Of a stretch of DNA of 64,000 bases, positions 1 through 64,000 are shown one piece after another. A model generated the notes under the pieces. It saw only the letters and a list, made by a program, of their open reading frames with translations, was not told the DNA's origin and made no database searches. Both the position numbers and the translations under genes were made by a program. How positions within the stretch are numbered: the first letter of the stretch is position 1; each line of letters opens with the position of its first letter. This DNA comes from Candidatus Levyibacteriota bacterium. Its GTDB lineage: Bacteria > Patescibacteriota > Microgenomatia > Levybacterales > UBA12049. The stretch spans positions 822,528 through 886,527 of the forward strand of contig OY970292.1 of NCBI GenBank assembly GCA_963716145.1. The letters run 5' to 3'.

Positions 1-541
1 TATGGTCGGTAACAATGATATCCTGCGCGGTGCTAGGATATGATACAACAATTTGATAAGGGAGAAGATCTCCTATTGCTGCTTGGGAAGGTCCGGTTTT
101 GGTTATGGTCAGTTGCGGCGCATTTGGGTCGGCAGCAGCACTACTTGCCCCCATTATTATTAGAATAATAGCAATTATAAATATAACTATGAGAATCGCG
201 GCAATTACATAAGGGTTTCTTTTTGCAAGCTCAATTGCGCCTTTTGCAAGATTTTTAATGCCTTTTTTAAGGAGTTGGCTTGGGGAGAGGTTTTCCTGCA
301 TTTTTCTCAACCGGTTCATGGGGTTAAGATTTTGGGCCATATCCCTCGCTCTTTTTGCTGGGTTCGTTACATTCGAGATAGCCTTGCCTATTTTTGATTT
401 TCCCTGCTGGTCATGGCCGATTCTTTTGCGTTGTCCGGGATCAAGATTTTCTCCTTTTGCGTTTTTTTCCGTTTTTTCTCCTCCTGGAGGCGCAGATGTT
501 TCGGGCGCGTCTGTCTCAGCATCTAATAAATCTGTGGGCAT
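1..541 (-). CDS. partial CDS (N-terminal part; continues beyond position 1): membrane-anchored surface protein with DUF11-like conserved repeat
   Basis: ATG at 541-539 on minus strand; my translation is open to the window edge. Basic N-terminus, TM helix YVIAAILIVIFIIAIILIIM, then LTITKTGPSQAAIGDLLPYQIVV resembling the DUF11/TIGR01451 repeat. Absent from the ORF track because it runs off the window. Confidence 0.4.
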   Translation of the reverse strand, partial: MPTDLLDAETDAPETSAPPGGEKTEKNAKGENLDPGQRKRIGHDQQGKSKIGKAISNVTNPAKRARDMAQNLNPMNRLRKMQENLSPSQLLKKGIKNLAKGAIELAKRNPYVIAAILIVIFIIAIILIIMGASSAAADPNAPQLTITKTGPSQAAIGDLLPYQIVVSYPSTAQDIIVTDH

Positions 542-560
542 AATTTAATACTAACAAAAA

Positions 561-2708
561 TTAAGGTTTTGGCAAAACTGGGGTGGCGGGACTTGGTGAT
601 TGTACGGGTTCTTGCATAGCAGAACTGACTGGTGGTGTTACCGGAGGAGGTGTCTGTGGATTAGCTCCGCTTGGGGGGATTGGAGCGGAGGGTTCAGATG
701 TTGGCGCCACTGTGGGATCAGGCGTGGTAGCGCTGACTTGAGAAGGAGCGGAAGACGTTATTGTAGGTGCGTTCTGGCTAGGTAGAGTTTGGTTTATTGG
801 TGGAGAGGTTGACAACGCCGACGCCGGGGGCGTAAGGGTTGGTGCTGGCGGTGTGGTTATGAGTGGGGGTGCAATGGGCGCTACAGGTGCAGCGAGACTA
901 TCATTGAGTTTTGATTTTGCAATTGCTGCCTCTTTATCCTGCTGTCTTTTCATTAGTTCTGCCGGGTTTGAAGTAATTAGTTCATGCTCAAAAGGCGCTG
1001 CAAAGACTTTCATCGCCACATGGTTTTGTCCGGCAAAAAATAGTCCCTCCCCCACGTCAGATGATAGAAGCAGGGCTTTTTCCCCTTCTGAGAGATAAAA
1101 CGTGTTGGCAATCATATCCACTTCAGCTGTGCCTTGCTTTAGAAGAATCTGGATTGAGGAATTGGTCAGAACAGCTTTTCCATACTCATTTTTGAGAAAA
1201 TCCTCAACATCCTGAGTTGCGGTAGTCATTCCTAGATAATATTTTCTTGCCCGCTTTGCAAGTGAGTAGACAAAAGAGGCTGAGTCCTGATATTTCATCA
1301 TATACCATGCCTCATCAAGAATTAGAATCCTTTTTTTCAGATTCTTTTTTACCTTTGTCCAGACAAAATCAAGAATGATATGCATGGCAACAGCCCGGAG
1401 TTCTTCTTCAAGATTGCGGATTGAAAAAATAGTCAGCGGATTGTTAATCTCAAAATTTGACTGCTGATTGAAAATCCCAGCAGCTGATCCTTTAATGAAT
1501 TTTTCCAGCCGGTATGCTAGATCTTTCGCCGGCTGATTTTCCATGCCAAGGAGAGTTTTGTATAAGTCTTCCATAAGGGGAGGCTGTTTTCGTTGGGTTG
1601 CCGGATCAGTTGTGATTCCTTTTTGGCGGTAGCATTCAATAAGCGCACGATCCATAATCGCATCATGTTCAGCATCAAGATCACCTGTTATGAGCTTTAA
1701 AAGTCCATGGAGGGATAGAATTTTGAGACCCAGTTCGTTTTCTCCTTCTTCAAAAACATCAGATAAATCAAAAGGATTAATTTTTATCTCTGAGCTTGAT
1801 GAAAAATCCACCACCTCACCGCCAAGAGCCGGTGTCATAGTCTCGTACTCTCCCTCAGGGTCAATTACAATTACTTCAGCCCCAAGCATAAATTGGCGTG
1901 CAATCTCAAGTTTAATAGCATAAGATTTTCCAGCACCTGATTTTCCCAAGACTACTTCGTTGGCATTTTCAAGCGAGAAGCGATCAAAAATAATCAGCGA
2001 GCCGTTTTGTTGATTAACCCCATACATAACCCCTTTATTTTGCGTCAAAATGGCCGAAGTGAAAGGGAAGGTTGAGGCAAGCGATGAGGTATCCATATTG
2101 CGTGTAACATATAGCCTGTCAAGTCCGAGAGGCAGTGTTGACTTAAATCCTTCTTCCATTTGGAGAGTTGCCGTTTTTCCGGCAAGAAGAAGGGAGCCAA
2201 GAGTTGTCTGAAGCTCTTTAACTGTTTGTTGAAGCTCGGGTAGATCAAGCGCTGACACGGTGATATAAAATCCGAATTGGAAAAATCGTTCAATACCCTT
2301 TGCGAGCTCTTCCTGAAGTCCGAGGGCATCTTCAAGCGCTGCTTCAACCGTTGGGTCAGTAACTTTGCCGGCTTCCGCATCGGACGAAAGAGTTGCCTGC
2401 ATTTCTCCAATTTTACGCTTAAGATCTGTCAGAACGTCTTTGGATGATGTGGGATAGCAAAACATTGATATATCCAGAGTGTGATCATAATCAATAATCG
2501 GCTGAAGCCAACCTGGGGAGACATAGCGAGGATAGCCTGCGATAAAAAGGGTTGTGTAAAAAGAATCTCCGACTCGTATGTAGCGGAAATCAACCTCAAC
2601 TGATGAAGGAGCGATGATATCAATTATTGACGTTAATCCCTTTTCAACTGCCCCAATAGCCTTGCTTGACTGAGCAGTAACAGCAGGGACCTGTTTTTTT
2701 GCCCCCAA
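561..2708 (-). CDS. virB4: VirB4/TrbE-like type IV secretion ATPase with C-terminal Pro/Thr/Ser-rich low-complexity tail
   Basis: 715 aa; Walker A GKSGAGKS followed by IVIDPEGEY; overall VirB4/CagE-like order; about 110 aa P/T/S-rich tail. Track start is a TTG. An ATG at 2766 in another frame, joined through T7/T8 runs, would give MKLPFSKKTPANPAVAPTAVG... and abut the stop of the upstream gene. Confidence 0.75.
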   Translation of the reverse strand: MGAKKQVPAVTAQSSKAIGAVEKGLTSIIDIIAPSSVEVDFRYIRVGDSFYTTLFIAGYPRYVSPGWLQPIIDYDHTLDISMFCYPTSSKDVLTDLKRKIGEMQATLSSDAEAGKVTDPTVEAALEDALGLQEELAKGIERFFQFGFYITVSALDLPELQQTVKELQTTLGSLLLAGKTATLQMEEGFKSTLPLGLDRLYVTRNMDTSSLASTFPFTSAILTQNKGVMYGVNQQNGSLIIFDRFSLENANEVVLGKSGAGKSYAIKLEIARQFMLGAEVIVIDPEGEYETMTPALGGEVVDFSSSSEIKINPFDLSDVFEEGENELGLKILSLHGLLKLITGDLDAEHDAIMDRALIECYRQKGITTDPATQRKQPPLMEDLYKTLLGMENQPAKDLAYRLEKFIKGSAAGIFNQQSNFEINNPLTIFSIRNLEEELRAVAMHIILDFVWTKVKKNLKKRILILDEAWYMMKYQDSASFVYSLAKRARKYYLGMTTATQDVEDFLKNEYGKAVLTNSSIQILLKQGTAEVDMIANTFYLSEGEKALLLSSDVGEGLFFAGQNHVAMKVFAAPFEHELITSNPAELMKRQQDKEAAIAKSKLNDSLAAPVAPIAPPLITTPPAPTLTPPASALSTSPPINQTLPSQNAPTITSSAPSQVSATTPDPTVAPTSEPSAPIPPSGANPQTPPPVTPPVSSAMQEPVQSPSPATPVLPKP

Positions 2709-2762
2709 CAGCTGTAGGCGCTACGGCAGGGTTTGCGGGTGTTTTTTTTGAAAAGGGTAGCT

Positions 2763-3440
2763 TCATGTCTTGGGTCCTCCTGTTACAATCGATGCTCCTA
2801 CAGCCGGATCAATTTGCTCAACTTCAATATCTGCACCATTGTTATAAATGTCGTAAAAAAGTTTAATTAAATCTTCCCGTTCCAGCACCCTTGCCGATAC
2901 TGCAAACTTTTGTAGTTGACCAAGTACCGTTTCCGCTTTGGATTGCAGACTTTTCGCCGCACCTTCCGGCAGAGACTTGGTTTGAGCATTTGTTTTTTGT
3001 CCCTTTTGAGCCGTTTGCTTCACACCAACCATGCCCATCTCAAGTGAGGAGAATGGAATAACTATGTAAAACGACTTGTTTAGAACAACATTTACCGTTA
3101 CCATTTCCTGGACAAAATCACGGTAGTAGCCGATGTAGGTCTGTAGCTGCGGGTTTTTGCTGCTGGCAATTATTTCATCCAAGTCCTTTAAATACGAGGT
3201 AATATCAATTCTTTTATTCCTTATAAGTATTTGGATAGGGAAAGACAGCGAGTTGAGAAGAGAAGCATAAGAAAAAATTCTGCTGTCCTGCTCTCTTTTG
3301 GACAAAAGAGCAAAATTGCTTGCAGTTATTTCAATTATCAGACAAGCAGCTCCACCTTCCATAACGACCACATTTTCAACGAAATCAACAATCTCGGTGA
3401 ATTTTTGGGTTGACGCATGAATTTTTTGGGCAGCACTCAT
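2763..3440 (-). CDS. hypothetical protein, translationally coupled upstream partner of virB4
   Basis: 225 aa ORF, no recognisable motif; its stop at 2763 directly precedes the candidate virB4 ATG at 2766. Confidence 0.45.
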   Translation of the reverse strand: MSAAQKIHASTQKFTEIVDFVENVVVMEGGAACLIIEITASNFALLSKREQDSRIFSYASLLNSLSFPIQILIRNKRIDITSYLKDLDEIIASSKNPQLQTYIGYYRDFVQEMVTVNVVLNKSFYIVIPFSSLEMGMVGVKQTAQKGQKTNAQTKSLPEGAAKSLQSKAETVLGQLQKFAVSARVLEREDLIKLFYDIYNNGADIEVEQIDPAVGASIVTGGPKT

Positions 3441-3443
3441 AAT

Positions 3444-4757
3444 TTAACTAAATAAATCCTTTCGTAGCTCTTCACGTTTATCATAAGAAGTAATTTCAAT
3501 CGGCTGCATTATTTGATCATTTGCGGTAATTTGGATGGAATCAAACGTGTGCTGCTTTTTTAGATCCTCAAGCGTTATTGTATATGTGCCTGAAGCAAGC
3601 GGCGTAGCAGATGCAAAATTGCCAAGTGAGTTGGTTTTAAAGGCTCTTACCGGATTACCGCTTTTGTCTTTTATTTCAACCAGAATGTTGGGTAGGACGT
3701 TTCCTCTTGCATCCTTAACCATTCCCGAAACTACATTTGGTGTATCTGATGCAAAAATTCCAAGGCGTTTGTTCATGTCTGTTGGCACGCTTCTCACATG
3801 CGGAGTTTTCGTTTCAATAGGAGTTGTTTTTGCGACATCAGTTTTTGCAGCAGGTACTGCCGGAGTAGCCTGCTGGGTTGATAATTGTTTTTTTAAGTTC
3901 ATAATTTCCTGCTCAAGTAACTGTTTTTGGGAATGAATTTCCGCAACCTGTTTTTCCAGATCTTGCGCTTTCAGGGGAGCGTCCGGAAGAATACTCGGAG
4001 ACTGAAGAGTAGCCTCTTGATGCGTTGCGAACTCTAATTGTTTTTCTAAAGCAGCTTCTTTTTCAGAAAGAATTTCAGGCGATGGTTTTACGGCCGGGAC
4101 ATTTGCGATTGGTTTATCAGAGGGCTTTGGTGATGCATTTGGCAGATTTTTAGGTAAACCGGGAGGGGTGGCTGGAAGCGTTTGGCTTTGGGGAGTTGCG
4201 ACTGGAGATGCCAGAATAGAGCTAAGAAATGCCGCTTCCCGCGCGTCTTGTGGGTTTTTTATTTTACTCTCAGAACTATTAATTAAAATTTTTTGCAATT
4301 CCCTTCCTCTCTCGTTAATCATTTTTTGCTTTGGGGTACTATGCGCATCCTGTCCTGAGCTTGTCGAAGGATGCGGTTTGGAAAGAGATATTGTTGAAAA
4401 GCTGAATTTTTTATCCATCTTGTGGTATATGTATTGATTTGGAGAGAATAAAGCTTTCATAAAATTTCCTGCCATAATGTCAATAGGTCTACCGTCAACC
4501 GGAACAAAAGCCAGGATTGGTCCGCTTGCCCCAAAAAGAGGTATAAGGAGGATTTTTAAAAAGATAGCAAGAATTCCACCAGGTAAGGGCAGATAATAGA
4601 TTATCGCAGCTCCTATGACGCCTGCCGCAACATAGCCAAACTGCTTGACAGTCATCGAGCCTATAAGCTTAAACTGAAATCCTGTTACATTTTGTGGTAT
4701 TGGGTGTTGGTCCATTGCTGATACAAAAAGTGTATAACGTGAAAAATAGCATTGCAA
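3444..4757 (-). CDS. membrane protein: N-terminal TM hairpin, Pro-rich linker, coiled coil, C-terminal beta-sandwich-like domain (VirB10-like architecture only)
   Basis: 437 aa; TM segments at about residues 40-95; PATPPGLPKNLPNASPKPSDKP Pro-rich; heptad-like QLLEQEIMNLKKQL; C-terminal GNVLPNILVEIKDKSGNPV...GTYTITLED resembles carboxypeptidase-regulatory/Big-type fold. Confidence 0.45.
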   Translation of the reverse strand: MQCYFSRYTLFVSAMDQHPIPQNVTGFQFKLIGSMTVKQFGYVAAGVIGAAIIYYLPLPGGILAIFLKILLIPLFGASGPILAFVPVDGRPIDIMAGNFMKALFSPNQYIYHKMDKKFSFSTISLSKPHPSTSSGQDAHSTPKQKMINERGRELQKILINSSESKIKNPQDAREAAFLSSILASPVATPQSQTLPATPPGLPKNLPNASPKPSDKPIANVPAVKPSPEILSEKEAALEKQLEFATHQEATLQSPSILPDAPLKAQDLEKQVAEIHSQKQLLEQEIMNLKKQLSTQQATPAVPAAKTDVAKTTPIETKTPHVRSVPTDMNKRLGIFASDTPNVVSGMVKDARGNVLPNILVEIKDKSGNPVRAFKTNSLGNFASATPLASGTYTITLEDLKKQHTFDSIQITANDQIMQPIEITSYDKREELRKDLFS

Positions 4758-4816
4758 CTCCTACAAAGTAGGTCAAACGGAATACGTTGCGAGGCTGACT
4801 TGTGAAAAGTTGAGGA

Positions 4817-5143
4817 TTATTTGCAGCCGCCATTGTTAATGGCTTCAATATTCGTAATACAGTCTGAGGATTTGGTGATAAAGCCGATAAAGTACAAAAT
4901 GGCAAAAGAGGAAAGGACGGTAATAGCGCCGATTATTGCATAGTTCATGATCTTGCGGGCTGCTTCTACTTGCTTGGGATCACCACCTGATGTAACTAGT
5001 CTGATGCCGGAATAAATAATCAGAGAAAGAGCAACAACGCCGACAAATATCAGAAAAGCATTAACGACATTGTGAAAGACAACGGGAAGACAGCGAAGTG
5101 TCGCAACACCATTCTCAACGCAATTTCCCCAAGGTTGAAACAT
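4817..5143 (-). CDS. small two-TM hairpin protein, VirB2/TrbC-like putative T4SS pilin (paralog 1 of 3)
   Basis: 108 aa; two hydrophobic helices separated by loop TSGGDPKQVEAARKIMNYAIIGAI. Same motif as ORFs 50536..50982 and 50998..51321 (SGGDK..ARxxI..AI(I/V)GL). Confidence 0.45.
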   Translation of the reverse strand: MFQPWGNCVENGVATLRCLPVVFHNVVNAFLIFVGVVALSLIIYSGIRLVTSGGDPKQVEAARKIMNYAIIGAITVLSSFAILYFIGFITKSSDCITNIEAINNGGCK

Positions 5144-5187
5144 ATATAAAGATTAACAAATAGAAAGATAGAAAAGCAAGGCTTTGG

Positions 5188-7377
5188 TCAAAAAGAGACT
5201 TTATACAGCTTTGTGTTTTGGTTTTGGTATACAAGCGTTCCCATCTTTTGGAATTTTTGCTCAGAAAGCGTAGGGTATTTTTGCTGCTCTAAAGACCCAA
5301 TGAAAACGTACTCCACTTTATATTTTTGGAGCAAGTTCTTAGCTACTTGTAAATCCTGGGTTTCATATATGGTTTTTATTTCGTTAATTCTAGGTGCGGG
5401 AATATCATATGTTCCGCGCCAGAGCCATTCATGCACTGTCCAGCCTAGAACAGTCGGGAGGCCGGTATTTGATGATACGCGGGCAAAATCAGTGTATGAG
5501 TCGCTTTGCGCTTCAAGAATTACAGGCTGACCCGTTATGTTTTTGTTAATCCACTCAATTGCAGTATAGTCATATGGGTAGAGAGTTTTAAGATAATCAG
5601 TTCCGTCCAGACCCTTTTGTGTTTTGAGATCGCCATAATACGATTTAATCGCGAGATAAGGATAGGCCATGACGAGGGTTATTAAGCTAATAACTAATAA
5701 CAAATAACTAATAACTAATAACGTTTTTTTATAATTTATAATTTGAAATTTGAAATTTGAAATTATTCTCACGATTATGTATCCGCAGGAAAGCGAGAGC
5801 ATTATAAATGCTTGAAAAACGAGTTTAAACATCGTATTTGCCCGGTAGTGAGCCGGGTAAATGTCTTTTAGGTAAATGAATTCAGGAAGAATAATTAGAA
5901 AAGTTGAGAGAATCAAGAGCAATAATACGAATATGTCTGCCTGCAAAAACTTTTTGGCTTTCCTCATAAACAGCAAATAGGAGAAAACAAAGAAGTAGAA
6001 GAACCCATAAAGTATGAGCAATTGCCACCAATATGAATGTTGGCAATGCTTTGCTTCAAACAGAAAAGGACCGATTTTACCGATTTTATTTAAAAAATTT
6101 GGGGCGCAAAGTATGCCAATACCGGAGGCAAAGGGCTTGAAAAAGTAGCTGTAGGGCATTGAAAATACAACCAGGCTTACAAAGACTATAAAAATAGAAA
6201 AAAAGAAGTTTATTAATTTTTTAGAATAAACATAAAAAAGCACAAGCGATGCAAGAAGGAGGTAAATCCCCCCATCCCATGCATTAGTCATATACATCAC
6301 TGAAAGTAAAAACCCAATCAGGATTAGACTCGGAAAACTCGGAATACTCTGAAAACCAGACTTTCTGACTGTCAGATTTTCAGACGACCTGATATTGCTG
6401 ACGTTCTGAGTTTTCTGAGTGTTCTGGAAAAAAGCAAGTAGTACAGCAATTGTGAGCAGTACAAATGGAATATCAAGAACATGTCCGTGCAGATCCGCAA
6501 CCACCCATGAATAAATCGGAAATTCATGAATTGTGTGATCTATAAAACGAGTCGCGTTGGGGTACCAGTATGAGTTCGGGAAGCTTAAGGGTAAGAATTT
6601 AAGCTGCCATAAAGGGACAGGATGCTCGGCTGTGTAGGGTTTGAAAAAAGCATAAAGAATGTGTAGATTTCCTGCAAAAGTGACAAGGCTGGCTGTTAAA
6701 AATCCTGCAGCAAAGTTTTTGATGCCAGCTATTTTTTTGTTTTTTTGCATAAGGGCATAAAGATTTGCGCCTAGAGAAAAGGCTTCTGTAAAGCAGAATG
6801 CAAAAATTGTGGAAAGCATGAGATTGAATGTAATTTTGGAAGGAATGTCTGATAATCTGGTCAATACAGCTGTAGCCAAGTGACCAAAGTAATAATAATT
6901 GATAAAAAACGGAGTAAACCACATGTCTTTTGGGGGGAAGTAGTCCGCTCTAAGAATTGAGTTTATAAATCCAAAATCCATATATTTTTCAAGCCCATGA
7001 ATCTCAGGATTAAAAGAATGAATATATGCCCAGAAAAATAGACTAAGCAGGAATAGTATTTCTTCAAAAAGCAATAGCTTCCAGTTAAGTTTTAGGATTT
7101 GTAGGGTTTTTGACCTCAATGGGATCAGTATGAAAAGCAGTATTGCAAGAAAAATAAAAATAAGAAAGGAGAAGAATTGAGTAAATGGGGTTAGATGCAA
7201 AACCCCAAAAATAAAAATCGCGTAAGACGTAAAAGCAATGCCGAGTATTTTTGAGAAAATATATCCGCGGTCAAAAAACTTTTCAAACAGGAAAAATGTT
7301 AGCGGCAAAAATCCGGTTTCCAACATTAAGATAGTTAACCACCATTGTAAAACTGAGTGAATATCGGAAGGAAGCAT
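5188..7377 (-). CDS. large polytopic membrane protein, DUF2298/GT-C-like (possible oligosaccharyl/glycosyl transferase)
   Basis: 729 aa, more than 12 predicted TM helices plus a C-terminal soluble domain; contains in-frame heptamer repeats (TAATAAC x5, AATTTGA x3.5). Confidence 0.4.
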   Translation of the reverse strand: MLPSDIHSVLQWWLTILMLETGFLPLTFFLFEKFFDRGYIFSKILGIAFTSYAIFIFGVLHLTPFTQFFSFLIFIFLAILLFILIPLRSKTLQILKLNWKLLLFEEILFLLSLFFWAYIHSFNPEIHGLEKYMDFGFINSILRADYFPPKDMWFTPFFINYYYFGHLATAVLTRLSDIPSKITFNLMLSTIFAFCFTEAFSLGANLYALMQKNKKIAGIKNFAAGFLTASLVTFAGNLHILYAFFKPYTAEHPVPLWQLKFLPLSFPNSYWYPNATRFIDHTIHEFPIYSWVVADLHGHVLDIPFVLLTIAVLLAFFQNTQKTQNVSNIRSSENLTVRKSGFQSIPSFPSLILIGFLLSVMYMTNAWDGGIYLLLASLVLFYVYSKKLINFFFSIFIVFVSLVVFSMPYSYFFKPFASGIGILCAPNFLNKIGKIGPFLFEAKHCQHSYWWQLLILYGFFYFFVFSYLLFMRKAKKFLQADIFVLLLLILSTFLIILPEFIYLKDIYPAHYRANTMFKLVFQAFIMLSLSCGYIIVRIISNFKFQIINYKKTLLVISYLLLVISLITLVMAYPYLAIKSYYGDLKTQKGLDGTDYLKTLYPYDYTAIEWINKNITGQPVILEAQSDSYTDFARVSSNTGLPTVLGWTVHEWLWRGTYDIPAPRINEIKTIYETQDLQVAKNLLQKYKVEYVFIGSLEQQKYPTLSEQKFQKMGTLVYQNQNTKLYKVSF
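5690..5765. repeat. two heptanucleotide tandem repeat tracts inside CDS 5188..7377: (TAATAAC)x5 (one variant unit) and (AATTTGA)x3.5
   Basis: direct reading: ctaataactaataacaaataactaataactaataac ... aatttgaaatttgaaatttgaaatt; encodes LLVISYLLLVISL and NFKFQI on the minus strand. Confidence 0.8.
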
Positions 7378-7382
7378 AAAAA

Positions 7383-7922
7383 TTATTTGAAAATTTCGGT
7401 AAGCTTTGAGATAGCGAATATATTGTTGGGCAAATCCTGTATTTTCGCCATGTCATTTAGCCAAAAAAATTTAGTTTTAGTATTCGTTTTTGCTGCGTGC
7501 TTGATAAGAGATAGATCATCATCAATATAAATATCAAGGTTCAATTTATTAATAATTTTTTGTTTAAAAACATGAGGCTGGATATTTTCAAAATTGAAAT
7601 ACATCTCATCAAATATTTCATTTAATCCATATCGCTTTATTAGTTTTTCGGTGCGTTTTTCCAGAAATTTAAATCGGCTGGAAATAAGATAGAGCTTGTT
7701 ATTTTTTTTGGGAAGTCTTTTTAGAAAGTCCATATTTTCTTTAATTGCGGGTCTGAGAAATGGTGTATGGCTTGCTCTTCTAAGTAGTTGCTCGGGGTAT
7801 GATGGAATTCTGTAAAGCAGTATGCCATTGTCCTTTTTCTTATAAAGCTTGTCAATTAATTTTGGTGAAACAAAGGGAGGGTAGTCAATAAAAACTTTGT
7901 CCAAATCAAAACCAATATTCAT
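7383..7922 (-). CDS. HAD-superfamily hydrolase-like protein (5'(3')-nucleotidase-like)
   Basis: 179 aa; N-terminal FDLDKV matches HAD motif I DxDx(T/V); IYIDDD matches motif IV. Confidence 0.45.
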   Translation of the reverse strand: MNIGFDLDKVFIDYPPFVSPKLIDKLYKKKDNGILLYRIPSYPEQLLRRASHTPFLRPAIKENMDFLKRLPKKNNKLYLISSRFKFLEKRTEKLIKRYGLNEIFDEMYFNFENIQPHVFKQKIINKLNLDIYIDDDLSLIKHAAKTNTKTKFFWLNDMAKIQDLPNNIFAISKLTEIFK

Positions 7923-7953
7923 AAAATTAAGTTAAATAGTCAATTTACCAGCT

Positions 7954-9538
7954 CTATTGTACTACGCTGCCTATTTGAAAGGCAACGGTTTTATTGGGAT
8001 AGTAAATTTTTTTTAAACTGAAAAATTTTAAATTAGGTCTTTGCTGTAGATAAGCAGGAGTTACGGCAAAAAGTTGTTTACGTGTCGGTATATAAGAATC
8101 ATCCGGCGTTCCGATTCTACACTTCTCGCAATTGTTAGGCGCATAGAATTTAATAAAAATGTATGGAGCGTTAAATTCTCCAACCATATAAAAATCATCA
8201 TAAGATTCTTCGTTTACAGCAAAATAATTGACGATTTCCCTGGGTTCAGTATTGCCAACCCCAGAAATCAGAAGAGTAATTTGGGTAGGAAATAAAATAA
8301 TTTGACAGGAAATTTGCGAAAGAAATAATTAGCACAATTGAAGAAGTAGAAATAAAAGCCAATTGGAAATATTTTTTAAAACCAAGAGTTATTCTCAGTA
8401 AGTATACGACGCCCGCTGCCGAGAGTATTTGAAAAGGCAAAGTCCCAATAATTGATCTTGTTGCCTGCGGACTTTCATCAATTGTAAATATGCTGCCCAT
8501 TGGATACAGAACAAGCCATAACAAAAGAGCAAAAAATGCTTTACTTTTTTTCTTAAATAGCATAATTGCTCCAAAAACAATTAAAGGAAGCTGAAGCAAA
8601 TAAAGCTCTCCAATGCCTCTTATAGAATGTCTTGATATGAATTGTCCCGGCATGTCAATGTCTCCTTTGAGAAATAAGAAGTCTGCTGAGAAATGTCTGA
8701 AATAATTTGAGAGGATGTGAGTTGTTATTGTTTGCTTTTGTGGAGGATTAGAAAAAATGTTTACTTGCTGCCAGCGGGCAAGCCCAACAGGAGACAGTAG
8801 GTTTTGGATAAAAGGAGCAAGTAAAATAAGCAACAGAATAAAGCTTAAAATAGATTCTTTTTTATGTGAAAGAAAAAAACGGAAATAGATAGCAAATAAT
8901 CCTAGTCCAAATAGCGGGATAAAAATCCGCGCTGGAAAATAGCAATACATTGCCAAGGCAAAAGAAGTGAGGGATAAGTATAAAAATTTTGGTTTCAGTT
9001 GTGCTTTAAGAAAGAAATATAGTCCTATTGTGGTAAAAAAAACAAAGGCCATTAGACCCTCAAGCGATACGCGACTGAAGTGGATGTGCCAGGGAGATAT
9101 TGCCAGAAACAGAGCAGACAAAAGAGCGAGTTGCTGCCTGTGTTTGTCGTGGATGAATAGCTCTTTTGTTAGAAGATAAATTGCGATTATTGACAATATT
9201 CCATATGTAACAGAGACTAGCCTAACCGACATTTCATTAAGCCCAAAAAGCGCTACCAAAGGAACTGTGCTGTAGGTTTGGATAGGGCTTTTATATTCAC
9301 CAAAGGCTCTAAAAAAGAAAGGAAGATGCGCGCCGTGTTCATCAAAGCCTGTTGTTAAAATACTGAAAGCATTATAGCCAATTGATGCCTCATCAGCGAA
9401 AAATCCTGCGGGTATATTTGCTAAATTGTATGTTCTCAGACCAAATCCCAGGACAAGTATTAGAAGAAATATAATAAAATGGGTTTTGGATTTTATTCCC
9501 CGGGAAGAATCCTTTGCTGCGTGTTGATTTATTTTCAC
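7954..9538 (-). CDS. ArnT/PMT (GT39/GT83)-family GT-C membrane glycosyltransferase; reading frame interrupted near 8246
   Basis: N-terminal TM, then loop FFADEASIGYNAF (the DE motif of the PMT/ArnT family). ORF 8246..9538 ends at TGA. The next frame is open from that stop to 7954 (EIVNYFAVNEESYDDFYMVGEF...). Paralogs are about 565 aa, so a 1-nt indel is likely. Confidence 0.55.
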
Positions 9539-10581
9539 AGTTTGGAAACAAGATTTAGTATCTTAAAATTCCATCCAACCCGATGTGTGTTGCCGGTGCG
9601 ACCCAGGACATTTTTTCTATTTTGTTTATACCACAGGTAGCTTTCCAGGAACAAATCCTGATTGGATTTTTTTGGAGCCCACTTTAGTAATTTTCTGGCT
9701 TTTTCGATTGAAACATAAGAGTCAACAGGCATAGTTTTGTAATGCCAGGCTGCAATTGGCGAGAGGTTAAGCACCTCAAGTATTTGGAGAATAAGTTGAG
9801 AAGGCAGGGTTGGAAGGGAGGTAATTTTTGATTTTGATTTTGCATGTTTTATAACGTGCCCCAAGTCAGATCTCCAAGTCCCAAATCTTTCAGCGCCAAT
9901 ATTAAAGATCTCACCACTTACTCGGGTTGTCAGCGCTTTTTCTATAGCTGACACAACATCTGTGACAGCAAGCAATTGGTATTTATTGTTTCCAGGGCCC
10001 AAAATAAACACCCGTTTATTGTTGAAAATCGCCTCAAACCATAATTCAAAAACTCCAAGCCGCTCAGTTCCCAAAAAAGTCTTCGGACGAATAACGTTTA
10101 CCTGAAGGCCCTTTTTTTGATATTCCATACATAGTTTTTCCCCTTCGATTTTTGAAATTCCGTAATTTCCTATCGGGTCAAGAGGGGCGGTTTCTGTCTC
10201 AGGAAGATGCTTTGGTACGCCGTAAACTGCGGTTGAGGAGATAAAAACAAGACGCTTTACTTTATTTTTAAGCGCTGAGGCTAGAACATTTTTTGTACCT
10301 TCAATATTTACGCTAAATATCACTTTCTTATCAACCTGAATAGGAAGCGCTGCTGCCGCGTGAACTACATAATTTTGGCCGACTAAAGCCTTATCAACTG
10401 TTTTAATATTCCGTATATCACCAATTATAACTTTCACCTTACCAATTAAATCTTTTGCGTCCAAGTCTGCCAAGTCAAAAAGCGTAACATTGTAGTTTTT
10501 CTTGAGAAGAAATCTTGCCAGATGTACTCCCAAAAAACCGGTTCCGCCTGTAATGAGCACCTTTTTTACCATAGAATACAT
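9535..10581 (-). CDS. NAD-dependent epimerase/dehydratase (SDR family; UDP-sugar 4-epimerase-like)
   Basis: 348 aa; N-terminal Rossmann motif VLITGGTGFLGVHL; 4-nt overlap with the upstream GT gene. Confidence 0.8.
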   Translation of the reverse strand: MYSMVKKVLITGGTGFLGVHLARFLLKKNYNVTLFDLADLDAKDLIGKVKVIIGDIRNIKTVDKALVGQNYVVHAAAALPIQVDKKVIFSVNIEGTKNVLASALKNKVKRLVFISSTAVYGVPKHLPETETAPLDPIGNYGISKIEGEKLCMEYQKKGLQVNVIRPKTFLGTERLGVFELWFEAIFNNKRVFILGPGNNKYQLLAVTDVVSAIEKALTTRVSGEIFNIGAERFGTWRSDLGHVIKHAKSKSKITSLPTLPSQLILQILEVLNLSPIAAWHYKTMPVDSYVSIEKARKLLKWAPKKSNQDLFLESYLWYKQNRKNVLGRTGNTHRVGWNFKILNLVSKL

Positions 10582-10590
10582 TCTACTATG

Positions 10591-12285
10591 TCAGCGTGTT
10601 TTTTGAAAGATCATGATTTTTGGGTGATCAAAGACTGTGAAATTCTCATCAGCCGACTGATCGACAAGCGGAGTGTTGAGAATCGGGGTAGTTGGGAAAG
10701 ATGTAAATTCGGCAACTTTTTGGAAACCTAATTCTCCCGAAAATAATTTTTTGTAATAATTCGCTGTTTGCGGGTAGCATCTAAATGTGGGCAAGCGTTG
10801 GCAATCGGTTAATTTTTGAAGAGGCGTATATAGTCTGTTTGAGGCAATAACTATATAGTCGGTTTGAGCAAGCTGGTTATTTATTTCATTCCACTTTTCC
10901 TTTGTGTCAGGGTCGTAAAGTTTTAGAACTTGAGTGTTAAATTTTGGCGGTTGTCCCATTGGAAGCTGATCATCCCAATGCTCAACTGCCAGTGTTTTAT
11001 TTGTCGGAATATTATTGTAGATCCAGTTAGATGCGACAAGTCGTGTGTTGGGTTTTGTGTAAATCCGTATAAAGCTGATTGGCCAGATTAGGCAGGAAGT
11101 AAGAAGTAAGAAGTAAGAAGTAAGAATAATAGGTTTTAATTTGATTTTTTCCATAAATTTATAAACCATTACAGCTGCAAAAAGGGCAAAAAGAGGGTAT
11201 ACAGGAAGCATATAGCGCATAAATCCAACAGCAAATTTCCCAACTATAGAAACGTATATACAGAAAAAAACCAATATAATTAATTCTTTCCCAATTTGGG
11301 AAGACTTTTCTTTTTTGAAGATTAAATAAGTAAAATAAATAAATCCTAAAAACGCAAGTGCTGCAATTAAGGGGCCTAGTCCCCAAAGAAAAATATTTTT
11401 GAACTCATAGACATAAGGGATTTTACCTACAAATTGAAGCGTATACGGAAAGAAAAAAGGATTAATTGTGAGCGCAGATTGTTGAACAGTTTGCTGCCAA
11501 AAAGTGTCAAAATCAATCGCTGCATAAGGTTCCATAAACACAAACGTAAGCAGAGTGGATAGTCCTATTACAAATGCGTATTCCAGCAGATGCCTAATGG
11601 ATTTTGGCAAATGAGGTAGCCAGTGTTTAGGTCTATGCGGATTTTTTAAAAATATCAGAATAAAATCAGAAGTTAGCGCCAGGCCTATTGAAGCTAGCAA
11701 AACGCTTGCGCTTATTTTTGTGGCAAGCGCGAGACCAAAGAATAAGCCTATGACAACTGCGGTTTTAAGAGTGGGTTTTTCATAAAACCTGAGTAGGTTA
11801 TAGAGGGTTGCAAGGATAAAACAGGTTAAAAGTGTATCTACCGCATAGAAATGGGAAAGCTGAATTGGTAGAACGCTAACCGCGTAAAAAAATGCGCTTA
11901 TCAGGCCTACTGAGGAATTAAAAAGTTTACGGGCGATTTTAAAAAGTAGAATAATCGTAATAAGATCTGCAAAAGCAGATAAAACCCTTCCTAAAAGATT
12001 GATATTGCCATATTGTCCAAGAAATGGGTCGAAGACTGCCAGAGTGTTTCCTGTGACCCTTAAGAGGTACATGGGAAAGGATCCATAAGCAAAAAAATGC
12101 GGGTTCCAAGAGCTTTGGGGAGACAAGAATTCGGAAACACTAGTTGGAAATTTCAATTTATCAATTGTTGCGGTAATTGCCCGCTCATCCGGGTGCAAAT
12201 GAAATCCCTGGTCCCAATTAACATTATAAAGCCTAAGAAATGCAGCAAAAATAATAATGATGAATAAAATAATTTTAGTTTTCAT
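10591..12285 (-). CDS. GT-C fold membrane glycosyltransferase, ArnT/PMT-like (paralog A)
   Basis: 564 aa polytopic; first loop LRLYNVNWDQGFHLHPDERAI matches the D/E loop motif of lipid-carrier-dependent GTs; C-terminal soluble domain; (GAAGTAA)x4 in frame. Confidence 0.55.
   Translation of the reverse strand: MKTKIILFIIIIFAAFLRLYNVNWDQGFHLHPDERAITATIDKLKFPTSVSEFLSPQSSWNPHFFAYGSFPMYLLRVTGNTLAVFDPFLGQYGNINLLGRVLSAFADLITIILLFKIARKLFNSSVGLISAFFYAVSVLPIQLSHFYAVDTLLTCFILATLYNLLRFYEKPTLKTAVVIGLFFGLALATKISASVLLASIGLALTSDFILIFLKNPHRPKHWLPHLPKSIRHLLEYAFVIGLSTLLTFVFMEPYAAIDFDTFWQQTVQQSALTINPFFFPYTLQFVGKIPYVYEFKNIFLWGLGPLIAALAFLGFIYFTYLIFKKEKSSQIGKELIILVFFCIYVSIVGKFAVGFMRYMLPVYPLFALFAAVMVYKFMEKIKLKPIILTSYFLLLTSCLIWPISFIRIYTKPNTRLVASNWIYNNIPTNKTLAVEHWDDQLPMGQPPKFNTQVLKLYDPDTKEKWNEINNQLAQTDYIVIASNRLYTPLQKLTDCQRLPTFRCYPQTANYYKKLFSGELGFQKVAEFTSFPTTPILNTPLVDQSADENFTVFDHPKIMIFQKTR
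11096..11123. repeat. (GAAGTAA)x4 heptanucleotide tandem repeat inside CDS 10591..12285
   Basis: ggaagtaagaagtaagaagtaagaagtaagaat; encodes LLTSYFLLLTS on the minus strand. Confidence 0.85.
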
Positions 12286-13847
12286 TTATTTGGTATTGTA
12301 TTAAATTCGGTTTTTGAAATCTCGTATTTTTTGATCAGGTCTTTGTTTTGAGCATTTCTCCTTGCAAAAATAATGTTATATGAGTCTGCAAATACTACTG
12401 ACCAGTCAGGATCTTTAACTTTATCGATTAAAAAAGCTTGTGCCCATGGCGTGTAATCATGATAAGCAAAGAAAATTGTGTTGAAATGATATTTTGCGTC
12501 CAGCTCTGCCCATTTTTTGGGATCTTGCTGCACCGCTTTATAGGCGTGCTCAAAAAAATCAGGAGTGTAGGCTTCCGGTCTATTGTCAACAAAAAGCTTT
12601 TGCGGATAAAGATGATAGATCAAATACCCGCCAATATCATAATTGTTAAAAATAGGCCCTGAAATATTATTTTTTTTATAAAATTCAGCTGCATTATTTA
12701 TATTTGGTAATAATCCAAATCCCAAGAGTGATCGATTAATTGAAAAAGTTTGAAATTGCTGAAACAGAAGAACGGTCATAATCACAAAGCCAACTGTAGC
12801 GAATGCTTGGAGATAAGACTTTGGCAAATTCTTAATGGAAATTTTATATATAATTTCGGAAAAAGCAGGAAGCGCAAAAAAAGCAAAACTTGGGAAATTG
12901 CGAATGCCCAGATAGGCCATTATCCCGGTTGTTAGTACTAGGATTAGTGCAGACAAATCTATTTTGCGCCAATTTTTAAAAGCAATGAATGCAAAACCGG
13001 CAAGAAGAAGTCCGGCAATAGTTTTAAAAAGCAGGAAGTGTTGCCCTGTTGTAAATCCGATATTCTCCAGAAAACTTATCGATTGGTTTTCTACTATTAA
13101 ATATCCATATTTGTTGAATATATGCAGCGGATATAAAAAGCCATTAGTAAAATTCGGATTTATTAATCCTGAAATTACACAACTTAGGGAAACATATAAA
13201 AGCTGTAAAAAATTGTTTGGCTGTTTCTTGGTAAATTTAATTAACTGTTCCAGACTGAAAGAAGCCAAAACCAGAAATCCAAAAACAAAACCAATATGCA
13301 AATTAATCCATACCAGCATTAGGATAGGTAAGGCATAGAGATACTTTTTTGATAAATTTTCAGCTCGTAAATTCCAAAGGATCCAAAGAAATACTCCGGT
13401 TAGAAAATAAGTAAATATCTCGGGACGTACTTCTGCGCGGGCTGACACCAGAGGTATTAAAGCAAAAGCAATGGTGGTAGCGATTAGGAAGTTACTGCTT
13501 TTTCTTGCAATATCCCAGAACAATAGCAAAGTTGCCACTCCTAAGAAAACATAAAAAATGGATAAACCTGTGAAGCCAAAAAACTGACTTAGTATATAAA
13601 ATACTACTCCTGATCCCCAGTGATGGTTTATAAATGTTTGATTAGGAAGTGTATATGAATAAAAGTTGGTATGCAGAAGTGCTGATTTAGCCTCGTTTGA
13701 TCCGTTGATAATAATATTGCCGTTTTGAATATGCCGACCTAAATCAGCAGTTGTTAAGTTTATTTTATGAGCCAAAAAAGTAACATACCAGGCAAGAAGT
13801 AGGAATAGAACAACTAATTTGATAAAAAACAATAACTTCGGGTTCAT
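12282..13847 (-). CDS. polytopic membrane protein with C-terminal soluble domain, probable GT-C-like glycosyltransferase
   Basis: 521 aa; more than 10 TM helices; sits between GT-C paralogs; 4-nt overlap with the downstream gene. Confidence 0.4.
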   Translation of the reverse strand: MNPKLLFFIKLVVLFLLLAWYVTFLAHKINLTTADLGRHIQNGNIIINGSNEAKSALLHTNFYSYTLPNQTFINHHWGSGVVFYILSQFFGFTGLSIFYVFLGVATLLLFWDIARKSSNFLIATTIAFALIPLVSARAEVRPEIFTYFLTGVFLWILWNLRAENLSKKYLYALPILMLVWINLHIGFVFGFLVLASFSLEQLIKFTKKQPNNFLQLLYVSLSCVISGLINPNFTNGFLYPLHIFNKYGYLIVENQSISFLENIGFTTGQHFLLFKTIAGLLLAGFAFIAFKNWRKIDLSALILVLTTGIMAYLGIRNFPSFAFFALPAFSEIIYKISIKNLPKSYLQAFATVGFVIMTVLLFQQFQTFSINRSLLGFGLLPNINNAAEFYKKNNISGPIFNNYDIGGYLIYHLYPQKLFVDNRPEAYTPDFFEHAYKAVQQDPKKWAELDAKYHFNTIFFAYHDYTPWAQAFLIDKVKDPDWSVVFADSYNIIFARRNAQNKDLIKKYEISKTEFNTIPNK

Positions 13848-13886
13848 TATGCAACTTCAGAAAGATATAAATATTTTAGCAGAAAC

Positions 13887-15587
13887 TTAGCGTAGTTTTT
13901 TGAAGATAAATACTGTCGGGCGTTCAAAAACGGAAGCTGTTTCTTCAAAGCTAAAAACAGGATTGCCAAGGTAAGTAATATTGCAAAAAATATCACAAGG
14001 CGTTTCATAGATTTTTTGATAACCTGCTGCTTCCTTGGTTAGCAAAGAATAAAAACCGTAACCTTTTGGAAATTTACTAGCATTTAGCAGCCGGGATCTT
14101 AAAAGTCGCTGGCTGGGAAGAATAATATAGTCGGATTGCGATAGCTTTGTGCTTAATTCTTTGTCCAAAGAAGCTCTTCCAGGATCAAGATCATAAAAAT
14201 TGAAATCATGGATGTTTAAGAGGTGAGAATTAAAAGGTATGATTCCCAGGTCATAAGGTTCAGTTAAAATTGTAGCTGATTGTGCAATATTATTTTGGGA
14301 AAATTTACTTGCCGCTATTCTAGTATCAGGTTGCACAAAAGCGGTTATGAAATAGGACATTGAAAATATTACGCTTGTAAGCGTAAAAATACTTAATACT
14401 AAATACTCGCCTCGCGCCAGCGTCGACGCCAGGCGCGGCGAAGCGGGCTTAATACTAAATACTTTCTTGAAACTCTGCAGAAAGTCTGAAACAAAAATAG
14501 AGACTATTAAATAAACAAAAGGTAGGGTGGGCACCATGTATCGTGTCCATTTCGCATATAGAAATGCCTGGGGGAGGAAAAGAAGTAAGAAGTAAGAAGT
14601 AAGAAGTAAGAATGGCTGATTCTTTGTTTTTATTGCTTTATAAACCAAATAGAAAAAAGCCGGGACCAAAACGGCTGTCAGTACTGGGTTTATGAGAAAG
14701 GGAAGAATATGTAGGAACTGAAAAATAACAGGAGGCGTGTTGTAAAAAGATTGAGTGTAGAAAACCGGCGTTATTCCTGCTACCAAACTTCTTTCATAAA
14801 ATAAGGCAGCTCTGAACTCAGGCGCCAGATAATTTGGTGAGAAAAGAGCTGTTAAAGAAATTAGAAGCAGCATTCCCAATATTGAGTGTTTTGATATTGG
14901 GAGTAAGTTGGATTTTTGTTTTTTTATACTTGTGAGCAATATGGCAACTGGGAAAATTGCTAAAATCAGAAGATTTATCTTGGCTGCAGCCCCTATCGCC
15001 AGAAATAAAATTGAAATGTAGTAATTGATAATTCTTTTTGTTCTCAAAAATCTTAGAATAAAATAAAAAACAGTTATCGCACAAAATGCTCCAAGCCCGT
15101 CATAGGTTCCAAAATGGGCTTGCTGGATCAACCCGGTTGAAAAAACGGAAAGAAATAAAGCAAGTAAAGCCACTTTTTGCGACCAAAACTTTCCGCAAAG
15201 ATAGATTACATAAATGGTAAGTATAGAAAACACAGCAGAAATAGTGCGTAGAATAATTGCAGTTTGTGCGAACGCATCCGTAAGCTTAAATACCTGAAAA
15301 GACAGCAGGAATAGCGGTTTTAGTAAAAGAGTGAGTATTACCGGAAAATTACCGTAGGCAAATGTTCCTTTCAAAAGCGTTTCGGGATTTGCCAAAGATG
15401 ATTTTAGAACAAGGTCCACGATATTCCGCTCATCAGGGTGAAAATAAAAAGGCGAACCCCAATTTAGATTATAAAAACGGAGAAACGCTCCAATCAAAAT
15501 AAGGGATGCTATCAAAAGTTTTACTTTATGTGTTTTTAACAAATGGGACACAATGTTAATTGTAATAGCTTTGGCCACCGTTGACAA
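13887..15587 (-). CDS. GT-C fold membrane glycosyltransferase, ArnT/PMT-like (paralog B)
   Basis: 566 aa; LRFYNLNWGSPFYFHPDERNIV loop motif as in 10591..12285; similar C-terminal end (..IFxKxR); (GAAGTAA)x4 in frame. Confidence 0.55.
   Translation of the reverse strand: MSTVAKAITINIVSHLLKTHKVKLLIASLILIGAFLRFYNLNWGSPFYFHPDERNIVDLVLKSSLANPETLLKGTFAYGNFPVILTLLLKPLFLLSFQVFKLTDAFAQTAIILRTISAVFSILTIYVIYLCGKFWSQKVALLALFLSVFSTGLIQQAHFGTYDGLGAFCAITVFYFILRFLRTKRIINYYISILFLAIGAAAKINLLILAIFPVAILLTSIKKQKSNLLPISKHSILGMLLLISLTALFSPNYLAPEFRAALFYERSLVAGITPVFYTQSFYNTPPVIFQFLHILPFLINPVLTAVLVPAFFYLVYKAIKTKNQPFLLLTSYFLLLFLPQAFLYAKWTRYMVPTLPFVYLIVSIFVSDFLQSFKKVFSIKPASPRLASTLARGEYLVLSIFTLTSVIFSMSYFITAFVQPDTRIAASKFSQNNIAQSATILTEPYDLGIIPFNSHLLNIHDFNFYDLDPGRASLDKELSTKLSQSDYIILPSQRLLRSRLLNASKFPKGYGFYSLLTKEAAGYQKIYETPCDIFCNITYLGNPVFSFEETASVFERPTVFIFKKLR
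14582..14609. repeat. (GAAGTAA)x4 heptanucleotide tandem repeat inside CDS 13887..15587
   Basis: gaagtaagaagtaagaagtaagaagtaagaatgg; encodes LLLTSYFLLL. Confidence 0.85.
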
Positions 15588-15609
15588 ATGGCTTATAGAA
15601 AAGTATAAT
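15581..15609 (+). promoter_or_regulatory. consensus sigma70-type promoter TTGACA-17-TATAAT; -10 ends 7 nt before ATG 15617 (leaderless transcript predicted)
   Basis: ttgacaaatggcttatagaaaagtataat read directly; -35 overlaps the first codons of the minus-strand GT gene. Confidence 0.5.
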
Positions 15610-15616
15610 CCTCTCC

Positions 15617-15934
15617 ATGACTATTGAAAGATCGACTGGCAATCATATGCACCATAATCCTGGTAGGGTTTTTCCAGAGGGATATCGCGATACAGAATTA
15701 AGGAGAGTAAGAGTTGATCAAGTAGTTATTGTCGATTTTAGGTCGCGACCAAAACCTGAAAATAGAGTAGTTGTGAAAGTTAAAGGAGCTAATGAAAAAG
15801 GCGGAGTTTTAGTTGAGCCGCTTGAGGAAACGGAACATTTAAACATAGGTAAACCAGGTAAAAAAATAGGTTTAAGCGGAAATACAAGAGTTTACGCTTC
15901 TTTTTCAACTCCATTACTGTCCGAAGCCCTTTAG
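15617..15934 (+). CDS. small hypothetical protein (105 aa) with atypical composition, or untranslated RNA
   Basis: ORF follows a perfect promoter; Arg/Val/Gly/Glu/Pro-rich unlike neighbours; lies in the 360-bp gap between two minus-strand genes. Confidence 0.3.
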   Translation: MTIERSTGNHMHHNPGRVFPEGYRDTELRRVRVDQVVIVDFRSRPKPENRVVVKVKGANEKGGVLVEPLEETEHLNIGKPGKKIGLSGNTRVYASFSTPLLSEAL

Positions 15935-15948
15935 TGCCTAAATAAATC

Positions 15949-17235
<1,287 letters not shown>

Positions 17236-17367
17236 ACTTTGATTGAAATCTATCTCTTCGGCGTAGTTTTGCGTATAGTTTGGCTTAGTTCTGCGTTTAA
17301 AGTTTATAACGCTAAACCACGCGGAATAAGACGCAGAACAATGCTAAAAAGCCTGCTTTCCCCTATG

Positions 17368-18765
17368 TCACAGCAGGAAGAAAAGCAAAGAGCCAATGCC
17401 AATTATAGTTCCTATTCCGATAAAACCAAAGAGCAAAGCAGAGCTTCCGCCTTGAGGGATTGGCGGAGTTGTGATTTGGGGCTCAGGAGATGTTGTTGCA
17501 GAAGGTGTTGAAACAATAGGAGTTGTAATGATGATAATTGGCGTAGGCACCTCTGTTGGAGGAGTTGTGGGTATTACTGTTACTGTTGGGACCGGAGTTG
17601 ATTGCGGCGTGGTTGGGGAAGGGGGCAGCGTTGGGGATATTGAAGGCTCCACAAATTGACTGCCCTCAGCGTAAACGGTAAATGATTGAGTAAGGGTTTT
17701 TATAATGCCTGATGCGTCCAAACTCTTGATGGTAAGAGTGTGCAGGCCGGGCGCGAGCTTGGTATCCGGACGGAATTTCCAGTTACCGCTACTGTCTGCC
17801 TGTACGGTTGTAGTTATCTCCTGCTCCGATTGAATGGTAATTTCAACGTCGTTTCCGGGGATGGCTTTCCCTTCAAAAAGCGGCTGCTGATCTTTAAATT
17901 CCTGCGAAGTCTTGGGAGTTAAAATTTGAGGACCAGATGATGATGTTAACACCTCAGGTGTCGGAAAGCTGGTGATCTGAGCGGATTCCGATGCAGATGA
18001 AGTCAGGGCATTGATGCTTACGCTAAAATCATAATCTTTCGAAAGAATTACAGGCGGGACGGGACTTGTTTGAGATGCAAGAACAGAAACCCGGGATTTA
18101 AGAGCCGGGTTGACAATTTGAATGCGAAGAACCGTATCAGCAGGCATCTCTAAAGCACTTGAGAGGTCTTTTTTGAGCATATCTTTAAGAGGCAGATTGT
18201 AGCTGCCATCCGGCTTGAGAAGGGTTGATAGGGTTTGAGAGTTATCGGATGACACATATGCAATTGCCTCAGTGGGCATACTGCCATCATCAAGACTGAC
18301 CTGCCCGTTTATTATTGTTTCTGTTGAATTACCGGCTTCGGTGCTTGCAGCAGTTATAATCTCGTAGGGTACGGAACTATCCGGAAAAACCTTATCCCCT
18401 GAAACTATCGAGAAAAAGTATTTTGTAGAAGATTTAAGCTTGGGGATTGTAACGTAATGAACTCGGTGAGGCACAGGAGAGCCTGAATCTCTTACGTCAA
18501 AAGCAACTTTACCCAAGTTTGCATCCTGGCCATAAGTAACACTTCCCGGAACACTCTCATCGGTAATATATGAGACAGTATAAGCAGTTGAGGAAATATT
18601 ACTTATTTGTAGATCCTTTGGGATATTGCCGACAGCTGCTTTGGTGCCCAACAATACGGCATTCCTGCTCAGCCAAAAAATAGCAGCAAGTGAGAAGAAC
18701 AGGACGATTAATCCCAAACCTCTTGGAAGGCGTTTGTTCAAAATGTTATTTCTTACGTGTGTCAT
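17368..18765 (-). CDS. cell-surface protein with N- and C-terminal TM anchors, Ig/FN3-like middle and Pro/Thr-rich stalk
   Basis: 465 aa; N-terminal LGLIVLFFSLAAIFWL; C-terminal PT-rich region then GGSSALLFGFIGIGTIIGIGSLLFFLL. Confidence 0.45.
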   Translation of the reverse strand: MTHVRNNILNKRLPRGLGLIVLFFSLAAIFWLSRNAVLLGTKAAVGNIPKDLQISNISSTAYTVSYITDESVPGSVTYGQDANLGKVAFDVRDSGSPVPHRVHYVTIPKLKSSTKYFFSIVSGDKVFPDSSVPYEIITAASTEAGNSTETIINGQVSLDDGSMPTEAIAYVSSDNSQTLSTLLKPDGSYNLPLKDMLKKDLSSALEMPADTVLRIQIVNPALKSRVSVLASQTSPVPPVILSKDYDFSVSINALTSSASESAQITSFPTPEVLTSSSGPQILTPKTSQEFKDQQPLFEGKAIPGNDVEITIQSEQEITTTVQADSSGNWKFRPDTKLAPGLHTLTIKSLDASGIIKTLTQSFTVYAEGSQFVEPSISPTLPPSPTTPQSTPVPTVTVIPTTPPTEVPTPIIIITTPIVSTPSATTSPEPQITTPPIPQGGSSALLFGFIGIGTIIGIGSLLFFLL

Positions 18766-19076
18766 TGTTCTGGGTTTTCTATAGATCCTGTTGGTATTGG
18801 CGTTTCTTGAGCAGTGGGTGGTTCTGGCGTAACAGCCGCGCTTGGAGATGCATTTGTCGCTTCATAAAGAGGAGAGATTTGTTCTCTTGTTTTAAGTTTT
18901 TGAATTATTTCCGTGTCAAATTTAGGATTAATCGGTACGATTTGCAGCTGTAGATCCGGTTCGATTGTTGATGTGACCTGAGCATGATAAAGATTAAAAC
19001 CAATCCATAGAACAACCAGTACAAAAGAGGAAATGGAAATATACAGAATGTCTTTTTGAGCTCTATTTTTTTTCAT
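18762..19076 (-). CDS. small membrane-anchored protein (PilP-like position in pilNO cluster)
   Basis: 104 aa; single N-terminal TM ILYISISSFVLVVLWIGF, Pro-rich C-terminus; overlaps the downstream gene by 4 nt. Confidence 0.35.
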   Translation of the reverse strand: MKKNRAQKDILYISISSFVLVVLWIGFNLYHAQVTSTIEPDLQLQIVPINPKFDTEIIQKLKTREQISPLYEATNASPSAAVTPEPPTAQETPIPTGSIENPEQ

Positions 19077-19078
19077 AA

Positions 19079-19692
19079 TTATTTTTTAAAATATCCCCGG
19101 CCGTGAATATCTAAAGTGAGAGTATTCAATTTTGGATCTTTATTTACGGAAAGAGAATCAATACTTGTAATCCGATTAAATTGCGTGAGAGATTTGGCAA
19201 AATTCATAAGGTCGGCGTATGAGCCTTGGGCTTGCAGGGAAAAAGCATAAGAAGATTCGCTCGCTGTTTTGCCGCCAATTAATTGGATATTTGAGACAGC
19301 TAAAGATGTTGTTTGAACATTTGTCTTTTTTGACAATGCGAAGATTTGTCCCATAAGTCCGGTGCCTGAGCAGTTTGAGGAATTGCCTCAAAGACAACAG
19401 GCAGTTCAGAGCTCAGCTGAGTATATTGCTGTTGAAGAGAGCTGAGATTATTAATTTTTGTCCCCAATTTTTCATGAACCAGTTGGCTATCGGCGAGCTG
19501 CTTTTTTAGTGTTACAATCGTTGAAAGCGTTGGGTTAATGGCAAAAATTCCAAAAAATGACATTGCTAAGAAAGTCAGGATAAGCGTTGTGATAATTCTT
19601 GTATTCTCCTCATGGAAATTAGGCAGAAGCTTCAGATATTCACGATATTTACTGGTTGACAGGTTTTCAAAGTAATTTTTTGGAATTTTCAT
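19079..19692 (-). CDS. PilO-like type IV pilus assembly protein, split into two overlapping frames (19300..19692 and 19079..19354)
   Basis: N-terminal part has TM plus coiled coil (typical PilO N-terminus); C-terminal 91-aa ORF in another frame overlaps by 55 nt; combined length about 200 aa fits PilO; break probably an indel. Confidence 0.4.
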
Positions 19693-19695
19693 AAA

Positions 19696-20244
19696 TTAAA
19701 TGGTACCTCCTTTTTTTACTTGAGCGGTAATATTCATGTAGATAAGAGCACTGCTGGTTTTGTTTTCGATAGCGCCAATATTTACAGAGTTTAGGCTCGG
19801 GTAGTTTTTTAGCTTTTGGACAAAAGTACTTAAAGCGTTACTGTTTGAGGCTTGAACTTCAATTTTGACACCTTTTTCTGAAACAAGGAGATTTCTAAAT
19901 GTAACAATTCCCCTTCCTGCTTCAATAATATCAGCAAAAACACCAGGGGTAATTCCGCCTGCTTGATCATACTTTTTGGCTAGGGCAAGTCTTGCCTGGA
20001 GATTGCGGGCGGTATCCTCGGTGCTTTTGAATTGGCTGACTATTGCGCTTTGATTTTTGATCAGGTCGTGCAAATCAGTGATCTTCATGTCCAGTGAAAA
20101 ACGGTAAAGAAATGTTCCAAGGGCAAGTGTTTCAGTGAGTATGATAAGAAGCCTGCCTATGGTAAGTGCCCAATCAAAAAATTGGTCAAAAAAACCTTCT
20201 CCTTTGTGAGGAATCAAATTTATAGATTTTTTCTTCTCTGCCAT
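19696..20244 (-). CDS. PilN-like type IV pilus assembly protein
   Basis: 182 aa; N-terminal KKSINLIPHK matches the INLLP signature of PilN, followed by a single TM and a periplasmic domain. Confidence 0.5.
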   Translation of the reverse strand: MAEKKKSINLIPHKGEGFFDQFFDWALTIGRLLIILTETLALGTFLYRFSLDMKITDLHDLIKNQSAIVSQFKSTEDTARNLQARLALAKKYDQAGGITPGVFADIIEAGRGIVTFRNLLVSEKGVKIEVQASNSNALSTFVQKLKNYPSLNSVNIGAIENKTSSALIYMNITAQVKKGGTI

Positions 20245-20476
20245 AGCAAAAATAACGCTGGTTCAGCGGCTACTTTTAGCATAGGCAAATGAGTAAGAAA
20301 TGTAAAGTATTTCTAGATTTATCTAGAAAAGTTTTTTCAAGTATGATATACTTGCTTTAATCTCAAAGCTTAAATCGCAAAGCGCAAAGCTACAGCGGAG
20401 AGTTTAAAGCTTAACAGTTTTGAATTTTGAACTGTAATTTTGAGTTTTGCCTTTTGAATTTTGAGTTTTATTTTAT

Positions 20477-22603
20477 ATGGCTGATCAATCACGAAACGTA
20501 CCGCTGGACAAAATCCGAAATATCGGCATTATTGCCCATATTGATGCTGGTAAAACCACGACAACAGAGCGAATTCTTTACTATACCGGTAAAACATACA
20601 AGATCGGAGACATTGATGAAGGAAACACCCAGATGGACTGGATGGAGCAGGAAAAAGAGCGCGGGATTACTATTGTTTCAGCTGCCACCACTGCTTTCTG
20701 GACACACTCCCAAAATCCAACCGACCCATACCGCATAAATATTATCGATACTCCCGGACACGTTGACTTTACAGCTGAAGTTGAGCGCTCACTCCGTGTT
20801 CTTGACGGCGGAGTCACAGTTCTTGATGCCGAAGAAGGAGTCCAGTCACAATCCGAAACAGTCTGGAGACAAGCAGACAAATACAAAGTTCCTAGACTTT
20901 GCTTTGTTAACAAAATGGATAAATTGGGAGCTGATTTTCTATACACGATCGGAACGATTGAAGATCGGCTTGGTGCGAATTGTGCGATTATGGTCCTTCC
21001 AATTGGTGCTGAGAACACATATGTCGGAAATGTCGACCTCTTAACCCGCCAATCTTACACTTGGGGCTCGGAAGAGTTGGGTGCAAAATATGATGTAAAA
21101 GATGAAGTGCCTGAGGAGATGAAGGAAAAAGTCGAGGAATACCGCAATAAGCTGATTGAGAAAATCTCAGAAACAGATGACGCGCTTCTCGAAAAATACC
21201 TCGGAGGAGAAGAGCCGACAGTTGATGAGCTCAAAAAGGCTCTGCGCGCAGCAGTTATTGCATATAAGCTAGTCCCAATTTTCGCCGGGACTTCGCTTCG
21301 AAACAAAGGTGTCCAGCCGCTACTTGATGCTGTTGTTGATTATCTTCCCTCACCCGTTGATCTGAAAGAAGTAAAAGGACTAAATCCCAAAACAGGAGAT
21401 GAAGAAATCCGCCAGCTCGTACAAGACGCGCCTATGGCTGGTCTTGCTTTTAAAATCCAGAATGACCCGCACGTTGGAAAGCTTTCATATTTTAGAGTTT
21501 ACTCGGGAACTCTGGTTTCAGGCTCATATATATACAACAGTACAAAAGGCGTAAAAGAGCGTGTGGGTCGGATCCTTTTGATGCATGCCAATAACCGTGA
21601 GGAGATAAAAGAAGCATATGCTGGTGAAATTGTGGCTGTGGTTGGGCTCAAAGATACCATAACAGGAGATACCCTTTGTGATGAGGCAAAGCCGATTGTT
21701 CTTGAGCAGATTACATTTCCCGAGCCTGTCATTTCTCTTGCCATTGAGCCAAAAACAAAATCAGATCAGGAAAAACTCGGCTTTTCCATAAAGCGGCTAA
21801 CTGAGGAGGACCCTACATTTTCGGTTAAATCCAACCACGAAACAGGCCAGACAATTATCTCAGGAATTGGAGAACTTCAGCTTGAGATTATGGTTGATAG
21901 GATGAAGCGGGAGTTTGGTGTTGAGGCCAATGTCGGAGCTCCGATGGTTGCGTATAAAGAGACAATTGAGCAGGAGACTGAGGCTGAGGGGAAATATATC
22001 AAGCAATCAGGAGGACGCGGTCAATATGGCCATTGTTTCCTAAGAGTTACACCGGTGCCACGAGGCGAGGGATACTCATTTGTTAACGCTATAAAAGGTG
22101 GCGCGATTCCTGCGGAATTTGTCAAAGCGGTTGAAAAAGGAGCCAAAGAAACCTTGGAAAACGGAGTTCTGCTTGGATATCCTCTAATTGATGTACAAGT
22201 TACTTGCTATGACGGTTCATATCATGATGTTGATTCTTCAGAAATTGCGTTTAAAATAGCAGCCAGTCAGGCAATCCAAGCTGCCACCAAAAAAGCCGGT
22301 ATTTCACTTCTTGAGCCGATCATGAAGGTTGAGGTTACAACCCCCTCTGAATATATGGGAGAAGTAATTGGGGATCTTTCATCCAAAAGAGCACAGATTT
22401 TGGGGTCTGAGGAGAAAAATAAAGCAACTATCATCATGGCCATGGTGCCACTTGCTGAATTCTCTGGGTACGCGACCCAGCTTCGTTCATTAACTCAGGG
22501 AAGAGCGCACTACTACATGGAGCCATCACATTATGAAGCAGTGCCTAAGAACATCGTCGAAGGCCTCCTTGCCAAGTCCACATTCACGGGAAGAGTTGAG
22601 TAA
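20477..22603 (+). CDS. fusA: translation elongation factor G
   Basis: 708 aa; G-domain motifs [21 protein letters not shown]; full-length EF-G order. Confidence 0.97.
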
Positions 22604-22632
22604 AAGTTTAAATTTTCCGCTATAATATTTTT

Positions 22633-23286
22633 ATGTCTACAGTTCTTGGGGTTTTTGCGCATCCGGATGATGAAGCGTTTTTTACAGGCGGGACGATTGC
22701 CACACTTGCGAAAGATCACGATGTCTACACAATTTGTATTACAGATGGTGCTGCAGGGGAGAATAGCAGCAATAAAAAGGGTGAACTTTCAGCTATAAGG
22801 CGCGAAGAGCTTTTGGAGGCTGGAAAAATTCTCGGTGTCAGAAAGACTTTTTTCCTGGATTATAAAGATGGAACTCTTTCCAATAATCTTTATCATGATA
22901 TTGCGGAAAAGATACAAAAAATCACTGACGAGCTGAGGCCTGAGATACTCCTTACATTTGAACTTCGCGGTATATCGGGACATATTGATCACATGGCGAC
23001 ATCTGTGATCACCTCCTACGTTTTTGAGAAAGTAGACTACATAAAAGAGCTTTGGTATTTCTGTAATACGGAAAAAATTAAAGAAACAATTGAAGATTAT
23101 TATATTTTTTGGCCACCAGGATACAAAGATTCTGATATCTCAAAGACTATTGATATTTCTCCTGTTTGGGATACAAAAGTTTCAGCTATGATAGCTCACA
23201 ACTCTCAAATGCATGATGTTATGCGTATTCTTAAACGTGCTGAAACCCAACCAAAAGAAGAAAACTTCATAATAGTTAAGAAATAA
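22633..23286 (+). CDS. PIG-L/LmbE-family N-acetylglucosaminyl deacetylase
   Basis: 217 aa; N-terminal VFAHPDDEAFFTGGT (HPDDE zinc-binding signature of the PIG-L family). Confidence 0.75.
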   Translation: MSTVLGVFAHPDDEAFFTGGTIATLAKDHDVYTICITDGAAGENSSNKKGELSAIRREELLEAGKILGVRKTFFLDYKDGTLSNNLYHDIAEKIQKITDELRPEILLTFELRGISGHIDHMATSVITSYVFEKVDYIKELWYFCNTEKIKETIEDYYIFWPPGYKDSDISKTIDISPVWDTKVSAMIAHNSQMHDVMRILKRAETQPKEENFIIVKK

Positions 23287-23290
23287 TTTT

Positions 23291-23686
23291 ATGGCGTTTA
23301 CAAAATACAGAATTTTAATTTATTCGGAAAATCCGGATAAGTTGATGGAATTTTACCGCGACATTTTGGAATTTAAACTTGTGGATCATTTAGATATTCC
23401 CGGAGACTATGGATATATGCTTAATATTGGGGGGGGGGACTTAAATGTTTGGATTGGGAAGCATTCTGAAATAAGAGGATCAGCAAAAGAAAATTTCAGA
23501 CACTTGTTCAATCTATATCCTGAAGAAGGGCTTGAGTACTGGTTTAATAAGATTAAAGATAAACCAGGAGTGAAAATTATTGCAGAGCCCTATCTCGCTC
23601 CATTCTCAACTCCTGACAATCAAGTTTGGTTCTGCACTTTTCTTGATCCTGAAGGAAACTGCTGGCAATTTGTTGGAAAAAAGTAG
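23291..23686 (+). CDS. VOC/glyoxalase-bleomycin-resistance family protein
   Basis: 131 aa; beta-alpha-beta-beta-beta-like pattern with EFYRDILEFKLVD; contains a 10-G homopolymer at 23429-23438. Confidence 0.5.
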   Translation: MAFTKYRILIYSENPDKLMEFYRDILEFKLVDHLDIPGDYGYMLNIGGGDLNVWIGKHSEIRGSAKENFRHLFNLYPEEGLEYWFNKIKDKPGVKIIAEPYLAPFSTPDNQVWFCTFLDPEGNCWQFVGKK

Positions 23687-23705
23687 AAAAGGTATAATAG
23701 GAGAC

Positions 23706-24800
23706 ATGAAAAAGTTTCTTTTTCTGGCCTTCATTCTTGCCGCTGCTTCTCTATTCGCTTTCAAGACAATCCGCCAAAACGTAAAAAGTGATTTGGCACA
23801 GCCCGTTGTCCTCCCCGCCCCAACGCCCATACCCACAGAAGTTGTAAAAGATATAAAAGGAGCAAGGATCACGCGGTCTTTATTTGTGCCTTACTGGTCA
23901 TTGGATAGTAAAAAAATTGATACGGTTGGATTTGATAAAATACTTTATTTTGGAATAACTCCTGGTACCAATGGCATCAACAAAACGGAAGCAGGCTATA
24001 CAGGAATGGATAAATTTGTGTCCGCAGTCCCCGCCGGACACCAAACAGAATTGGTTGTTCGGATGATTGACTCAGATATTACCTTCCCGATACTAAAAGA
24101 TACTGCAAAACAAAAAAAACTTATTGAGGATTCGATTGCTATCGCAAAAGAAAATGGGTTTTCAGGAATAGTTTTGGATCTCGAGATCTCTGCAGTTCCA
24201 TTTGAGTCATTAATCAAGCAGGTTAACACTTTTACTCAAGCGTTTCATTCGCAAACAAAAAAAAGTAATATAAAGTTCTCGTTGATGTTTTACGGAGACA
24301 GTTTTTACAGACTCAGGCCCTTTGATATTCAAGCACTCTCAAAAAACGGAGACCATTTTATGATCATGGCATATGATTTTAGCAAGTCCCGCGGAAATCC
24401 GGGCCCCAATTTTCCACTCAATGGTAAAGAAGTTTACGGATACGATATGAGTAAGATGACTGACGACTTTTTGCGGTTTTTACCAACCGATAAAACTAGC
24501 GTAGTGTTTGGGTTATTCGGATACGATTGGATAGTTGATGACAAGGGAACAGCAGTATCAACAGGAGAGCCAAAGACATATCAGCAGATTAAAAAAGAAT
24601 TTCTATCAGGATGCGTTTATAAAGATTGCGATATTAAAAGAAAAAATGATTCGGTTGAGATAGAAATTACATATACCGATAAAGAGGATAAAAAGCACAT
24701 TGTCTGGTTTGAAGACATGGAATCAGTTGGGAAAAAGCAAAAGTATCTACAGGGAAAAGGCATAAATAACTTCAGCTTCTGGGCGTATTCGTATTTTTGA
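23706..24800 (+). CDS. secreted glycoside hydrolase family 18-like protein
   Basis: ATG 23706 preceded by aggag; signal peptide MKKFLFLAFILAAASLFA; GIVLDLEIS (DxE-like catalytic region) and MAYD (GH18 MxYD motif). Confidence 0.5.
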   Translation: MKKFLFLAFILAAASLFAFKTIRQNVKSDLAQPVVLPAPTPIPTEVVKDIKGARITRSLFVPYWSLDSKKIDTVGFDKILYFGITPGTNGINKTEAGYTGMDKFVSAVPAGHQTELVVRMIDSDITFPILKDTAKQKKLIEDSIAIAKENGFSGIVLDLEISAVPFESLIKQVNTFTQAFHSQTKKSNIKFSLMFYGDSFYRLRPFDIQALSKNGDHFMIMAYDFSKSRGNPGPNFPLNGKEVYGYDMSKMTDDFLRFLPTDKTSVVFGLFGYDWIVDDKGTAVSTGEPKTYQQIKKEFLSGCVYKDCDIKRKNDSVEIEITYTDKEDKKHIVWFEDMESVGKKQKYLQGKGINNFSFWAYSYF

Positions 24801-24811
24801 TATTTTCCCTC

Positions 24812-24840
24812 TTGACGCTATTTAAAAAATATTGTATCAT
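24812..24840 (+). promoter_or_regulatory. promoter-like element TTGACG-17-TATCAT upstream of tuf
   Basis: cttgacgctatttaaaaaatattgtatcat; followed at 24850-24878 by hairpin tctcatc-gaga-gatgaga plus T-run. Confidence 0.3.
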
Positions 24841-24894
24841 TACATTCACTCTCATCGAGAGATGAGATTTATTTTTTTGTATTAATTAACCAAT

Positions 24895-26081
24895 ATGGCA
24901 GACACAAAATTTAACAGAACTAAACCACACGTAAATATCGGAACAATCGGTCACGTTGATCACGGTAAGACCACCACTTCAGCTGCAATTGCAACTGTTC
25001 TCTCCAAAGAAGGCGGATGGCAAAAGCAATGAAGTACGAAGATATTGATAACGCCCCTGAAGAAAAAGCCCGCGGAGTCACCATTAATATTTCCCACCTA
25101 GAATACGAAACAGAAAAACGACACTATGCACATATCGACGCTCCAGGACACGCTGATTATATTAAAAACATGATCACAGGTGCAGCTCAAATGGACGGAG
25201 CAATTCTAGTTGTTTCAGCGCCAGACGGACCTATGCCACAAACCCGTGAGCACATTCTTCTTGCACAACAAGTCGGAGTTCCAGCAATCGTTGTTTTCCT
25301 TAACAAATGTGACATGGTTCAGGATGAAGAGCTTTTGGACTTCGTTGAAATGGAAGTCCGAGAGCTTCTTACAAAATACGAATATCCAGGCGATAAAACT
25401 CCAATTATCCGCGGATCAGCACTTAAAGCACTTGAAGGAGACGCAGAAGCAGAAAAAGCAATCTTAGAGCTTATGGAAACAGTTGATGAATATATCCCAA
25501 CTCCTGAGCGAGCACTGGACAAGCCATTCTTAATGCCTGTTGAGGACGTTTTCTCAATCAAAGGTCGTGGAACAGTTGTTACCGGAAGAATTGAGAGAGG
25601 AATAGTTAAAGTAAACGAAGCTGTTGAGATCGTCGGACTTGATAAGAACAAAGAATCAGTTGTAACCGGAGTTGAAATGTTCAAAAAACAGCTTGATGAT
25701 GGACAAGCAGGAGACAATGTTGGACTTCTTCTCAGAGGTCTTGAAAAAGACAGACGTTGAACGCGGCCAAGTTATTGCAAAACCAGGAACTATTACTCCT
25801 CACACAGAATTTGAAGCAGAAGCATATATCTTAACCAAAGAAGAAGGCGGACGACACACACCATTCTTTACAGGATACCGCCCACAATTTTATATCAGAA
25901 CAACTGATGTTACCGGAACAGCAACACTTCCAACAGGTGTTGAGATGGTTATGCCTGGAGACAAACAAAAATGACAGTAAAACTTATTGTGCCAGTTGCC
26001 CTTGAAGAAGGACTCCGATATGCAATCCGAGAAGGTGGAAAGACAGTCGGAGCAGGAGTAATTACCAAAATAATAAAATAA
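24895..26081 (+). CDS. tuf: translation elongation factor Tu; reading frame broken at at least three positions (about 25015, 25745, 25968), likely sequence errors
   Basis: [27 protein letters not shown]...; frame shifts after VLSKEGG (gga-tgg should be gga atg), before [10 protein letters not shown] and before [35 protein letters not shown]; all three pieces are canonical EF-Tu. Confidence 0.9.
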
Positions 26082-26088
26082 CCTAAAG

Positions 26089-26111
26089 AACCCGAGAAAT
26101 CGGGTTTTTTT
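26089..26111 (+). terminator. rho-independent terminator after tuf
   Basis: aacccgagaaatcgggttttttt: 5-bp GC stem, GAAA loop, T7. Confidence 0.7.
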
Positions 26112-26160
26112 GCCCGCTTCGCAGCGAGGCGAGTTCTTTAAAAGTTTGTTAGGGAAACAT

Positions 26161-26472
26161 ATGCCAAAAGGAAGAATCAGAGTCACGATTAAAAAGTTAT
26201 GATGCGCGCGTCTTGGATGCGTGTTGTCAGCAGATATTGGATTCGGTTATAAGAACCGGAGCTAAAGTTGTTGGTCCAGTTCCTCTACCCACAGACAGAC
26301 AGCTTTACGCTGTGAATAAATCACCATTTATTGATAAAGAACGCAAGAGATCATTTTGAGATCAGAGTTCACAAGCGCTTGATTGATATCATGTCACCGA
26401 CAGACAAAACAATTGACAGTTTAACAAATTTGGCTCTACCAGCAGGAGTAGATGTAGAGTTGAAGATGTAGT
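26161..26472 (+). CDS. rpsJ: 30S ribosomal protein S10; frame interrupted by several 1-nt indels
   Basis: [19 protein letters not shown]... and ...[41 protein letters not shown] recovered only by switching frames (stops at 26200 and 26359). Confidence 0.8.
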
Positions 26473-26594
26473 TTTACATTTTAATTATAAATGCCCAACC
26501 AACAATTGAATATTAAAATGGTAGATCGATTAAAAATGCTTAGCTAAGCCACCCCATTTAGAGGGGATCAGATCACACAAGTGTGAAATATGAT

Positions 26595-26620
26595 GATAGC
26601 CTAAGGGCTATCTTTTTTTT
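26595..26620 (+). terminator. hairpin plus T8 between rpsJ and rplC
   Basis: gatagcctaagggctatctttttttt: 7-bp stem, taag loop, T8. Confidence 0.55.
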
Positions 26621-26642
26621 GTCGATAAGAATACGCAATAAT

Positions 26643-27356
26643 ATGATTAATACATTAATAGGACAAAAAGTAAGTCAGGCGCAAAGTTTCCGGCAAGATG
26701 GGCTTCGGATTCCTGTCACGGAAATTGCGTTATCAGATAACGTGGTTTTGCAGGTAAAAAACGCTGATAGAGATGCTTATTCTGCTGTTCAATTAGGCGC
26801 AGGTCTTAAAAAGAAGCCAAACAAAGCATTTCTGGGACACGCAAAAAAAGCAGGTCAGGAAAAAGCACCTTTAAAGATTAAAGAAATTTCGGTTATCGGC
26901 ATAAATGTTGATGATTTGCCCAAAGCTGGTGATCAAATAGCACTGGATGCTGTATTTAAGCCGGGAGACGTTGTGCAGGTAACCGGTACATCAAAAGGAA
27001 AAGGTTTTGCCGGCGTAGTACGGCGCTACAATTTCAGAGGCGGTCCCAAGACTCATGGACAATCCGACAGGCACAGAGCTCCCGGATCAATCGGGCAGTC
27101 AACAACTCCGGGAAGAGTATACAAAGGAAAAAGAATGGCAGGTCGAATGGGATCTGACACTGTCACTGTCAAAAATTTGACAGTTGTTGATGTTGATTCT
27201 GAAAATAAAAAACTCTATGTTTCAGGGCTTGTTCCCGGACACAGAAGCTCATGGCTTTATATCACCAAAACAGGCGAGGACAAAAAATTTGTACCGTTAA
27301 TTAGTGATAAAGAAGAGGTTGCGGAAGAGGAGAAGGTTCCAAGTAGAAGAAGTTAA
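26643..27356 (+). CDS. rplC: 50S ribosomal protein L3 (acidic tail may continue to 27600 in another frame)
   Basis: MINTLIGQKVSQAQSFRQDGLRIPVTEIAL... typical uL3; RBS-less internal start chosen at 26643; the ORF track starts further upstream across the terminator. Confidence 0.85.
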   Translation: MINTLIGQKVSQAQSFRQDGLRIPVTEIALSDNVVLQVKNADRDAYSAVQLGAGLKKKPNKAFLGHAKKAGQEKAPLKIKEISVIGINVDDLPKAGDQIALDAVFKPGDVVQVTGTSKGKGFAGVVRRYNFRGGPKTHGQSDRHRAPGSIGQSTTPGRVYKGKRMAGRMGSDTVTVKNLTVVDVDSENKKLYVSGLVPGHRSSWLYITKTGEDKKFVPLISDKEEVAEEEKVPSRRS

Positions 27357-27600
27357 AGCAGAGGCAAAAATTGATGAAGCGCCTGTCGAGGTTGCTCATG
27401 ATTCGGAAGTAGTCAAGTTTGAGGTAGAGCAGGCAGAAGAAGCAAAGGATGCAGCAGAAGCTGTTGTTGCTCCTGAAGAGACTGTAAAGACAGCAGCAGA
27501 TACTGTTAAAACTGCAGAAGAGACAGTTGAAGCACCGGCTGAAGAAGTTAAGGCTTCAGAGGAGTCTGTTGCTGAGCCAAAGAAGGAGGAAAATGTCTAA
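27304..27600 (+). CDS. Glu/Ala/Val-rich acidic low-complexity ORF, probable C-terminal extension of L3 displaced by an indel
   Basis: EEVKAEAKIDEAPVEV...AEETVEAPAEEVKASEESVAEPKKEENV; overlaps the L3 end in the +1 frame. Confidence 0.35.
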   Translation: MIKKRLRKRRRFQVEEVKAEAKIDEAPVEVAHDSEVVKFEVEQAEEAKDAAEAVVAPEETVKTAADTVKTAEETVEAPAEEVKASEESVAEPKKEENV

Positions 27601-28420
27601 GACAAGTTTAAAGTTAAAAGTTAAAAGTTCAAAAGTAGTTAAAAAACCAGCTAAGGCGCCTAAAGTTCTTCTTAAAAAAGAAGCGTTAAAGGTCGTAAAG
27701 TCTGGCGAAGCTAGATCCCGCTCCGCGGGACAAAAGACCGTTTCAAAAACTGTTAAAGCAGAATCTATTAATCTAACAGTCAGCGTTTATGGCTTGGACG
27801 GCAAAGTTAGCGGAAAAGTATCTTTGCCAAAAGAAATTTTTGGAGAGATAGTTAATAAAAAACTTTTGGCACAAGCTGTACGGGTTTACCAAGCAAACAA
27901 AAGACAAGGAAATGCAAATACCAAAACCCGGGGAGAAGTAGACGGATCAACTAGGAAGATTTACAAACAAAAAGGAACGGGAAAAGCACGACACGGCTCG
28001 GTTCGTGCCCCTATATTTGTAAAAGGTGGAATAGTTCATGGCCCAAGAGTTCGTGATTTTGGCCTTGAATTACCCAAAAAAATGAAGAGAAAAGCGCTCT
28101 TTTCCGCCCTTTCGGCAAAATTGCAGGATGGAGAAGTAAAAGTTCTTTCAGGTCTTGAAAAAATTACACCTAAAACTAAACAATTTGCAGCTGTCATAGA
28201 AAAATTAGCATTTGAAGGAAATAATAAAAAATTGCTTTTAGTTGCGCCTGATAATTTTGACAACGCGAAGCGGGCATCGCGCAATCTTACAGGCATAACA
28301 AATACATCGGCTCTTAGGCTGAACGCGCTTGAGGTATTGAGTAGTAAATATCTACTTTTTACAAAAGAAGCAATTATTGAGATGGAGACGTATTTTTTGA
28401 AAAAAGGAGCAACAAAATGA
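27593..28420 (+). CDS. rplD: 50S ribosomal protein L4 with Lys-rich N-terminal extension
   Basis: ATG 27593 after aaggagga; MSKTSLKLKVKSSKVVKK...; core INLTVSVYGLDGK...YKQKGTGKARHGS is typical uL4. Confidence 0.85.
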   Translation: MSKTSLKLKVKSSKVVKKPAKAPKVLLKKEALKVVKSGEARSRSAGQKTVSKTVKAESINLTVSVYGLDGKVSGKVSLPKEIFGEIVNKKLLAQAVRVYQANKRQGNANTKTRGEVDGSTRKIYKQKGTGKARHGSVRAPIFVKGGIVHGPRVRDFGLELPKKMKRKALFSALSAKLQDGEVKVLSGLEKITPKTKQFAAVIEKLAFEGNNKKLLLVAPDNFDNAKRASRNLTGITNTSALRLNALEVLSSKYLLFTKEAIIEMETYFLKKGATK

Positions 28421-28734
28421 ATAACACAATAATTATAAAGCCTGTTGTTACTGAAAAATCAATGCAAAGTGGTGGCCCTGCCAAGTTTACATTTATGGTT
28501 GATGCGTTTGCAACAAAAACAGATATAAAAAATGCACTTAAAGAGTCATTTGGAGTAAATGTTGTGTCTGTTTCAACAAGTAAGATCAAGGGAAAAAGGA
28601 AAAGAATCGGAGCGCGAAGACTTGAGGTGCAGGAGCAAGCAACAAAAAAAGCAACAGTAATGCTCAGAAAAGGAGAAAAGCTCTCAATTTTTGAATCGGG
28701 AACAGACGAAGAAAAGAAGAAAAAGAAAAAATAA
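28417..28734 (+). CDS. rplW: 50S ribosomal protein L23
   Basis: 105 aa; [11 protein letters not shown]... uL23 pattern; Lys-rich tail. Confidence 0.9.
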
Positions 28735-28736
28735 TT

Positions 28737-29488
28737 ATGAAAAAATTAAAAACAATTAAAAAAAAACATTCCGGACGCGACGCAAGCGGACAGGTATCAG
28801 TTCGTCATCAGGGCGGACAACACAAGAGATTTGTCAGGAGCATTGATTTTAAAAGAGATAAATTTGATATAGTTGGGAAAGTTTTGGGGATTGAATATGA
28901 TCCAAATAGAACTTGTGACATTGCTCTGGTTCAATACACCGATGGAGATAAGCGCTATATGTTGGCTCCACATCGGATTAAAGATAAATGATACAATAGT
29001 GTCCGGCAAGAGTGTGGATGCGGTTTTGGGTAACTCGCTTCCTCTGTCAAACATTCCGCTCGGAACAATGGTTCACAATGTTGAACTAACACCAGGCAAG
29101 GGTGGACAAATCGCAAGGAGCGCCGGGACTGGAGCAATTGTTACAGCAAAAGAAGGCGATTTCGTACATCTGAAGATGCCCTCAGGTGAAATGAGGAAAG
29201 TCCGCGTTATGGCTCATGGCAACCGTCGGACAATTGGGAAATGAGGATTGGAAAAATGAGCAATTGGGAAAAGCAGGGAGAGCCCGAAATATGGGTAGAC
29301 GCCCGACCGTCCGGGGAGTAGCGCAAAACCCAAGATCTCATCCGCATGGAGGAGGAGAAGGACGATCTGGTATCGGTATGCCCGGGCCAAAGACTTTTGC
29401 AGGAAGAGCGGCTGTAGGTAACACTCGAAAAAAGAAAAAATATTCAGATAAATATATTTTAAAGAGAAGAAAGACTAAGAGAGGATAG
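28737..29488 (+). CDS. rplB: 50S ribosomal protein L2; split into three frames by indels
   Basis: fragments 28737..28991, 28873..29244 and 29216..29488 together read as uL2 (…[44 protein letters not shown]…[26 protein letters not shown]…). Confidence 0.85.
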
Positions 29489-29515
29489 TTCGACTAGCTC
29501 ACTATAAACAAAATT

Positions 29516-29801
29516 ATGGGAAGAAGTACAAAAAAAGGACCATACATAGACGCAAAATTAATGAAAAAGGTTATGCTGCAAAAAGCAGGCAGTAACCGCG
29601 ACGGAATAAAAACCTGGGCAAGAGCTTGCCAGATTCCACCTGAATTTGTGGGTCACACATTTATGGTGCACAACGGGAAAAATTTTATCAAAGTGCTATG
29701 TTAATGAAAATATGGTTGGTTCACGTCTTGGTGAATTCTCACCAACCCGGATGTTCCGAGGTCACGGAAAAGTTGTAGCACGAGAGATAAGTAAGACTTA
29801 A
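29516..29801 (+). CDS. rpsS: 30S ribosomal protein S19; frameshift near 29695
   Basis: [19 protein letters not shown]...HNGKNFIKV, then in +1 frame [31 protein letters not shown]. Confidence 0.85.
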
Positions 29802-29805
29802 AGAT

Positions 29806-30175
29806 ATGGAAGTTAGAGCAATAGCAAAATCAGTCAGAATGAGTCCAAGAAAAGTGAGGCTTGTTGCGGATGCGATAAGGCAGCTTTCAATTGAGCAAGC
29901 TTTTATCGTTCTTGAAGCCACACAAAATAGAGCGGCTGCACCACTTTCCAAAACGCTTCAAGAGCGCTGTTGCAAACGCAATTATGAATAACAATCTTGA
30001 CCGAGAAAATTTAATAATCGAAAGTATCATGGTGAATGAAGGGCAAGCCCTGAAAAGGTTTCACCCCAGTCACGAGGACGTGATACATCCTTACAAAAAA
30101 AAGAGCAGCCATATAACAATTGTTTTGAAAGAAAAAGCTGTTAAGAAGCCTGCGGTTCGTAAAAGCAGATTCTAA
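29806..30175 (+). CDS. rplV: 50S ribosomal protein L22; frameshift near 29940
   Basis: MEVRAIAKSVRMSPRKVRLVADAIRQLSIEQA..., continuing in another frame with ...IMNNNLDRENLIIESIMVNEGQALKRFHPSHEDVIHPYKKKSSHITIVLKE. Confidence 0.8.
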
Positions 30176-30240
30176 AAAAGCAGAAAAAGACGATAAAACA
30201 AGAAACAGTATTCGTTAAAACAGATAAGAAGAAAGGAGGG

Positions 30241-30317
30241 GGAAAATAAATTTCAAATATCAAATTTCAAATATCAAATTTCAAATAGATTTGATAGGAA
30301 ATTGGAAATTGGAAATT
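30241..30317. repeat. intergenic tandem repeats upstream of rpsC: (AAATTTCAAATATC)x2.7 and (GGAAATT)x4
   Basis: aaatttcaaatatcaaatttcaaatatcaaatttcaaatag ... ggaaattggaaattggaaattggaaatt, directly before RBS aggagg. Confidence 0.85.
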
Positions 30318-30339
30318 GGAAATTCTCCGAAGGAGGCAT

Positions 30340-30981
30340 ATGGGACAAAAAGTTAATCCACACGTTGTAAGACTTGGTAATGTGTTTAGCTGGGCAAGCC
30401 GATGGTTTGATGAGAGAAAGTACAAAGAAACTTTACTTCAGGATTTTACTCTTCGAAAATGCTGATGAATAAGTTAAGACCGGCAGGTATTGCAAAAGTT
30501 GAAATTGAGCGCTCAATTAACAGTCTGAAAATTATTATTTTTGTCTCACGTCCCGGAATTGTGATAGGCAGAGGCGGATCAGGTCTTGAAGATCTTAAGA
30601 AAAGCATAGTCAAGTTTTTCGCTAAGCAAACCGGTGCAAATATGTCGAAATTGGATATCCGGGTTGAGCCGGTAAAAGACCCGAATCTGGACGCATATCT
30701 TGTAGCGGTAAGTATTTCAGATCAGCTGATCAGAAGACTTCCGTATAAAAGAATTTTGCATCAACAGCCGAGCGTGTGATGAAAGCGGTGCAAAGGGTGT
30801 TAAGATTTTACTGACCGGAAGAATCGGCGGTTCTGAAATTGCGAGACGGGAGAAAATTCATTTCGGTACAGTCCCACTATCAACAATCCGAGAAAATATA
30901 AGTTACGTAAGCTATCCGTCATTAACAAAAAAGGGTTATATCGGGATTAAAGTTTGGATAAATAAACCAGAAGAAAAATAG
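30340..30981 (+). CDS. rpsC: 30S ribosomal protein S3; multiple frame interruptions
   Basis: ATG 30340 after aggagg; [23 protein letters not shown]...; KH-domain and C-terminal [12 protein letters not shown] pieces lie in different frames (ORF 30459..30779 is the middle part). Confidence 0.8.
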
Positions 30982-30982
30982 T

Positions 30983-31396
30983 ATGTTAATACCAAGAAGA
31001 CAAAAATACAGAAAACAGCAAAGAGGAAGCATGAAGGGGAACGCTAACCGCGGAATCAAGATTTCCTTTGGAGATTTCGGTTTGCAGACTTTGGAAATGG
31101 CTTGGATATCAGCACGTCAAATTGAAGCAGCCAGACGGGCAATTACCCACTATACCCAAAGAGGCGGACGTATCTGGATCAGAATTTTCCCTGACAAACC
31201 GATCAGTAAAAAACCGGCTGAGGTTAGAATGGGCGGAGGAAAAGGAGATACTCATGAATATGTTGCGCCGGTACGCCCAGGGCGAATCCTGTTTGAAATC
31301 GCAGGAGTAACACAGGAGGCAGCAAAAGAAGCACTGCGTTTGGCAGCTCACAAATTACCGGTTAAAACAAGATTTGTTTCAAAATCGGACAACTAA
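30983..31396 (+). CDS. rplP: 50S ribosomal protein L16
   Basis: 137 aa; [15 protein letters not shown]... typical uL16. Confidence 0.9.
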
Positions 31397-31399
31397 TAT

Positions 31400-31722
31400 A
31401 TGAAATTAAATATAAAAAAGAATTACACGCAAAATCTATAGCAGAGCTTAGTAAGCAGCTTAAAGAAGCACGCAGCGAGCAGCGCGTTTTAAAGCTTGAT
31501 AAAGAAATGGGAAAGCTCAAAAACACCAGCTCTCTTACGAGTAAAAGAGGAGAAATAGCTGTGATCAATACGATTATTAATGAGAAGTTGGCTGAAGCAA
31601 GAATTGTAGAAGTGGCTAAAGCAGATGATAAAAAAGAGGTTTCAGTAAAAGTTAAACCTGCTATTGAGGCTAAAGTGAGCAAGAAGGTTAAGGCTGTTAA
31701 AAAAGGAGGTAAAAGTGAGTAA
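31400..31722 (+). CDS. rpmC: 50S ribosomal protein L29 with Lys/Ala-rich C-terminal extension; frameshift in an A-run near 31415
   Basis: MKLNIKK then (frame +1) ELHAKSIAELSKQLKEARSEQRVLKLDKEMGKLKN... uL29 core; extension ...[24 protein letters not shown]. Confidence 0.7.
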
Positions 31723-31960
31723 AGTATTAACAGGAAAAGTGGTATCAGTCAAAATGCAGGATACAGTACTTGTTGAGGTGGTTAGAAGAACCCCTCACAA
31801 GCTCTATGGAAAGCTAATGAGAAGAAGTAAAAAATTTAAAGTGGCGGTTAATGGACAAAGTGTAGTTGTGGGTAGCCAGGTGAAAATTGAGGAAACAAAG
31901 CCAATGTCCAAAGATAAGCACTTTAAAGTGATTGAGATAATTAAGGAGCAAAAAGTATGA
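31715..31960 (+). CDS. rpsQ: 30S ribosomal protein S17
   Basis: 81 aa; [29 protein letters not shown] typical uS17. Confidence 0.9.
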
Positions 31961-32331
31961 TTCAGCAGAAAACTATTTTAGTTGCAGCAGATAATTCAGG
32001 CGCAAAGCAGCTGATTGTCATTCATATGTATGGTGGTTCAAAAAGAAAATTTGCCCGAATTGGGGACGTCATCCACTGTGTTGTAAAAGAAGCTGCGCCA
32101 AATGGGCAGGTTAAGGATAGTGAGATGGTAAAGGCAGTAGTTGTCAGAACCAGGAAAGAGTTTAGGCGCTCGGATGGTTCATATATCCGTTTTTCAGATA
32201 ATGCGGCGGTTGTTATTGATAATCCAAAAGATAAAAATGTAAGGGGAACAAGAATTTTTGGACCGATTGCAAGAGAAGTAAAAGACCGAGGATTTGCGAA
32301 AATTGCCAGTATGGCAACGGAGGTACTGTAA
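31957..32331 (+). CDS. rplN: 50S ribosomal protein L14
   Basis: 124 aa; [17 protein letters not shown]... Confidence 0.95.
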
Positions 32332-32332
32332 T

Positions 32333-32638
32333 ATGAAATTAATAAAAGGAGATTTAGTAAAAGTAACTAAAGGAAAAGACAGCGGTAAAACCGGAAAAGT
32401 CGAGCGGGTTTATGTCCTAACGAGTAAAGTCCTTGTTGAAGGAGTGAATCAATACAAAAGACATATTAAAGCAAAAACTCAAGGTCAGAAGTCAGAAATT
32501 GTTACTATCACCAAGCCTTTACCAGTTAGTAATGTTGCGCTGCTTTGTCCCAAATGTAAAAAGCAGACAAGAATTGGATACAAGATCCTAAAAGACGGCA
32601 AAGTGAGAATATGCAAGAAATGTAAAGCTCAAATATGA
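32333..32638 (+). CDS. rplX: 50S ribosomal protein L24 (KOW) with C-terminal CxxC...CxxC zinc-ribbon-like motif
   Basis: MKLIKGDLVKVTKGKDSGKTGKVERV... KOW domain; C-terminus LLCPKCKKQTRIGYKILKDGKVRICKKCKAQI. Confidence 0.85.
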   Translation: MKLIKGDLVKVTKGKDSGKTGKVERVYVLTSKVLVEGVNQYKRHIKAKTQGQKSEIVTITKPLPVSNVALLCPKCKKQTRIGYKILKDGKVRICKKCKAQI

Positions 32639-33189
32639 CAGATTTACAAAAAAAATATAAAGAGGAAATGATTCCGGAGTTACAAAAAAAGCTCAGTCTC
32701 AAGAACCCGATGAGTGTGCCAAGAATTGCAAAAATTGTTGTCAACATGGGTGTTAAAGACGCTGTGGCGGACAAAAAAAACATTGAAAAAATGGCCGCAA
32801 TTATGTCCCAAATTACCGGACAGAAAGCAAAAGTAACCAAAGCAAAAAAGGCAATCGCGACTTTTAAGCTTAGAATTGGGGATCCAATCGGACTGGTTGT
32901 TACCTTACGCGGTGCTAGGATGTATGATTTTTTTGATAAAATTGTCAAGGTTGTTCTTCCTCGTATTAAGGATTTTAGAGGAGTTAAGAGGACGAGTTTT
33001 GACAAAACAGGAAATTACACATTGGGTCTTTACGAATACTCGGTTTTTCCTGAGATTGATCCGGGAAGCGTTGAGAAGCTTCAGGGGATGGAAATTGTAA
33101 TCGTAACTAGTGCTAAAACCAATCAAGAATCACTTGCTCTTCTTGAGCAAATGGGAATGCCGTTTACGAAGGAAGCTGCTAAGCAGTAA
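32635..33189 (+). CDS. rplE: 50S ribosomal protein L5
   Basis: 184 aa; typical uL5. Confidence 0.95.
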   Translation: MTDLQKKYKEEMIPELQKKLSLKNPMSVPRIAKIVVNMGVKDAVADKKNIEKMAAIMSQITGQKAKVTKAKKAIATFKLRIGDPIGLVVTLRGARMYDFFDKIVKVVLPRIKDFRGVKRTSFDKTGNYTLGLYEYSVFPEIDPGSVEKLQGMEIVIVTSAKTNQESLALLEQMGMPFTKEAAKQ

Positions 33190-33338
33190 AATGAGCGTAA
33201 ATGTGGTATAATTCATGCGTAGAATTTTTAATTTGAAATTTTCAATTTTCATTGAAATCCAAAATGTTTAAAAATTTAAATTTAAAACATTAAATATTCA
33301 TTTCAAATTTTAAATTAAAAATTAAATCTTAATAAATT

Positions 33339-33524
33339 ATGGCTAAATTATCAAATGTAGTTCAAGCAAAGAAAAAGCAAAAATTCACGACTCGTGTGGT
33401 AAACAGGTGCGCAATTTGCGGCCGTTACAGGGGATACTTCCGCAGATTTGGATTATGCAGGATTTGTTTTAGAGAGAGGGCTTTGAAAGGAGAATTACCG
33501 GGTGTTCTTAAAGCAAGCTGGTAG
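33339..33524 (+). CDS. rpsN: 30S ribosomal protein S14 type Z (zinc-binding)
   Basis: 61 aa; [23 protein letters not shown]. Confidence 0.9.
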
Positions 33525-33539
33525 TTATAAATAAATATT

Positions 33540-33920
33540 ATGTATCACGATTTTGTTATTCAATTAAAAAATGCGGCAATGGCCCGAAAAAAAGATATCA
33601 CAGTGCCTTACGCTAATTTAAATAAAGCGATTGCCAAGGCATTGATAAAAGAAGGATTTCTGGAAACGGCCAAAGAAGAGACGGTTGATGGGAAAAAATT
33701 ACTCAGTATTCGTCTTCGTTATCAGAGTAGAAAGCCCGCGATTACTGATCTTGTTCTTATTTCAAAACCGTCACTTCGCAAATATGTAGGCGCTGCGGAG
33801 ATTGGAAGAATTCAGGGCAGGGCATCAACAGCAATAATTTCAACAAACATAGGTGTACTATCGGGGAAGGAGGCAATCAAAAAAGGAGCAGGAGGCGAGC
33901 TTCTTTTTAAGATTTGGTAA
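33540..33920 (+). CDS. rpsH: 30S ribosomal protein S8
   Basis: 126 aa; typical uS8. Confidence 0.9.
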   Translation: MYHDFVIQLKNAAMARKKDITVPYANLNKAIAKALIKEGFLETAKEETVDGKKLLSIRLRYQSRKPAITDLVLISKPSLRKYVGAAEIGRIQGRASTAIISTNIGVLSGKEAIKKGAGGELLFKIW

Positions 33921-33924
33921 AAAT

Positions 33925-34479
33925 ATGTCAAAAATAGGTAAATTACCAATTACTATTGTACAAGGGGTTAGTCTTACGGTTGAGGATAAAGCTGTTCAGG
34001 TTACAGGTCCTAAAGGAATGGCAACTGTAAACAAGCCTGAAGGAATAGCAGTTAATATAAATGAGACAACTGTTATAGTTTCTGCCAAAGAGCAAAATGA
34101 CAAAAAAATAAGATCACTGTTTGGAATGTTTCGGGCCAATCTTGCAAATGCTATGAAAGGTGTTGACTCAGGATTTGAAAAAAAGCTTGAAATGGCAGGA
34201 GTTGGTTACAGGTCTCAAATGCAAGGAGAAGATTTGGTTTTGTCAGTTGGATTTTCACACCCTGTGAAATTTAGCCCAAAAGATGGGATCAAGCTGGGAG
34301 TTGCCGATAACGTCATATCTGTCTCAGGAATGGATAAGGCAATGGTTGGTGAGATGGCAGCTGAAATACGCGCAGTACGTCCGCCTGAACCATACAAAGG
34401 AAAGGGTATTAAATATCAGGGAGAATACGTAAGGAGAAAAGCTGGTAAAGCAGCAAAAGCTGCAGGAGCAACAAAATAA
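33925..34479 (+). CDS. rplF: 50S ribosomal protein L6
   Basis: MSKIGKLPITIVQGVSLTVEDKAVQVTGPKG... Confidence 0.9.
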   Translation: MSKIGKLPITIVQGVSLTVEDKAVQVTGPKGMATVNKPEGIAVNINETTVIVSAKEQNDKKIRSLFGMFRANLANAMKGVDSGFEKKLEMAGVGYRSQMQGEDLVLSVGFSHPVKFSPKDGIKLGVADNVISVSGMDKAMVGEMAAEIRAVRPPEPYKGKGIKYQGEYVRRKAGKAAKAAGATK

Positions 34480-34481
34480 TT

Positions 34482-34823
34482 ATGAATAATACAGATAAAA
34501 AATTTCAAAGACAGACAAGGATTAGGGGGAAAATCAGTATTGTTACGATGCGTCCAAGATTGTCAGTTTTCCGCTCAAACAATTATTGCTACGCGCAAAT
34601 AATTGACAAAGCAGGAAACACGCTTTTTGGGCTATCTGATAAAGGTATGGCAAAAGAAAAAACAACACCTATTGAGAAGGCAAAGCTATTGGGGTTGGAA
34701 ATAGCAAAAATGGCAAAAGATAAAAAGATAAAAGAGGTGGTTTTTGATAAGGGACGTTTTTCTTACCACGGACGTGTTAAGGCAGTAGCCGAGGGAGCAC
34801 GGGAAGGAGGGTTACAATTCTAA
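34482..34823 (+). CDS. rplR: 50S ribosomal protein L18
   Basis: 113 aa; ...RPRLSVFRSNNYCYAQIID... Confidence 0.9.
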   Translation: MNNTDKKFQRQTRIRGKISIVTMRPRLSVFRSNNYCYAQIIDKAGNTLFGLSDKGMAKEKTTPIEKAKLLGLEIAKMAKDKKIKEVVFDKGRFSYHGRVKAVAEGAREGGLQF

Positions 34824-35329
34824 TGAGACAACGATCTATGAACAGAATGCCCAATCAGCAAAGCGAGTTTGAGGAGCAAATTGTACAAATTAATAGGGTA
34901 TCTAAAAAAACAAAAGGTGGAAATAAGGTAGGCTTTTCAGCCCTTACTGTAGTAGGTGACCGAAAAGGAAAAGTCGGAGTTGGACTTGGCAAGGCGCCCG
35001 ACGTCGCCTCAGCAATCAGAAAGGGTATAAGTTATGCCAAAAAACATTTGGTTGAGGCACCGCTTGTAAATGGAACAATTCCATTTAGAATAGATATCAA
35101 ACTTGGCGCTGCAAGAATTATGCTCAAGCCTGCTCCTCACGGATCAGGTGTTATTGCAGGCGGTGCTGTCAGAAGTGTTGTAACGGCTGCGGGAATTGAG
35201 AACATCTCTTCAAAAGTTTTGGGTACAAGAAACAAAATAAGCAATATTTACGCAACTCTTGAAGCATTAAGAAGACTTAGTGAGCGCGGGACAAAGCAAA
35301 AAGATAGAAAATCCGCGATGAAGGGATAA
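34823..35329 (+). CDS. rpsE: 30S ribosomal protein S5
   Basis: 168 aa; dsRBD plus S5 C-terminal domain pattern. Confidence 0.9.
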   Translation: MRQRSMNRMPNQQSEFEEQIVQINRVSKKTKGGNKVGFSALTVVGDRKGKVGVGLGKAPDVASAIRKGISYAKKHLVEAPLVNGTIPFRIDIKLGAARIMLKPAPHGSGVIAGGAVRSVVTAAGIENISSKVLGTRNKISNIYATLEALRRLSERGTKQKDRKSAMKG

Positions 35330-35383
35330 CCCGTTCGGGACATTCGGCTGAGCTCAGTCGAAGTCCGGGCTCAGGATAAAAAT

Positions 35384-35821
35384 ATGAATTTAAGCAATCT
35401 TGAAAAAATAAAAGACAAAAAGAAAAAGCGAATCGGTCTTGGGCATGGATCGGGACGTGGAAAAACTGCAGGACGTGGGACAAAAGGTCAGAAAGCAAGA
35501 GGAGATGTGCCCTTGGATTTTGAAGGGGGAGCGCTTCCTCTTATCAAAAGACTTCCATTTTTGCGCGGAAAAGGAAAAAATAAATCATTTAAAAAAACAC
35601 CACTTGTTATTAATGTCAGTCTTTTAAGCAATTTTCCCAAGAACTCAGTTGTGGATATTGAGAGTCTGGTAAAACATAAACTGGTAAAGCAAGACAGTGT
35701 AAAGACAAATGGTGTTAAAATATTAGGTGATGGAGATTTGAGCGTCGCACTTACCGTTAAAGTTCCGGCGTCAAAAGGAGCAACTGAAAAAATCAAAAAA
35801 GCGGGCGGATCAGTAATTTAA
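35384..35821 (+). CDS. rplO: 50S ribosomal protein L15 (follows rpsE directly; no L30 gene)
   Basis: 145 aa; [23 protein letters not shown]. Confidence 0.9.
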
Positions 35822-37110
35822 TGGACAGTTTTATAAAAACTCTTCAAAGCAGCTTTAAGTCACCTGAGGTAAGAAAAAAAATCCTTTTCACTCTTGGGAT
35901 CTTCTTAGTATTTAGATTTTTAGCACACGTTCCTGTGGCCGGAGTCAACGTGGCACAGCTTAAAAATCTTTTTGCGGGCAATCAATTTTTGGGGCTTTTA
36001 GATATATTTTCAGGCGGAACCCTTGGTAACTTTTCAATAATGGCACTTGGTTTAAATCCGTATATCAACGCTTCAATCATACTCCAACTGCTGACAATGG
36101 TATTCCCAAAACTTGAAGAACTCTCAAAAGAAGGCGCATCAGGACAGCGCAAGATCAATCAGTACACCAGGTTTTTGACAATTCCGCTTGCGTCTTTGCA
36201 GGCAATTGGTATGTACGCACTCTTAAGAAGTCAGGGAATTATCGCAACACTGTCTCCTATTGCAACTATTTCATTCATCGTTACAATGGTAGCCGGTACT
36301 ATGTTTCTGGTTTGGCTTGGGGAACTTATTACCGAGCGCGGAGTGGGAAATGGTATTTCTCTTATGATTTTTGCCGGAATTGTAGGCCGCTTTCCTGTGC
36401 TCTTGGGGCAAACCCTTTCAACTGCCACACCTGAGTCGACCTCTAATATTATAACCTTTCTTGTGCTTGGGTTGGTAGTTATAGCGGCAGTAATTGTCAT
36501 GACTGAGGCAACGCGTCAGGTCACAGTTTTTTATGCCAAAAGAGTACGGGGAAATAAGATGCAAGGGGGAGAGTCAACTCATCTGCCGCTTCGCTTAAAT
36601 CAAGCAGGAGTAATTCCGATCATTTTTGCAGTCTCCATTGTACTTCTACCCTCCCTTCTTGCTAATTTTTTTCAAGCTTCAAAAAACCCTGTACTTTCAG
36701 GTTTTGCGCAAAACGTAAGTATTTGGTTTGCTCCGTCCAGTATTGCCTACAATTTGTTATATTTTCTTTTGGTTGTTGGGTTCACTTTTTTCTATACGGC
36801 AATTGTTTTTAACCCCAAAAAGATTTCAGAGGAAATACAAAAACACGGCGGTTTTATACCAGGAATCAGGCCCGGTACGCCCACTACCAAATACCTCAAT
36901 TATATTTTAACCAGAATTACGCTGGTTGGCGCCAGCTTTTTGGGACTCGTCGCGATATTGCCTGAATTGGCGCGTGTTATAACCGGTGTTCAGACGCTTC
37001 TTCTTGGAGGAACAAGTATTTTGATTGTTGTCAGTGTTGTTCTTGAGACTTTTAAAAAAATTGAGGCAAACCTTGTAATGCGTAATTACGAAAGTTTCCT
37101 TAACAAATAA
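35821..37110 (+). CDS. secY: preprotein translocase subunit SecY
   Basis: 429 aa, 10 TM helices, typical N-terminus. Confidence 0.95.
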
Positions 37111-37134
37111 TCCTTCGACAAGCTCAGGATAAAT

Positions 37135-37683
37135 ATGAAGATAATTTTATTAGGTGTACAGGGATCCGGTAAATCAACTCAAGGAAATCTTCTTTCAACT
37201 TTTTTTAATGTTCCCTATCTTTCAACCGGCCAAATTTTTCGCCAACTTGCAAAAGAAGATACCTCAATAGGACGTGAGATAAAAGAGCTAATGACTAAAG
37301 GCTACCTTATTCCTGATGACAAAACACTTGAAATAGTCACAGATTATTTAACACGCCTTGCGTATCAAAAGGGATTTATTCTTGATGGTTATCCGCGCAA
37401 TCTTGCACAGGCAGAATCATTTCCAACAGCAATTGATAAAGTCGTGTACATAAATGTTTCTGATAAAGAAGCAAGACGGAGAATTGAAGGAAGAAATGTT
37501 GATAAAGCCCAAGTGCGCCCGGATGATACACCAGAGGCAATTACAAGAAGGATTGATATTTTTCATAAATCTACAAAACCGCTTCTGGAATACTACAAAA
37601 ATAAAGGAATGTTAATTGAGGTAAACGGAGAACAAGAGGTTTCGGAAATTCACAAAGAGATAATTGATAAACTTAAAAAATAA
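37135..37683 (+). CDS. adk: adenylate kinase (short form)
   Basis: 182 aa; MKIILLGVQGSGKSTQG P-loop. Confidence 0.9.
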   Translation: MKIILLGVQGSGKSTQGNLLSTFFNVPYLSTGQIFRQLAKEDTSIGREIKELMTKGYLIPDDKTLEIVTDYLTRLAYQKGFILDGYPRNLAQAESFPTAIDKVVYINVSDKEARRRIEGRNVDKAQVRPDDTPEAITRRIDIFHKSTKPLLEYYKNKGMLIEVNGEQEVSEIHKEIIDKLKK

Positions 37684-38387
37684 TGTCAAAAGGATTTGTA
37701 ATCGCAATAGATGGACCGGTTGCCTCAGGTAAGGGAACAATTGCTCAAAAACTCGCAAAAGAATTAAGCGGGTTTTATCTTTACACAGGAGCAATGTATA
37801 GGTGTATTGCTCTTTTGGTTATTGAAAGAGGACTTAACTTAGAAAATGAGCAGGAAGTTGAATCTGTTTTGCCAGAGCTAAATATTGAATTTGTTGAGGA
37901 TGCGATTTTATTAAACGGCAAAGATGTAACTGAGAGAATAAAAAATTCTGATACCGCAAGCGGTGCATCAAAAGTCGGGGTTTTTCCAAATGTCAGACAA
38001 TTTGTTGATAAAAACCTTAGAATTATAGCGGAAAAGATAAGTTCAGAAGGTAAAATAGTTGTATCTGAGGGAAGAGATACAGCTACAACGATATTTCCAA
38101 ATGCTCCAATTAAAATATATTTAACAGCAAGGGATGAGATTAGAGCAATGCGTCGGATGGAGCAGTTTGTAAATCAGGAAAAAAATCTTGATCAAGAACT
38201 TGAAAGATTAAAAACTAGGGATAAAAGAGATACGGAGAGAGAAGCCAGTCCTCTACCAAGTAATCCTGAAAGTCTTGGATATTTTGTTTTGGATAACTCG
38301 GATCTGAGTGAGGAACAAACACTGGACGTGATAAATAAAGAGTTGGTAAATAAAGGATTGATAGATCCTGAATCGAGTTCAGGATGA
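37683..38387 (+). CDS. cmk: cytidylate kinase
   Basis: 234 aa; IAIDGPVASGKGT. Confidence 0.85.
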   Translation: MSKGFVIAIDGPVASGKGTIAQKLAKELSGFYLYTGAMYRCIALLVIERGLNLENEQEVESVLPELNIEFVEDAILLNGKDVTERIKNSDTASGASKVGVFPNVRQFVDKNLRIIAEKISSEGKIVVSEGRDTATTIFPNAPIKIYLTARDEIRAMRRMEQFVNQEKNLDQELERLKTRDKRDTEREASPLPSNPESLGYFVLDNSDLSEEQTLDVINKELVNKGLIDPESSSG

Positions 38388-38396
38388 CATAAATAT

Positions 38397-39185
38397 ATGA
38401 TTAATATTAAAACAAACCAAGAAGTAGAAATAATGCAAATAGGCGGGCGGATTTTGGCTGAGACGCTGTCTGAAGTTATGGATTCAATAAAATCGGGCGT
38501 TACCGAGTTGGAACTTGATCAGTTAGCCGAGAAGTTAATAAGGGAAAAAGGTGGAGAACCAGGGTTTAAAAAAGTAAAAGGATATCATCACACAATTTGT
38601 ATGTCTACAAATGATGCAGTTGTTCATGGAATTCCAGGGAGCTATGAGTTTAAAGAAGGAGATGTTGTAGGGGTTGACTGTGGCGTTTTTTATAAGGGAT
38701 TTCATACGGATATGGCAGAAACTAAAATAGTTCAAAGTTCATCCATTCGGCAAGCTCAGGACGCGAAGTTCAAAGTTCAAAGTTCGGTTGAAAAGTTTTT
38801 GGAAGTTGGGAAACAAGCATTGGAAGAAGGTATTAAGCAAGCTGTTGTTGGTAATAGGGTTGGGCATATTTCAAAAACAATTCAGGATATTGTTGAAAAA
38901 GAGGCTGGATATTCAGTTGTCAGAAGTTTAATAGGGCACGGTGTTGGGCGGGAACTTCATGAAGAACCGGAAGTGCCAGGATATTTGGTGGGTAAAATTG
39001 AGAAAACACCGTTCTTGAGAGAAGGTATGACAATTGCTATCGAAGTGATTTATAACATGGGTTCAAAAGATGTTGTTTTGGATCATGACGGCTGGACAAT
39101 TCGCTCAAAAGACGGCAGTCTGGCGGGATTATTTGAGCGGTCAATCGCCATCACACAATCAGGTCCAATTGTATTAACAAGCTGA
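38397..39185 (+). CDS. map: methionine aminopeptidase type I, carrying a 15-codon in-frame insertion (38743-38787)
   Basis: 262 aa; metal ligands D..D..H..E..E in order (VDCGVFYKGFHTD, GHGVGRELHEEP, IAIEV). Confidence 0.9.
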   Translation: MINIKTNQEVEIMQIGGRILAETLSEVMDSIKSGVTELELDQLAEKLIREKGGEPGFKKVKGYHHTICMSTNDAVVHGIPGSYEFKEGDVVGVDCGVFYKGFHTDMAETKIVQSSSIRQAQDAKFKVQSSVEKFLEVGKQALEEGIKQAVVGNRVGHISKTIQDIVEKEAGYSVVRSLIGHGVGRELHEEPEVPGYLVGKIEKTPFLREGMTIAIEVIYNMGSKDVVLDHDGWTIRSKDGSLAGLFERSIAITQSGPIVLTS

Positions 39186-39205
39186 TTGCGCTTTTGAGCC
39201 TGATT

Positions 39206-39214
39206 TGGTATAAT
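39206..39214 (+). promoter_or_regulatory. extended -10 element TGgTATAAT upstream of infA
   Basis: tttggtataataactg, 45 nt before infA ATG. Confidence 0.35.
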
Positions 39215-39258
39215 AACTGAACGGTCCTCGGGGCAATCCCTGGGACTTGTATTTAATT

Positions 39259-39477
39259 ATGGCTCATCAAGGGTCTTTTGAAACAGATGGGGAAGTTGTC
39301 GAAGCGCTGCCAAACACCTTATTTCGCGTAAAGCTTGAAGATGGATCTCTGGTACTTTGTCATCTATCCGGAAAGATGCGGATGCATTTTATAAAAATTT
39401 TACCGGGCGACAGAGTAAAAATAGAAATGACTCCGTATGACCAGACACGGGGGCGGATCATGTTCCGGTATAGATAA
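39259..39477 (+). CDS. infA: translation initiation factor IF-1
   Basis: [41 protein letters not shown]...; track start 39247 is a TTG. Confidence 0.9.
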
Positions 39478-39505
39478 ATAGTTACAAGTTATAACTATCA
39501 AACCT

Positions 39506-39619
39506 ATGAAAGTACAAGCAAGTGTAAAAAAAAGATGTATAAAATGTAAAATAATTAAACGCTCGGGCGTGGTGCGTGTGACTTGTGAGAATCCGAGACA
39601 CAAGCAAAGACAAGGATAA
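39506..39619 (+). CDS. rpmJ: 50S ribosomal protein L36 (not in ORF track, 37 aa)
   Basis: [37 protein letters not shown]. Confidence 0.85.
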
Positions 39620-39622
39620 TAT

Positions 39623-40030
39623 ATGCGTATTTCAAGTGTTACAATACCGGACAATAAAAGAGTTGATATTGCATTGACTTATATCTATGGAATAGGCCGA
39701 AGCAATGTTTCCCTTGTCCTAAAAAATTCTAAAATTGAGGCTTCCAAAAAAGCAAAAGATCTAACGGAAGAAGAAATAAAGCGGATCACAAAAATTCTGG
39801 AAACGTACAAAATCGAGGGAGATTTAAGAGCAGATGTGGCTTCAGACATAAGACGTCTTAAAGAGTCAGGTAGTTATCGAGGAATCCGTCACACCAGAGG
39901 TTTGCCATCCCGCGGACAGCGTACCCGCTCAAATGCCAGAACTAAAAGAGGTAAGAGAGTAACAATCGGAGCGATTAAAAAAGAAGTTGCAGCAAAGATG
40001 GATGTAGCAGCAAAAGCAAAGGGAAAATAA
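39623..40030 (+). CDS. rpsM: 30S ribosomal protein S13
   Basis: 135 aa typical uS13. Confidence 0.9.
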   Translation: MRISSVTIPDNKRVDIALTYIYGIGRSNVSLVLKNSKIEASKKAKDLTEEEIKRITKILETYKIEGDLRADVASDIRRLKESGSYRGIRHTRGLPSRGQRTRSNARTKRGKRVTIGAIKKEVAAKMDVAAKAKGK

Positions 40031-40033
40031 ACT

Positions 40034-40468
40034 ATGGCAAAAAAAGACACAAAAATAGTTAAAGAAAAAGAGAAAAAAACTAAAGTCAAAGTTGGCGCAG
40101 CGCGCAAAAAGGTAAATAACGTTACCGACCGCGGACGTGTTTATGTAACCTCTACATTTAACAACACGCTTGTAACTGTCACAAATGACAAAGGTGACAC
40201 TCTCGGTTGGAGTTCGGCAGGCGCCAGGGGATTTAAAGGAACACGTAAATCAACTCCATATGCAGCAAGTCTGGCAGTTGAGGATGTAGTAAAGCGGATT
40301 GTTGAAAAAGGCTTGAAGTCAGTTGATATTTTTATCAAAGGGCCGGGTAATGGACGTGATAGTTCTCTCCGGGGCATCAGAACTTCAGGAGTTCTAATAA
40401 ATTCAATATCTGATATAACGCCAATGCCGCATAACGGACCAAGAGCGAAGAAAAAGAGGAGAGTTTAA
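40034..40468 (+). CDS. rpsK: 30S ribosomal protein S11
   Basis: 144 aa typical uS11. Confidence 0.9.
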   Translation: MAKKDTKIVKEKEKKTKVKVGAARKKVNNVTDRGRVYVTSTFNNTLVTVTNDKGDTLGWSSAGARGFKGTRKSTPYAASLAVEDVVKRIVEKGLKSVDIFIKGPGNGRDSSLRGIRTSGVLINSISDITPMPHNGPRAKKKRRV

Positions 40469-40471
40469 AAT

Positions 40472-41077
40472 ATGGCTAGATATACAGGACCAAAACATAA
40501 ATTAGCAAGACGTGAAGGAATTAATATTCTGGATAAGAATTCAGCATCTTTGATGCGAAGACTTAATCAGCCGCCAGGCGTGCACGCCGGAAAAAAGGGA
40601 AGAAGAAGAGCCTCAGAGTACGGGAACCAGCTTCGTGAGAAACAAAAAGCAAAAGTAATGTATGGTTTATTTGAAAAGCAGTTCAAGCAACTGGTTCAGG
40701 CTGTTTCAGAGCAAGTCGGAGATACCGAAGAGCTACTTCTTTCAACCCTTGAGAGACGACTGGATAATATTGTTTACCGGTTGGGTTTCTCAAAGTCCCG
40801 CATGATGGCGCGTCAAATCGTAGTCCACGGACACGTATTGGTAAACAACAAAAAAATGACAATCCCATCTTACACAGTCAAAGAAGGAGACGTGGTTTCA
40901 ATAAGTGAGATAATGCAAAAAAATCCGGATATTAAAAAACTATTTGAAGAGAAGACTGAAGCCCTTCCTTTTCTTGAGAAAAAAGGTCCGGCGGGAAAGT
41001 TAAAACGCATGCCAACAGCTGAGGATATCATGCCGCCTTTCAGTACAAGACAGATCATTGAATATTACTCAAGATAA
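40472..41077 (+). CDS. rpsD: 30S ribosomal protein S4
   Basis: 201 aa; MARYTGPKHKLARREG. Confidence 0.9.
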   Translation: MARYTGPKHKLARREGINILDKNSASLMRRLNQPPGVHAGKKGRRRASEYGNQLREKQKAKVMYGLFEKQFKQLVQAVSEQVGDTEELLLSTLERRLDNIVYRLGFSKSRMMARQIVVHGHVLVNNKKMTIPSYTVKEGDVVSISEIMQKNPDIKKLFEEKTEALPFLEKKGPAGKLKRMPTAEDIMPPFSTRQIIEYYSR

Positions 41078-41098
41078 TGGTACAATAGGTAGATTGTT

Positions 41099-42025
41099 AT
41101 GGATGAATACATTTTTAAAGTAAAAGAAATAAGCGCAACTTCTGATTTTGGAGAATTTGCAATTGAGCCCTTGGAACCAGGATATGGACACACAATGGGT
41201 AACAGTTTGCGCCGCGTTTTGTATACCACTATCCCAGGTGCTGCTGTGACCTCTGTCAGAATCAGCAATGTAAAGCACAAATTTTCAACTCTTCCGGGGC
41301 TTAAAGAAAATATTATTGATCTCCTGCTTAACATCAAAGAATTAAATTTCCGTATTGTAGGTAGTAAAACAAGTGAAACAATAAAACTTTCAGTCAAAGG
41401 TACTAAAAAAATTACTGCGAAAGATTTGGAATTAACAGAAGGAGTTGAGGTAGTAAATAAAGATCAATATATCGGTTCTCTTTCAGGGGACAAGTCAAAG
41501 TTGGAAATGGAACTGACAATTGAAAAAGGTATTGGTTACTCGCTTTCAGAAGAGAGAAAAGCTGCAGCGCTTGGTGCTATTACGATTGATGCAGTATTCA
41601 CACCAGTCAGAAGGGTTACGTATACAGTTGCCGCAACCCGTGTCGGACGCAGAACCGATCTTGATAAACTTATTCTTAAGATCTGGACCAACGGTAGTGT
41701 TAGCCCAACTGATGCGCTAAACGCAGCTTCGAAGATTTTGGCTTCCCATTTCCCCCAGGTTTATGAACCAAAGGCTCAGCCCGCAGCAGTCGAAGGACCA
41801 GCTTCCTCATCCACAATTCCGCAAAGCACTCTTAAGACAACAATTGATGAATTAGATCTCCCGACAAGAATTTATAATAGTTTAAGAAACGGTGGAGTTG
41901 AGACAATCGAGCAGCTTTTGGCTGTTCCACGCAAAGATTTGGTCAGCATGCGCAACATGGGTGGAAAGTCCATTTCTGTGATTGAGGAAAAACTTAAAGA
42001 AAAAGGTGTTACATTATCTGCCTAA
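41099..42025 (+). CDS. rpoA: DNA-directed RNA polymerase subunit alpha
   Basis: 308 aa; N-terminal dimerisation domain and C-terminal domain patterns. Confidence 0.95.
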   Translation: MDEYIFKVKEISATSDFGEFAIEPLEPGYGHTMGNSLRRVLYTTIPGAAVTSVRISNVKHKFSTLPGLKENIIDLLLNIKELNFRIVGSKTSETIKLSVKGTKKITAKDLELTEGVEVVNKDQYIGSLSGDKSKLEMELTIEKGIGYSLSEERKAAALGAITIDAVFTPVRRVTYTVAATRVGRRTDLDKLILKIWTNGSVSPTDALNAASKILASHFPQVYEPKAQPAAVEGPASSSTIPQSTLKTTIDELDLPTRIYNSLRNGGVETIEQLLAVPRKDLVSMRNMGGKSISVIEEKLKEKGVTLSA

Positions 42026-42158
42026 GTAAGTCCTAAATTCTAATATCGAAATACTAAACAAATCCAAATTCTAAAATTAAATAAAGTTTTAGATTTGTAA
42101 TTAGGATTTTAAAAATTGTTTAGGATTTGGAATTTAGTGTTTGGGATTTTTATTTATT

Positions 42159-42740
42159 ATGAAGAAGCATGTTTTCGGCCGAAAATTTAAGAGAGACGCC
42201 AATGAGCGAAAAGCCTTATTTAAAAACCTGCTTACATCTCTTGTTTTGGAAGAACGCATCAAGACAACCGAGGCAAAAGCAAAGGCTATCAAGGGTGCAG
42301 CGGATAAGTTAATCACAAAAGCCAAAAAAGAGGGAGTTAATGTTTACAAAAGTCTGCACCCAGACATAAATCAGGAGGCAGTCCTTAAATTAATGTCCGA
42401 GATTGCCCCGCGTTTTGCAGGAAGACAGGGAGGATATACTAGAATTATAAAGGTTGGGAAAAGACGCGTCGCGGACAACGCGGAAATGGTGTATTTGGAG
42501 TGGACGGAACGGAGTTCAGAAGTAAGAGTTAAGAATTCAGAATTGCCGAAAAAAGCTAAGAAAAACAAGCCGGCTTCGTCAAAGAAAGCTACGGAAAAGG
42601 TTAAGAAGGTAACTAAAATAGAAGCGCCCGCGCCAAACGCGGTTATTGCAAAACCTGTAATAGGTAAAAAAGTTGAGGAAAAAGTTCAAAAGCAAGGAAT
42701 ATTCAAAAGGTTGGTAACAAGACAGAAAAAAGGACAATAG
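42159..42740 (+). CDS. rplQ: 50S ribosomal protein L17 with Lys-rich C-terminal extension
   Basis: MKKHVFGRKFKRDANERKALFKNLLTSLVLEERIKTT... Confidence 0.85.
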   Translation: MKKHVFGRKFKRDANERKALFKNLLTSLVLEERIKTTEAKAKAIKGAADKLITKAKKEGVNVYKSLHPDINQEAVLKLMSEIAPRFAGRQGGYTRIIKVGKRRVADNAEMVYLEWTERSSEVRVKNSELPKKAKKNKPASSKKATEKVKKVTKIEAPAPNAVIAKPVIGKKVEEKVQKQGIFKRLVTRQKKGQ

Positions 42741-42766
42741 TTCGGCAAGCTCACTATAAATAAAAT

Positions 42767-43207
42767 ATGAATCAAGCAAGTATAACAACAGCTACAAAAG
42801 TATCGGATATTAAGCGTTCATGGCACTTTGTTGATGTAAAAGGTAAGGTGTTAGGGCGTATTTCGACCGACATAGCAAAGCTTTTGATGGGCAAGAACGA
42901 AGCCTATTTTGTACGCAATCTTGATTGCGGAAATTTTGTGGTGGTTGTCAACGCAAAGGACATTAAAGTAACAGGCAACAAAGAAGAACAGAAAAATTAT
43001 TACAGACACTCAGGATATCCGGGAGGTTTTAGGCAGGAGACACTTCAGGAACTAAGAGTGCGAAAGCCTGAAGAAATTGTAATTCGTGCCGTAAAAGGAA
43101 TGCTTCCGCAAAACAAATTGCGAGACAAAATGCTAAAAAGACTTTTTGTTTTTGCAGGCGAAGAACACAAGTATGCTGATAAATTTGGAAAAAACGTATC
43201 AGCATAA
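42767..43207 (+). CDS. rplM: 50S ribosomal protein L13
   Basis: 146 aa typical uL13. Confidence 0.9.
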   Translation: MNQASITTATKVSDIKRSWHFVDVKGKVLGRISTDIAKLLMGKNEAYFVRNLDCGNFVVVVNAKDIKVTGNKEEQKNYYRHSGYPGGFRQETLQELRVRKPEEIVIRAVKGMLPQNKLRDKMLKRLFVFAGEEHKYADKFGKNVSA

Positions 43208-43275
43208 TTTTCAATTTGAAATTTTCAATTTTCAGTGAATTTTTCAAATTAAGAATTAAAAATTAAATTAATACT

Positions 43276-43761
43276 ATGGAAGAAAATAATAAAGATCAAG
43301 TAAAGGTTAGTAAAAAGTCTCAAAAAAAGGATTATGTTTCTGCAGTTGGAAGGCGTAAGTCAGCTGTCGCCCGAGCAAGATTGTATGAACATGTCAAGGC
43401 TGATCTGATGTTTGGTAATACGCCTGTGAAAAAAGGTGAAATGCTGGTGAATGAACATCTAATTGCTGAATATTTTCCAAGTGAAGTGCAGAGAAAACTT
43501 TACACCGAACCAATGCGCCTCACCAATACTCATCAGCAAAATTACGCTGTTACAATCAGAGTTACAGGTGGTGGAAAAAGCGGACAATTGGACGCGGTAA
43601 TTGCCGCAATTTCAAACGTTTTGAATAAATTGGATAGGGACAAACACCGCCCGATTCTTAAGAAAAAAGGACTTTTAACCAGAGATTCCCGTATAAGGCA
43701 AAGAAGAAAAGTAGGCATGGGTGGAAAATCAAGAAGAAAACTCCAATCCCCAAAGAGATAA
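43276..43761 (+). CDS. rpsI: 30S ribosomal protein S9 with N-terminal extension
   Basis: 161 aa; C-terminus ...GGKSRRKLQSPKR. Confidence 0.9.
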   Translation: MEENNKDQVKVSKKSQKKDYVSAVGRRKSAVARARLYEHVKADLMFGNTPVKKGEMLVNEHLIAEYFPSEVQRKLYTEPMRLTNTHQQNYAVTIRVTGGGKSGQLDAVIAAISNVLNKLDRDKHRPILKKKGLLTRDSRIRQRRKVGMGGKSRRKLQSPKR

Positions 43762-43779
43762 GAAAGATTTTTGAAACTT

Positions 43780-44970
43780 CTAGTGCCCCGGCTTAATTGA
43801 CATTGCAGCCCCAATAACTAAAGCCCCGGCAAGAGCTGCAAGAAGCGCGGCAAGGCCCAAAGGTGCACCTCCGACGATAGCACTGCCTTTGAGAGCCTTG
43901 AGAGTATTTGTTTTCCATCTTGCTCTTTCTTCAGCATCCATGCCTTTAGTCTGTTCCTCAAGCATTTTGTCAACAATACCGCTTAGATCGCCTTTACGGA
44001 CTGATTCCAATAAGGCTTGGGCTGCTTCTGAGTCAAACTCACCGTTTTGTATTTGGTCAAATAAGCCATCAAAAGGTGTTTCTCCTTTTGCTTCAGCTTC
44101 AGAAAATAGCTTATAGGCATTGCCCAAAACTGCTTGCTCAGCTTGTGCTGCTTCCAGCCTTTGTTGAGCTGTAGCATTATTGTTATCAATCTTTAATGTT
44201 GCTTCTAGATTCGCGATCTCGGCACTAAGCTTATCGGATTGTTGAGCAAACGCTTCTTTACTTCCGCCGAGAACCGTTACTGCTTCCTGAAAATCATCTT
44301 TTGTCAGGACAACTTTTCCATCCAAGTTTTCTAACAATTTTGTTGCTTGAGGTGAACGGGTTGTTTCGTCAGGAGAGATGGAGCTTATAAGAGATCTGAT
44401 ATCATCAGCTGTGGGGATGCGGTTCTTGGCAGCATTTTCTATCGCCGGATCAAGACTTTCATCCATATCCCGATTGCCCATACAAGCTTGGAATACCTGC
44501 TGACTGTCTTCGCCTACAAAAAGTTTTGCATATGTATTCAGCTCTGCCTGCATTTGAAGACCAAGGACCTCTTCTCTAGTATAGGCAAGTTTTAGGCGTG
44601 CATCGCCTTGTTCATCTTTACCTGCGCTATCCTCAAGCACCTCTCCATCCTTATCTTCAAAGTAACATAGCAGTTGACCATCAGGTGTAACACCTGCAAT
44701 ACCAGCTAAGCGGATTTCTCCTTCCGGAAATTCCTGGTCTTTGCCACCCCTATCTTGTCTTATGACTGCCGGCATCATTACGTCATGTCCATCGCCGGTT
44801 GCTTTGGGAAATTTTCTTGCAAATGGCTGATCGCCGTCATTCTCACCAGTAAGCAATGCGTGAGATATGGCAAGCGCAGATTCCTCAGCAGTTTTTGCGG
44901 ATTTAATCTCCCCTTTATCACCGATTAGCCTTTTGCGGTGTTCTGACATAAGAATCGACTTAACCAACAT
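43780..44970 (-). CDS. hypothetical tail-anchored protein (acidic, Ala/Glu/Gln-rich coiled-coil, C-terminal TM); may extend upstream to 45262 across poly-T/A indels
   Basis: 396 aa; C-terminus GSAIVGGAPLGLAALLAALAGALVIGAAMSI; upstream ORF 45056..45262 (MSAPGTAATETPGMNADELAAAKSFDAKKKGPKLKKKEKAKRKK) in another frame through T9/T10 runs; G+C visibly higher than flanks. Confidence 0.5.
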   Translation of the reverse strand: MLVKSILMSEHRKRLIGDKGEIKSAKTAEESALAISHALLTGENDGDQPFARKFPKATGDGHDVMMPAVIRQDRGGKDQEFPEGEIRLAGIAGVTPDGQLLCYFEDKDGEVLEDSAGKDEQGDARLKLAYTREEVLGLQMQAELNTYAKLFVGEDSQQVFQACMGNRDMDESLDPAIENAAKNRIPTADDIRSLISSISPDETTRSPQATKLLENLDGKVVLTKDDFQEAVTVLGGSKEAFAQQSDKLSAEIANLEATLKIDNNNATAQQRLEAAQAEQAVLGNAYKLFSEAEAKGETPFDGLFDQIQNGEFDSEAAQALLESVRKGDLSGIVDKMLEEQTKGMDAEERARWKTNTLKALKGSAIVGGAPLGLAALLAALAGALVIGAAMSIKPGH

Positions 44971-45316
44971 GGCTGCTTCTGTACCTCTTCTTTCAGCTGT
45001 CCTAGGAGTTCTTTCAGCTGTCTCCTCTTCTGTATCGCTGTAGCCTGCGCCTCTGTCAAGGTAGCAGCGGTTGCTGGATCTGGGGAGGGGGCATCTGCAG
45101 GTCTGCTAGCATCACTCCTAGTAGGTGGCCCTTTTTTCTTTTCGCCTTTTCCTTTTTTTTCAGTTTTGGGCCTTTTTTTTTGGCATCAAAGCTTTTGGCT
45201 GCAGCCAATTCGTCTGCGTTCATACCGGGTGTTTCTGTTGCTGCTGTTCCTGGTGCTGACATATTACTACTATCATAGTTGAAACTTTACCACCGATCAA
45301 GTATGATTTTAAGTAT

Positions 45317-48300
45317 ATGCTTGCAATGGAAAGCGGAGATAGTGGTGGCGGAAAATTGGGGCGGGCCACCGAACGGGCCAAAACTGCCATCAAATCAAAG
45401 TTTAGTAATAAATCTGATGCAGCTCCAAGTGATGCTCCAAAGCACCCGGCTCTTAATACAATTAAAGAGAGAATATCTCCTTTTTTACTCAGGGAGCAAA
45501 CAGGAACAGGTGAAACAACTCTTGATTGGCAGGGACGGGAAGTGCAAATTAAAGAGCGGACCGGCTCTATTGATCCCGAATTGGTCACTGATTTTTCTAA
45601 AAGCCTGAAAGGCGACCTGGAAAGATTGATGGATATTCAGCAAAATACACCGGACGTCTTTGATAGATTGATTAACGACCCGCATTTTCGCCCGTATAGA
45701 GATCTTTTTGATAAATATACAAGGCTTAAAGAAGGCTCAGCTGCGGTAGGCGGGCACGCGATCAGGGAATTTGATTCAACATCGTTTGATGACTACATGG
45801 GGACTGATGCTGGATTCGCGACTGCTTTTGAAATGCGGAAATTAAAACTTCAGGATATGGCAACCAACGCCGCGGTGTTTCTTGATGACAATCTTCCCAC
45901 GACAAATCCTGAGGAAATTGAAGAACAGGATGTCAATACAGGACCGGGAGGTAAGGCTAGGGAAATAGGTAGAAAGGTTGGGCATTTTTTTCAAGAACCG
46001 CGTACCAGATACGGACGAAAAATACCTATAGATTTGGGTATTACGACTCTGGACTCAAAAGGAGATATAGCAGCGGTCATAACTGCTGCAAGTACTTTCC
46101 TTGGGGGGTTGGGAGCACTGGGTGGCGGTCCCGTAGGAGGATTGATTGGAGCTGGTATTCCACCGGCTGTTGTGGGGGTAATACACGCCTTTCATAGGGG
46201 GGAGAGGGTTACTGTTGAGCAAGCAAGAGCCGCTTTACGTATTGCCCGAGCAACGGATCCTGTAAGACGGGAATGGGCCCGTGAGATGTATAACGTAGAC
46301 TCAAGCAATCTTGGAATTGATAACAACGGAAATGTAGTTATACGCCCAGGTATCAGAAATAACAGGCAGCTTGCCAGTCCGGCAAAACAGAGTGAGGTTT
46401 TGCGCGATATTTTGGTTCGGGAAAATGCACAAATCATGAAAGCTCAGGAAGCGATGGGTATACGCCGGGAACAACGCGGTGGAATGGATTTGGTGGGATT
46501 GACTCGCCCCGGGCGGAATGAGCAATTTGCCCAACGCGATATACCTATTGAGATAAGTGTACAGCGCGAATTTAAGCGGGACCCTAGGTTAGTTGATAGA
46601 AATGGTAACACCTGCCAATTTCAAAATGCACAAGGTGAGTGGGTGGATAACGCCAATTTTAATTGGCGGAATACAAACCGATTAGCAGCATGGGATCTGC
46701 GTCAAGAAATTCACAGAAGGCTCCTTTCAGAAAAGATAACAGGAGACTTTAATGATATTGCTGAATGGGGCAAAAATCACAATACGGATTTAGGCAGCGC
46801 AATCACAAAAGCAAAAGAGCGCGGACCATTGATACTTACGGAAAGAAAAGCGGCATTAAATGAGCAAGACCGGAATCTTACCGAGGATCAGCGTCGCTTA
46901 AGAGCAGAAATTCCGCCTTTTACAGAGCTGGATACTGTCTTAACTCAAGTAGCTGCTGCCAGAAGAGCTGCTGAACAGGCAAGGAGAAATGTTACACGGG
47001 TAACCGCTCACCCAACTGGATTAACTGATGAATTATCGCTTTTAACTCAAGTATTAAATGATGTTCCAGCAGGCGGAGCTGCTCCGTTTGAACTGGATGT
47101 TATGCATGAGGGGGTTCGCCTACGCATTACCAGTATTGCCGGAAGAGAAGCTGAAGCATTGAGGACTTACCAGAACGCAGTTAATACAATTTCCGGATCT
47201 GTGCCTACAGGAAAAGGAGCTGACCAAATTATCACTGCAAGACTAAAAATTGCTAAGGATATTTACGATCAGCAGATGATTCCAATTAATAGAGACAAAA
47301 CAGCTGTCACCGCAGCCCGGCAGGCCATAGATGCTGCAAATACCGCAGCGCGTGAAGTATTTAATAGGTTTAATACTCTTGATGCGCAAAGAGAAGCTAC
47401 AGCAACTACATCAACAGAGATGCAGACCGCAAGAACAACTATCGAAGGATGGACCACTCCCGGAGTTGCTGATTTAAGTACAGCAGAGTTACAAAATCAA
47501 TCTTTCGATGAGCTCTTGACCCGCATAAATGCGGTAAATGCAGGGGGTGGGGGTGGCTGGCCGGAAGCTGAGAATGATACTCCTGAGAACAGAGAACGTC
47601 TGGTACGTGCGATGGCTGAAGCAAGAGCTATAGCATTAGAGCCACGCGTGGCGACACCAAGCGCCAATTTCGAGGATGCGATTAATCCCAATGGTTTTGC
47701 ATTGCTCGAAACAGATTTGTTGACAAGATCATCTGAGGATATAAGAAATATAATGGCTGATTTGATTGCAAGGGCTCCAGCTGGATCACCTCTTAACGGT
47801 TTGGTCATTCCTGCGAATGCAATAGATCAAATAAATGAGATCAAAAATGAAGCACAAGCCCGCTTTACAGCCCGCTTAAGAGCCATGCAGGCACTTGACA
47901 GAGAGATTACCAGCAGAAAAACGATAATCGAAGGCCAGAAAACGCGTATTGATAGAGAGGGTATTCAAACTCCCGAACTTGATGCTATAGAGAGAGCATA
48001 TCCGCTGGTAGATGATATCAGGAGCACTATTGATGCTATGACTGTTGTACCGCGGCTTGTTGAGTTCCTTGATACAGCGCAGGCAGCCACCCAAGCCCGT
48101 TATTTACCTGAGGAGCAAGCAAATAACCATTCAATAGCCTATGCCAATATAATGGAGTTGATTTTTAATCACCGCGATGATAATGATGCGAAGGTCGGTA
48201 CAGTAACCGGTAGGGCAGTTGCTTTTGAAAGAAACAGTAATTTCCTGACAGAAGATGTGCTCCGAGATCTGCTGGTACAGCAGTTTAATTTAGTAGGTCC

Positions 48301-48472
48301 TCCTCTTCCAGCTGGAGTCGTTGGTCCGCCAGCCACTCCGACATTTGAGCAGGCAATAGATCAATTGCGTAACGAAATCCAAGCCGGAAACATACCAAAA
48401 GGGCAGTTCGCGCAATTCCTGACAGAAAACGTCATATATGGATATATGGAACCGCTTGTACCGGTGTTATAA
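45317..48472 (+). CDS. giant hypothetical protein (1051 aa), Ala/Arg/Gly/Thr-rich, mostly helical with one Gly-rich hydrophobic segment
   Basis: no recognisable catalytic motif; GLGALGGGPVGGLIGAGIPPAVVGVIHAF at about 270-300; codon and amino-acid usage unlike host genes (sampled G+C about 50-58 percent). Confidence 0.6.
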   Translation: MLAMESGDSGGGKLGRATERAKTAIKSKFSNKSDAAPSDAPKHPALNTIKERISPFLLREQTGTGETTLDWQGREVQIKERTGSIDPELVTDFSKSLKGDLERLMDIQQNTPDVFDRLINDPHFRPYRDLFDKYTRLKEGSAAVGGHAIREFDSTSFDDYMGTDAGFATAFEMRKLKLQDMATNAAVFLDDNLPTTNPEEIEEQDVNTGPGGKAREIGRKVGHFFQEPRTRYGRKIPIDLGITTLDSKGDIAAVITAASTFLGGLGALGGGPVGGLIGAGIPPAVVGVIHAFHRGERVTVEQARAALRIARATDPVRREWAREMYNVDSSNLGIDNNGNVVIRPGIRNNRQLASPAKQSEVLRDILVRENAQIMKAQEAMGIRREQRGGMDLVGLTRPGRNEQFAQRDIPIEISVQREFKRDPRLVDRNGNTCQFQNAQGEWVDNANFNWRNTNRLAAWDLRQEIHRRLLSEKITGDFNDIAEWGKNHNTDLGSAITKAKERGPLILTERKAALNEQDRNLTEDQRRLRAEIPPFTELDTVLTQVAAARRAAEQARRNVTRVTAHPTGLTDELSLLTQVLNDVPAGGAAPFELDVMHEGVRLRITSIAGREAEALRTYQNAVNTISGSVPTGKGADQIITARLKIAKDIYDQQMIPINRDKTAVTAARQAIDAANTAAREVFNRFNTLDAQREATATTSTEMQTARTTIEGWTTPGVADLSTAELQNQSFDELLTRINAVNAGGGGGWPEAENDTPENRERLVRAMAEARAIALEPRVATPSANFEDAINPNGFALLETDLLTRSSEDIRNIMADLIARAPAGSPLNGLVIPANAIDQINEIKNEAQARFTARLRAMQALDREITSRKTIIEGQKTRIDREGIQTPELDAIERAYPLVDDIRSTIDAMTVVPRLVEFLDTAQAATQARYLPEEQANNHSIAYANIMELIFNHRDDNDAKVGTVTGRAVAFERNSNFLTEDVLRDLLVQQFNLVGPPLPAGVVGPPATPTFEQAIDQLRNEIQAGNIPKGQFAQFLTENVIYGYMEPLVPVL

Positions 48473-48478
48473 TAAATT

Positions 48479-48832
48479 ATGAACGCATTAGATATTATCA
48501 AGGCATTACCAATCGATGAGGTAGTAAAGACCAAAATCTTGAATAATTATGATTCTTTTACTGTGGCTCAGAAATCCGCAACCGATCATCTAGCATGGAC
48601 CACCTATGACGCTTTATATGAGGAGAGGCTTAGGAAAAATTTGGGAGTCCAGTATGATAACGTAGAACAAGGAGGAGAGAAATTTGGCAACGACTTTTAT
48701 AAAAGAGCACTTAAAAAAACGGAACGTGAAATGACAACTGAATTTAAGGAATCTGTTTCCAAGCATGATCTTTCTGCTGCGAGGAAGGCAATGGAAATAA
48801 TTGTTCGGGAAATTCAAGTCGCAAAAAAATAA
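48479..48832 (+). CDS. hypothetical protein (117 aa), operon partner of the giant protein
   Basis: starts 7 nt after the stop of 45317..48472. Confidence 0.4.
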   Translation: MNALDIIKALPIDEVVKTKILNNYDSFTVAQKSATDHLAWTTYDALYEERLRKNLGVQYDNVEQGGEKFGNDFYKRALKKTEREMTTEFKESVSKHDLSAARKAMEIIVREIQVAKK

Positions 48833-48850
48833 TTGGTTAGCTTATTTCTG

Positions 48851-49618
48851 CTACTGGTCCTCAATTCTTCCAATCTCTCTTACTTCTCTGATAGTTTCCT
48901 CGGGCTTGAGTTTGGTTGTATCGATGTTCTCACCTCTATAGAGGAGTAACATACCTTCAATGATTTCCTTGGCCTTTAGGGCATCAGCACGCCAGAGATG
49001 AGATACAAAGACCTTTTTAACCTTGAGCGGATGCGGTCCGTAATCAATGATCAGCTTTGCCATAAAAAGTGCTGTGTGAACCCGCACATCCATAATCTCT
49101 TTAAGCATAATGCTTGTCATGGCTTCCGTAGCAAAGAAACTCTTCAGGGTTATATCCACTTTGTTGGCGTCAATTGTCACGGTGTCGGGGAAAAAGTCAA
49201 AAGGAAAAACAGTTTTGGCTCTGAAAAGTATTTTATCAGCCCGCGATACGAGTATATCGAGCTCTTTTTTAGCTTGCTGTGAATCATCAGTTTCATTGGG
49301 TTCATTTTGTTGGTCACTTTCAGATTTACCGCTATCAGCTTTCTTCTGCTTTTTCTTTGATCCGCCGTCCATACCGCTTCTTTCAGAAGGTGTCATATAG
49401 GGATCTTCAGCTAGCATCTCGGCTCTTTTTGCAAGAGTCTCATCGCTTCGTTTCTCTTTGTAGCCTTTTTTAGTACCATTACCAGATTTTTTATCGGGAG
49501 GGCTGGGAGATTTTCTCCGAGCAGGTTGTTGTCGGCGTTTTGCGCCGTTTTGAAAAATTGGTGCTGCTGCCTCATCAAAAAGTATATTATTATCATTCAT
49601 GACTCCTAAGTATAGCAA
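48851..49618 (-). CDS. hypothetical protein with basic disordered N-terminus and conserved-looking C-terminal domain
   Basis: 255 aa; Lys/Ser-rich N-terminal 120 aa. Confidence 0.45.
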   Translation of the reverse strand: MLYLGVMNDNNILFDEAAAPIFQNGAKRRQQPARRKSPSPPDKKSGNGTKKGYKEKRSDETLAKRAEMLAEDPYMTPSERSGMDGGSKKKQKKADSGKSESDQQNEPNETDDSQQAKKELDILVSRADKILFRAKTVFPFDFFPDTVTIDANKVDITLKSFFATEAMTSIMLKEIMDVRVHTALFMAKLIIDYGPHPLKVKKVFVSHLWRADALKAKEIIEGMLLLYRGENIDTTKLKPEETIREVREIGRIEDQ

Positions 49619-49699
49619 TTTGAAGCAAAGAATTGAATAGAGATCGGTAAGAGAACTATAAGATAAAAGTTAGTTTCCTTCGACAGGCTCAGGACTTAG

Positions 49700-50524
49700 C
49701 TAATTTAAAATATAAAGATCCTGGTTATATCCGCCAACTGCCACAAATTCCGCTTCATGAGTGATAATGGCCTCAAAGGGAAGGCAGGCAAAGCAGCCGC
49801 CCTTTGGACAGATGTATTCTCCAGCAAGCCTTGCCTGTTTTACTCTTAAGGCAGTTTCCAGGACTGTTTGAAAAGCAAGATCTTTATCAGGTAGTTTCAT
49901 CTCAGTGGGTGTATCATCCCGGTCCAAATACCAATAGCTGGCTTTACTGACCAATCTGCTCTGGCAATTTTCAACCAGAAGTAAATAAATAGGAAGTTGG
50001 AGGGAATTGACCTTTTCATCATTTTTACCTGTTTTGAAATCGATTATGTGAAGAGTATTATCAGGCATATACTCAAGCCAGTCAATCTTACCGCAAAGTA
50101 TTATATTATCCGCTACAGATAAATAATAATTTGGCAGTTCTTTATTGATTTTAATAGCTTTTTGAATTAGTGGGCCAGGGTTATCAATAACCCGCTTTAA
50201 CATTTGTACGCCCCGTTCTTTTATTGCATGCTCTTCCTCTTTGTTCTTAAAACCTCCAAGTTTGCCGGTTACTTTTTCCCAAGATAAGTTATATTTATCA
50301 ACAAGCGGCTCTTTAAAGCGGTCCTCAACCCGTAGAGTAGATAATGCTTCAAGCACAACGTGCACTGTTTGTCCAAGAGCAAGCGAGGGATTTATGATAT
50401 TCACTTTGTGTCCCGTTTGCGGGTCTTTGTAAACATTTCTAAGGTAATAAAGCCTCGGACAAGAAAGAAAATCACTGATGGATGAGTTAGATACCCAGAC
50501 CGCGCTATATTTATCTTGGGGCAT
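49700..50524 (-). CDS. Cas4/RecB-like PD-(D/E)xK nuclease with Cys4 Fe-S motif (stand-alone)
   Basis: 274 aa; GKIDWLEY...HIIDFKTGK (D...D/ExK); one N-terminal Cys (DFLSCPRLYY) plus CPKGGCFAC at the C-terminus, as in Cas4/AddB Fe-S nucleases. Confidence 0.6.
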   Translation of the reverse strand: MPQDKYSAVWVSNSSISDFLSCPRLYYLRNVYKDPQTGHKVNIINPSLALGQTVHVVLEALSTLRVEDRFKEPLVDKYNLSWEKVTGKLGGFKNKEEEHAIKERGVQMLKRVIDNPGPLIQKAIKINKELPNYYLSVADNIILCGKIDWLEYMPDNTLHIIDFKTGKNDEKVNSLQLPIYLLLVENCQSRLVSKASYWYLDRDDTPTEMKLPDKDLAFQTVLETALRVKQARLAGEYICPKGGCFACLPFEAIITHEAEFVAVGGYNQDLYILN

Positions 50525-50535
50525 AAAAGCGGGGT

Positions 50536-50982
50536 TTAACTGCCAAAAGTAGGTATTTTTAGGCTACGAATATCCCCTAGGCCAAATGCGCTTAGGACAA
50601 TTTGTACTATGAAGTAAGCAACAAAGGCGACAATGAGACCCACAATGGCTGCAACGATATGCTTTCTCGCTTCATCAACTTTTCCTTTGTCTCCACCGGA
50701 GGTTATCCATCTGATTCCACCATAAACTAGGTAAAAAAGAGCGATGATAACTGCCGCGATCAGAAGAAATGTTAATACAGTGCCTATGATGCCACCTGCT
50801 TTATCTGCTTTGAAGTTGTCGCAGAGTTTGAAAAAAGTTGAACTCCGAGGGCAGGGATCAAGATCTGTCTCTGCAAACGCAGGAAGAGCTGAGTAGGCGA
50901 AAGCACTAAGTCCTAATAATATTGCTGAAACCTTTTTCATAAGTACATATCTATGATAGAACAATGTTTTTCTGCTTGTCAA
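50536..50982 (-). CDS. VirB2/TrbC-like two-TM pilin-like protein (paralog 2)
   Basis: 148 aa; signal-like N-terminus; YGGIRWITSGGDKGKVDEARKHIVAAIVGLIVAFVAYFIV. Confidence 0.45.
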   Translation of the reverse strand: MTSRKTLFYHRYVLMKKVSAILLGLSAFAYSALPAFAETDLDPCPRSSTFFKLCDNFKADKAGGIIGTVLTFLLIAAVIIALFYLVYGGIRWITSGGDKGKVDEARKHIVAAIVGLIVAFVAYFIVQIVLSAFGLGDIRSLKIPTFGS

Positions 50983-50997
50983 TATAGCAAAATATAA

Positions 50998-51321
50998 TTA
51001 AGCAAAATTTAGAAGGTTTACCTTGAAGAAATAGCCAATAAGGCTAACAATGAAAAACGCAGCAAACGCGACAACAAGCCCAATTATTGCCCAGGTCAAT
51101 TTTGCACGAGCTGCTTGAAGCTTTGTTTTATCTCCGCCTGATAGAATCCATTGTATGCCGGCAACTACTATAAATATAAGCGCCAAAGCTACGCAGATTA
51201 TGATCATGATGATAAAGCTATTGCGGAAAACCTTACTTACTGTACCAATGCCTCCGGTTGGGATACCAGGAGGGGCAGAGATTGTTTGTCCGCCGGGAAG
51301 AGTTAATGCCAAATAGTTCAT
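50998..51321 (-). CDS. VirB2/TrbC-like two-TM pilin-like protein (paralog 3)
   Basis: 107 aa; AGIQWILSGGDKTKLQAARAKLTWAIIGLVVAFAAFFIV. Confidence 0.45.
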   Translation of the reverse strand: MNYLALTLPGGQTISAPPGIPTGGIGTVSKVFRNSFIIMIIICVALALIFIVVAGIQWILSGGDKTKLQAARAKLTWAIIGLVVAFAAFFIVSLIGYFFKVNLLNFA

Positions 51322-51495
51322 ACATATACAGTACTAAGTTCGGGCGATAAAAGCAATAGTACTAGGACAATTTTTAATTTTCAGTTTTCAATTTTCATTG
51401 AATTTTCAATGACTAAATGTTTAAAAATTAAAACATTGTGATTTGATTGAAAATTGTAAATTTCAAATTGAAAATTATAGTGTTACAATAATTGT

Positions 51496-52929
51496 GTGGA
51501 GCAAGTTCATTTTGAATCGCTTTATCCTGATACAGCCTGGTCCTCAGAAATTGAAAAACTGGGAAGTTTTATAAAAGACGGTACATCCTGTCAATTATTG
51601 AGTATACCTGGTGCCGGAAGATCAACTATTTTGGGTCTTTTGGCGCATAACAGCAAAATACGTATAAAGCATTTCGGTAAGAATCAGGCTGCAATCCATT
51701 TTGTAGCTGTTAATTTTTCAGAGATTAAAAAACGTCCGCTTTTTGACGTGATGAAGTTTTTGTTTCTGTCTCTTGCCGACTCTCTTCGGGCGCGCAAAAT
51801 GGAGGAATATGAGAAGATTAATGATCTGTTCAAAGAATCTTTGGGATTTAATGATGAGCTTGTGCTTTTTCAGGCTCTAAAAGAAGCTATTGATTATCTT
51901 GCTCTTGAAAGAAAATTTAAGATTGTTTTTTTGTTTGATCGATTTGAGGAATATGTGCCCAAAGTAACCAGCGAGTTTTTTACCAATCTCAGAACTCTTA
52001 GGAATCGTGCCAAATATCAATTTTCAGTGATTTTTTCTCTCAACAGACCGCTTGAGGAGCTCTTGGAACAGGATCAGCTTTTCGACTTTTATGAATTTAT
52101 CGCAGGACATTACGTTTACTCAGGCCTATCTGATAAAGTCACAACAGATTTCCGCGTTGCATATATAGAAAAAATTACAGGAAAAAAAATTCTGCCAAAA
52201 ATACTTACCGGTATTCTAGAAGAGACAGGGGGAGTGGGAAGACTTATCAAGTTATCAGTTGAGACAGTCCTGGCGAATAATAAATTCGAAGCACGAAGCA
52301 CGAAATCCGAGACAAATATAAATAACAAAAATCCAAATACGAAAAATGTTTCGAGTTTCGACCTGCCTGCCGGCAAGGCAGGTATTCGGATTTCGGATTT
52401 GGGTTTGGGGGAATATCTTTTTTCACAAAAACCAATCCAAAGTGCTCTAATGGAGATTTGCCGCTCGCTTTTACCAGTTGAGCAGGCGGCACTTATTAAT
52501 AACAAATTTGATGACCCGCAAGCAGAAAGTTATCTTGAGACTGTTGCAATAATTAAAGCTAGGAAAATACAAATTCCTCTTTTTGAGAAACATATTAAAT
52601 CGCACGTTGGGAAATTTCAGCAAGATGCCAAAAAAATTGTATATGATCAAAACACAAACGCTATAAAAATGAACGAGGTTGTCTTATCTGATCAGCTGAC
52701 TTCGTCTGAGTTTAGACTGCTGAAATTTCTTCTGCAAAATCCTGACAGAATTGTTGATAGAGACGCGCTGATTGGCGTTGTATGGTCAAGCGTAAAATCA
52801 ACCGCCGGTATAACCGATCAGGCAGTTGACCAACTGGTTTTTAGAGTAAGACGGAAAATAGAAGACGACCCTAATAATCCCGTTCACCTGCTTACTGTTA
52901 AAGGGCGGGGATTTCGATTCGTTTCCTAA
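51496..52929 (+). CDS. regulator: N-terminal P-loop-like ATPase (Walker A Lys replaced by Arg) fused to C-terminal OmpR/PhoB-type winged-helix DNA-binding domain
   Basis: 477 aa; LSIPGAGRSTILGLL; IVFLFDRFEE (Walker B-like); C-terminal ...LTSSEFRLLKFLLQNPDRIVDRDALIGVVW...DQLVFRVRRKIEDDP...LLTVKGRGFRFVS matches the trans_reg_C pattern. Confidence 0.6.
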   Translation: MEQVHFESLYPDTAWSSEIEKLGSFIKDGTSCQLLSIPGAGRSTILGLLAHNSKIRIKHFGKNQAAIHFVAVNFSEIKKRPLFDVMKFLFLSLADSLRARKMEEYEKINDLFKESLGFNDELVLFQALKEAIDYLALERKFKIVFLFDRFEEYVPKVTSEFFTNLRTLRNRAKYQFSVIFSLNRPLEELLEQDQLFDFYEFIAGHYVYSGLSDKVTTDFRVAYIEKITGKKILPKILTGILEETGGVGRLIKLSVETVLANNKFEARSTKSETNINNKNPNTKNVSSFDLPAGKAGIRISDLGLGEYLFSQKPIQSALMEICRSLLPVEQAALINNKFDDPQAESYLETVAIIKARKIQIPLFEKHIKSHVGKFQQDAKKIVYDQNTNAIKMNEVVLSDQLTSSEFRLLKFLLQNPDRIVDRDALIGVVWSSVKSTAGITDQAVDQLVFRVRRKIEDDPNNPVHLLTVKGRGFRFVS

Positions 52930-52994
52930 CATTTGTAATCTTCCTGTAATTCAAATATCAAGTCTATTTTATCAACAGATACTATAATCCTCCT

Positions 52995-55900
52995 ATGATA
53001 GAGCAAAAATTGACAGCCAGAGAGGCTTCCCGATATGATAGAAGAGGAGCAAAATATATGTCAGAAACAGGAGCAGCCGTATTGGAAAGATCGGAAGAAT
53101 CAGATGAAGAAAAACTGTATAAAAAATGGGAGCCTTTTTTGGCGCAAGCTACCAAGCCCGAAGAACGCGCCCACATACTTGATCTTATAACTCAACGTAG
53201 AGAACCACCCTCAGAAGATCCAAGTGAATTAACGCAGGCCAGATTGAGAGAAATGTCCCAGGATGAGGTTGATAAGAAATTTGCCGCCATGATCAAAAAG
53301 CCTGAGATTAACAGGCCTGAAGATTTAAAGGGGCTTGACAAGATACTGGATAAGTACCAGGAGCAGGCAAAGGGCGCAGACGGTCTATTGGGAGATGAGT
53401 CGGTAGCACCAGGGGAAGTCTTGCGGGATAAGGACAGCTGGGCAGAGTATGGATGGAGCGATACTGAGAAAATCAGAGTTGCTGGTGACCTAAAGACCAC
53501 CCTTGCGAGCTTAAAGCTTACCGATAAACAGGTAGATACTATGATGGAAATTTTTCTTTCCGAAGGTAAATTGCCTGAACATTTAACAAAAGGAAAAATA
53601 GAAGAGATATCAGCCAACATATGGGATGAATGGGAGAAAGACCCAAATATCAGACATGATTATAAAAATGAATTCGATATATTTGTAATGCAGAAGTTGG
53701 GAATTACGGAAAAGCAAATAAAGCATTTTATTTTGACTGATAAATTTGAACAGGATAATGATATGTATGTTGATTATAATTCTCCACGAAATATTGAGGC
53801 CCTTGCCTGGCAGATCATGCACACCCCCGGTAAAGGATACGCAGGGTGGGGTATTAAGGGCGAGCGTCCGCTTCTTGAGATGCGGATAGTAAAGAATGCT
53901 GATGGAACTGTTGACACAGACAAGAGCCGTTACCGTGTAAATACAGCAAATATGGTTGCTTGGGCACGTTACAGCATGTATACCGCCTATGATCTTGACC
54001 GTGAAACTCCTCACAATTTTTTTCAGGAAATTGCTTTAAAGAAAAGATACCCGCTTTCTCTTCAAGAGATGCTTCTTAATCCTGATCAGTATTTTGTTTC
54101 GGAAGACGGAGAGACAAAATATAAACAAATGCTGCTGGAGTGGTATAAGGAAGCGGCTGTTTTTACAACTGTCAGGGGCTGGGATGTTGCTTACCGTGGA
54201 GTAATAGGAGATAGCGAGGAGCTGATGAAGGTTTTTAGGGAAATGTATAACACCCAAAATTTACTGACCAGAGGAGCTCTTGGTTCCAACATACTTAATC
54301 TTATGACAACTATGCCATTGGATTTTCAGGGGACAAAAGACGGTCAATGGAATAGCGATAGTAAGATGGGGGCCGGTTGGATTGATATCTATAGAGCTTA
54401 CGACAGCATGACTGATTTTGATAACCTGCAAAAGATACTTGGCAAGGGCTCAAAATTTTTTACCCGCGCAGGTTTCTCGGAGGCGATAAAAGAAGTGGAA
54501 AAAGGCAAGATTACAGCAACAGGTATAACTAAGTCAAGAGTGTTTATGGGTCGTAAGGAGCTTGAGTTTTTTAAAAATGCATTTGATGACAAGGGGGAGA
54601 TTTCATCTGAGGCGAATAAGGTAAATTTTATAAAACTTATTAATATTTTCGGAACCAAGCAGCCTGGAGCCGGAGTTGAGTTTGCAGTGCGTTTTGCACT
54701 GCGCAATGCTATTGCTGAAAAATACGGGGAGGAAGTGTACGTTAAAAATGCAAAGGGTGAAATCATGAAGGATGAAAATGGAAAAAAGATAAAAACGCAT
54801 GCTTTTGTTACTACACAAGGGGAGAAAAAAGGCGACGAGATAGAAAACAGGATAGCAGATAATGAAAGTCTATATATAGCTGAGGCAATTGCCTGGTCGC
54901 TGGCCAGACCATTTGGCGCGGCCGCCAAAAATGATCCTGATTCCATAGCGCATGACTATATGGCCAAAATTTATAATACCCAGCTGCTGCGTGAGAAATA
55001 TCCTCATCGCGGAGACAAACTTGGTAATGAGCTGACAATGAATTTAATCAAGCGGACAGGTGTTGATATTCTTAACGCTGTAGTAACAGAAGCCCAGACA
55101 CCCGAGCTGGATTCAGAGGGAAAAGTAATTTATAAAACAAAAGACGATAGGGCAAACAACCGCCCGGTAATGCGTGACAAAACTCCAATGGAACTCTTTG
55201 TTGAGCTGTCTGAGTTCAGGACAATAGCAGCTAGTGAGATACGGTTAATGAGAGATAAGCTTATGGGAATGACCAGGGGAACAGAGGAATGGAAAAGGCA
55301 AAAGGATTTGGTAGATGCCTACGAACAGCAATCAGAGCAAAAATACCAGAATATAGCTTCCCAAATATCTATCAGACAAAGAGTGCTTTCGAACTATTAT
55401 GAAGATCATTTGAGGTATGCCTCTGACATATTTAAGCAGGTTATGAACGCGGATGAAATAGGATTTGATAAATTCACCGATTACAATGTCTTCGGAGGTG
55501 TGCGGTTCAAGCAGGCGGAATTTCAGAAAGAGGTGCAGGATACCTGGATTCATAAGATCCGTTACATGCTCGATACTTATTCGAGTCTTAACTTTAATCA
55601 GACTGTGCGTGTTTTGGATCAGAAAGAGACATCAAGACGGCATTGGGACGATCATCGTGAGTCTGAACCTGCTTTTCATGATGTTCCGCTGGGTGAGGCG
55701 CTTTTCGGGCACGAAATGCTCAATATACCAAAATTCTGGAAAAGAGACGATAAAGGGAGGCCGATAAATTTGAGAGATAATAAAGGCCGGAAGATGAAGG
55801 GACTCTACGAAATTGATTATTTGAAAGTACAGGAGAACAAACAGGATGTCTGGAAGCAATGGTTTATGATCAAAGTTGCCGCGGATTTACGCTCGCACAA

Positions 55901-56210
55901 AATGCTACACGGTAATGATGTCAGATATAATTTCACATATTATCAAAATGTTATTGAGTCACTGGGAAGAATACCGGGGAATATTTTGCAGGATGAATAT
56001 AAGATGAAGGATACAGTAGTAAACGAGCGTTTTTTCACAAAAGCCAATATTGCATGGCTGCGTGAAAAAGCAGGCGTAACGAATTTTAACCTTTATATGG
56101 GAGCAATACTTAAAGATCTGATTTTGGAAGAGGATAAGCCTGAGGAGGGAATAGGACTGCTTCTTGCCTTAAGTCTCGCGATGAAAGCAATTGTACGGGA
56201 TAAAGTTTAG
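52995..56210 (+). CDS. giant hypothetical soluble protein (1071 aa), Lys/Glu/Asp/Trp/Tyr-rich
   Basis: single uninterrupted ORF, no signal peptide or TM, no recognisable motif. Confidence 0.6.
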   Translation: MIEQKLTAREASRYDRRGAKYMSETGAAVLERSEESDEEKLYKKWEPFLAQATKPEERAHILDLITQRREPPSEDPSELTQARLREMSQDEVDKKFAAMIKKPEINRPEDLKGLDKILDKYQEQAKGADGLLGDESVAPGEVLRDKDSWAEYGWSDTEKIRVAGDLKTTLASLKLTDKQVDTMMEIFLSEGKLPEHLTKGKIEEISANIWDEWEKDPNIRHDYKNEFDIFVMQKLGITEKQIKHFILTDKFEQDNDMYVDYNSPRNIEALAWQIMHTPGKGYAGWGIKGERPLLEMRIVKNADGTVDTDKSRYRVNTANMVAWARYSMYTAYDLDRETPHNFFQEIALKKRYPLSLQEMLLNPDQYFVSEDGETKYKQMLLEWYKEAAVFTTVRGWDVAYRGVIGDSEELMKVFREMYNTQNLLTRGALGSNILNLMTTMPLDFQGTKDGQWNSDSKMGAGWIDIYRAYDSMTDFDNLQKILGKGSKFFTRAGFSEAIKEVEKGKITATGITKSRVFMGRKELEFFKNAFDDKGEISSEANKVNFIKLINIFGTKQPGAGVEFAVRFALRNAIAEKYGEEVYVKNAKGEIMKDENGKKIKTHAFVTTQGEKKGDEIENRIADNESLYIAEAIAWSLARPFGAAAKNDPDSIAHDYMAKIYNTQLLREKYPHRGDKLGNELTMNLIKRTGVDILNAVVTEAQTPELDSEGKVIYKTKDDRANNRPVMRDKTPMELFVELSEFRTIAASEIRLMRDKLMGMTRGTEEWKRQKDLVDAYEQQSEQKYQNIASQISIRQRVLSNYYEDHLRYASDIFKQVMNADEIGFDKFTDYNVFGGVRFKQAEFQKEVQDTWIHKIRYMLDTYSSLNFNQTVRVLDQKETSRRHWDDHRESEPAFHDVPLGEALFGHEMLNIPKFWKRDDKGRPINLRDNKGRKMKGLYEIDYLKVQENKQDVWKQWFMIKVAADLRSHKMLHGNDVRYNFTYYQNVIESLGRIPGNILQDEYKMKDTVVNERFFTKANIAWLREKAGVTNFNLYMGAILKDLILEEDKPEEGIGLLLALSLAMKAIVRDKV

Positions 56211-56215
56211 AGATG

Positions 56216-58084
56216 CTATGATTTGGGTTTTGCGCCATTTTTATTTCTTCGTCTTTGCCTAAAGGGTACTCTTTCACCTCTTTCTTTCCGAATTGCTTCC
56301 CTTTCCGCCTCAATGGTTTTTTCGAATCCGCCCTCCCCATGTACTGTTCCTTGTCTCTCAATAAGTCTTCTTGATGCCAGACCTCTCTCAGCCATAGAAC
56401 CGAGAATAGGCACGCGGGATCCGGCTCCGATTATCTTTTCACCGGTTTTACGTTTCAAAACAGCAAGAGCTCCCTTGTCACCGCTTCTCGCGTCATATCT
56501 ATTTAGATGCTTCATTGCACGCCCCACCGGTGCGCCAACTACCGCAGCTCCAGCGGCAATTCCAGCTCCAACAATTCCCGGAGTGCCGATATTTTTGACA
56601 CCCATTTTCTCACGTAGAATGGTCTGGATAGTCGGGGCAATCAGAAGCACTCCAAATGCCATAAGCGCTCCGAAATTGGTGCTTGATGGATTTCCCACAA
56701 GGGGAGGTACGAATTGATTGGGAGATGCCGTACTATATATATCCAAAAGCAAACGCGCGGCAATTAAAAGAAACACTGTTAGAGGAAAAATGGCAATATT
56801 GACAAAAAGCCTTCTGATCCAGCTTTCAAAACCCATAGGTTTGGTTGGAAGCAGCCCAAAAACAATAATAATAGGCGCCAATATTACATAGGCCAGAGTA
56901 TAGATATATGCTTTAAGGAGATTAAACCAGATTTTGAATAGATTTATAACCAAAATTACGAAAATGATAATTTGCGCGACAGCGCTGACGAGAACAGCAA
57001 GGAAATTGGCAACGCCTTTTTTGGCGCATTTTATGGGATGATACCACTTGCATTTTGTTTCCAGATCATTTTCATCAAACATCAAACTTCTTGCTACATT
57101 GCCGATAGTGTTTCCCGCGCTGTCGGCAACTGATTTGGTCATGACATGAAATCCGCCGTCGCGATCATTACCTTCACCAATAGATAAAAATCCTGTTTCC
57201 TCGCTGCACCTGGCAAAAATTTGATTAAAATAAGTAATAGGAGTCTGAAGAATTGTGCTGGTTGCTTTTTCTGAAAGCTTTTCCGGCCCGGCAGTTTTAT
57301 CTGTACAGTTGCCTACATCCGGGTCATGAGTGGCAGTAAGTAAGTAGGATCCTGCATAAGTAGTCACCCACATCAGGTCAATAAGCATAGCCGAAATCGC
57401 GTAAGAGAGAGTAATAAGTATTATCGAAACTATTACTTTGGGAATTTGATTCTGAATAGTCATGACTGTCCTGGGGTCAATTTTTATCCTTAGCATGATA
57501 CCAACGCCAATAAATACAAACGCAAGAGTCAGAAGAACATAGGCGATATTGCGCACAGTTTCCCAGAGTCCGATAATCGGCTGGAGGCCGCACAATCCGT
57601 AGCCTGATTTAGCAGGATCACAAGGCGCTACCGCGGCATAAGCTTTGGGGACAATGCCGAATTTATCTGAGATATACCGCGTATACGTTCCTGTTGATGC
57701 AATCGGCTGATAGGTTGAGGTGATCAGACCGGTTGAAATACCCACAAGTCCCCCAATTTCCGGCTTGCCATACTCATCGAGTACAGGTTTACTCATCCCT
57801 AGTCTTTTGGTCTCAGGATTGATGCCAAGACAGCCTTGAGTCGGGTTGATCGGATCAACCCCGATTAGTAGACAATGTATAGCTGATAAAACTTCAATTG
57901 TTGTTGACTGGGCAAAAGTGTGTTGATTGAGGGGAACATCCGGATCCATATTTGGAGCCGCGAAAGAATTGGTTGTCGTAGTAGCCGAAGTGGGGGATAT
58001 TTGAGCAAATGAGGGCTTGGAAGCCATAAATAACAACCCAACAATAACAAATAACAAACAGAATAAAACGCGGACAGAGCGCAT
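56216..58084 (-). CDS. VirB6/TrbL-like polytopic membrane protein with signal peptide and long basic C-terminal tail
   Basis: 622 aa; MRSVRVLFCLLFVIVGLLFMASKPSFA signal; about 8 TM helices in the middle; hydrophilic Arg/Lys/Gly-rich C-terminal 110 aa. Confidence 0.4.
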   Translation of the reverse strand: MRSVRVLFCLLFVIVGLLFMASKPSFAQISPTSATTTTNSFAAPNMDPDVPLNQHTFAQSTTIEVLSAIHCLLIGVDPINPTQGCLGINPETKRLGMSKPVLDEYGKPEIGGLVGISTGLITSTYQPIASTGTYTRYISDKFGIVPKAYAAVAPCDPAKSGYGLCGLQPIIGLWETVRNIAYVLLTLAFVFIGVGIMLRIKIDPRTVMTIQNQIPKVIVSIILITLSYAISAMLIDLMWVTTYAGSYLLTATHDPDVGNCTDKTAGPEKLSEKATSTILQTPITYFNQIFARCSEETGFLSIGEGNDRDGGFHVMTKSVADSAGNTIGNVARSLMFDENDLETKCKWYHPIKCAKKGVANFLAVLVSAVAQIIIFVILVINLFKIWFNLLKAYIYTLAYVILAPIIIVFGLLPTKPMGFESWIRRLFVNIAIFPLTVFLLIAARLLLDIYSTASPNQFVPPLVGNPSSTNFGALMAFGVLLIAPTIQTILREKMGVKNIGTPGIVGAGIAAGAAVVGAPVGRAMKHLNRYDARSGDKGALAVLKRKTGEKIIGAGSRVPILGSMAERGLASRRLIERQGTVHGEGGFEKTIEAEREAIRKERGERVPFRQRRRNKNGAKPKS

Positions 58085-58150
58085 AGCTATTTTAGTTTGA
58101 GGTATTTTGAATGGGTTGTCAAGTTCTGCAAAGCAGAATTTTAAGCCTTG

Positions 58151-58235
58151 CGGAGAGGACGGGACTCGAACCCGTAATCCCGTTTCCGGGACACGCGCTT
58201 TCCAAGCGCGCCGACTACCATTATCACACCTCTCC
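58151..58235 (-). tRNA. tRNA-Ser (anticodon GGA), type II with long variable arm
   Basis: acceptor GGAGAGG/CCTCTCC, anticodon arm CGCGC-TTGGAAA-GCGCG, variable hairpin CCCGGAAACGGG, T-arm ACGGG-TTCGAGT-CCCGT, discriminator G. Confidence 0.85.
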
Positions 58236-58459
58236 TTTTTTTAATCTAAATTTCTTCTAAAATATTTTCTCCCACGCGCACTCTTGTCCGCCTCTGGCGG
58301 AAGACCACCCCGCCAAAGGCGGGCAGGTATGCGACCCTTCCATTTCAAAACTATTATATAAGGTAAATGTCAAGCGATTTAGCTCGAAATTTCCTATACT
58401 TGTCTGGTAATTATACCTGATTAGTTTCATATTTGCATAAAAGGGAGGGAGGATATAAA

Positions 58460-59314
58460 ATGACAGAGAACGATTATATTATGGACCCATTACCACCAGA
58501 TAGACCGGGATCTAGACCAGGAGATCCCCGAGCGCCACGTGAAGCCGGGCCTCCGATAGTACCTAGGCCTACCCAAGATCCGAAAGAGGCAGCAGATCAT
58601 CCTCTTGGTCCAGCTATTCCCTCACCGTCCAGAAAGGAAGGTGTAGGTGATGAAACCGTGGAGGCCTGGACAAAAGGCGCAACCTCGCGCAGCAGAATGA
58701 GTCCATCAGAAACTGTCGAGAAAGTATTGCCCGCACGTGGACTGGATTTGCCAACTGGCGAAAGAGGACAAGAAGATGCTGCCCGCGACTTGGAACTAAC
58801 GACGAGGGTAGTAAATGAAAACATTAGTATTCCTGAGATGGCTGCTATTGCTAATGAATTTGGAATTCCAAGGAATATGGTGTCGCACGAATTTGCGCAG
58901 ATGGGTGTTAAGCCGGAGAAAATCGAGGAACTTATGCAGCATCAGCATCTGCTGCTGCCCGAATTAACAGAGGCCGAAAAAGTAAACGTCTCTGATCCTG
59001 TCACCGAAGAGGTAATACAAGCCGGAAAGACAAACGCAGAAAAGGAATTGGAAGCTGGAATTTTTGAAGATGTAAAGAAAAGGTTTGAGACCGAAGCTGA
59101 ACCTCAGGAGGGTGACTTAGAAAAGATAGCCACAGTAAGAAAGGGATTTAATAAGTTTTTATTTGACGAGAATGAGGGTATTTTAAGAAGAGAGGGACGA
59201 AAAGCAAGACTTTTTGGAAAACCGCTGGTGGTTGGATTAATGGCCACATTTCTTGCCTATCTTTCGCTTTTGAGTCTTATGACAAAGTGGGCGGCCAAAA
59301 GAGTAGGAAGTTAG
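58460..59314 (+). CDS. hypothetical tail-anchored protein, Pro/Arg/Glu-rich N-terminus, C-terminal TM
   Basis: ATG 58460 after gggagggagg; C-terminus GKPLVVGLMATFLAYLSLLSLM; G+C higher than host. Confidence 0.45.
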   Translation: MTENDYIMDPLPPDRPGSRPGDPRAPREAGPPIVPRPTQDPKEAADHPLGPAIPSPSRKEGVGDETVEAWTKGATSRSRMSPSETVEKVLPARGLDLPTGERGQEDAARDLELTTRVVNENISIPEMAAIANEFGIPRNMVSHEFAQMGVKPEKIEELMQHQHLLLPELTEAEKVNVSDPVTEEVIQAGKTNAEKELEAGIFEDVKKRFETEAEPQEGDLEKIATVRKGFNKFLFDENEGILRREGRKARLFGKPLVVGLMATFLAYLSLLSLMTKWAAKRVGS

Positions 59315-59386
59315 TGTCCCCGGCGGGAATCGAACCCACAACTGAAGCTTCGGAAGCTCCTGTTTTATCCGTTAGACTACGAGGAC
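59315..59386 (-). tRNA. tRNA-Arg (anticodon CCG)
   Basis: acceptor GTCCTCG/CGGGGAC (one G-U), anticodon arm GGAGC-TTCCGAA-GCTTC, T-arm GTGGG-TTCGATT-CCCGC, discriminator A. Confidence 0.75.
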
Positions 59387-59503
59387 TCTTCTGCTCCGGC
59401 TGCGTAAATTGCTCTGCAACATTTTCAGGCGAAACGTAAGAAATTTCTCAAGAAATTTCAACGTTTCTGCAACGTTGAAATCGCAAAGCGATTTCTTACG
59501 TTG

Positions 59504-59587
59504 CGGAGGGTACAGGATTCGAACCTGTGTAGGGATTACTCCCTCGAGTTTTCGAAACTCGTGCAATTGCCACTATGCGAACCCTCC
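59504..59587 (-). tRNA. tRNA-Ser (anticodon CGA), type II
   Basis: acceptor GGAGGGT/ACCCTCC, anticodon arm CGAGT-TTCGAAA-ACTCG, variable hairpin AGGGAGTAATCCCT, T-arm ACAGG-TTCGAAT-CCTGT, discriminator G. Confidence 0.85.
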
Positions 59588-59692
59588 TTGTTCGCCAGTT
59601 GGCGAACACAATGAACTAAGAACAAAGAACTTAGAAAACTTTCTATTCTTGGTTTTAAGTTCTTAGTCCTTAGTATTCTGCTTTGCAGAATG

Positions 59693-59766
59693 TGTTCCCG
59701 AGTGGATTCGAACCACCGGCCTTAACGTCCGCAACGTTACGCTCTATCCAGCTGAGCTACGGGAAC
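59693..59766 (-). tRNA. tRNA-Arg (anticodon GCG)
   Basis: acceptor GTTCCCG/CGGGAAC perfect, D-arm GCTC-AGCTGGATA-GAGC, anticodon arm TAACG-TTGCGGA-CGTTA, T-loop TTCGAAT, discriminator A. Confidence 0.8.
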
Positions 59767-59816
59767 ATGTGTGTATTTTACCTAATATGGTCTAGGCTTG
59801 CAATTAAAATGAAATT

Positions 59817-60392
59817 TTACCGGCTTGTCTTTTCAAGAGGAAAGTTTTTTGAGAGCCAATCTCCTGATTTTTCCGTAAAAGTGGGCTTAACATATTCACG
59901 GTAAGGAAGGTACGGTAGAAGAATTGGTTTTATCTCCTCAGCCGTAATATCTCCAAGTGAAATCTTTAATTCTCCGGGAAAATAACTCTTGGTAGTCAAA
60001 TACAATACATCTTTATCATGATGTTTTATAAAGAAAAAATCATACAATTCTTCCCAGATAAAAAAATAATCTTCAACCCGTATGCCCTCCGTCGTAATTT
60101 TGTAGTAAAAATCATGAGGTGGGACAATTGATAAAGCAAACCACAGAAAAACCAATGAGAATATAGCACCCATTAAAAAAAAGTCTTTAGATGCAATATA
60201 AACTATGATTTCAAGTGCTGCCATTATCAGGAATCCGTTGAAAAAATACTCACGTGAGTGTTCTTTGAAAGGCCTACCGGGGGCGTGCCATTCTAAAAAA
60301 GTTCTGACATCATGTGTAAAGGCCGGGTTTTGTTCTCTTTCTTCTGGTTTTGGCTTATGTTTTGGGGTAGTCACACTTTTAATGTAACTCAT
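59817..60392 (-). CDS. membrane protein with two TM helices and a bacterial PH (bPH_2/DUF304)-like C-terminal domain
   Basis: start moved to ATG 60392 (MSYIKSV...) because the track ORF (to 60542) would overlap tRNA-Ser(TGA). Confidence 0.4.
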   Translation of the reverse strand: MSYIKSVTTPKHKPKPEEREQNPAFTHDVRTFLEWHAPGRPFKEHSREYFFNGFLIMAALEIIVYIASKDFFLMGAIFSLVFLWFALSIVPPHDFYYKITTEGIRVEDYFFIWEELYDFFFIKHHDKDVLYLTTKSYFPGELKISLGDITAEEIKPILLPYLPYREYVKPTFTEKSGDWLSKNFPLEKTSR

Positions 60393-60435
60393 TTTCAAGA
60401 CAAAAGTCAAGAAATTTGCTATACTTGAGCCTCCT

Positions 60436-60522
60436 GGAGAGGTCGCATAGTGGTCTAGTGCGGATGTCTTGAAAACATCTGTGGGCGCAAGTCTACCGCG
60501 AGTTCGAATCTCGCCCTCTCCG
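60436..60522 (+). tRNA. tRNA-Ser (anticodon TGA), type II
   Basis: acceptor GGAGAGG/CCTCTCC, anticodon arm GATGT-CTTGAAA-ACATC, long variable arm, T-arm GCGAG-TTCGAAT-CTCGC, discriminator G. Confidence 0.85.
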
Positions 60523-60544
60523 CAACGTAAGAAATCTACCAAAT

Positions 60545-61570
60545 ATGATAATTCGTCCCATAACTTCTTCTGAAAAAAAACAGTTCAATGCTGTGGTAGG
60601 TCATCCGCTTCAATCTTATGAATGGGGGGAGTTCCGGGAGAAAACAGGGGTAAAAGTGATTAGGCAAGGTTTTTTCACTAAGGAAAATATGACTTCAGGT
60701 TTTCAGCTAACTATTCATCCCATTCCGCATTCTCCTTTTACAATCGGATATTTACCCAAAGGTGAGTTGCCGGGCAAAGAGCTATTGAAAGAGTTGAAAA
60801 AAATCGGCAAAGAAGAAAAATGTATTTTTATCCAACTCGAGCCAAATGTTATTGCTTCGCAAATTTCAAATTTCAAATTTCAAATTTCAAATTTAGAGCT
60901 TCGGCAGGCCGCGCATCCGCTTTTTACAAAATATAATTTTGTTTTGGATATTACCAAATCCGAAGACGAGCTCCTCAAAAATATGCATCAAAAAGCCAGG
61001 TACAATATAAAAGTTGCGCAAAAAAACGGAGTCGCGGTAGTTGAAGATAATTCGAAAAAAGCCTTCGAGGCATACTTGAAATTAACCCATGAAACAACAG
61101 AAAGACAGAAATTTTATGCGCACACAGAAGAGTATCACAAGAAAATGTGGGGAGCGCTTCAAGGTCAGAATTTGGACAAAAATAAACTAAGTGCACATTT
61201 ATTAACGGCAAAATATAAAGGAAAGATTTTAACTGCTTGGATTTTGTTTGTCTTTAAAGACACGCTTTACTATCCTTACGGTGCGTCAAGTAGTGAAAAC
61301 CGTGAAGTAATGAGCAGTAATCTGATGATGTGGGAAGCGATACGGTTTGGCAAAAAATTGGGACTTAAAAAATTTGATATGTGGGGAGCGTTGGGTCCAA
61401 ATCCTGATAAAAATGATCCATGGTATGGATTTCACAGTTTTAAGCAAAAATACGGACCTGAACACGTTGAGTACATGGGGAGTTTCGATTTGATAGTAAA
61501 TCCAGTTTCGTATAAGTTCTACAAGATAGCGGACAAACTTCGTTGGCTCATGTTAAGATTAAAGAAGTGA
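60545..61570 (+). CDS. FemAB-family aminoacyltransferase (peptidoglycan interpeptide-bridge formation)
   Basis: 341 aa; N-terminal HPLQSYEWGEFRE (FemABX QSWEW-like) and GNAT-like C-terminal half; (CAAATTT)x5 in frame at 60860-60894. Confidence 0.65.
   Translation: MIIRPITSSEKKQFNAVVGHPLQSYEWGEFREKTGVKVIRQGFFTKENMTSGFQLTIHPIPHSPFTIGYLPKGELPGKELLKELKKIGKEEKCIFIQLEPNVIASQISNFKFQISNLELRQAAHPLFTKYNFVLDITKSEDELLKNMHQKARYNIKVAQKNGVAVVEDNSKKAFEAYLKLTHETTERQKFYAHTEEYHKKMWGALQGQNLDKNKLSAHLLTAKYKGKILTAWILFVFKDTLYYPYGASSSENREVMSSNLMMWEAIRFGKKLGLKKFDMWGALGPNPDKNDPWYGFHSFKQKYGPEHVEYMGSFDLIVNPVSYKFYKIADKLRWLMLRLKK
60860..60894. repeat. (CAAATTT)x5 heptanucleotide tandem repeat inside the FemAB-family CDS
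   Basis: caaatttcaaatttcaaatttcaaatttcaaattt; encodes SQISNFKFQISNL. Confidence 0.85.
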
Positions 61571-62967
61571 AGACGAAGCATTTTGTCCCAATAGCAATTT
61601 TATTACTAATTTTCTTCATTTTTAAATTAACAAATTTTGGCATAAGACTTTCTGACTCAAATATATATTTTTACACCGGATACAAAATTCTTCAAGGGGA
61701 AATTTTGTATAGGGATATCTTTTTTACCAACTTTCCGCTTCTTCCATATATTTCCTCGATTTATTTTTTGCTAACAGCCGGTAATCTGAAATTATTTTTT
61801 TTGACTCCGACAATTGAAGTCTGCACTATCGCATTCTTAATTTACCAAATCACATATAAAAATAATAAAGATATTTTTTTGGCATTAACATCAAGCATTC
61901 TTTATCTTTTTTCATTTATAATTCTCTCAACATCTGATCATCAATCCGGCGTTTTCATCGCCTCACTTTTTGCGTTATTGAGTTATTATTTTTATCTCAA
62001 TAAAAGACATTTATTAACAGGTATTTTTATAGCCCTGGCGCTTTTGACGAAAGTTTATTTTATACCGATACTGCTTACATATCTCGCTATTTTTATCTGG
62101 CCCGCTTCGCCGGAGCTTCAGCGAGGCGAGGAGCAAAAGTTTAAAAATTTACAGCGGTTTTTAATTGGGGGAGTAATTACGAGTTTAATTATATTACTTC
62201 CGACTGTTATTTTTGCATTCCCAGATTTTATAAAAGATGTTTTTGCATACTCACTGACAAGGTCCCAGGGAGTTGAAAAAAGCGCGATTGCTTGGTTTTT
62301 TGTGACTCATGATTTCCCGCTTTTTATTCTTCTTTTATTCAATTTGCTGATGATTATAAAAAATAAGTTTTTTGGTTTACTTTCTTTGTTTGGGATTTTA
62401 TTCCTCTTTCTTTATAAAGATATTTATTTTTTATATCTTAATTTTTTCGTACCATTTCTCGCTCTCTCTTATTCTGAATTTCACAAAACAATACAGAAAA
62501 ATTTTGGAGTCCAAAAATTTATCATTCCTACAATTATATTTTGTTTTTTAATTTTCAGTTTTGTAACTTATGTAACCGGTTTTAAAAATCTGCAAAAAAT
62601 AAATCCGGATCGGGCAGTTGCAATAATTAAAAAGGAGCAGCCGAAATTTTTATACGGGGTGAACGATATAACGCCTGCTTTATCCTATTTAAGCGGCATC
62701 CCGCTTTTGGGAAATGTGATTGATACCAATTCCAATATTTACAGAAAAGGATTTCTCAATAGCAAAAAAATGACAGAAGATGTTGTGGAGCAAAAATCAA
62801 TTATCGTAACGCATGGCTTGTATTATCCTGATGCAGGAGTTAATGAAGAAGTGGTTGATGAAATTTTTGATAAATCCCAAATAAAAAAATCCTGTAGATT
62901 AATTGGAAGTTTTCCGGTGCAGATGGAGGGTCCGGAAAACCGTTTGAATCTTTTGAAATGTTATTAA
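61543..62967 (+). CDS. polytopic membrane protein, GT-C-like glycosyltransferase candidate
   Basis: 474 aa; more than 10 TM helices; C-terminal soluble domain; 28-nt overlap with the FemAB gene. Confidence 0.4.
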   Translation: MAHVKIKEVKTKHFVPIAILLLIFFIFKLTNFGIRLSDSNIYFYTGYKILQGEILYRDIFFTNFPLLPYISSIYFLLTAGNLKLFFLTPTIEVCTIAFLIYQITYKNNKDIFLALTSSILYLFSFIILSTSDHQSGVFIASLFALLSYYFYLNKRHLLTGIFIALALLTKVYFIPILLTYLAIFIWPASPELQRGEEQKFKNLQRFLIGGVITSLIILLPTVIFAFPDFIKDVFAYSLTRSQGVEKSAIAWFFVTHDFPLFILLLFNLLMIIKNKFFGLLSLFGILFLFLYKDIYFLYLNFFVPFLALSYSEFHKTIQKNFGVQKFIIPTIIFCFLIFSFVTYVTGFKNLQKINPDRAVAIIKKEQPKFLYGVNDITPALSYLSGIPLLGNVIDTNSNIYRKGFLNSKKMTEDVVEQKSIIVTHGLYYPDAGVNEEVVDEIFDKSQIKKSCRLIGSFPVQMEGPENRLNLLKCY

Positions 62968-62970
62968 AAT

Positions 62971-63495
62971 TTATTTCTTTTTCGGTATCTCGTAGACGTA
63001 GACTTCGTTTTTTTTGTCACTTGCAATAAGGGGAAGATCAATTCTGTAGACAAAGGTTACAATTCTTGTTCCCGGTTTGAGTTCTTTCAAAAATTTGGGT
63101 TTTAATCTTGCAAGGGTCTTTGGTACCAGATAGGCAAAGACTACTGTCGCGCCAGTTAGATCTACATCAAAAAAGTTTTTTCTCCGGATTTCTATTTTAT
63201 CCGAGACGCCATTTAGTCTAAAAAGAATTTTGGAAATTAACACACGGGAAATATCAATTTCAACTCCAACTCCTTTTGCGCCCAATTTTGCAGCAGTGAT
63301 GAGGGCCTGTCCGTCACCTGATCCCAAGTCATAGATAAAATCCTTTTTTGTTATTTTCGCGAGCTTACACATGATCACTGAGATTCTTTTGGAAGTTCTC
63401 CACCATGGAGACCAAGGAGAATCAGGTGGCCAAATCATGGAGAGAAGAAATAAAAGCAGAGCTATTGTTATGGCGAAAATTAAAAAAATAAACAT
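62971..63495 (-). CDS. class I SAM-dependent methyltransferase with N-terminal TM
   Basis: 174 aa; motif I FIYDLGSGDGQALITAA. Confidence 0.65.
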   Translation of the reverse strand: MFIFLIFAITIALLLFLLSMIWPPDSPWSPWWRTSKRISVIMCKLAKITKKDFIYDLGSGDGQALITAAKLGAKGVGVEIDISRVLISKILFRLNGVSDKIEIRRKNFFDVDLTGATVVFAYLVPKTLARLKPKFLKELKPGTRIVTFVYRIDLPLIASDKKNEVYVYEIPKKK

Positions 63496-63500
63496 GCGTT

Positions 63501-63827
63501 TTAAATTTTGGGAAATATTACTTTTCCAATGATATCATTTTTGCTGACCCAGCCAAAGCTTCGACTATCAGTACTTTGTTTTTGGTTATCTCCCAAAACA
63601 AAATATTTACCATCTTCAATTTTATTAATCCTCTTAATTAAGACTTTTTTATCACGAGGATCTTTTACTGCAACAACGTCTTTATTTTTTGGTTTTGAAA
63701 CAAAGTACGATAGGCGGTTTACCAAAACATTCTGGCCCGATTCTAAAGTAGGAGACATACTGCTTCCTGCAATTGTGTATTTATAAATAGGCGATATCAC
63801 TTCTCTCAAGTATAACAAAAAGCCCAC
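63501..63827 (-). CDS. minimal S26-family signal peptidase I-like protein (no N-terminal TM)
   Basis: 108 aa; catalytic Ser box TIAGSSMSPTL and box E FVLGDNQKQSTDSRSFGWV. Confidence 0.5.
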   Translation of the reverse strand: MGFLLYLREVISPIYKYTIAGSSMSPTLESGQNVLVNRLSYFVSKPKNKDVVAVKDPRDKKVLIKRINKIEDGKYFVLGDNQKQSTDSRSFGWVSKNDIIGKVIFPKI

Positions 63828-63879
63828 TTTGCCAACCTAAATTGCTTTGCTATAATGCTTATGCACACAGCACCATTAA

Positions 63880-64000
63880 ATGACAGCAGTAGAAACAAGG
63901 CCCAGGCCTGATGCCGGTATTCCAACACCAGAAAAGAAGGCAATTAAAAAAAGACATAGAGTTAGACGTACTCTTACCGGTGCTTTATTGGTAGCTATGC
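63880..64000 (+). CDS. partial CDS (5' end only), hypothetical
   Basis: ATG 63880 preceded by tataat at 63851-63856; open to the window end; MTAVETRPRPDAGIPTPEKKAIKKRHRVRR... Confidence 0.25.
   Translation, partial: MTAVETRPRPDAGIPTPEKKAIKKRHRVRRTLTGALLVAM

Follow-up and report, generated by a model that had tools for sequence, protein, structure and literature searches.

The locus raises the question of where the extra DNA in the middle of map, a gene for methionine aminopeptidase (MAP), came from, and to what kind of element it belongs. The gene lies in a 64,000-nt stretch of DNA (the window) from a Levybacterium, which belongs to the ultra-small CPR bacteria. With 40% GC the window is AT-rich, and the run of genes around map consists of ribosomal-protein spc/alpha operon genes. 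For comparison, 80 related genomic loci were used, nearly all labelled Candidatus Levybacteria / Levyibacteriota or Patescibacteria, in which genes were called simply as longest ORFs. Syntenic genes were named by Pfam; the ORF at 35821-37110 was identified as SecY by synteny with two of these loci (L082 and L083), and the ORF at 42141-42740 as L17 (rplQ) by Pfam. A sequence-only reading of the window had described a 45-nt in-frame insertion in map, possibly a miniature element, bracketed by direct repeats resembling a target-site duplication (TSD). The features concerned are as follows.

Gene order: ORF 35821-37110 (SecY), adk, cmk, map, infA, ORF at 39623, ORF 42141-42740 (L17), ORF at 42767
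38397-39185, + strand: map, the host gene, type I methionine aminopeptidase (262 aa ORF with PF00557 homologs)
38730-38741, + strand: left half of a heptanucleotide array (GTTCAAA GTTCA), the same in relatives without the insert
38742-38765, + strand: inserted 24-nt block TCCATTCGGCAAGCTCAGGACGCG, encoding S116-A123 (SIRQAQDA)
38766-38785, + strand: right half of the heptanucleotide array (AA GTTCAAA GTTCAAA GTTC)

The MAP of the window was 100% identical to a database protein (P0001), with the next relatives at 80-85% protein identity, and it matched solved structures at E=5.6e-47. As had been proposed from the sequence, its loop is longer than usual: the stretch from the second Asp ligand to the next helix exceeds that of the solved MAPs 1o0x and 3tb5 by 12 residues. 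The catalytic residues, described as intact, are so, since the five metal ligands (D94, D105, H181, E216 and E247) were invariant in a 55-sequence alignment. An AlphaFold2 model of the protein had a normal pita-bread fold (mean pLDDT 90.7), in which residues 112-122 are predicted to be coil and are followed by a helix at 123-147, with a mean pLDDT of 68 for residues 111-120 and 62 for residues 121-130. This model is consistent with the surface-loop placement suggested earlier. The loop peptide around the insert reads ...IVQSSSIRQAQDAKFKVQSS... in the ORF translation, and both the length and the sequence of the loop vary greatly among Levybacteria.

The DNA string quoted in the sequence-only reading was present at 38726-38788, but its size as an insertion had to be revised. 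Alignment of the DNA of the window map with that of four relatives (L083, L001, L039 and L004) gave one clean gap of 24 columns, and against the closest relatives (80-85% protein identity) the difference is a single 24-nt block (8 aa) rather than 45 nt. Where the window protein has IVQSS-SIRQAQDA-KFKVQSS, its nearest relatives among 120 aligned homologs have IVQSS-KFKVQSS; SIRQAQDA was found in the window protein only, its nearest homologs having QSSKFKVQSS. The insert sits between GTTCA and AAGTTC, where the neighbouring bases forbid any sliding of the gap. Its edges are therefore exact, no base was duplicated, and there is no TSD. Joined together, the left and right halves make up the uninterrupted array of L039 and L083, and in the relatives the map array consists of about 4.7 unbroken copies of GTTCAAA, encoding VQSSKFKVQSS. 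The supposed target-site duplication, AGTTCAAAGTTC, proved to be part of this pre-existing array, which has the same total length in relatives without the block; exact copies start at 38729, 38767 and 38774 only in the whole window, all in the MAP loop. The extra 7-mer that had been pointed out likewise belongs to the pre-existing array, which encodes QSSKFKVQSS in the relatives. A loop common to all relatives had been named as the sign of an ordinary lineage-specific insertion. For the array part the loop is indeed common to them; the 24-nt block was absent from every closer relative found.

These results bear directly on the idea that a miniature transposable element of 45 nt was inserted and thereby duplicated a 12-nt target site (AGTTCAAAGTTC), an explanation that we regard as very improbable. 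The GC-rich block does lie between in-frame direct repeats spaced 45 nt apart, and other composites of block and array have a spacing of 36 or 45 nt between the repeat copies. However, the idea is refuted at this locus by relatives without the block, in which the two 'repeat' copies already form a single unbroken array of equal length. A pair of MetRS genes described below (L207 and L299) likewise has the array both with and without the block, and terminal inverted repeats do not extend beyond 3 bp. MITEs are small, multi-copy, non-autonomous elements of 50-500 bp. The map element is also small, multi-copy and non-autonomous, but it lacks both terminal inverted repeats and a TSD and is 24 nt long, outside the size range of ~50-500 bp. 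Its terminal complementarity is restricted to TCC/GGA (3 bp), and array lengths are equal in block-free relatives for both map and MetRS. The MITE-type assignment was abandoned for lack of a target-site duplication and of inverted repeats longer than 3 bp.

The insert comprises a 3-bp stem (TCC/GGA), a bulged A, a 13-nt loop (TTCGGCAAGCTCA) and a 3-nt tail; folding indicated a weak hairpin. The recurrence of this DNA between genes, which the sequence-only reading had remarked on, was borne out, with five matches to ATTCGGCAAGCTCAGGA at ≤3 mismatches in the window against 0.13 expected. In total, the 64 kb contained 6 copies (that of map and five others), and the related loci, which amount to 1.38 Mb, contained about 30, mostly in intergenic positions. 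Across the window and these loci, the family has a conserved 13-nt core, TTCGRCARGCTCA, between variable complementary bases, and the stems covary (TCC/GGA, CCC/GGG, TAG/CTA, TAC/GTA, up to tatgaccc/gggtcata). The other copies in the window are listed here.

4345-4374, - strand: long-stem copy (GCATCCT...AGGATGC) in a PrgI-family gene (Pfam), on its sense strand, encoding HPSTSSGQDAH
29485-29505, + strand: intergenic copy ATAG-TTCGACTAGCTCA-CTAT, whose 5' stem is the TAG stop of the upstream ORF
37110-37130, + strand: intergenic copy ATCC-TTCGACAAGCTCA-GGAT, between the stop of ORF 35821-37110 (SecY by synteny) and the adk start
42737-42757, + strand: intergenic copy ATAG-TTCGGCAAGCTCA-CTAT at the end of rplQ (L17), in which the TAG stop forms the 5' stem, a compensatory stem variant
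49676-49694, + strand: intergenic copy TCC-TTCGACAGGCTCA-GGA, antisense to both flanking genes

The motif-bearing segment of map was inserted recently, in frame and as a discrete unit, and its sequence is also repeated between genes. Lineage-specific growth of the loop by slippage and point mutation, with a chance likeness to the intergenic motif, would agree with the hypervariable length and sequence of the MAP loop across Levybacteria. Its probability is negligible, however, given the excess of motif matches in the window, the presence in the map of L081 of an identical 24-mer that overlaps the insert by 23 of its 24 bases (a 1-base offset) and is read in a different frame, and the occurrence of an exact 21-mer in at least 120 metagenome contigs.

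Copies typically lie 0-3 nt past a stop codon and 8-25 nt ahead of the next start. Among 31 good copies, about 26 were in the sense orientation and 5 antisense, with all the intragenic copies being sense. Although the GC skew is positive throughout the window, the copy at 4345-4374 lies on the minus strand, as does the gene to which it is sense. This indicates that orientation follows transcription and not replication. The orientation bias, its tracking of the gene instead of the GC skew, the typical position, the conserved loop and the covarying stems might all be expected of a functional cis-acting RNA (a signal for intercistronic processing, stability or translation) selected in the spc-operon mRNA. 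This explanation is nevertheless unlikely. The motif was found in only 3 of about 200 map genes, and at any single junction in few of the 80 loci (at most ~10%); the map copy lies mid-gene with no start codon downstream, and its stem is weak. In Rfam 15 there was no family match at the motif, either at the gathering threshold for the whole window or at E≤10 or E≤1 for the map surroundings and three long-stem copies. The sporadic pattern at junctions looks like gain and loss and not like a conserved regulatory site.

The long-stem copies fold well (-12 to -13 kcal/mol), with -12.8 kcal/mol and a z of -3.0 for that in the PrgI-family gene. Homologs of this PrgI gene were of equal length at the motif site, which means that simple insertion does not explain all copies. 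Viral or metagenomic contigs with GC contents from 32 to 71% also contained the motif loop, there with a longer stem (cGTCC...GGACGaacgg), and the motif is therefore not confined to the CPR. That the loop is conserved between phyla may point to some trans-acting factor or function. In the literature searched, neither the DNA/RNA string of the motif nor its typical translations (VRPELVEG, FDKLRANG and others) were found, nor was any description of the CPR together with REP/MITE.

Within map itself, the block is present in more than one lineage. The MAP loop of L081 contains the 24-mer ATCCATTCGGCAAGCTCAGGACGC, which equals window positions 38741-38764 and so starts 1 base upstream of the insert; it lies in a GAGAAAA array and is read as NPFGKLRT. 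In the MAP loop of L082, a variant of the motif lies in an AAGATCA array and is read as YSAGSGQA. The block is thus present in the map loop of three lineages (including that of the window), in three reading frames and in three arrays. From the frame, the array unit and the phylogenetic distance, we infer that the insertions of the window and of L081 were independent. Their common possession of a rare tail, GGACGC, could instead reflect common descent, which would need many losses and a change of frame. The motif is also translated in the tails or loops of ribosomal proteins L17, L22, S5, S13 and L13 in several loci.

The metagenome contigs with the 21-mer extend this pattern to further genes. 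Among the matches listed, period-7 arrays flank the motif in 35 of 105 distinct contexts, and the array-flanked hits are nearly all sense and inside long ORFs, with hosts that include ArgRS, an Ile/Val-type aaRS, MetRS, CysRS, RecJ, HMG-CoA reductase and DUF2298. All ten array-flanked composites that were checked, by Pfam or by eye, read through the block in frame. The phase of insertion within the AAANNTC unit is fixed: among these 35 listed contexts, position -3 is T in 28, -2 is C in 26, -1 is A in 34 and +1 is A in every one. The resulting TCA^AA junction is that of the window, GTTCA^AAGTTC. The MetRS genes of L207 and L299 (94% protein identity) differ by exactly TCCATTCGGCAAGCTCAGGACAAG (24 nt), with unique boundaries; the array is present in both, and MetRS genes at ≤79% identity lack it. 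Taken together, the map and MetRS comparisons establish the order of events as no array, then array, then hairpin.

Translational bypass is a further possibility to be weighed at this point. Known examples are phage T4 gene 60 and the byps of yeast mitochondria. A 'byp'-like element would be a GC-rich hairpin between matching take-off and landing codons that is hopped by ribosomes. The map insert does present a GC-rich block in an AT-rich ORF, with identical codons (GTT CAA AGT TC) 45 nt apart in the same frame, and bypass elements are known to be mobile (10.1101/2022.08.31.505936). It is nonetheless highly improbable that this is one. The verified insertions in map and MetRS are both exactly 24 nt, and nearly all composites lie in long ORFs, with read-through in each of those inspected, although a bypassed gap would be free of the multiple-of-3 rule and would not need to be open. 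No stop codon follows the take-off site, as it usually does in coding gaps of this kind, and the relatives translate the array without the hairpin.

The heptanucleotide arrays are a feature of these genomes in their own right. In many Levybacteria lineages, the MAP loop consists of about 4 tandem 7-nt units, which vary by lineage (GTTCAAA, ATTCAAA, ACTCAAA, AGTCAAA, ATCTCAA, GAGAACG, CCAAGAA, GCAGATG and others); in basal relatives the MAP loop is short and free of repeats. Perfect arrays of ≥3 copies numbered 6 at period 7 in the window and 0 at periods 5, 6 and 8-15, with 0 in shuffled sequences. Over all loci, period 7 accounted for 83 perfect arrays, period 6 for 11 and period 8 for 3. Seven of the 8 mapped period-7 arrays of the window lie inside ORFs, and six hosts in the window were identified by Pfam: DUF2298, two PMT_2 glycosyltransferases, an amine-oxidase-type flavoprotein, an L4 N-terminal extension and FemAB. 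With head-to-tail 7-nt units and an enrichment of period 7, the flanks of the motif qualify as heptanucleotide SSRs of the STRR type known from cyanobacteria. The arrays here differ from STRR in being mostly within ORFs, with ~3.6-5.3 frame-preserving copies and units that change with locus and lineage, and in serving as insertion sites for GC-rich hairpins. Over-representation of heptamers was noted by Mrazek et al. 2007 (cited in PMC4692102); enrichment of period 7 has been reported in many bacteria and is ascribed to slippage of the polymerase.

Three ways of relating the arrays to the hairpins were considered. That the arrays are excision footprints of a transposon with a 7-bp TSD is disfavoured, because array units without a hairpin are far more diverse than the AAANNTC units beside hairpins; parsimony is also against it, as arrays are widespread and hairpins occur only at the tips. 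That the flanking heptamers travel with the hairpin is weakened by the HMG-CoA reductase gene of L029, where the flanks occupy sequence of native length, and by the hairpin-free arrays in map and MetRS relatives. In addition, the only array-flanked copies in the ribosomal-operon loci are those in map, and most intergenic copies are without arrays, which means that arrays are not intrinsic to every copy. The order of events in map and MetRS favours a role as landing pads, and not as footprints or parts of the element. The units next to the hairpin are sometimes unlike the outer units and resemble a common AAAAGTC(A) or TCA (L193, L255, L261 and L263), which would fit co-transfer of donor flanks.

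The segment at 38742-38765 is thus probably a copy of a dispersed REP-like micro-element that was inserted in the sense orientation, without a TSD, into a pre-existing (GTTCAAA)n array in the MAP surface loop. The array already encoded an expanded surface loop; the micro-element, made up of a short variable stem, the 13-nt loop TTCGRCARGCTCA and a 3-nt tail, would then have been copied into it in sense and without target duplication. Its length of 24 nt preserves the frame, such that it would be translated as SIRQAQDA, and the catalytic core is untouched. The gene probably carries the insert as a tolerated passenger and not as a part with a function.

How the copying took place can be proposed only tentatively. 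It may have been templated from another array-embedded copy, by replication template switching or short-patch conversion, in which case the near-identical heptamer units, with 10-14 nt of near-identity on each side, would supply the homology; the arrays are also prone to slippage. This route is favoured because the arrays give two-sided near-identity, because hairpin-adjacent units are sometimes donor-like, and because the PrgI copy replaced sequence with no change in length. Array-to-array copying cannot account for the whole family, as most intergenic copies have no arrays. No donor copy with GTTCAAA flanks was found within the 64-kb window. A dedicated single-strand transposase that recognises hairpins, of RAYT or IS200-IS605 type, is a nearly equally likely proposal; it would give strand-specific insertion without a TSD and would also account for the conserved loop. 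The IS200/IS605-RAYT 'peel and paste' process uses hairpin-defined ends, makes no target duplication and inserts strand-specifically beside a short target. Mobile units known to move in this way require a hairpin at each end and a length of at least ~100 nt. The likeness lies in the absence of a TSD, the strand specificity and the short target (here TCA^AA), and would be a mechanistic analogy only.

Among known repeats, the nearest kinds are intragenic REPs and Rickettsia palindromic elements; the element falls outside the REP superfamilies and MITEs. Ogata et al. are said to have reported in 2000 that the selfish Rickettsia palindromic elements occur in frame in essential genes, at surface-exposed positions and with function kept. 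RPE-1 is ~100-150 bp and restricted to Rickettsia. The map motif shares the habit of in-frame palindromic repeats within essential genes, but differs in size (24 nt), in sequence and in host lineage, its loop motif being present in contigs of 32-71% GC. Rickettsia palindromic elements are mentioned in PMC3733652 and PMC10969869. REPs have an unpaired GTAG/CGTC tag, a conserved stem of 8-9 bp and a loop of 4-5 nt (Di Nocera et al. 2013, PMC3733652). Like REPs as described there, the map motif is a hairpin repeat in the 20-40-bp class, multi-copy, mostly intergenic and near ORF 3' ends, sometimes supplies a TAG stop, sometimes lies in frame inside genes including those for tRNA synthetases and repair, and is plausibly transcribed. 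In contrast to REPs, its stem is variable (3-8 bp) and the conserved part is the 13-nt loop. The tag, stem and loop of the REP superfamily were not recovered, as Levybacterial copies read aTCC(A)-13-nt loop-GGA(C/T); high-GC relatives start with cGTCC, those bases being paired within the stem. The Levybacterial copies are also untagged and sense-biased, with intragenic copies in fixed phase inside heptanucleotide arrays. The element is distinct in its 24-nt size, in the conservation of the loop and not the stem, in the lack of a tag and in its obligatory association with fixed-phase heptanucleotide arrays when intragenic. Our conclusion is that it is a REP/RPE-like intragenic micro-element for which slippage-prone heptamer arrays are the landing pads.

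A stronger reading may be entertained with reserve. It is possible, though short of an even chance, that a sequence-defined 24-nt unit, inserting strand-specifically and without a TSD at TCA^AA in heptamer arrays, adding whole codons and so translated in any frame that it enters, has colonised essential genes of the CPR, which would imply recognition machinery or an RNA function. If so, few of the discrete mobile DNA units that have been described would be as small. Its hosts would be MAP, four aaRS, RecJ, HMG-CoA reductase and ribosomal protein tails, and conservation of the loop from 32% to 71% GC would point to undescribed, widely shared recognition machinery or RNA function. The hairpin motif is cross-phylum, has no Rfam family and is not printed in the literature searched. 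The presence/absence pairs in map and MetRS offer tractable cases for studying TSD-less, phase-specific insertion. The locus illustrates how essential, highly conserved enzymes of streamlined CPR genomes gain surface-loop residues in two steps, first a 7-nt slippage array and then capture of a tiny GC-rich hairpin, a route that would account for many odd SGQA, RQAQD or FGKLRT peptides in CPR protein predictions. For annotation, such blocks should be treated as real in-frame insertions and not as assembly errors.

Heptamer arrays may also act as general landing pads, with other GC-rich mini-hairpins behaving alike (in L029, and at 14403-14453 of the window). A crude test of association between GC-rich islands and period-7 arrays gave 5 coincidences against 6 expected, with a noisy definition of the 770 islands. 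The GC block at 60895-60922 of the window, 3' of a (CAAATTT)5 array, was considered as a hairpin and rejected, being native FemAB coding sequence. Unrelated GC-rich blocks of 30-45 nt were present at the same MAP-loop site in L017, L018, L029, L032 and L052, and the 39-nt block of L029 was also found in the HMG-CoA reductase gene of L029.

Among long periods, only 7 nt was enriched, both in the window and in the 80 related loci. Eight perfect or near-perfect heptanucleotide tandem arrays were found in the window, with 3.6-5.3 copies of a unit that differs from site to site:

5685-5722
5740-5764
11094-11126
14580-14612
16519-16555
27604-27629
30294-30324
60860-60894

All except one (7 of 8) lie inside an ORF, and the named hosts are a DUF2298 gene, two PMT_2 glycosyltransferase genes, the gene of an amine-oxidase-like protein, the part of the L4 gene encoding an N-terminal extension, and FemAB. 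Three other GC-rich hairpins are translated inside window genes:

14403-14453, minus strand: 42-nt hairpin, CCCGCTTCGCCGCGCCTGGCGTCGACGCTGGCGCGAGGCGAG, in frame in a PMT_2-family gene (13887-15587)
27704-27732: mini-hairpin in the L4 gene (27527-28420), translated in frame as GEARSRSAGQK
62094-62134: mini-hairpin in the ORF 61543-62967, translated in frame as WPASPELQRGEE

The 42-nt hairpin is flanked on either side by an identical 14-nt heptamer pair (TATTTAG TATTAAG). This gene shares with map, the methionine aminopeptidase gene, the layout of array, hairpin and array, with a different hairpin family. In the L4 gene, a heptamer array precedes the mini-hairpin by approximately 75 nt, and the hairpin falls within the 97-aa N-terminal extension of the ribosomal protein.

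GC-rich sequences also recurred between genes and between genomes. In one genome (locus L029), a 39-nt hairpin is present in both map and the HMG-CoA reductase gene:

L029 10357-10396 and 19373-19411: CCCACTTCGTCCCGCTCAGCGGGACTTCG(A/C)GGGGCAAGC

In two other contigs (L192 and L233), the HMG-CoA reductase loop GPLK...IPLATTEG holds a TTCGGCAAGCTCA hairpin in place of the 39-nt hairpin of L029; two element families have landed at this one protein site. The second GC block in the map loop of another related locus (L052 10397-10435) matched L029 1732-1761 on the reverse strand over 30 nt at 100% identity, the two loci belonging to different genomes. This match suggests that Levybacteria have additional mini-element families in common.

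The motif itself was also found in a PrgI-family gene of the window and in ribosomal protein genes of related loci:

4345-4374, minus strand: long-stem copy in the PrgI-family gene (3444-4757)
L012 11785-11840: two to three tandem copies in the tail of the S13 gene
L002 15343, in another genome: single copy in an internal loop of L17

The tandem copies lengthen the S13 C-terminal tail by approximately 28 aa. The PrgI-family copy, translated as HPSTSSGQDAH, appears to have arisen by patch replacement and not by insertion, as the homologous proteins have the same length at this site (for example HTNVQTGQDAH in P0122). Another database protein, P0121, was 100% identical to the window protein and came from an independent Logan assembly; the same species is therefore present in another sample.

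The motif loop TTCGACAAGCTCA, with a 9-10-bp stem (CCGTTCRTCC...GGACGAACGG), was found in viral contigs (L084-L178, for example L127 at 8662, L106 and L085), often with a T-run after it. The contigs carrying this long-stem form range from 32 to 71% GC. The hairpins with this loop are a cross-phylum family, for which Rfam holds no model. Their translations, of the FDKLRTNG or VRPELVEG type, are common in hypothetical proteins from metagenome-assembled genomes.

Hairpins were also observed beside RNA genes:

L077 about 7503, minus strand: motif copy directly downstream of a tRNA-3'-end-like sequence, GGTTCAATTCCCCGCTCCCC
58285-58333: strong intergenic double GC hairpin, CCGCCTCTGGCGG ... CCCGCCAAAGGCGGGCAGG, -32.6 kcal/mol

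The copy in L077, a related locus, indicates that the motif borders RNA genes too. The double hairpin adjoins a tRNA cluster. In L018 and L052, the map loop contains inserted CCGCC...GGCGGGCAGGC blocks that this hairpin resembles.

Follow-up and report, generated by a model that had tools for sequence, protein, structure and literature searches.

A probable half of a chromosomal type IV secretion system between rpsI and tRNA-Ser(GGA) in a Levybacteria genome

Our analysis of a 64,000-nucleotide stretch of DNA (the window) argues that the region at 43.8-58.1 kb is very probably not an acquired island and that its right part, at 50.5-58.1 kb, represents half of a chromosomal, non-conjugative, monoderm-type (MPF-FATA-like) type IV secretion system (T4SS) of Patescibacteria. 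Each of the ten open reading frames (ORFs) placed in this region by an earlier, sequence-only reading was found where that reading had located it. The homology, synteny, distribution, and composition reported below, like the absence of a structural relative, were directly observed. The comparison with relatives covered 17 loci, all Levybacteria-like (a small sample of contexts, labeled L001, L002, and so on), and extended over +/-10 kb around each locus. Details of single ORFs call for caution because homopolymer frameshifts occur elsewhere in the assembly (tuf).

A probable secretion locus in two parts

The features of the window are the following.

561-5143, minus strand: other T4SS half, four genes (Pfam matches)
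561-2708, minus strand: VirB4-like ATPase (Pfam)
2763-3440, minus strand: TraC-like protein (Pfam)
3444-4757, minus strand: PrgI/VirB3-like protein with a CarboxypepD_reg domain (Pfam)
4817-5143, minus strand: third VirB2-like pilin (Pfam)
43780-44970, minus strand: g396, left-arm member, acidic and Ala-rich with a C-terminal hydrophobic anchor
45317-48472, plus strand: g1051, big member of a large-plus-small pair, with a conserved Gly-rich hydrophobic hairpin at ~251-289
48479-48832, plus strand: g117, its small partner, starting 7 nt downstream of g1051
48851-49618, minus strand: g255, ORF with a disordered basic/acidic N terminus and a conserved ~140-aa C-terminal domain
49700-50524, minus strand: g274, stand-alone Cas4/AddB-type PD-(D/E)XK nuclease with a four-Cys cluster (PDDEXK_1, 1.9e-18)
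50536-50982, minus strand: g148, VirB2-like T4SS pilin of 148 aa, signal/transmembrane (TM) segment plus two-TM hairpin (PF18895)
50998-51321, minus strand: g107, VirB2-like T4SS pilin of 107 aa, paralogue of g148 (PF18895, 1.1e-8)
51322-51495, no strand: candidate control region, the intergenic stretch from which pilin pair and regulator diverge (repeats, conservation)
51496-52929, plus strand: g477, regulator with an N-terminal variant P-loop and a C-terminal OmpR/PhoB-type winged helix (Trans_reg_C, 2.7e-17)
52995-56210, plus strand: g1071, member of an undescribed large-protein family, mostly alpha-helical and apparently cytoplasmic (family comparison)
56216-58084, minus strand: g622, divergent VirB6/TrbL-family polytopic membrane protein (~8 TM-like segments, family matches)
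58150-58235, minus strand: tRNA-Ser(GGA), adjoining virB6

The sequence-only reading had suggested a T4SS tied to a VirB4 module at 0.5-5 kb, and both points held: the VirB4-like ATPase, TraC-like protein, PrgI, and third pilin were found at 0.5-5.1 kb, and the two halves are physically contiguous in L007, L008, L009, L013, and L015, where pilins, regulator, giant protein, and VirB6 lie together with PrgI, TraC-like protein, and VirB4 (L017 is also listed among the contiguous loci). The order there is tRNA-Ser(GGA), VirB6, giant, winged-helix (wHTH) regulator, VirB2-like pilins, PrgI (VirB3), TraC-like protein, and VirB4. Seen in the more distant relatives, this order probably represents the ancestral locus, and the VirB4 half of the window, on the minus strand, stays collinear with it. 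About 45 kb, carrying the ribosomal-protein superoperon, type IV pilus genes, and glycosyltransferases, separates the VirB4 half (0.5-5.1 kb) from the right part (50.5-58.1 kb). We propose that a rearrangement in the lineage of the window would have parted the third pilin gene from the second, with these ~45 kb coming to lie between them. Identities of the window proteins to those of L007 and L008 are 84-85% (VirB4), 64-69% (TraC-like), 46-48% (PrgI), and 55-61% (third pilin) for one half and 55-57% (regulator), 53-64% (pilins), and 38-47% (VirB6) for the other.

The proposed pair of VirB2-like pilins was confirmed, as both g148 and g107 exceed the T4SS_pilin gathering score. The match of g148 to PF18895 reaches 8.5e-10 (39 bits; cut-off, 26.6 bits), and that to NF045849 reaches 1.3e-7 (31.1 bits, under the 40-bit cut-off). 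The two pilins share 49% identity over 57 aa and are both orthologous in all loci. The intergenic region upstream of them contains the heptad repeats TTTTCAG TTTTCAA TTTTCAT with inverted TTGAAAAT copies, and ~40 nt adjoining the pilin start are conserved among relatives. Promoter-like matches fall at 51447-51489, in a promoter scan that was overall at chance level. We infer from these features a putative control function for the region.

The regulator g477 had been described as a STAND/AAA-like ATPase fused to an OmpR-type DNA-binding domain. The fusion partner (Trans_reg_C, 63 bits) and the motif PGAGRST stood, but the STAND/AAA label did not, with sub-threshold similarity in two of nine orthologues; for the N-terminal domain of g477 we obtained sub-threshold matches only (AAA_16, AAA_22, NPHP3_N, and nSTAND1), and its PDB matches span only the wHTH. 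A variant Walker A, P-G-[AV]-[GS]-R-x-[ST], in which Arg replaces the Walker Lys, and an hhhhDRFEE motif are kept in nine regulator orthologues. There is no receiver domain in g477, which is therefore not a two-component response regulator. Wherever a locus has sequence on that side, the regulator adjoins the giant. P-loop/STAND domains fused to DNA-binding domains are found in regulators of the MalT/LAL and AfsR/SARP types. Like these, g477 joins a nucleotide-binding-like and a DNA-binding domain in one polypeptide, and its OmpR/PhoB-type wHTH is also the DNA-binding domain type of SARPs. Unlike SARPs, it has the reversed order, with the wHTH C-terminal, and unlike both types it carries the conserved Arg for Lys in Walker A, STAND membership not being established.

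The call of a VirB6-like polytopic protein was likewise supported by about eight predicted TM segments in g622, which is convergent with g1071, with 5 nt between the stop codons. Neither g622 nor g1071 itself matched Pfam, NCBIfam, PADLOC, or PHROG models, g622 falling below the Pfam TrbL threshold; TrbL is nevertheless matched by 12 of 32 members of the g622 family (best, 4.1e-7), with no competing family, and several of more than 484 homologues carry a precomputed PF04610 assignment. A sequence search with the family profile retrieved no VirB6 of solved structure. Its polytopic character and its place within a T4SS locus liken g622 to TrbL/VirB6 (PF04610); a long N-terminal extracytoplasmic region with conserved Cys residues and a basic C-terminal tail set it apart. 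The tRNA-Ser(GGA) named as the boundary was located, and its junction with virB6 recurs in L001, L002, L004, L005, L007, and L008. This tRNA is the ancestral neighbor of virB6 and not an integration site.

The left arm and the giant protein

Confined to the split lineage, the left part, at 43.8-50.5 kb, encodes the nuclease and a set of proteins that evolve fast and are membrane anchored (g396, the g1051/g117 pair, and g255). Its genes may be mere neighbors by rearrangement, with no link to secretion. As previously described, g396, g1051, g117, and g255 have no detectable domain, with no match in Pfam, NCBIfam, PADLOC, or PHROG. The tail anchor announced for g396 corresponds to a hydrophobic C-terminal segment (residues 371-389, KD 2.35); its orthologue in L010 is 55% identical and occupies the same slot adjoining rpsI, and in L003 g396 is missing and other genes fill the slot. 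The g255 protein, with no Pfam or PDB match, was found in all split-arrangement loci at 47-64% identity. In g1051, the Gly-rich segment noted earlier is a conserved hydrophobic stretch with invariant Gly/Pro positions. This protein has neither a PDB nor a Pfam match, shows no relationship to the g1071 family in hhalign, and retrieved a single non-self cluster (59% identity) in a word-indexed search. Its orthologues in L001 and L002 are 29-30% identical, compared with 50-77% for neighboring genes. A g117 homologue always follows a g1051 homologue (L001, L002, L004/L010, and L011; 49-73% identity). The 110-aa ORF in the g117 slot of L005 is distantly homologous (17% identity, with an hhalign probability of 94%), and the 112-aa ORF in that of L003 is unrelated, the pair being replaced there by another small ORF and a large protein with a hydrophobic C terminus. 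Judged by these comparisons, the g1051/g117 pair is hypervariable or replaced among relatives.

Effector-chaperone and toxin-immunity cassettes adjoining secretion systems are a general concept, and by analogy g1051/g117 may act as a hypervariable cassette of effector and partner: the first protein is large and evolves fast, the second, encoded immediately after it, is small and better conserved, and the pair has diverged past BLAST recognition, or has been swapped out, between close relatives. The likeness is one of architecture and evolutionary behavior only, since unlike such cassettes the pair has no recognizable toxin, chaperone, or immunity domain. The hypervariability makes the earlier idea of a large secreted or effector protein somewhat more plausible for this pair. 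The left-arm genes and the nuclease could instead be lineage-specific membrane or cytoskeletal proteins unrelated to secretion, placed beside the T4SS half by the same rearrangement, a reading that we hold to be a real contender, if somewhat short of an even chance. It agrees with the restriction of these genes to split-arrangement loci, never in contiguous T4SS loci (+/-10 kb examined), with the lack of any T4SS-related domain in them, and with PrgI directly following the pilin array in contiguous loci. However, the left-arm genes stay adjacent to the pilin genes in all split-lineage loci despite extreme sequence turnover, and the pairing of a small protein with a large one that has a Gly-rich hairpin of moderate hydrophobicity, together with the L003 replacement, would recall effector-partner cassettes.

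The g1071 family, with members of 850 to 1890 aa, belongs to the fixed parts of T4SS loci of the Levybacteria type: wherever flanking sequence is available, the giant lies between the regulator and a convergent virB6. No sequence or structural relatives of the family were found, and g1071 has no TM segment or signal peptide. The giant of the window is 27-29% identical to those of L007 and L008 over the full length, and a 915-aa protein in the giant's position in L009 is only marginally similar. One may ask whether the giant is a translocated substrate or effector of the T4SS instead of a part of the machine, which we consider possible but rather unlikely. Of the conserved genes in the locus it evolves fastest (27-29% identity versus 85% for VirB4), its length varies widely, it is devoid of TM segment and signal peptide, and two features could each be a recognition signal: a short N-terminal motif (LT-x-Y...), which recurs in 68 of 120 members, and an amphipathic helix at the C terminus. 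Nevertheless, the giant is strictly single copy per locus with fixed position and orientation relative to virB6, and its homologues align collinearly from end to end, about 15-20 residues being nearly invariant among 60 sequences. Such a pattern is commoner in machine subunits or enzymes than in effector repertoires. VirB6 and PrgI also evolve fast (38-48% identity).

Defense and island readings

The call of a Cas4-type nuclease held for g274 through its PDDEXK_1 match, Cas4 models being reached only below their cut-offs (TIGR00372, 33.5 bits; cut-off, 65). Its invariant residues are C22, D148, D162-x-K164, Q176..Y180, C239, C244, and C247, the catalytic and Cys residues being invariant across four orthologues that are 77-81% identical. 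Like Cas4/AddB-type Fe-S nucleases, g274 has a PDDEXK_1 domain, the motifs D..D-x-K and Q-x3-Y, and four Cys, of which one is N-terminal and three are C-terminal; unlike Cas4, it scores under the equivalog cut-off, stands alone, and is variably present, with no CRISPR array or cas gene near it in the window. Present in the window, L002, L003, L005, and L006 and absent from L001, L004/L010, L011, and every contiguous locus, the nuclease is a facultative passenger of the cluster.

An anti-phage defense island built on this nuclease and the STAND-like ATPase, as the sequence-only reading had envisaged, is very unlikely. The PADLOC models Cas4 and Aga_Cas4-like_Nuc do match g274 at 1e-9, and the P-loop-like domain of the regulator shows weak NPHP3_N and nSTAND1 similarity. 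Yet PADLOC matched nothing else meaningful and supported no defense system, the putative ATPase, a fusion with a DNA-binding wHTH, is always located within a T4SS locus, and the remaining genes persist in the loci where the nuclease is missing; nuclease and regulator do not co-vary in presence in the loci examined.

Composition had also suggested an accessory island. GC is indeed raised at 44-48 kb (0.445-0.474), but modestly, and 0.45-0.47 is reached at 0-1, 17-18, 21-22, and 58-59 kb as well. The excess sits at codon positions 1 and 2 (GC1, 0.57-0.62) and therefore reflects amino acid composition; at the third position (GC3), the island genes have 0.34-0.41, within a window range of 0.23-0.46. 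Related genomes of Levybacteria (Microgenomates, Patescibacteria) have the block in the same place, between rpsI and tRNA-Ser(GGA), its rplM-rpsI junction being seen in L003 and L010. The island reading fails because the block is conserved in position and GC3 is host-like, findings that the sequence-only reading had itself named beforehand as decisive against it. Hence, despite the adjoining tRNA, the raised bulk GC, and a content that varies within the block (nuclease, 23S_rRNA_IVP gene, abhydrolase, and DnaJ-like genes come and go), a horizontally acquired island or degraded integrative element inserted at tRNA-Ser(GGA) is scarcely credible given the position shared by relatives whose VirB6 is only 38-59% identical, the ancestral tRNA-virB6 adjacency, the conserved rpsI junction, the host-like GC3, and, in keeping with the reported lack of an integrase, the finding of no integrase, recombinase, transposase, or other mobile-element gene and of no att-like tRNA repeat elsewhere in the island or at its far boundary.

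A proposed model and known systems

We propose a model of the T4SS in which VirB4, PrgI, the TraC-like protein, and VirB6 would form the membrane translocon and the pilins a pilus or conduit toward a host cell. The regulator, a variant P-loop sensor with an OmpR-type DNA-binding domain, would control the giant gene as well as the divergent pilin genes. As a partner of VirB6 in the cytoplasm, the ~1000-aa giant would be either a subunit (structural or a substrate receptor) in place of the missing coupling protein or the substrate of the system. All functional roles beyond family membership are those that we infer from context.

Patescibacteria T4SS comprise VirB4, VirB3, VirB6, and VirB2 arrays with no relaxase and are essential in S. 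epibionticum (PMC12102498, PMC10633639); the T4SS of Southlakia epibionticum is SEML1_0006-0019 (Wang et al. 2023, PMC10633639). Like these (CPR) systems, the window has VirB4, a TraC/TrsD-like protein, PrgI/VirB3, VirB6, and a divergent VirB2-like pilin array in a chromosomal locus with no relaxase or coupling protein. It differs from those described by the ~45-kb split, by the window having no lysozyme or peptidase gene adjoining virB4, and by the P-loop/wHTH regulator and the ~1000-aa soluble family as fixed members; neither of the latter is mentioned in PMC10633639 or PMC12102498 or evident in the S. epibionticum cluster annotation. The survey of Quinonero-Coronel et al. 2025 (PMC12102498) found VirB6 "scarce" in Microgenomatia, whereas a divergent VirB6 is always present in the loci studied here.

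Within the framework of the MPF-FATA conjugative T4SS of monoderms (PMC12102498), the system shares with pCF10 Prg/Pcf, pIP501 Tra, and ICEBs1 Con a core of VirB4-like ATPase, PrgI-like VirB3, and VirB6-like protein, with no outer-membrane components. Unlike MPF-FATA systems, it has no relaxase, T4CP, VirB8-like, or VirB1-like gene detected in the window, includes VirB2-like pilins, and is chromosomal and vertically inherited, not carried on a mobile element. The kind of system, a Patescibacteria T4SS, is already known; its fixed components described here are new.

Two halves of one type IV secretion locus

The region carries a type IV secretion system (T4SS) of the kind known from Patescibacteria and is not a new class of system. 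New in this T4SS are the split of its locus, a regulator of its own, a giant protein family that is a fixed component and has no structural match, and the hypervariable cassette that adjoins the locus; all functional roles proposed here are drawn from gene context. The ten open reading frames (ORFs) of the sequence-only reading were found where it had placed them, with lengths that agree with those of their orthologues. Altogether, that reading was largely correct at gene level, and its interpretation is supported in part.

T4SS genes and boundaries in the window
561-2708, minus strand, VirB4-family ATPase (P-loop_TraG 2e-25, plus AAA_10 and DUF87 matches)
3444-4757, minus strand, protein with a PrgI domain
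4817-5143, minus strand, third T4SS pilin
43.8-50.5 kb, left part: proteins g396, g1051, g117, g255 and the nuclease g274 (handles give length in aa)
50.5-58.1 kb, right part: pilin pair g107 and g148 (minus strand), regulator g477, giant g1071, VirB6-like g622
58150-58235, tRNA-Ser(GGA), followed by four more tRNAs

We compared gene contexts in 17 related loci, a small sample that comes entirely from Levybacteria-like genomes. Gene-specific profiles scored the ORFs of the first 16, and for L017 the gene and Pfam table was used. Among GTDB species representatives, a contig search with the regulator alignment matched only L003, from a Candidatus Levyibacteriota metagenome-assembled genome whose rplM and rpsI are 87-88% identical to those of the window, and a metagenome scan with a tightened alignment gave 6 loci. 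Candidatus Levyibacteriota belongs to the Microgenomates group of Patescibacteria, and several VirB6 homologues carry the label Levybacteria in their source data.

The proposed link to a VirB4 module at 0.5-5 kb was borne out; the module encodes a VirB4-like ATPase, a 225-aa protein, a PrgI-domain protein and a third T4SS pilin. In L007, L008, L009 and L015, the VirB4 gene forms a contiguous run with those for the pilins, regulator, giant and VirB6. These four loci and L013 each form one uninterrupted locus in the order tRNA-Ser(GGA), VirB6, giant (convergent), Trans_reg_C regulator, 2 to 4 pilins, PrgI+CarboxypepD_reg, TraC-like, VirB4; L017 has the same VirB6-giant-regulator-pilin order, with a giant of 1890 aa.

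Identity of window proteins to their L007/L008 counterparts
VirB4, 84-85%
TraC-like, 64-69%
PrgI, 46-48%
Third pilin, 55-61%

The contiguity in relatives, together with these identities, marks the module at 0.5-5.1 kb and the block at 50.5-58.1 kb as the halves of one ancestral locus. The minus-strand order is still collinear (g107, g148, ~45 kb, third pilin, PrgI, TraC-like, VirB4), with the break point between the second and third pilin genes. All three pilins match PF18895 (T4SS_pilin) above the gathering score, in agreement with the pilin pair of the sequence-only reading. No relaxase or coupling protein (VirD4/TcpA) was matched by Pfam among the window ORFs scanned, which agrees with the published absence of both from most Patescibacteria loci.

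Some relatives carry small genes within the locus: an AbiEii/DUF6922 toxin-antitoxin-like pair in L009 (16253-17139), and, between regulator and giant, 23S_rRNA_IVP genes (four-helix-bundle, bAvd-like) in L002 (9517-9888), L004/L010 (L004 15843-16208) and L009 (14502-14882). The T4SS locus can thus accommodate small inserted genes at fixed positions.

The stretch of 45 kb between the two halves encodes DUF2298 and PMT_2 glycosyltransferases, PilN/PilO and EF-G, and the ribosomal superoperon is located there too. It starts at 5188-20244 with DUF2298, three PMT_2-type glycosyltransferases, an epimerase, a Big_13 surface protein and PilN/PilO-like type IV pilus genes, so that T4SS, type IV pilus and surface-glycosylation genes are clustered on the same strand beside the translation superoperon. 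The window is strikingly rich in perfect heptanucleotide tandem repeats: five arrays of at least 4 copies have period 7, where 0 are expected, and periods 4-6 and 8-11 have no such array.

Heptanucleotide repeats
Window, arrays: 11096-11123, 14580-14607, 16519-16553, 30297-30324, 60860-60894
Window, further repeats: 5687-5764, 20418-20469, 27604-27636
Relatives: L002 18255-18275 and 18580-18607; L004 6256-6283; L001 16595-16664

Several arrays lie within genes for surface-modifying enzymes (PMT_2 glycosyltransferases, DUF2298, FemAB) and one within an amine oxidase gene; the orthologous FemAB gene has different heptamers in relatives. Gain or loss of a single copy would cause a frameshift, 7 not being divisible by 3, and the arrays are candidates for phase-variable contingency loci in a CPR bacterium. 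The tuf gene (EF-Tu, ~24895-26080) is readable only with three frame switches, near 25010, 25755 and 25970, each at an A4-A5 run. The likeliest cause is homopolymer indel errors left in a long-read assembly, which calls for caution on other short or split ORFs in the window, e.g., the PilO-like pair at 19079-19354 and 19300-19692.

Regulator, VirB6 and giant

A regulator of 440-480 aa (g477 in the window) adjoins the giant in every locus. Its C-terminus is the OmpR-type DNA-binding domain recognized by the sequence-only reading, an OmpR/PhoB winged helix-turn-helix (Trans_reg_C, PF00486) scoring 63 bits against a cut-off of 26.2 bits, with 62-72 bits in eight orthologues, and it matches the DNA-binding domains of RegX3, KdpE, OmpR and PhoB in the PDB; no receiver domain was found in the protein. 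The N-terminus has a Walker-A-like P-G-[AV]-[GS]-R-x-[ST] motif in 9 orthologues, in which Arg replaces the Lys of the canonical GxxxxGK[ST], and an hhhhDRFEE motif conserved in nine orthologues. Family matches of this N-terminal domain (AAA_16, AAA_22, NPHP3_N, nSTAND1) are all sub-threshold and restricted to 2 of 9 orthologues, hence "STAND-like" is a lead.

The regulator gene is divergent from the pilin pair across an AT-rich spacer of 174 bp with heptad repeats, and the giant gene follows in the same direction 65 nt downstream. From this arrangement, the regulator would control expression of the pilins and of the giant. The promoter and terminator scan was at chance level, so we make no claim on operon structure. 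The ~40 nt directly upstream of the first pilin gene (51322-51365) are conserved in the spacers of L001, L002, L004, L005 and L008, reading on the pilin strand ...CTTGCTTTT-N(8-10)-...GTACTGTAT..ATG, with a -35-like TTGCTT and a -10-like element very near the pilin start codon. Given this closeness, the leader of the pilin mRNA could be very short or absent altogether.

The protein g622, called VirB6/TrbL-like and polytopic in the sequence-only reading, has ~8 hydrophobic segments and lies inside the T4SS locus in 17/17 loci. The protein itself has no Pfam match at E<=0.1, so that it does not reach the PF04610 gathering score. Its homologues number more than 484, and 12 of 32 sampled family members match TrbL (best 4.1e-7) with no competing family. 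Its TrbL/VirB6 membership is thus transitive, via these 12 homologues and precomputed PF04610 matches, and on these family matches g622 is assigned as a divergent VirB6. The VirB6-family profile found nothing meaningful among PDB sequences.

Neither g622 nor the giant g1071 matches anything in Pfam, NCBIfam, PADLOC or PHROGs. For g1071, a word-indexed search gave six clusters, and an exhaustive profile search gave 254 family representatives at 50% clustering (~850-1890 aa), 209 of them at E<=1e-10. Pfam searches of 35 diverse members gave no domain, and sequence-profile searches found no meaningful relative in the PDB. About 15 to 20 residues are near-invariant across 60 sequences, and an N-terminal LT-x-Y motif occurs in 68/120 members. 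There is no signal peptide or transmembrane segment in g1071, and a C-terminal tail anchor was rejected, the C-terminal helix being hydrophobic enough in only 21/121 members; this helix is more likely amphipathic. An earlier AlphaFold model from 6 sequences was unusable (pLDDT 48.8) and was superseded by an AlphaFold2 model from the 60-sequence alignment, which is confident (pLDDT 86.8, pTM 0.84, 736 residues at >=90). With this model, Foldseek found no relative in the PDB (best E 0.15, TM <=0.11) or in BFVD (best E 0.045).

In every locus with flanking sequence, the giant gene lies between the regulator and the convergent virB6, the stop codons of giant and virB6 often being -4 to +26 nt apart. 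No conserved member of the locus evolves faster than the giant (27-29% identity, versus 85% for VirB4); VirB6 (38-47%) and PrgI are fast-evolving as well. The protein in this slot in L009 has marginal similarity to the g1071 family. We lean weakly towards a machine or adaptor subunit, and away from an effector, because the protein is single copy, fixed in position and collinear over its full length; an effector of the T4SS is a live rival reading for this fast-evolving family.

Left-part genes and the island question

The four proteins g396, g1051, g117 and g255 are confined to the lineage with the split arrangement. As the sequence-only reading had it, they have no detectable domains: none matches Pfam, NCBIfam or PHROGs, and in PADLOC only g255 has a weak match (PD-Lambda-5_A, E 0.0045). 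Hydropathy also bore out the tail anchor of g396 (at its C-terminus) and the Gly-rich segment of g1051, which is hydrophobic. The protein g255 is present consistently in the split lineage at 47-64% identity; its C-terminal ~140 aa form a conserved domain without detectable relatives, PDB profile search included.

The pair g1051/g117 turns over quickly. In L001 and L002, g1051 is 29-30% identical where the regulator is 56-76% identical, and in L005 the small partner is recognizable by hhalign only (probability 94%, 17% identity to g117). The L003 slot holds an unrelated 112-aa ORF and a 613-aa coiled-coil protein whose hydrophobic C-terminus is rich in Gly and Ala. The g1051 family profile found nothing meaningful in the PDB. 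Paralogy of g1051 with the L003 613-aa protein or with g1071, and of g396 with g293, was rejected by BLASTP or hhalign. Genes gained or lost inside the block among relatives are a DnaJ-like gene, an abhydrolase, a 175-aa Cys-rich secreted protein and 23S_rRNA_IVP. In architecture and turnover, g1051/g117 would resemble effector-partner cassettes, and this hypervariable cassette beside a T4SS half provides candidate effectors. Equally, the left-part genes may be unrelated neighbours of the T4SS half.

We also considered a joint reading, which we regard as unlikely. In it, g1071 would be an unrecognized, structurally novel core subunit of the Microgenomates-type T4SS, cytoplasmic and VirB6-associated, filling the coupling-protein/relaxase role in substrate recognition or processing, and g1051/g117 would be hypervariable membrane-inserting effectors and their partner delivered to the host bacterium. 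If this joint reading is true, the substrate and mode of transport of the essential non-conjugative Patescibacteria T4SS become testable here.

The ~175-aa Cys-rich protein, with repeated C(V/I)NGKC motifs, is encoded in relatives with the g255 homologue on one side and the nuclease or the pilins on the other (L002 5811-6338; L003 7703-8230; L001 6803-7309; L004 18549-19070; L005 19003-19539). The window has only 81 bp (49619-49699) in that slot, which points to loss of the gene in this genome. Beyond the right border, between tRNA-Ser(GGA) and tRNA-Arg(CCG), lies g293 (58433-59314, plus strand), an acidic protein of 293 aa that has a hydrophobic anchor at its C-terminus and matches no family. 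A gene of similar size lies across the tRNA from virB6 in L002, L004, L005, L007 and L008, with 26-31% identity to g293 where detectable, and g293 may be another fast-evolving tail-anchored protein linked to the T4SS locus.

The nuclease g274 had been described as Cas4-type. Its PD-(D/E)XK fold stands (PDDEXK_1, 1.9e-18), and the Cas4 models fall below their cut-offs (TIGR00372, 33.5 bits versus 65 bits; PF01930, E 0.014). Invariant motifs in four orthologues (D148, D162-F-K164, Q176..Y180, C22, C239, C244, C247) place it in the Cas4/AddB-type Fe-S PD-(D/E)XK nuclease fold, with a predicted four-Cys cluster (one N-terminal, three C-terminal). A CRISPR-associated Cas4 was rejected, given the TIGR00372 equivalog score and the lack of association with cas1/cas2 or an array: no CRISPR-like array was found in the 64-kb window and no cas gene among the neighbours of g274. 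The nuclease is 77-81% identical where present and is absent from L001, L004/L010, L011 and all contiguous loci, a patchy presence that argues for a facultative passenger and not a part of a system.

The view of the block as an accessory island, possibly a degraded integrative element, did not survive. GC is indeed higher at 44-48 kb (0.445-0.474), with comparable values elsewhere in the window, and it is codon positions 1 and 2 that carry the excess; the island genes have a GC3 of 0.34-0.41 versus a window range of 0.23-0.46. Hence, the shift reflects Ala/Gly/Arg/Glu-rich proteins and not foreign codon usage. The block occupies the same junctions in related loci, where only single genes vary (nuclease, left-arm cassette). 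Gene set and order are as in the window in L001-L006, L010 and L011. The rplM-rpsI junction is kept in L003 and L010, L010 having a g396 orthologue (55% identity) in the same place, and the virB6-tRNA-Ser(GGA) junction is kept in L001, L002, L004, L005, L007 and L008. In L002, the five tRNAs are arranged identically, and the genes downstream are also the same (70-89% identity). In accordance with the sequence-only reading, the domain search found no integrase, nor any other mobile-element gene, in or around the block; no repeat of the tRNA-Ser region of >=12 nt was found anywhere in 43.6-58.1 kb, including the far boundary. We thus rejected a genomic island or integrative element on integrase, att repeat, GC3 and junctions alike. 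The conserved position and host-like composition are the very outcome that the sequence-only reading had named as counting against its island. An anti-phage defence system was rejected as well, since no co-located protein set matches one catalogued system: in PADLOC, 8 of 10 island proteins had no match, and g274 matched single-gene Cas4, Aga-nuclease and DruK-like models only. A false lead is thereby removed, the region being neither a foreign island nor a new defence system.

Comparison with known Patescibacteria T4SS

The T4SS of Patescibacteria is kin to the monoderm MPF-FATA conjugation machinery and comprises VirB4, TrsD/TraC-like, VirB3/PrgI, VirB6 and VirB2-like pilin arrays, a relaxase being usually absent; this T4SS is essential in Southlakia epibionticum (PMC12102498, PMC10633639) and is the sole T4SS known to be essential to its carrier (Wang et al. 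2023, PMC10633639; FEMS review PMC12857230). The S. epibionticum T4SS cluster has no evident equivalent of the giant, its ~1000-aa proteins being VirB6-like or carrying a DD-peptidase domain. A recognizable coupling protein, relaxase and VirB8 are missing from the Patescibacteria T4SS, and the regulator, giant and VirB6 described here are concrete candidates for its missing functions and its regulation. The VirB2-like pilin array, a distinctive mark of this T4SS variant, is also in the window. A survey found VirB6 homologues "scarce" in Microgenomatia, its authors suspecting extreme divergence (PMC12102498); in contrast, a divergent VirB6 is always present in the Levybacteria-type loci compared here, together with a dedicated regulator and a ~1000-aa fixed-component family whose confident fold is unmatched in the PDB and BFVD.

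Follow-up and report, generated by a model that had tools for sequence, protein, structure and literature searches.

A stand-alone Cas4-like PD-(D/E)XK nuclease with a predicted iron staple, conserved in Patescibacteria and found outside CRISPR loci

The Patescibacteria (CPR) make up perhaps a quarter or more of bacterial diversity, and their tiny genomes encode a sparse DNA-maintenance machinery. In the 64-kb stretch of chromosome analyzed here (the window), whose nearest named relatives are Levybacteria, one gene had been predicted to encode a stand-alone Cas4-like Fe-S nuclease with no CRISPR array or other cas genes nearby. Such a gene raises two questions: which kind of nuclease it encodes, and what that nuclease does for a cell if it does not serve CRISPR adaptation.

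The open reading frame is as originally described, a 274-aa frame on the minus strand, and it is far from a chance occurrence, as it matches Pfam PDDEXK_1 with an E value of 1.9e-18 and has 6,702 homologous clusters. A 1.14-Mb contig on record encodes an identical protein, and no paralogue is present in the 64-kb window. The assembly is indel-prone, since essential genes in the window are frameshifted (EF-Tu is broken into four pieces). The nuclease frame itself is intact, given that it aligns without gaps and from end to end to dozens of homologues. GC content at the locus is unremarkable. The features of the gene and its immediate surroundings are as follows.

49700..50524, minus strand: nuclease gene, 274 aa, ATG start, stop codon included; stand-alone PD-(D/E)XK nuclease (PF12705-type, Cas4-like) by PDDEXK_1 match, AF2 model and fold matches
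50459..50461, minus strand: codon of C22 (FLSCPRLYY), N-terminal cysteine of the predicted 1+3 metal-cluster set; invariant in both alignments
50348..50362, minus strand: motif I region, H55 to E59 (GQTVHVVLE); H55 and E59 invariant in close homologues, H55 at least 90% conserved in distant ones
50069..50092, minus strand: motif II, GKIDWLEY, residues 145-152, with predicted catalytic D148; D148 invariant in both alignments
50024..50047, minus strand: motif III, IIDFKTGK, residues 160-167, with predicted catalytic D162-x-K164; both residues invariant in both alignments
49985..49999, minus strand: motif IV, Q176-xxx-Y180 (QLPIY), the RecB-family Q/Y motif; both residues invariant in both alignments
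49784..49810, minus strand: cysteine triad C239-x4-C244-x2-C247 (CPKGGCFAC), residues 239-247; all three invariant in close homologues
50536..50982, minus strand: upstream, co-directional T4SS_pilin (PF18895) gene, Pfam E value 8.5e-10; 11 nt separate its stop from the nuclease start
50998..51321, minus strand: second upstream T4SS_pilin gene, Pfam E value 1.1e-8; context, not a conserved partner
48851..49618, minus strand: downstream, co-directional 255-aa ORF, 81 nt after the nuclease stop; no Pfam or PHROG match

Assignment to a class was based on family models. The protein scored 67.7 bits against PDDEXK_1 (PF12705; cut-off, 22), with residues 11-233 aligned to positions 2-225 of the 247-position model, and it carries the D...(D/E)xK and QxxxY motifs, which together place it in this family. 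Matches to the two Cas4 models were partial, confined to the core and below threshold (PF01930, 16.0 bits versus 22.7; TIGR00372, 33.5 bits versus 65), so that it does not classify as a CRISPR-associated Cas4. AddB and RecB models matched over 30 to 50 residues only, and the 274 residues correspond to a nuclease domain without the SF1 helicase domain of AddB, AdnA or RecB helicase-nuclease subunits. The original prediction had proposed the Pfam models as its check: PDDEXK_1 passed and Cas_Cas4 failed, and the core identification stands because no match was found to a PD-(D/E)XK family lacking the Fe-S cluster. We found no dedicated model for the family and no experimental work on it in the literature. 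Homologues carry the JGI label "Cas4 (RecB family)" in some cases and the NCBI labels "PD-(D/E)XK nuclease family protein" or "RecB family exonuclease" in others.

Conserved residues were assessed in an alignment of 27 close homologues (63-81% identity) and in one of 31 distant homologues with identities down to 24%. Invariant in the close set are H55, E59, D148, D162, K164, Q176, Y180, C22, C239, C244, and C247. The distant set retains C22, D148, D162, K164, Q176, Y180, C247, and F92 without exception, while conservation of C244, H55, W82, G91, and E98 is 90% or higher there. The peptides GKIDWLEY, IIDFKTGK, and CPKGGCFAC, on which the prediction had been built, all occur in the translation, and the 1+3 cysteine arrangement that it proposed was borne out by C22 together with C239, C244, and C247, with a spacing off the canonical pattern. 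Whereas the C-terminal cysteines of Cas4 (SSO0001) and AddB are spaced C-x2-C-x5-C, those of the nuclease follow C-x4-C-x2-C, which widens to C-x4-7-C-x2-C across the family, where 4 to 7 residues may follow the first cysteine of the triad. A single cysteine near the N terminus and three near the C terminus are the arrangement of the iron-staple nucleases (AddB, AdnA, Dna2, Cas4, and ACE1), with which we group the protein. A further cysteine, C144, was considered as an extra cluster ligand and rejected, as it is invariant among close homologues only and variable in the wider family.

The AF2 model of the nuclease (pLDDT, 91.1) was compared with solved structures. The highest fold-comparison values were obtained for ACE1 (9IAB; 15.8) and for the nuclease domains of AdnA (15.5) and Dna2 (15.4), followed by the four-Cys exonuclease 3L0A (13.5), RecE (12.5), CRISPR Cas4 structures (10.5 to 12.2), and AddB (7.9). 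Foldseek was concordant, with TM scores of 0.62 to 0.64 for ACE1 and 0.56 for AdnA. ACE1 was also the sole match in a sequence search of solved proteins, albeit a weak one (E values of 0.004 to 0.009 and 14-17% identity to 9IAB and 9IAC); in HMMER alignments, motifs II and III align with the ACE1 core, and D162 and K164 fall on its "hIvDfKTGk" stretch. [quoted passage not shown] The description as a Cas4-like Fe-S nuclease consequently holds insofar as the protein is a PD-(D/E)XK enzyme of the Cas4/AddB iron-staple class, and fails insofar as it implies Cas4 proper, given scores below both Cas4 thresholds and a fold nearer to ACE1, AdnA, and Dna2. As to the molecule itself, we are highly confident that the gene encodes a stand-alone iron-staple PD-(D/E)XK enzyme that is "Cas4-like" only in the broad sense.

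The nuclease was compared with the closest known systems. ACE1 is an Fe4S4-containing single-stranded DNA (ssDNA) endonuclease whose D-DxK site, like that of AdnA, is set within a narrow channel (PMC12094033). It is cyanobacterial, is encoded beside a long-A prokaryotic Argonaute (pAgo), and forms a heterodimer with it, whereas the nuclease described here has a CPR host and no Argonaute nearby and behaves as a core gene. The AdnAB/AddAB helicase-nucleases (PDB 9NP6, 6PPR, and 3U44) contain nuclease domains that are among the closest systems, but the helicase fusion is absent here. The same is true of the helicase domain of Dna2 (PDB 5EAN; 15% identity), a eukaryotic and archaeal multidomain helicase-nuclease. 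With Cas4 and solo-Cas4 (PF01930, TIGR00372; SSO0001, PDB 4IC1) and with pfam12705 Cas4-like proteins, the nuclease has the superfamily, the catalytic motifs, and the logic of the 1+3 cysteines in common, and it likewise stands outside CRISPR loci.

Homologues of the nuclease form a large but tight family, as 6,702 clusters at 90% identity merge into some 60 strong ones when the level is lowered to 50%. The gene was found in at least 496 species (GTDB contigs, one genome per species), the best 80 with 54-81% identity. Host names, where informative (Levy-, Woese-, Gottesman-, Shapiro-, Dojka-, Magasanik-, and Taylorbacteria, Paceibacterota, Saccharibacteria, and "Patescibacteria group"), all denote Patescibacteria, and carriers include complete chromosomes of 0.8 to 1.6 Mb; CP011214, CP055307, OY970314, OY970230, and OZ246394 are complete carrier chromosomes. 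Several carrier MAGs from one submitter series bear the deposited labels Gammaproteobacteria or Pseudomonadales, which are quoted as submitted. In one distant homologue a GIY-YIG insertion was seen. The next-closest larger proteins are UvrD-helicase/PDDEXK_1 fusions.

Conservation was gauged against neighboring genes in the two closest genomes, where the nuclease is 81% and 79% identical. Ribosomal neighbors in the same genomes reach 88% and 81% (S9), 88% and 76% (L13), and 69% (L17), and other nonribosomal neighbors range from 33 to 76%. The nuclease evolves about as slowly as ribosomal proteins and is the slowest nontranslation gene of its neighborhood. Identity tracks relatedness. Relatives share the location beside the ribosomal operon, and synteny is retained only where they are closely related. 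By sequence comparison, this pattern points to strong purifying selection and has the look of vertical inheritance.

The kind of gene is already known. Hudaiberdiev et al. reported in 2017 that solo-Cas4 genes are overrepresented in small-genome CPR and DPANN organisms, that their inheritance is mostly vertical with an evolution like that of ordinary cellular genes, and that Cas4-like proteins best matching pfam12705 lack CRISPR association (PMC5704561). The nuclease belongs to this group, being stand-alone in 82 of 82 loci with all named hosts in Patescibacteria. What is added here is its placement nearest to ACE1, AdnA, and Dna2, the altered cysteine spacing, conservation at the level of ribosomal proteins, and a quantified absence of any conserved partner.

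As judged from Pfam, tRNA, and Rfam scans and from translations, the window is a stretch of ordinary chromosome. It contains genes for a VirB4-like ATPase, a PrgI-like protein, a pilin, membrane glycosyltransferase-like proteins, EF-G, EF-Tu, FemAB, and signal peptidase, five tRNA genes, and, at 26.5 to 43.8 kb, a ribosomal-protein operon with SecY, Adk, Map, RpoA, L17, L13, and S9. This block was identified from translations only, the Pfam scans covering all nonribosomal ORFs. About 6 kb separate the end of the operon from the nuclease gene. On the opposite strand near it are a winged-helix (Trans_reg_C) regulator and large unknown proteins, and a TrbL/VirB6-like gene is also nearby. Cotranscription of pilin and nuclease is likely, because only 11 nt lie between the pilin stop and the start of the nuclease, although this would apply only to the lineage of the window. 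A sigma-70-like site at 50982-50953 matches at 11 of 12 positions; promoter- and terminator-like sites near the nuclease were not above their frequency in shuffled sequence.

A conserved partner was sought by clustering the 1,422 ORFs of 82 loci all against all. No neighbor family occurred in more than 11 of the 82, and homologues of the downstream 255-aa ORF were present in only four or five. The 143 immediate flanking genes of 80 loci fell into 138 Pfam families, of which the commonest, FKBP_C, was found five times; they are heterogeneous housekeeping genes (e.g., those for ThrRS, BipA, IF3, an acetyl-CoA-synthetase-like ligase, and a P-type ATPase). A Pif1-like helicase gene lies directly upstream and co-directional in three loci, and repair genes occur nearby on occasion (LigD_N, AlkZ-like, methyladenine glycosylase, and RecA), but across the 82 loci no helicase or recombination partner is consistently linked.

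Taken together, we consider it probable that the gene encodes an iron-staple nuclease of ssDNA ends or flaps with a housekeeping role in repair, replication, or the handling of incoming DNA, acting without a fused helicase. In this proposal, C22 together with C239, C244, and C247 would coordinate a metal cluster, most probably of the 4Fe-4S type, by which the two ends of the fold are stapled to each other. We infer the cluster rather than assign it, as this cysteine quartet binds 4Fe-4S in some relatives and 2Fe-2S or Zn in others, and by analogy with Pcal_0546 and 3L0A the site could hold 2Fe-2S or Zn instead. D148, D162, K164, and probably E59, with the Q176/Y180 motif, are predicted to form an Mg2+/Mn2+ active site. 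Analogy with ACE1, AdnA, and Dna2 suggests that ssDNA ends or 5' flaps may be threaded into a narrow active-site channel; counter to this presumed ssDNA preference, the Solo-Cas4 of M. mazei prefers supercoiled double-stranded DNA (dsDNA). The gene itself would belong to the chromosomal core of Patescibacteria, present in one copy, passed on vertically, and carried here by a Levybacteria-type host, and its product would process DNA ends or flaps in recombinational repair, in replication, or in the handling of incoming or transforming DNA, possibly with a helicase encoded elsewhere.

We hold the cellular part of this proposal at about even chances. A role in "repair" is argued from conservation and analogy only, since no helicase or recombination partner is consistently linked to the gene. 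As a counterpoint to a housekeeping role, the characterized stand-alone relatives, ACE1 and a Synechococcus solo-Cas4, act in defense.

Such relatives raise the alternative of an innate-defense nuclease, which would degrade invading plasmid or phage DNA or make small DNA guides for an Argonaute encoded elsewhere; we judge this unlikely, though deserving of weight. The best solved match in both structure and sequence is the Argonaute-associated ACE1, and in PADLOC the nuclease partially matched Cas4 (35 bits) as well as Argonaute-associated Cas4-like nucleases (34 bits). Both ACE1 and a solo-Cas4 of cyanobacteria take part in interference against foreign DNA (PMC12094033), solo-Cas4 genes lie beside restriction-modification genes in some DPANN archaea, and a type I methylase gene adjoins the nuclease in one related locus. 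However, the similarity to ACE1 is marginal in sequence (E value of 0.004; 14-17% identity), and ACE1 is reported in cyanobacteria only, whereas the host lineage here is Patescibacteria. Neither does the locus resemble an ACE1-type operon with a long-A prokaryotic Argonaute: Pfam detected no PIWI, PAZ, or MID domain in the neighbors, and no Argonaute family flanks the gene in 80 loci. PADLOC found no significant defense match among neighbors in the window (one was marginal, with an E value of 0.0045), and defense families were rare among the 143 flanking genes of the 80 loci, where sporadic methylases were found and three Pif1/RecD-like helicases were the commonest matches. Conservation at the level of ribosomal proteins, combined with a lack of viral copies, is also atypical of arms-race genes.

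The pilin genes suggest instead a component of a CPR type IV secretion, pilus, or DNA uptake system that processes DNA crossing the envelope or degrades imported DNA for salvage, which we regard as improbable. The nuclease starts 11 nt after a T4SS_pilin gene, amid two pilins, the TrbL/VirB6-like gene, and large unknown proteins, and the window also holds the VirB4-like, PrgI-like, and pilin genes listed above. CPR bacteria lack nucleotide synthesis, DNA uptake has been proposed as their salvage route, and the T4SS of Southlakia is essential and lacks a relaxase (PMC10633639). By iterated pilin HMM search, however, the adjacency was found in only 4 of 82 loci, namely, the window and its three nearest relatives (L004, L008, and L029), all at least 71% identical, whereas elsewhere the equally conserved orthologue has unrelated neighbors. 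Chance adjacency is plausible, because T4SS_pilin genes are numerous in the window (three in all), and neither a signal peptide nor a membrane segment is evident in the nuclease sequence.

A genuine adaptation Cas4, with cas1, cas2, and an array elsewhere in the genome, is largely refuted and very unlikely. The RecB-type motifs, the 1+3 cysteines, the JGI label on some homologues, and the weak partial matches to Cas4 models would all be consistent with it, but the protein falls below both Cas4 cut-offs, and Cas4 structures rank under ACE1, AdnA, Dna2, and RecE. The absence of repeats and cas genes from the 64 kb, as first claimed, was upheld by every search: TRF gave only short repeats of 7 to 21 bp, direct repeats of at least 22 nt within 120 nt were limited to one trivial pair, Rfam returned five tRNAs and no CRISPR-DR family, and Pfam found no Cas family in any nonribosomal ORF of the window. 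Cas1 and Cas2 were likewise not among the listed top families flanking the gene in 80 loci. Moreover, pfam12705-type Cas4-like proteins have been reported without CRISPR-Cas association (PMC5704561).

A gene carried as cargo by a mobile element such as a prophage or plasmid (an MGE-Cas4), to which remote phage exonuclease matches (phrog_69, 54 bits), the frequency of Cas4-like nucleases in phages, and the GIY-YIG insertion in one distant homologue might point, is likewise largely refuted and scarcely credible, since 50,697 GenBank phage records held no homologue, IMG/VR held only two remote matches (29% identity) and PLSDB plasmids a single remote one (24%), no integrase, phage gene, or PHROG match was found near the nuclease, its ribosomal-operon position is syntenic in relatives, and its GC content is unremarkable. 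The phage, mobile-element, or defense-island setting initially suggested for the gene is therefore abandoned, as the chromosomal context, the housekeeping flanks in 80 loci, the neighbors without significant defense match, and the slow, ribosomal-protein-like evolution all speak against it.

With the housekeeping end- or flap-processing nuclease as the preferred reading, a broader proposal may be made tentatively: the family could be a core, possibly essential, nuclease of this kind for the whole Patescibacteria radiation. It would then be a helicase-free, Dna2/AdnA-like iron-staple enzyme with a reordered cysteine motif, C-x4-7-C-x2-C, and with W82, a GGF motif at residues 90-92, and E98 as putative additional invariant signatures. 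Such an enzyme might replace or complement machines of the RecBCD/AddAB type, or might link DNA uptake to recombination or nucleotide salvage; our literature search on RecBCD/AddAB status in CPR gave nothing CPR-specific. As a counterpoint to a CPR-wide stand-alone role, one Saccharibacterium, Southlakia, has a UvrD-PF12705 fusion instead, and the published annotation and Tn-seq tables contain no stand-alone copy. If correct, the broader proposal would define a minimal bacterial resection system.

The locus itself is ordinary, a chromosomal gene of housekeeping type in neither a defense island nor a mobile element, and its interest is the modest one of a CPR-wide core nuclease. In annotation, pipelines mislead when they call such genes "Cas4" or "helicase/DNase subunit B." The nuclease likely does something central for CPR cells, because identity stays at 54-81% in the best 80 of at least 496 carriers while the gene neighbors are not fixed. 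It bears on the processing of DNA ends in minimal bacteria or, alternatively, on their protection from foreign DNA in the absence of CRISPR.

Many metagenome-assembled genome (MAG) records that carry the nuclease gene at 55 to 72% identity (loci L009 to L087) bear non-CPR names, such as "uncultured Gammaproteobacteria," "Pseudomonadales," "Lysobacterales," "Sulfotelmatobacter," and "Weeksellaceae." The gene is typically patescibacterial, and these labels probably reflect taxonomic mislabelling or mis-binned contigs in public records.

Distant homologues of the nuclease varied in domain content. In P0127, which is 53% identical, a GIY-YIG domain overlaps the middle of the nuclease domain and is possibly a homing-endonuclease insertion. 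Further relatives, in the set P0127, P0236, P0254, and P0257, span 770 to 1,300 amino acids and contain three to five tandem PDDEXK_1 domains. An alignment of 31 homologues reaching down to 24% identity revealed an acidic C-terminal tail ending in D-L-P-F in P0151, P0155, P0175, P0191, and P0270. This tail resembles that of bacterial SSB (DDDIPF) and could mark interaction with SSB-binding partners; the window nuclease does not carry it and terminates in QDLYILN.

Matches to PIF1 were found for three flanking genes over all 80 loci whose flanking genes were compared. In L024, whose MAG bears the label Saccharibacteria, the gene immediately upstream of the nuclease orthologue encodes a Pif1-like helicase that also contains an HTH_40 domain:
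L024:8323-9978, Pif1-like helicase gene, co-directional with the nuclease orthologue across a gap of about 22 bp

L034 and L040 have similar upstream genes of comparable size, which are candidate Pif1 genes. This adjacency in CPR loci recalls the eukaryotic Pif1-Dna2 pairing.

The window carries dispersed components of a type IV secretion system (T4SS) of the CPR type. They occupy the following positions:
561-2708
3444-4757
4817-5143
50536-51321
56216-58084

Among them are a P-loop ATPase resembling VirB4/TraG, a protein of the PrgI family, three T4SS_pilin genes, and a 622-amino-acid protein whose homologue in L004, a near relative of the window, weakly matches TrbL. Alongside them are very large proteins of 1,051 and 1,071 amino acids with no assigned function and a 477-amino-acid protein whose C-terminus carries a winged-helix (Trans_reg_C) domain.

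A cluster of five tRNA genes was also located:
58150-60523, Ser-GGA, Arg-CCG, Ser-CGA, Arg-GCG, and Ser-TGA

Some of these are overlapped by mechanical ORF calls (e.g., 59817-60542).

EF-Tu (about 24860-26000) is read in four pieces over two reading frames, requiring at least three frameshifts, and L2 (28873-29488) and S3 (about 30180-30779) appear to be split as well. Because these genes are essential, the breaks are most likely assembly indel errors, perhaps of long-read origin, and the remaining short or broken ORFs of the window are to be interpreted accordingly.

Tandem repeats with a 7-bp unit (AATTTGA/CAAATTT, GAAGTAA, ATTTTCC, or GGAAATT) recur in the window, with six exact tracts of 3.6 to 5.3 copies:
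Exact: 5740-5764, 11096-11126, 14580-14612, 16519-16555, 30297-30324, 60860-60894
Imperfect: 5687-5722, 20418-20469, 27604-27636, 30248-30287

No exact repeats of period 5 to 6 or 8 to 11 were found in the 64 kb, and period 7 is nearly the sole period in related CPR loci too, where exact repeats number 6 per 1.21 Mb versus 6 per 64 kb here. Of the six exact tracts, five fall in ORFs that encode either enzymes linked to the envelope (FemAB and the membrane glycosyltransferase-like proteins DUF2298 and PMT_2) or an amine-oxidase-like enzyme. As a change in copy number of a 7-bp unit shifts the reading frame, these tracts could be phase-variable contingency loci.

Follow-up and report, generated by a model that had tools for sequence, protein, structure and literature searches.

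The ultra-small Patescibacteria, which live attached to other cells, account for much of bacterial diversity. In 2023 Wang et al. described a series of putative pilins within an essential T4SS cluster of Southlakia epibionticum, the one species tested, in which both the pilin array and the T4SS are essential (PMC10633639). In 2025, Quinonero-Coronel et al. searched 3,035 Patescibacteria genomes with the profiles PF04956 and PF18895 and reported VirB2-like pilin arrays of 2-11 genes near virB4, especially in Microgenomatia and also in Saccharimonadia (PMC12102498). A review of the same year names a pilus as a possibility and its function as unknown, no such filament having been reported for Patescibacteria (PMC12857230). 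In archaea, the VirB2-like pilins of the Ced and Ted systems form pili in monoderm cells, with a leader that is cleaved in only some of them (PMC9905601). As pilin arrays of Patescibacteria have already been described (PMC10633639, PMC12102498, PMC12857230), the element reported here is the recognition, and a correct one, of a typical example of a published kind. What is added is modest, namely three conserved pilin classes, a split gene cluster, a putative divergent VirB6 and poly-hairpin fusions that occur naturally in the family.

The window, by which we mean the whole stretch of 64,000 nucleotides of Candidatus Levyibacteriota DNA analysed here, contains three T4SS_pilin paralogues: p1 (50536..50940, 134 aa), p2 (50998..51321, 107 aa) and p3 (4817..5143, 108 aa), identical to the database proteins P0004, P0001 and P0003, respectively. 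All three open reading frames are intact, lie on the minus strand and are found where the first-pass annotation had placed them. In the list of open reading frames p1 was called as 50536..50982 (148 aa from a TTG). This call is too long: the TTG falls in the -35 hexamer of a promoter-like site, and the database protein and all orthologues begin with the ATG at 50940. The site itself (TTGACA-18-TATCAT, 50953..50982, minus strand) lies in the 57 nt that separate p2 from p1 and is a consensus match only, with 11 of 12 positions in agreement; promoter-like sites in the region as a whole show no excess over shuffles.

The tandem pair and the third copy had been proposed to be paralogues, to be checked by alignment, and BLASTP bears this out with significant similarity for every pair: 49% identity across 57 aa for p1 and p2 (E 2e-17), 35% for p1 and p3 (E 3e-11) and 36% for p2 and p3 (E 1e-12). 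The two hydrophobic helices and short charged loop ascribed to each protein are likewise recovered, since hydropathy profiles give two strongly hydrophobic helices in p1, p2 and p3 and AF2 models of p1 and p3 show hairpins. The loop between the helices reads SGGD(K/P)xKxxxAR, with S, G, G, D, A and R identical in all 58 aligned family members, and a six-frame motif scan of the window finds SGGD in such a context in p1, p2 and p3 only. Other parts of the original description hold in a narrower form. The SGGD...AR half of the reported motif is present in all three proteins, whereas the AI(I/V)GL(I/V)VAF half is shared by p1 and p2 and is replaced in p3 by AIIGAITVL; a signal-like N-terminus, claimed for each copy, is found in p1, while the N-tails of p2 and p3 are short and not hydrophobic. 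The core of the observation is sound, and taken as a whole it is partly confirmed.

Membership in the T4SS_pilin family is clear from PF18895, which p1, p2 and p3 match with 39.3, 35.5 and 34.1 bits, respectively, all above the gathering cut-off of 26.6 bits. The same profile is matched by all 58 aligned relatives, and the two-helix hairpin with a short polar loop that characterises the family is evident from hydropathy and from AF2. The AF2 model of p1 has a hairpin of H45-80/H85-118 with helix pLDDT of 80-91, and that of p3 a hairpin of H16-51/H56-89 with a mean pLDDT of 78.6 and helices at 85-91. Two of the tests suggested at the outset, the T4SS_pilin HMM and helical-hairpin models, are thereby passed, the former by all three proteins and the latter with confident hairpins for p1 and p3. 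The outcome for the third, the TrbC HMM, is negative: strict membership in PF04956 (TrbC/VirB2, gathering cut-off 27.9 bits) does not hold for the window proteins, p2 scoring 12.5 bits (E 0.18) and p1 and p3 giving no match at E <= 1. Among the 58 relatives, 16 match PF04956 at E <= 0.1, the best at 1.9e-6. When the family profile is aligned by hhalign with eight genuine VirB2/TrbC proteins encoded by Ti plasmids and by other plasmids of the MPF-T type, helices and loop fall in register at a non-significant E of 0.19. A search of PDB sequences with the family profile returns no pilin, its matches (E >= 0.02) being limited to PscF and de-novo designed proteins. The results of fold searches agree with a pilin and are not specific to one. 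The best NCBIfam match of each protein is NF045849 (E 1.3e-7, 9e-6 and 8e-5), with 31.1, 25.3 and 22.2 bits for p1, p2 and p3, below the cut-off of 40 bits. The initial assignment to VirB2/TrbC-type T4SS pilin subunits is therefore supported by PF18895, by the conserved T4SS cluster and by the published arrays, with PF04956 itself left unreached. Profile matches and gene context together support p1, p2 and p3 as putative VirB2-like T4SS_pilin proteins of a chromosomal Levyibacteriota T4SS.

Small size, two TM helices and a charged loop would also suit small holin-like or immunity membrane proteins that act outside secretion, the alternative named in the first-pass annotation. We consider it hardly credible, as the best Pfam match is T4SS_pilin, above its cut-off, and a PHROGs search returns neither a holin nor any other annotated family. 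The synteny with T4SS genes is conserved, and the adjacent genes are those of the T4SS, a regulator and a nuclease, with no endolysin, lysin, toxin or phage gene among them.

The genes around the pilins were compared across related loci. In a scan that took a single genome for each species, 212 related stretches were detected, of which 78 loci were kept, and the window proteins were mapped onto the six-frame ORFs of these loci. Almost all are from Patescibacteria, the closest being from Candidatus Levyibacteriota at 68% identity. Divergent from p2 lies the gene of a regulator of 477 aa (51496..52929, plus strand), which combines an N-terminal P-loop-like region (GAGRST) with a C-terminal winged-helix DNA-binding domain of the OmpR/PhoB type (PF00486 Trans_reg_C, 63 bits) and has no receiver domain; its PDB matches are OmpR/PhoB DNA-binding domains and cover residues 400-476 only. 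The regulator gene adjoins the pilins in 31 of the 78 loci. Tandem TGAAAAT heptamers upstream of p2 were considered as its binding site and set aside, because the same element recurs at ~33.2 kb and ~43.2 kb of the window and is missing in the equivalent spacers of related loci, with the exception of L027.

The regulator gene is followed by a conserved open reading frame of 1071 aa (52995..56210, plus strand), found at the same place in 18 of the 78 loci. It was tried as VirB6, effector, T4CP or relaxase and rejected in each case; with no TM helices and no match in any library (Pfam, NCBIfam and PDB included), it is not VirB6-like. The earlier statement that p1 and p2 lie beside regulator and VirB6-like genes therefore holds for the regulator, whereas the VirB6 candidate is the next open reading frame (56216..58084, minus strand), which encodes a polytopic membrane protein of 622 aa with ~8 TM helices, similar to VirB6/TrbL. 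The protein itself has no match to PF04610 or any other Pfam family at E <= 5, and its profile finds no match in the PDB. Its orthologues P0123, P0124, P0136, P0167 and P0189 (36-60% identity) reach PF04610 with 25.9-30.4 bits (TrbL/VirB6 cut-off 25.9 bits) over the equivalent TM region, and for this reason we regard the protein as a putative divergent VirB6. The gene accompanies the pilins in 53 of the 78 loci. VirB6 homologues have been called 'scarce' in Microgenomatia (PMC12102498), a scarcity that is probably due to extreme divergence, and the putative VirB6 of the window fits this explanation.

The second group of genes is located around p3. Immediately downstream of p3, and following it in 44 of the 78 loci, is the gene of a PrgI/VirB3-like membrane protein (3444..4757, minus strand; PF12666, 28.4 bits, cut-off 27) with a C-terminal CarboxypepD_reg domain (PF13620, 36.3 bits). 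Next come a TrsD-like protein of 225 aa (2763..3440, minus strand) and a VirB4-like T4SS ATPase of the monoderm CD1110 type (561..2708, minus strand; NF045971, 383.9 bits, cut-off 325; also PF19044, PF12846 and PF01935). Two genes thus stand between p3 and VirB4, which had been taken for direct neighbours. The ATPase lacks the N-terminal domain, matching positions 186-734 of the 752 of the NF045971 profile, and the TrsD-like protein matches positions 109-261 of VirB4_plasma (E 6e-8) as well as TrsD (E 3e-4), both below cut-off. Judged by these matches, the TrsD-like protein is the free-standing counterpart of the VirB4 N-terminal domain, in agreement with the description of TrsD in PMC12102498. 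Its gene is found between PrgI and VirB4 in 38 loci, and the VirB4-like and TrsD-like proteins of the window also match the model of the Mbov_0397 ATPase. Elsewhere the window has ordinary chromosomal genes, among them those of EF-G, r-proteins, SecY and glycosyltransferases, and its tuf gene is frameshifted.

The two groups belong to one cluster. In ~23 Levyibacteriota loci the genes are contiguous in the order VirB6-like(+), 1071-aa(-), regulator, p2, p1, p3, PrgI, TrsD-like and VirB4, which identifies p1, p2 and p3 of the window as orthologues of a fixed p2-p1-p3 triplet. In the genome analysed here, as well as in L002, L004 and L005, the cluster is interrupted after p1, where a PD-(D/E)XK nuclease gene comes next; the part comprising p3, PrgI, TrsD and VirB4 is found ~45 kb away from p2 and p1, on the same strand. 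Distant CPR lineages (Woese-, Pace-, Gottesman- and Blackburnbacteria) have 5-11 tandem pilin genes, followed by a VirB6-like gene and then by PrgI, TrsD and VirB4. Across the 78 loci 414 of 415 pilin ORFs are on one strand, and the synteny of pilins with VirB4, VirB3 and VirB6 is kept in most of them.

Each copy has features of its own. The p1 protein has a predicted Sec signal peptide, MKKVSAILLGLSAFAYSALPAFA (ending in ALPAFA, with cleavage after AFA and before ETD), followed by a Cys pair in the N-tail and by the two-helix hairpin with the loop SGGDKGKVDEARK. A signal peptide and a CxnC pair are present in all p1 orthologues of 23 loci, the former always ending in AFA or ALA and the latter conforming to C-x(8-12)-C. 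The p2 protein has two TM helices joined by the loop SGGDKTKLQAARAK; a signal peptide is never present in this class, which has instead a conserved N-tail of the form LxLPGGxTIxxPxxIPxGG. The p3 protein (loop SGGDPKQVEAARK) has four conserved Cys, two in the N-tail and two in the C-tail, and all four are found in 18 of its 24 orthologues. Many relatives of p3 have a signal peptide that has been lost in the sub-lineage of the window. The frame of p3 is open for only 3 codons upstream of its ATG. An assembly error, considered in view of the frameshifted tuf, is ruled out as the cause of this absence, because the same 108-aa form recurs in many independent assemblies of relatives. Conserved Cys pairs in the two tails would agree with an N-out/C-out topology in which the basic loop is on the inner side.

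Core identity within a class is 61% for p1, 46% for p2 and 54% for p3, compared to 34-43% between classes, and 67 of 72 sequences have a nearest neighbour of their own class. By these measures p1, p2 and p3 are distinct conserved orthologous classes that differ in predicted export signals and in cysteine patterns. A different role for multiple pilin copies, as interchangeable variants of one major pilin that serve antigenic or host-range variation, has been suggested for the VirB2 arrays of Bartonella and Anaplasma and, tentatively, for Patescibacteria (PMC12102498). It would be in keeping with copy numbers that range between 1 and 11 per locus in CPR lineages and with the divergence of the paralogues inside one genome (34-46% core identity). 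We nevertheless consider it quite improbable for the window: the classes are stable and retain a fixed p2-p1-p3 order in ~23 Levyibacteriota genomes, identity is higher within than between classes, and traits such as the signal peptide of p1, the N-tail of p2 and the four Cys of p3 are specific to their class. On account of these properties, the pattern as read from the sequences argues for specialised, non-redundant roles over variation.

How the three proteins might act can be outlined by analogy with known pilins. We favour, with confidence somewhat above even, a model in which p1, p2 and p3 are VirB2-like subunits that are stacked into a tube or conduit of the chromosomal T4SS of Levyibacteriota. 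The hairpins would be inserted into the cytoplasmic membrane by Sec/YidC with the tails outside and the basic SGGD...AR loop in the cytoplasm, p1 by way of Sec and signal peptidase I and p2 and p3 with no leader cleaved, and would build up as a membrane pool. From this pool the VirB4 ATPase, on a platform of VirB3 and VirB6, would pull hairpins out of the membrane and stack them outside the cell as a tube or short conduit. Its lumen would be lined by the SGGD...AR loop, and through this structure the cell would contact its host bacterium. The three classes would be non-redundant, for example one major subunit and specialised minor, initiator or tip subunits, rather than interchangeable variants. 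Family membership and linkage to the T4SS are observed here; polymerisation is extrapolated from VirB2/TraA and from the archaeal Ced and Ted pili (PMC9905601). Several results count against the model. No pilus of this family has ever been observed, and reviews speak of a possibility only (PMC12857230); the cut-off of TrbC/VirB2 is not reached, the profile-profile comparison is not significant and the PDB search is devoid of pilins; and the window ORFs that were scanned yielded no VirB5-like tip protein, VirB1 or coupling protein.

A further point is raised by the family at large. Searched exhaustively with the family profile, 1.84 billion cluster representatives give 74,689 matches at E <= 0.001, of which 14,504 reach E <= 1e-10. 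About two thirds of the best 150 matches are long proteins with 2-17 tandem hairpins per polypeptide, an arrangement that is unexpected for a classical free pilin subunit. A protein of 552 aa with six hairpin units, for example, is encoded within an ordinary pilin gene array (L088), and the gene of a 1775-aa protein with 17 units adjoins that of ribosomal protein L39e, which indicates that the contig (L089) is archaeal. Hairpins that pack next to each other into a ring or tube would account for such fusions more readily than pilin monomers that diffuse freely.

The fusions therefore keep alive a second reading, namely that the hairpins are non-filamentous parts of a translocon, such as a ring, pore lining or stalk around or together with VirB6, packed in the manner of a c-ring and not extruded. 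Polypeptides with 2-17 hairpins are readily accommodated in a fixed ring or bundle. Moreover, the monoderm MPF-FATA systems, to which the VirB4 of Patescibacteria is related, are generally devoid of pili (PMC12102498, PMC10633639), and a Gram-negative pilin is required for transfer even where no pilus is formed (PMC12857230). An N-terminal similarity of pilin and VirB6 has been reported for CedA1/CedA and for VirB2/VirB6 (PMC9905601). Our own hhalign comparison places the loop and second helix of the pilin onto TM2-loop-TM3 of the VirB6-like protein, a hint only, as its E of 0.11 is not significant. The sequence links to PF18895 and TrbC, however, lead to pilins and to no known fixed subunit of a translocon, and multiple paralogues with exposed, Cys-stabilised tails suggest exposure at the surface. 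On balance we judge such a translocon part to be somewhat unlikely, though a serious candidate. More speculative, and in our view unlikely, is a combination in which one heteromeric assembly requires all three classes and none can stand in for another (for example p1 as the bulk and the leaderless p2 and four-Cys p3 as initiator or tip), the hairpins being packed so tightly that 2-17 of them have repeatedly been fused in bacteria and archaea; the resulting lipid-embedded tube or ring would serve as a nutrient or DNA conduit between epibiont and host and would not be a classical retractile conjugative pilus.

Taken alone, the window leaves existing knowledge unchanged. It is a clean minimal case, with three pilin classes, a putative Microgenomatia VirB6 that is missed by standard profiles and a dedicated regulator, and as such could guide experiments.

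We finally compare the putative T4SS pilins of the window with known systems. The Mycoplasma proteins Mbov_0395 and MMCAP2_0565 are represented by NF045849, a model of 80 positions that the window proteins cover almost entirely, with scores below the cut-off, so that they are not equivalogs. The Mycoplasma proteins are encoded in mobile ICEs and not, unlike those of the window, in a chromosomal housekeeping system.

The conjugative VirB2/TrbC/TraA pilins (PF04956) of Gram-negative T4SS, as in the T-pilus and F-pilus, share with the window proteins the small two-helix hairpin with a short basic loop, in register by hhalign, as well as a Sec leader (predicted for p1) and co-encoded homologues of VirB3, VirB4 and, putatively, VirB6, and some close relatives of the window proteins match PF04956. 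The differences are that the loop of the window proteins is ~7 residues longer, with the invariant SGGD...AR, that p2 and p3 have no leader, and that the PF04956 scores are at most 12.5 bits (against 27.9) and the hhalign E is 0.19. The host is monoderm and without VirB5, VirB7, VirB9 and VirB10.

The archaeal Ced and Ted systems (CedA1, TedC; PDB 8dfu; PMC9905601) have in common with the window the monoderm setting, a minimal set of VirB2, VirB4 and VirB6, and the mixture of processed and unprocessed pilins, as predicted for the window. In contrast to these likenesses, no sequence similarity is detectable, and Ced and Ted import DNA.

The closest resemblance is to the pilin arrays of Patescibacteria (PF18895), including the essential six-pilin array of Southlakia epibionticum ML1. 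Both consist of multiple divergent paralogues of one family, scoring above the cut-off and folding as two-helix hairpins, in chromosomal linkage to VirB4 of the monoderm type, TrsD, PrgI/VirB3 and VirB6, with no relaxase or coupling protein nearby. Compared to arrays of 2-11 genes, the window has only three copies, which are fixed orthologous classes; its cluster is split, with p2 and p1 45 kb from p3, PrgI, TrsD and VirB4; and its putative VirB6 partner is too divergent to match PF04610 itself. The locus has the composition by which such arrays are defined in PMC12102498, namely at least two tandem pilin genes near virB4 and other T4SS genes.

The type IV secretion (T4SS) genes of the window belong to a cluster that has been split. 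In about 23 related Levyibacteriota loci the cluster is contiguous and comprises the VirB6-like gene, a gene for a 1071-aa protein, the regulator, the three T4SS_pilin paralogues in the order p2, p1 and p3, and the genes for PrgI, TrsD and VirB4. The window genome carries the same cluster broken after p1 into two parts (561-5143 and 50536-58084), separated by approximately 45 kb of core chromosome that includes the ribosomal protein operon and SecY. The break is common to the window and three related loci (L002, L004, L005), and in all of them a PD-(D/E)XK gene and a gene for a 255-aa protein are next after p1.

The two genes at the far end of the second part show no match in Pfam, NCBIfam or PDB sequences. 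One of them (56216-58084, minus strand) encodes a VirB6-like protein of 622 aa with about 8 transmembrane helices, whose orthologues reach the cut-off for TrbL/VirB6. It is found together with the pilins in 53 of the 78 loci kept for synteny, and its product probably represents the divergent VirB6 'missing' from Microgenomatia. The other (52995-56210, plus strand) encodes the soluble, highly charged 1071-aa protein and is flanked by the VirB6-like gene and the regulator, a position kept in 18 of the 78 loci. Its role could be that of a T4SS component or substrate specific to the lineage.

Just past the VirB6-like gene, five tRNA genes are clustered at 58150-60523 (Ser-GGA, Arg-CCG, Ser-CGA, Arg-GCG and Ser-TGA). 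The last of these (60436-60523) overlaps the call of a 241-aa ORF (59817..60542), whose start is therefore doubtful. ORF calls in the window call for caution also because the tuf gene (EF-Tu, approximately 24890-26090, plus strand) is broken across at least four segments in alternating frames: an N-terminal piece with GHVDHGKTT, the ORFs 25017..25760 and 25672..25974, and a C-terminal piece. The pattern indicates either assembly indel errors or a pseudogene.

With respect to the pilin genes, no obvious Shine-Dalgarno sequence was found at p1, p2 or p3. A near-consensus sigma-70-like site (TTGACA-18-TATCAT, 11 of 12 matches) is located between p2 and p1 at 50953-50982 on the minus strand. Since the ATG of p1 lies only about 12 nt downstream, the site suggests that p1 may be transcribed from a promoter of its own, with a very short leader. 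A comparison of p3 with the database proteins P0027, P0031, P0018 and others shows two forms among its orthologues: a longer one (about 135 aa) that carries a Sec signal peptide, and one of about 108 aa that lacks it. The latter is the form of the window (4817-5143, minus strand) and of many close relatives: the p3 leader is lost in a sub-lineage, with the four cysteines retained. Directly upstream of p3, a series of large genes for membrane proteins resembling glycosyltransferases extends over 5188-15587 (minus strand). It comprises DUF2298, three PMT_2 proteins, an unknown of 521 aa and an NAD-dependent epimerase, and is possibly a surface glycosylation locus adjoining this T4SS part.

The spacer between regulator and p2 contains an AT-rich dispersed element of tandem TGAAAAT heptamers (CAATGAAAATTGAAAAYT-like; 51369-51475), which also occurs in two other intergenic regions (33237-33254 and 43207-43237). 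The window holds 7 copies at up to 3 mismatches, against 1.07 expected. In related loci the corresponding spacer lacks the element, with the exception of L027.

We note that many family members among the listed profile-search matches combine 2-17 tandem pilin-like hairpins in a single polypeptide; no description of such natural 'poly-pilin' fusions was found in the cited T4SS pilin literature. The database protein P0241 (6 hairpin units, L088:1777-3435) is encoded inside a pilin gene array. Another fusion, P0287, has 17 units (L089:10001-15328), and the presence of ribosomal protein L39e on the same contig indicates an archaeal setting.
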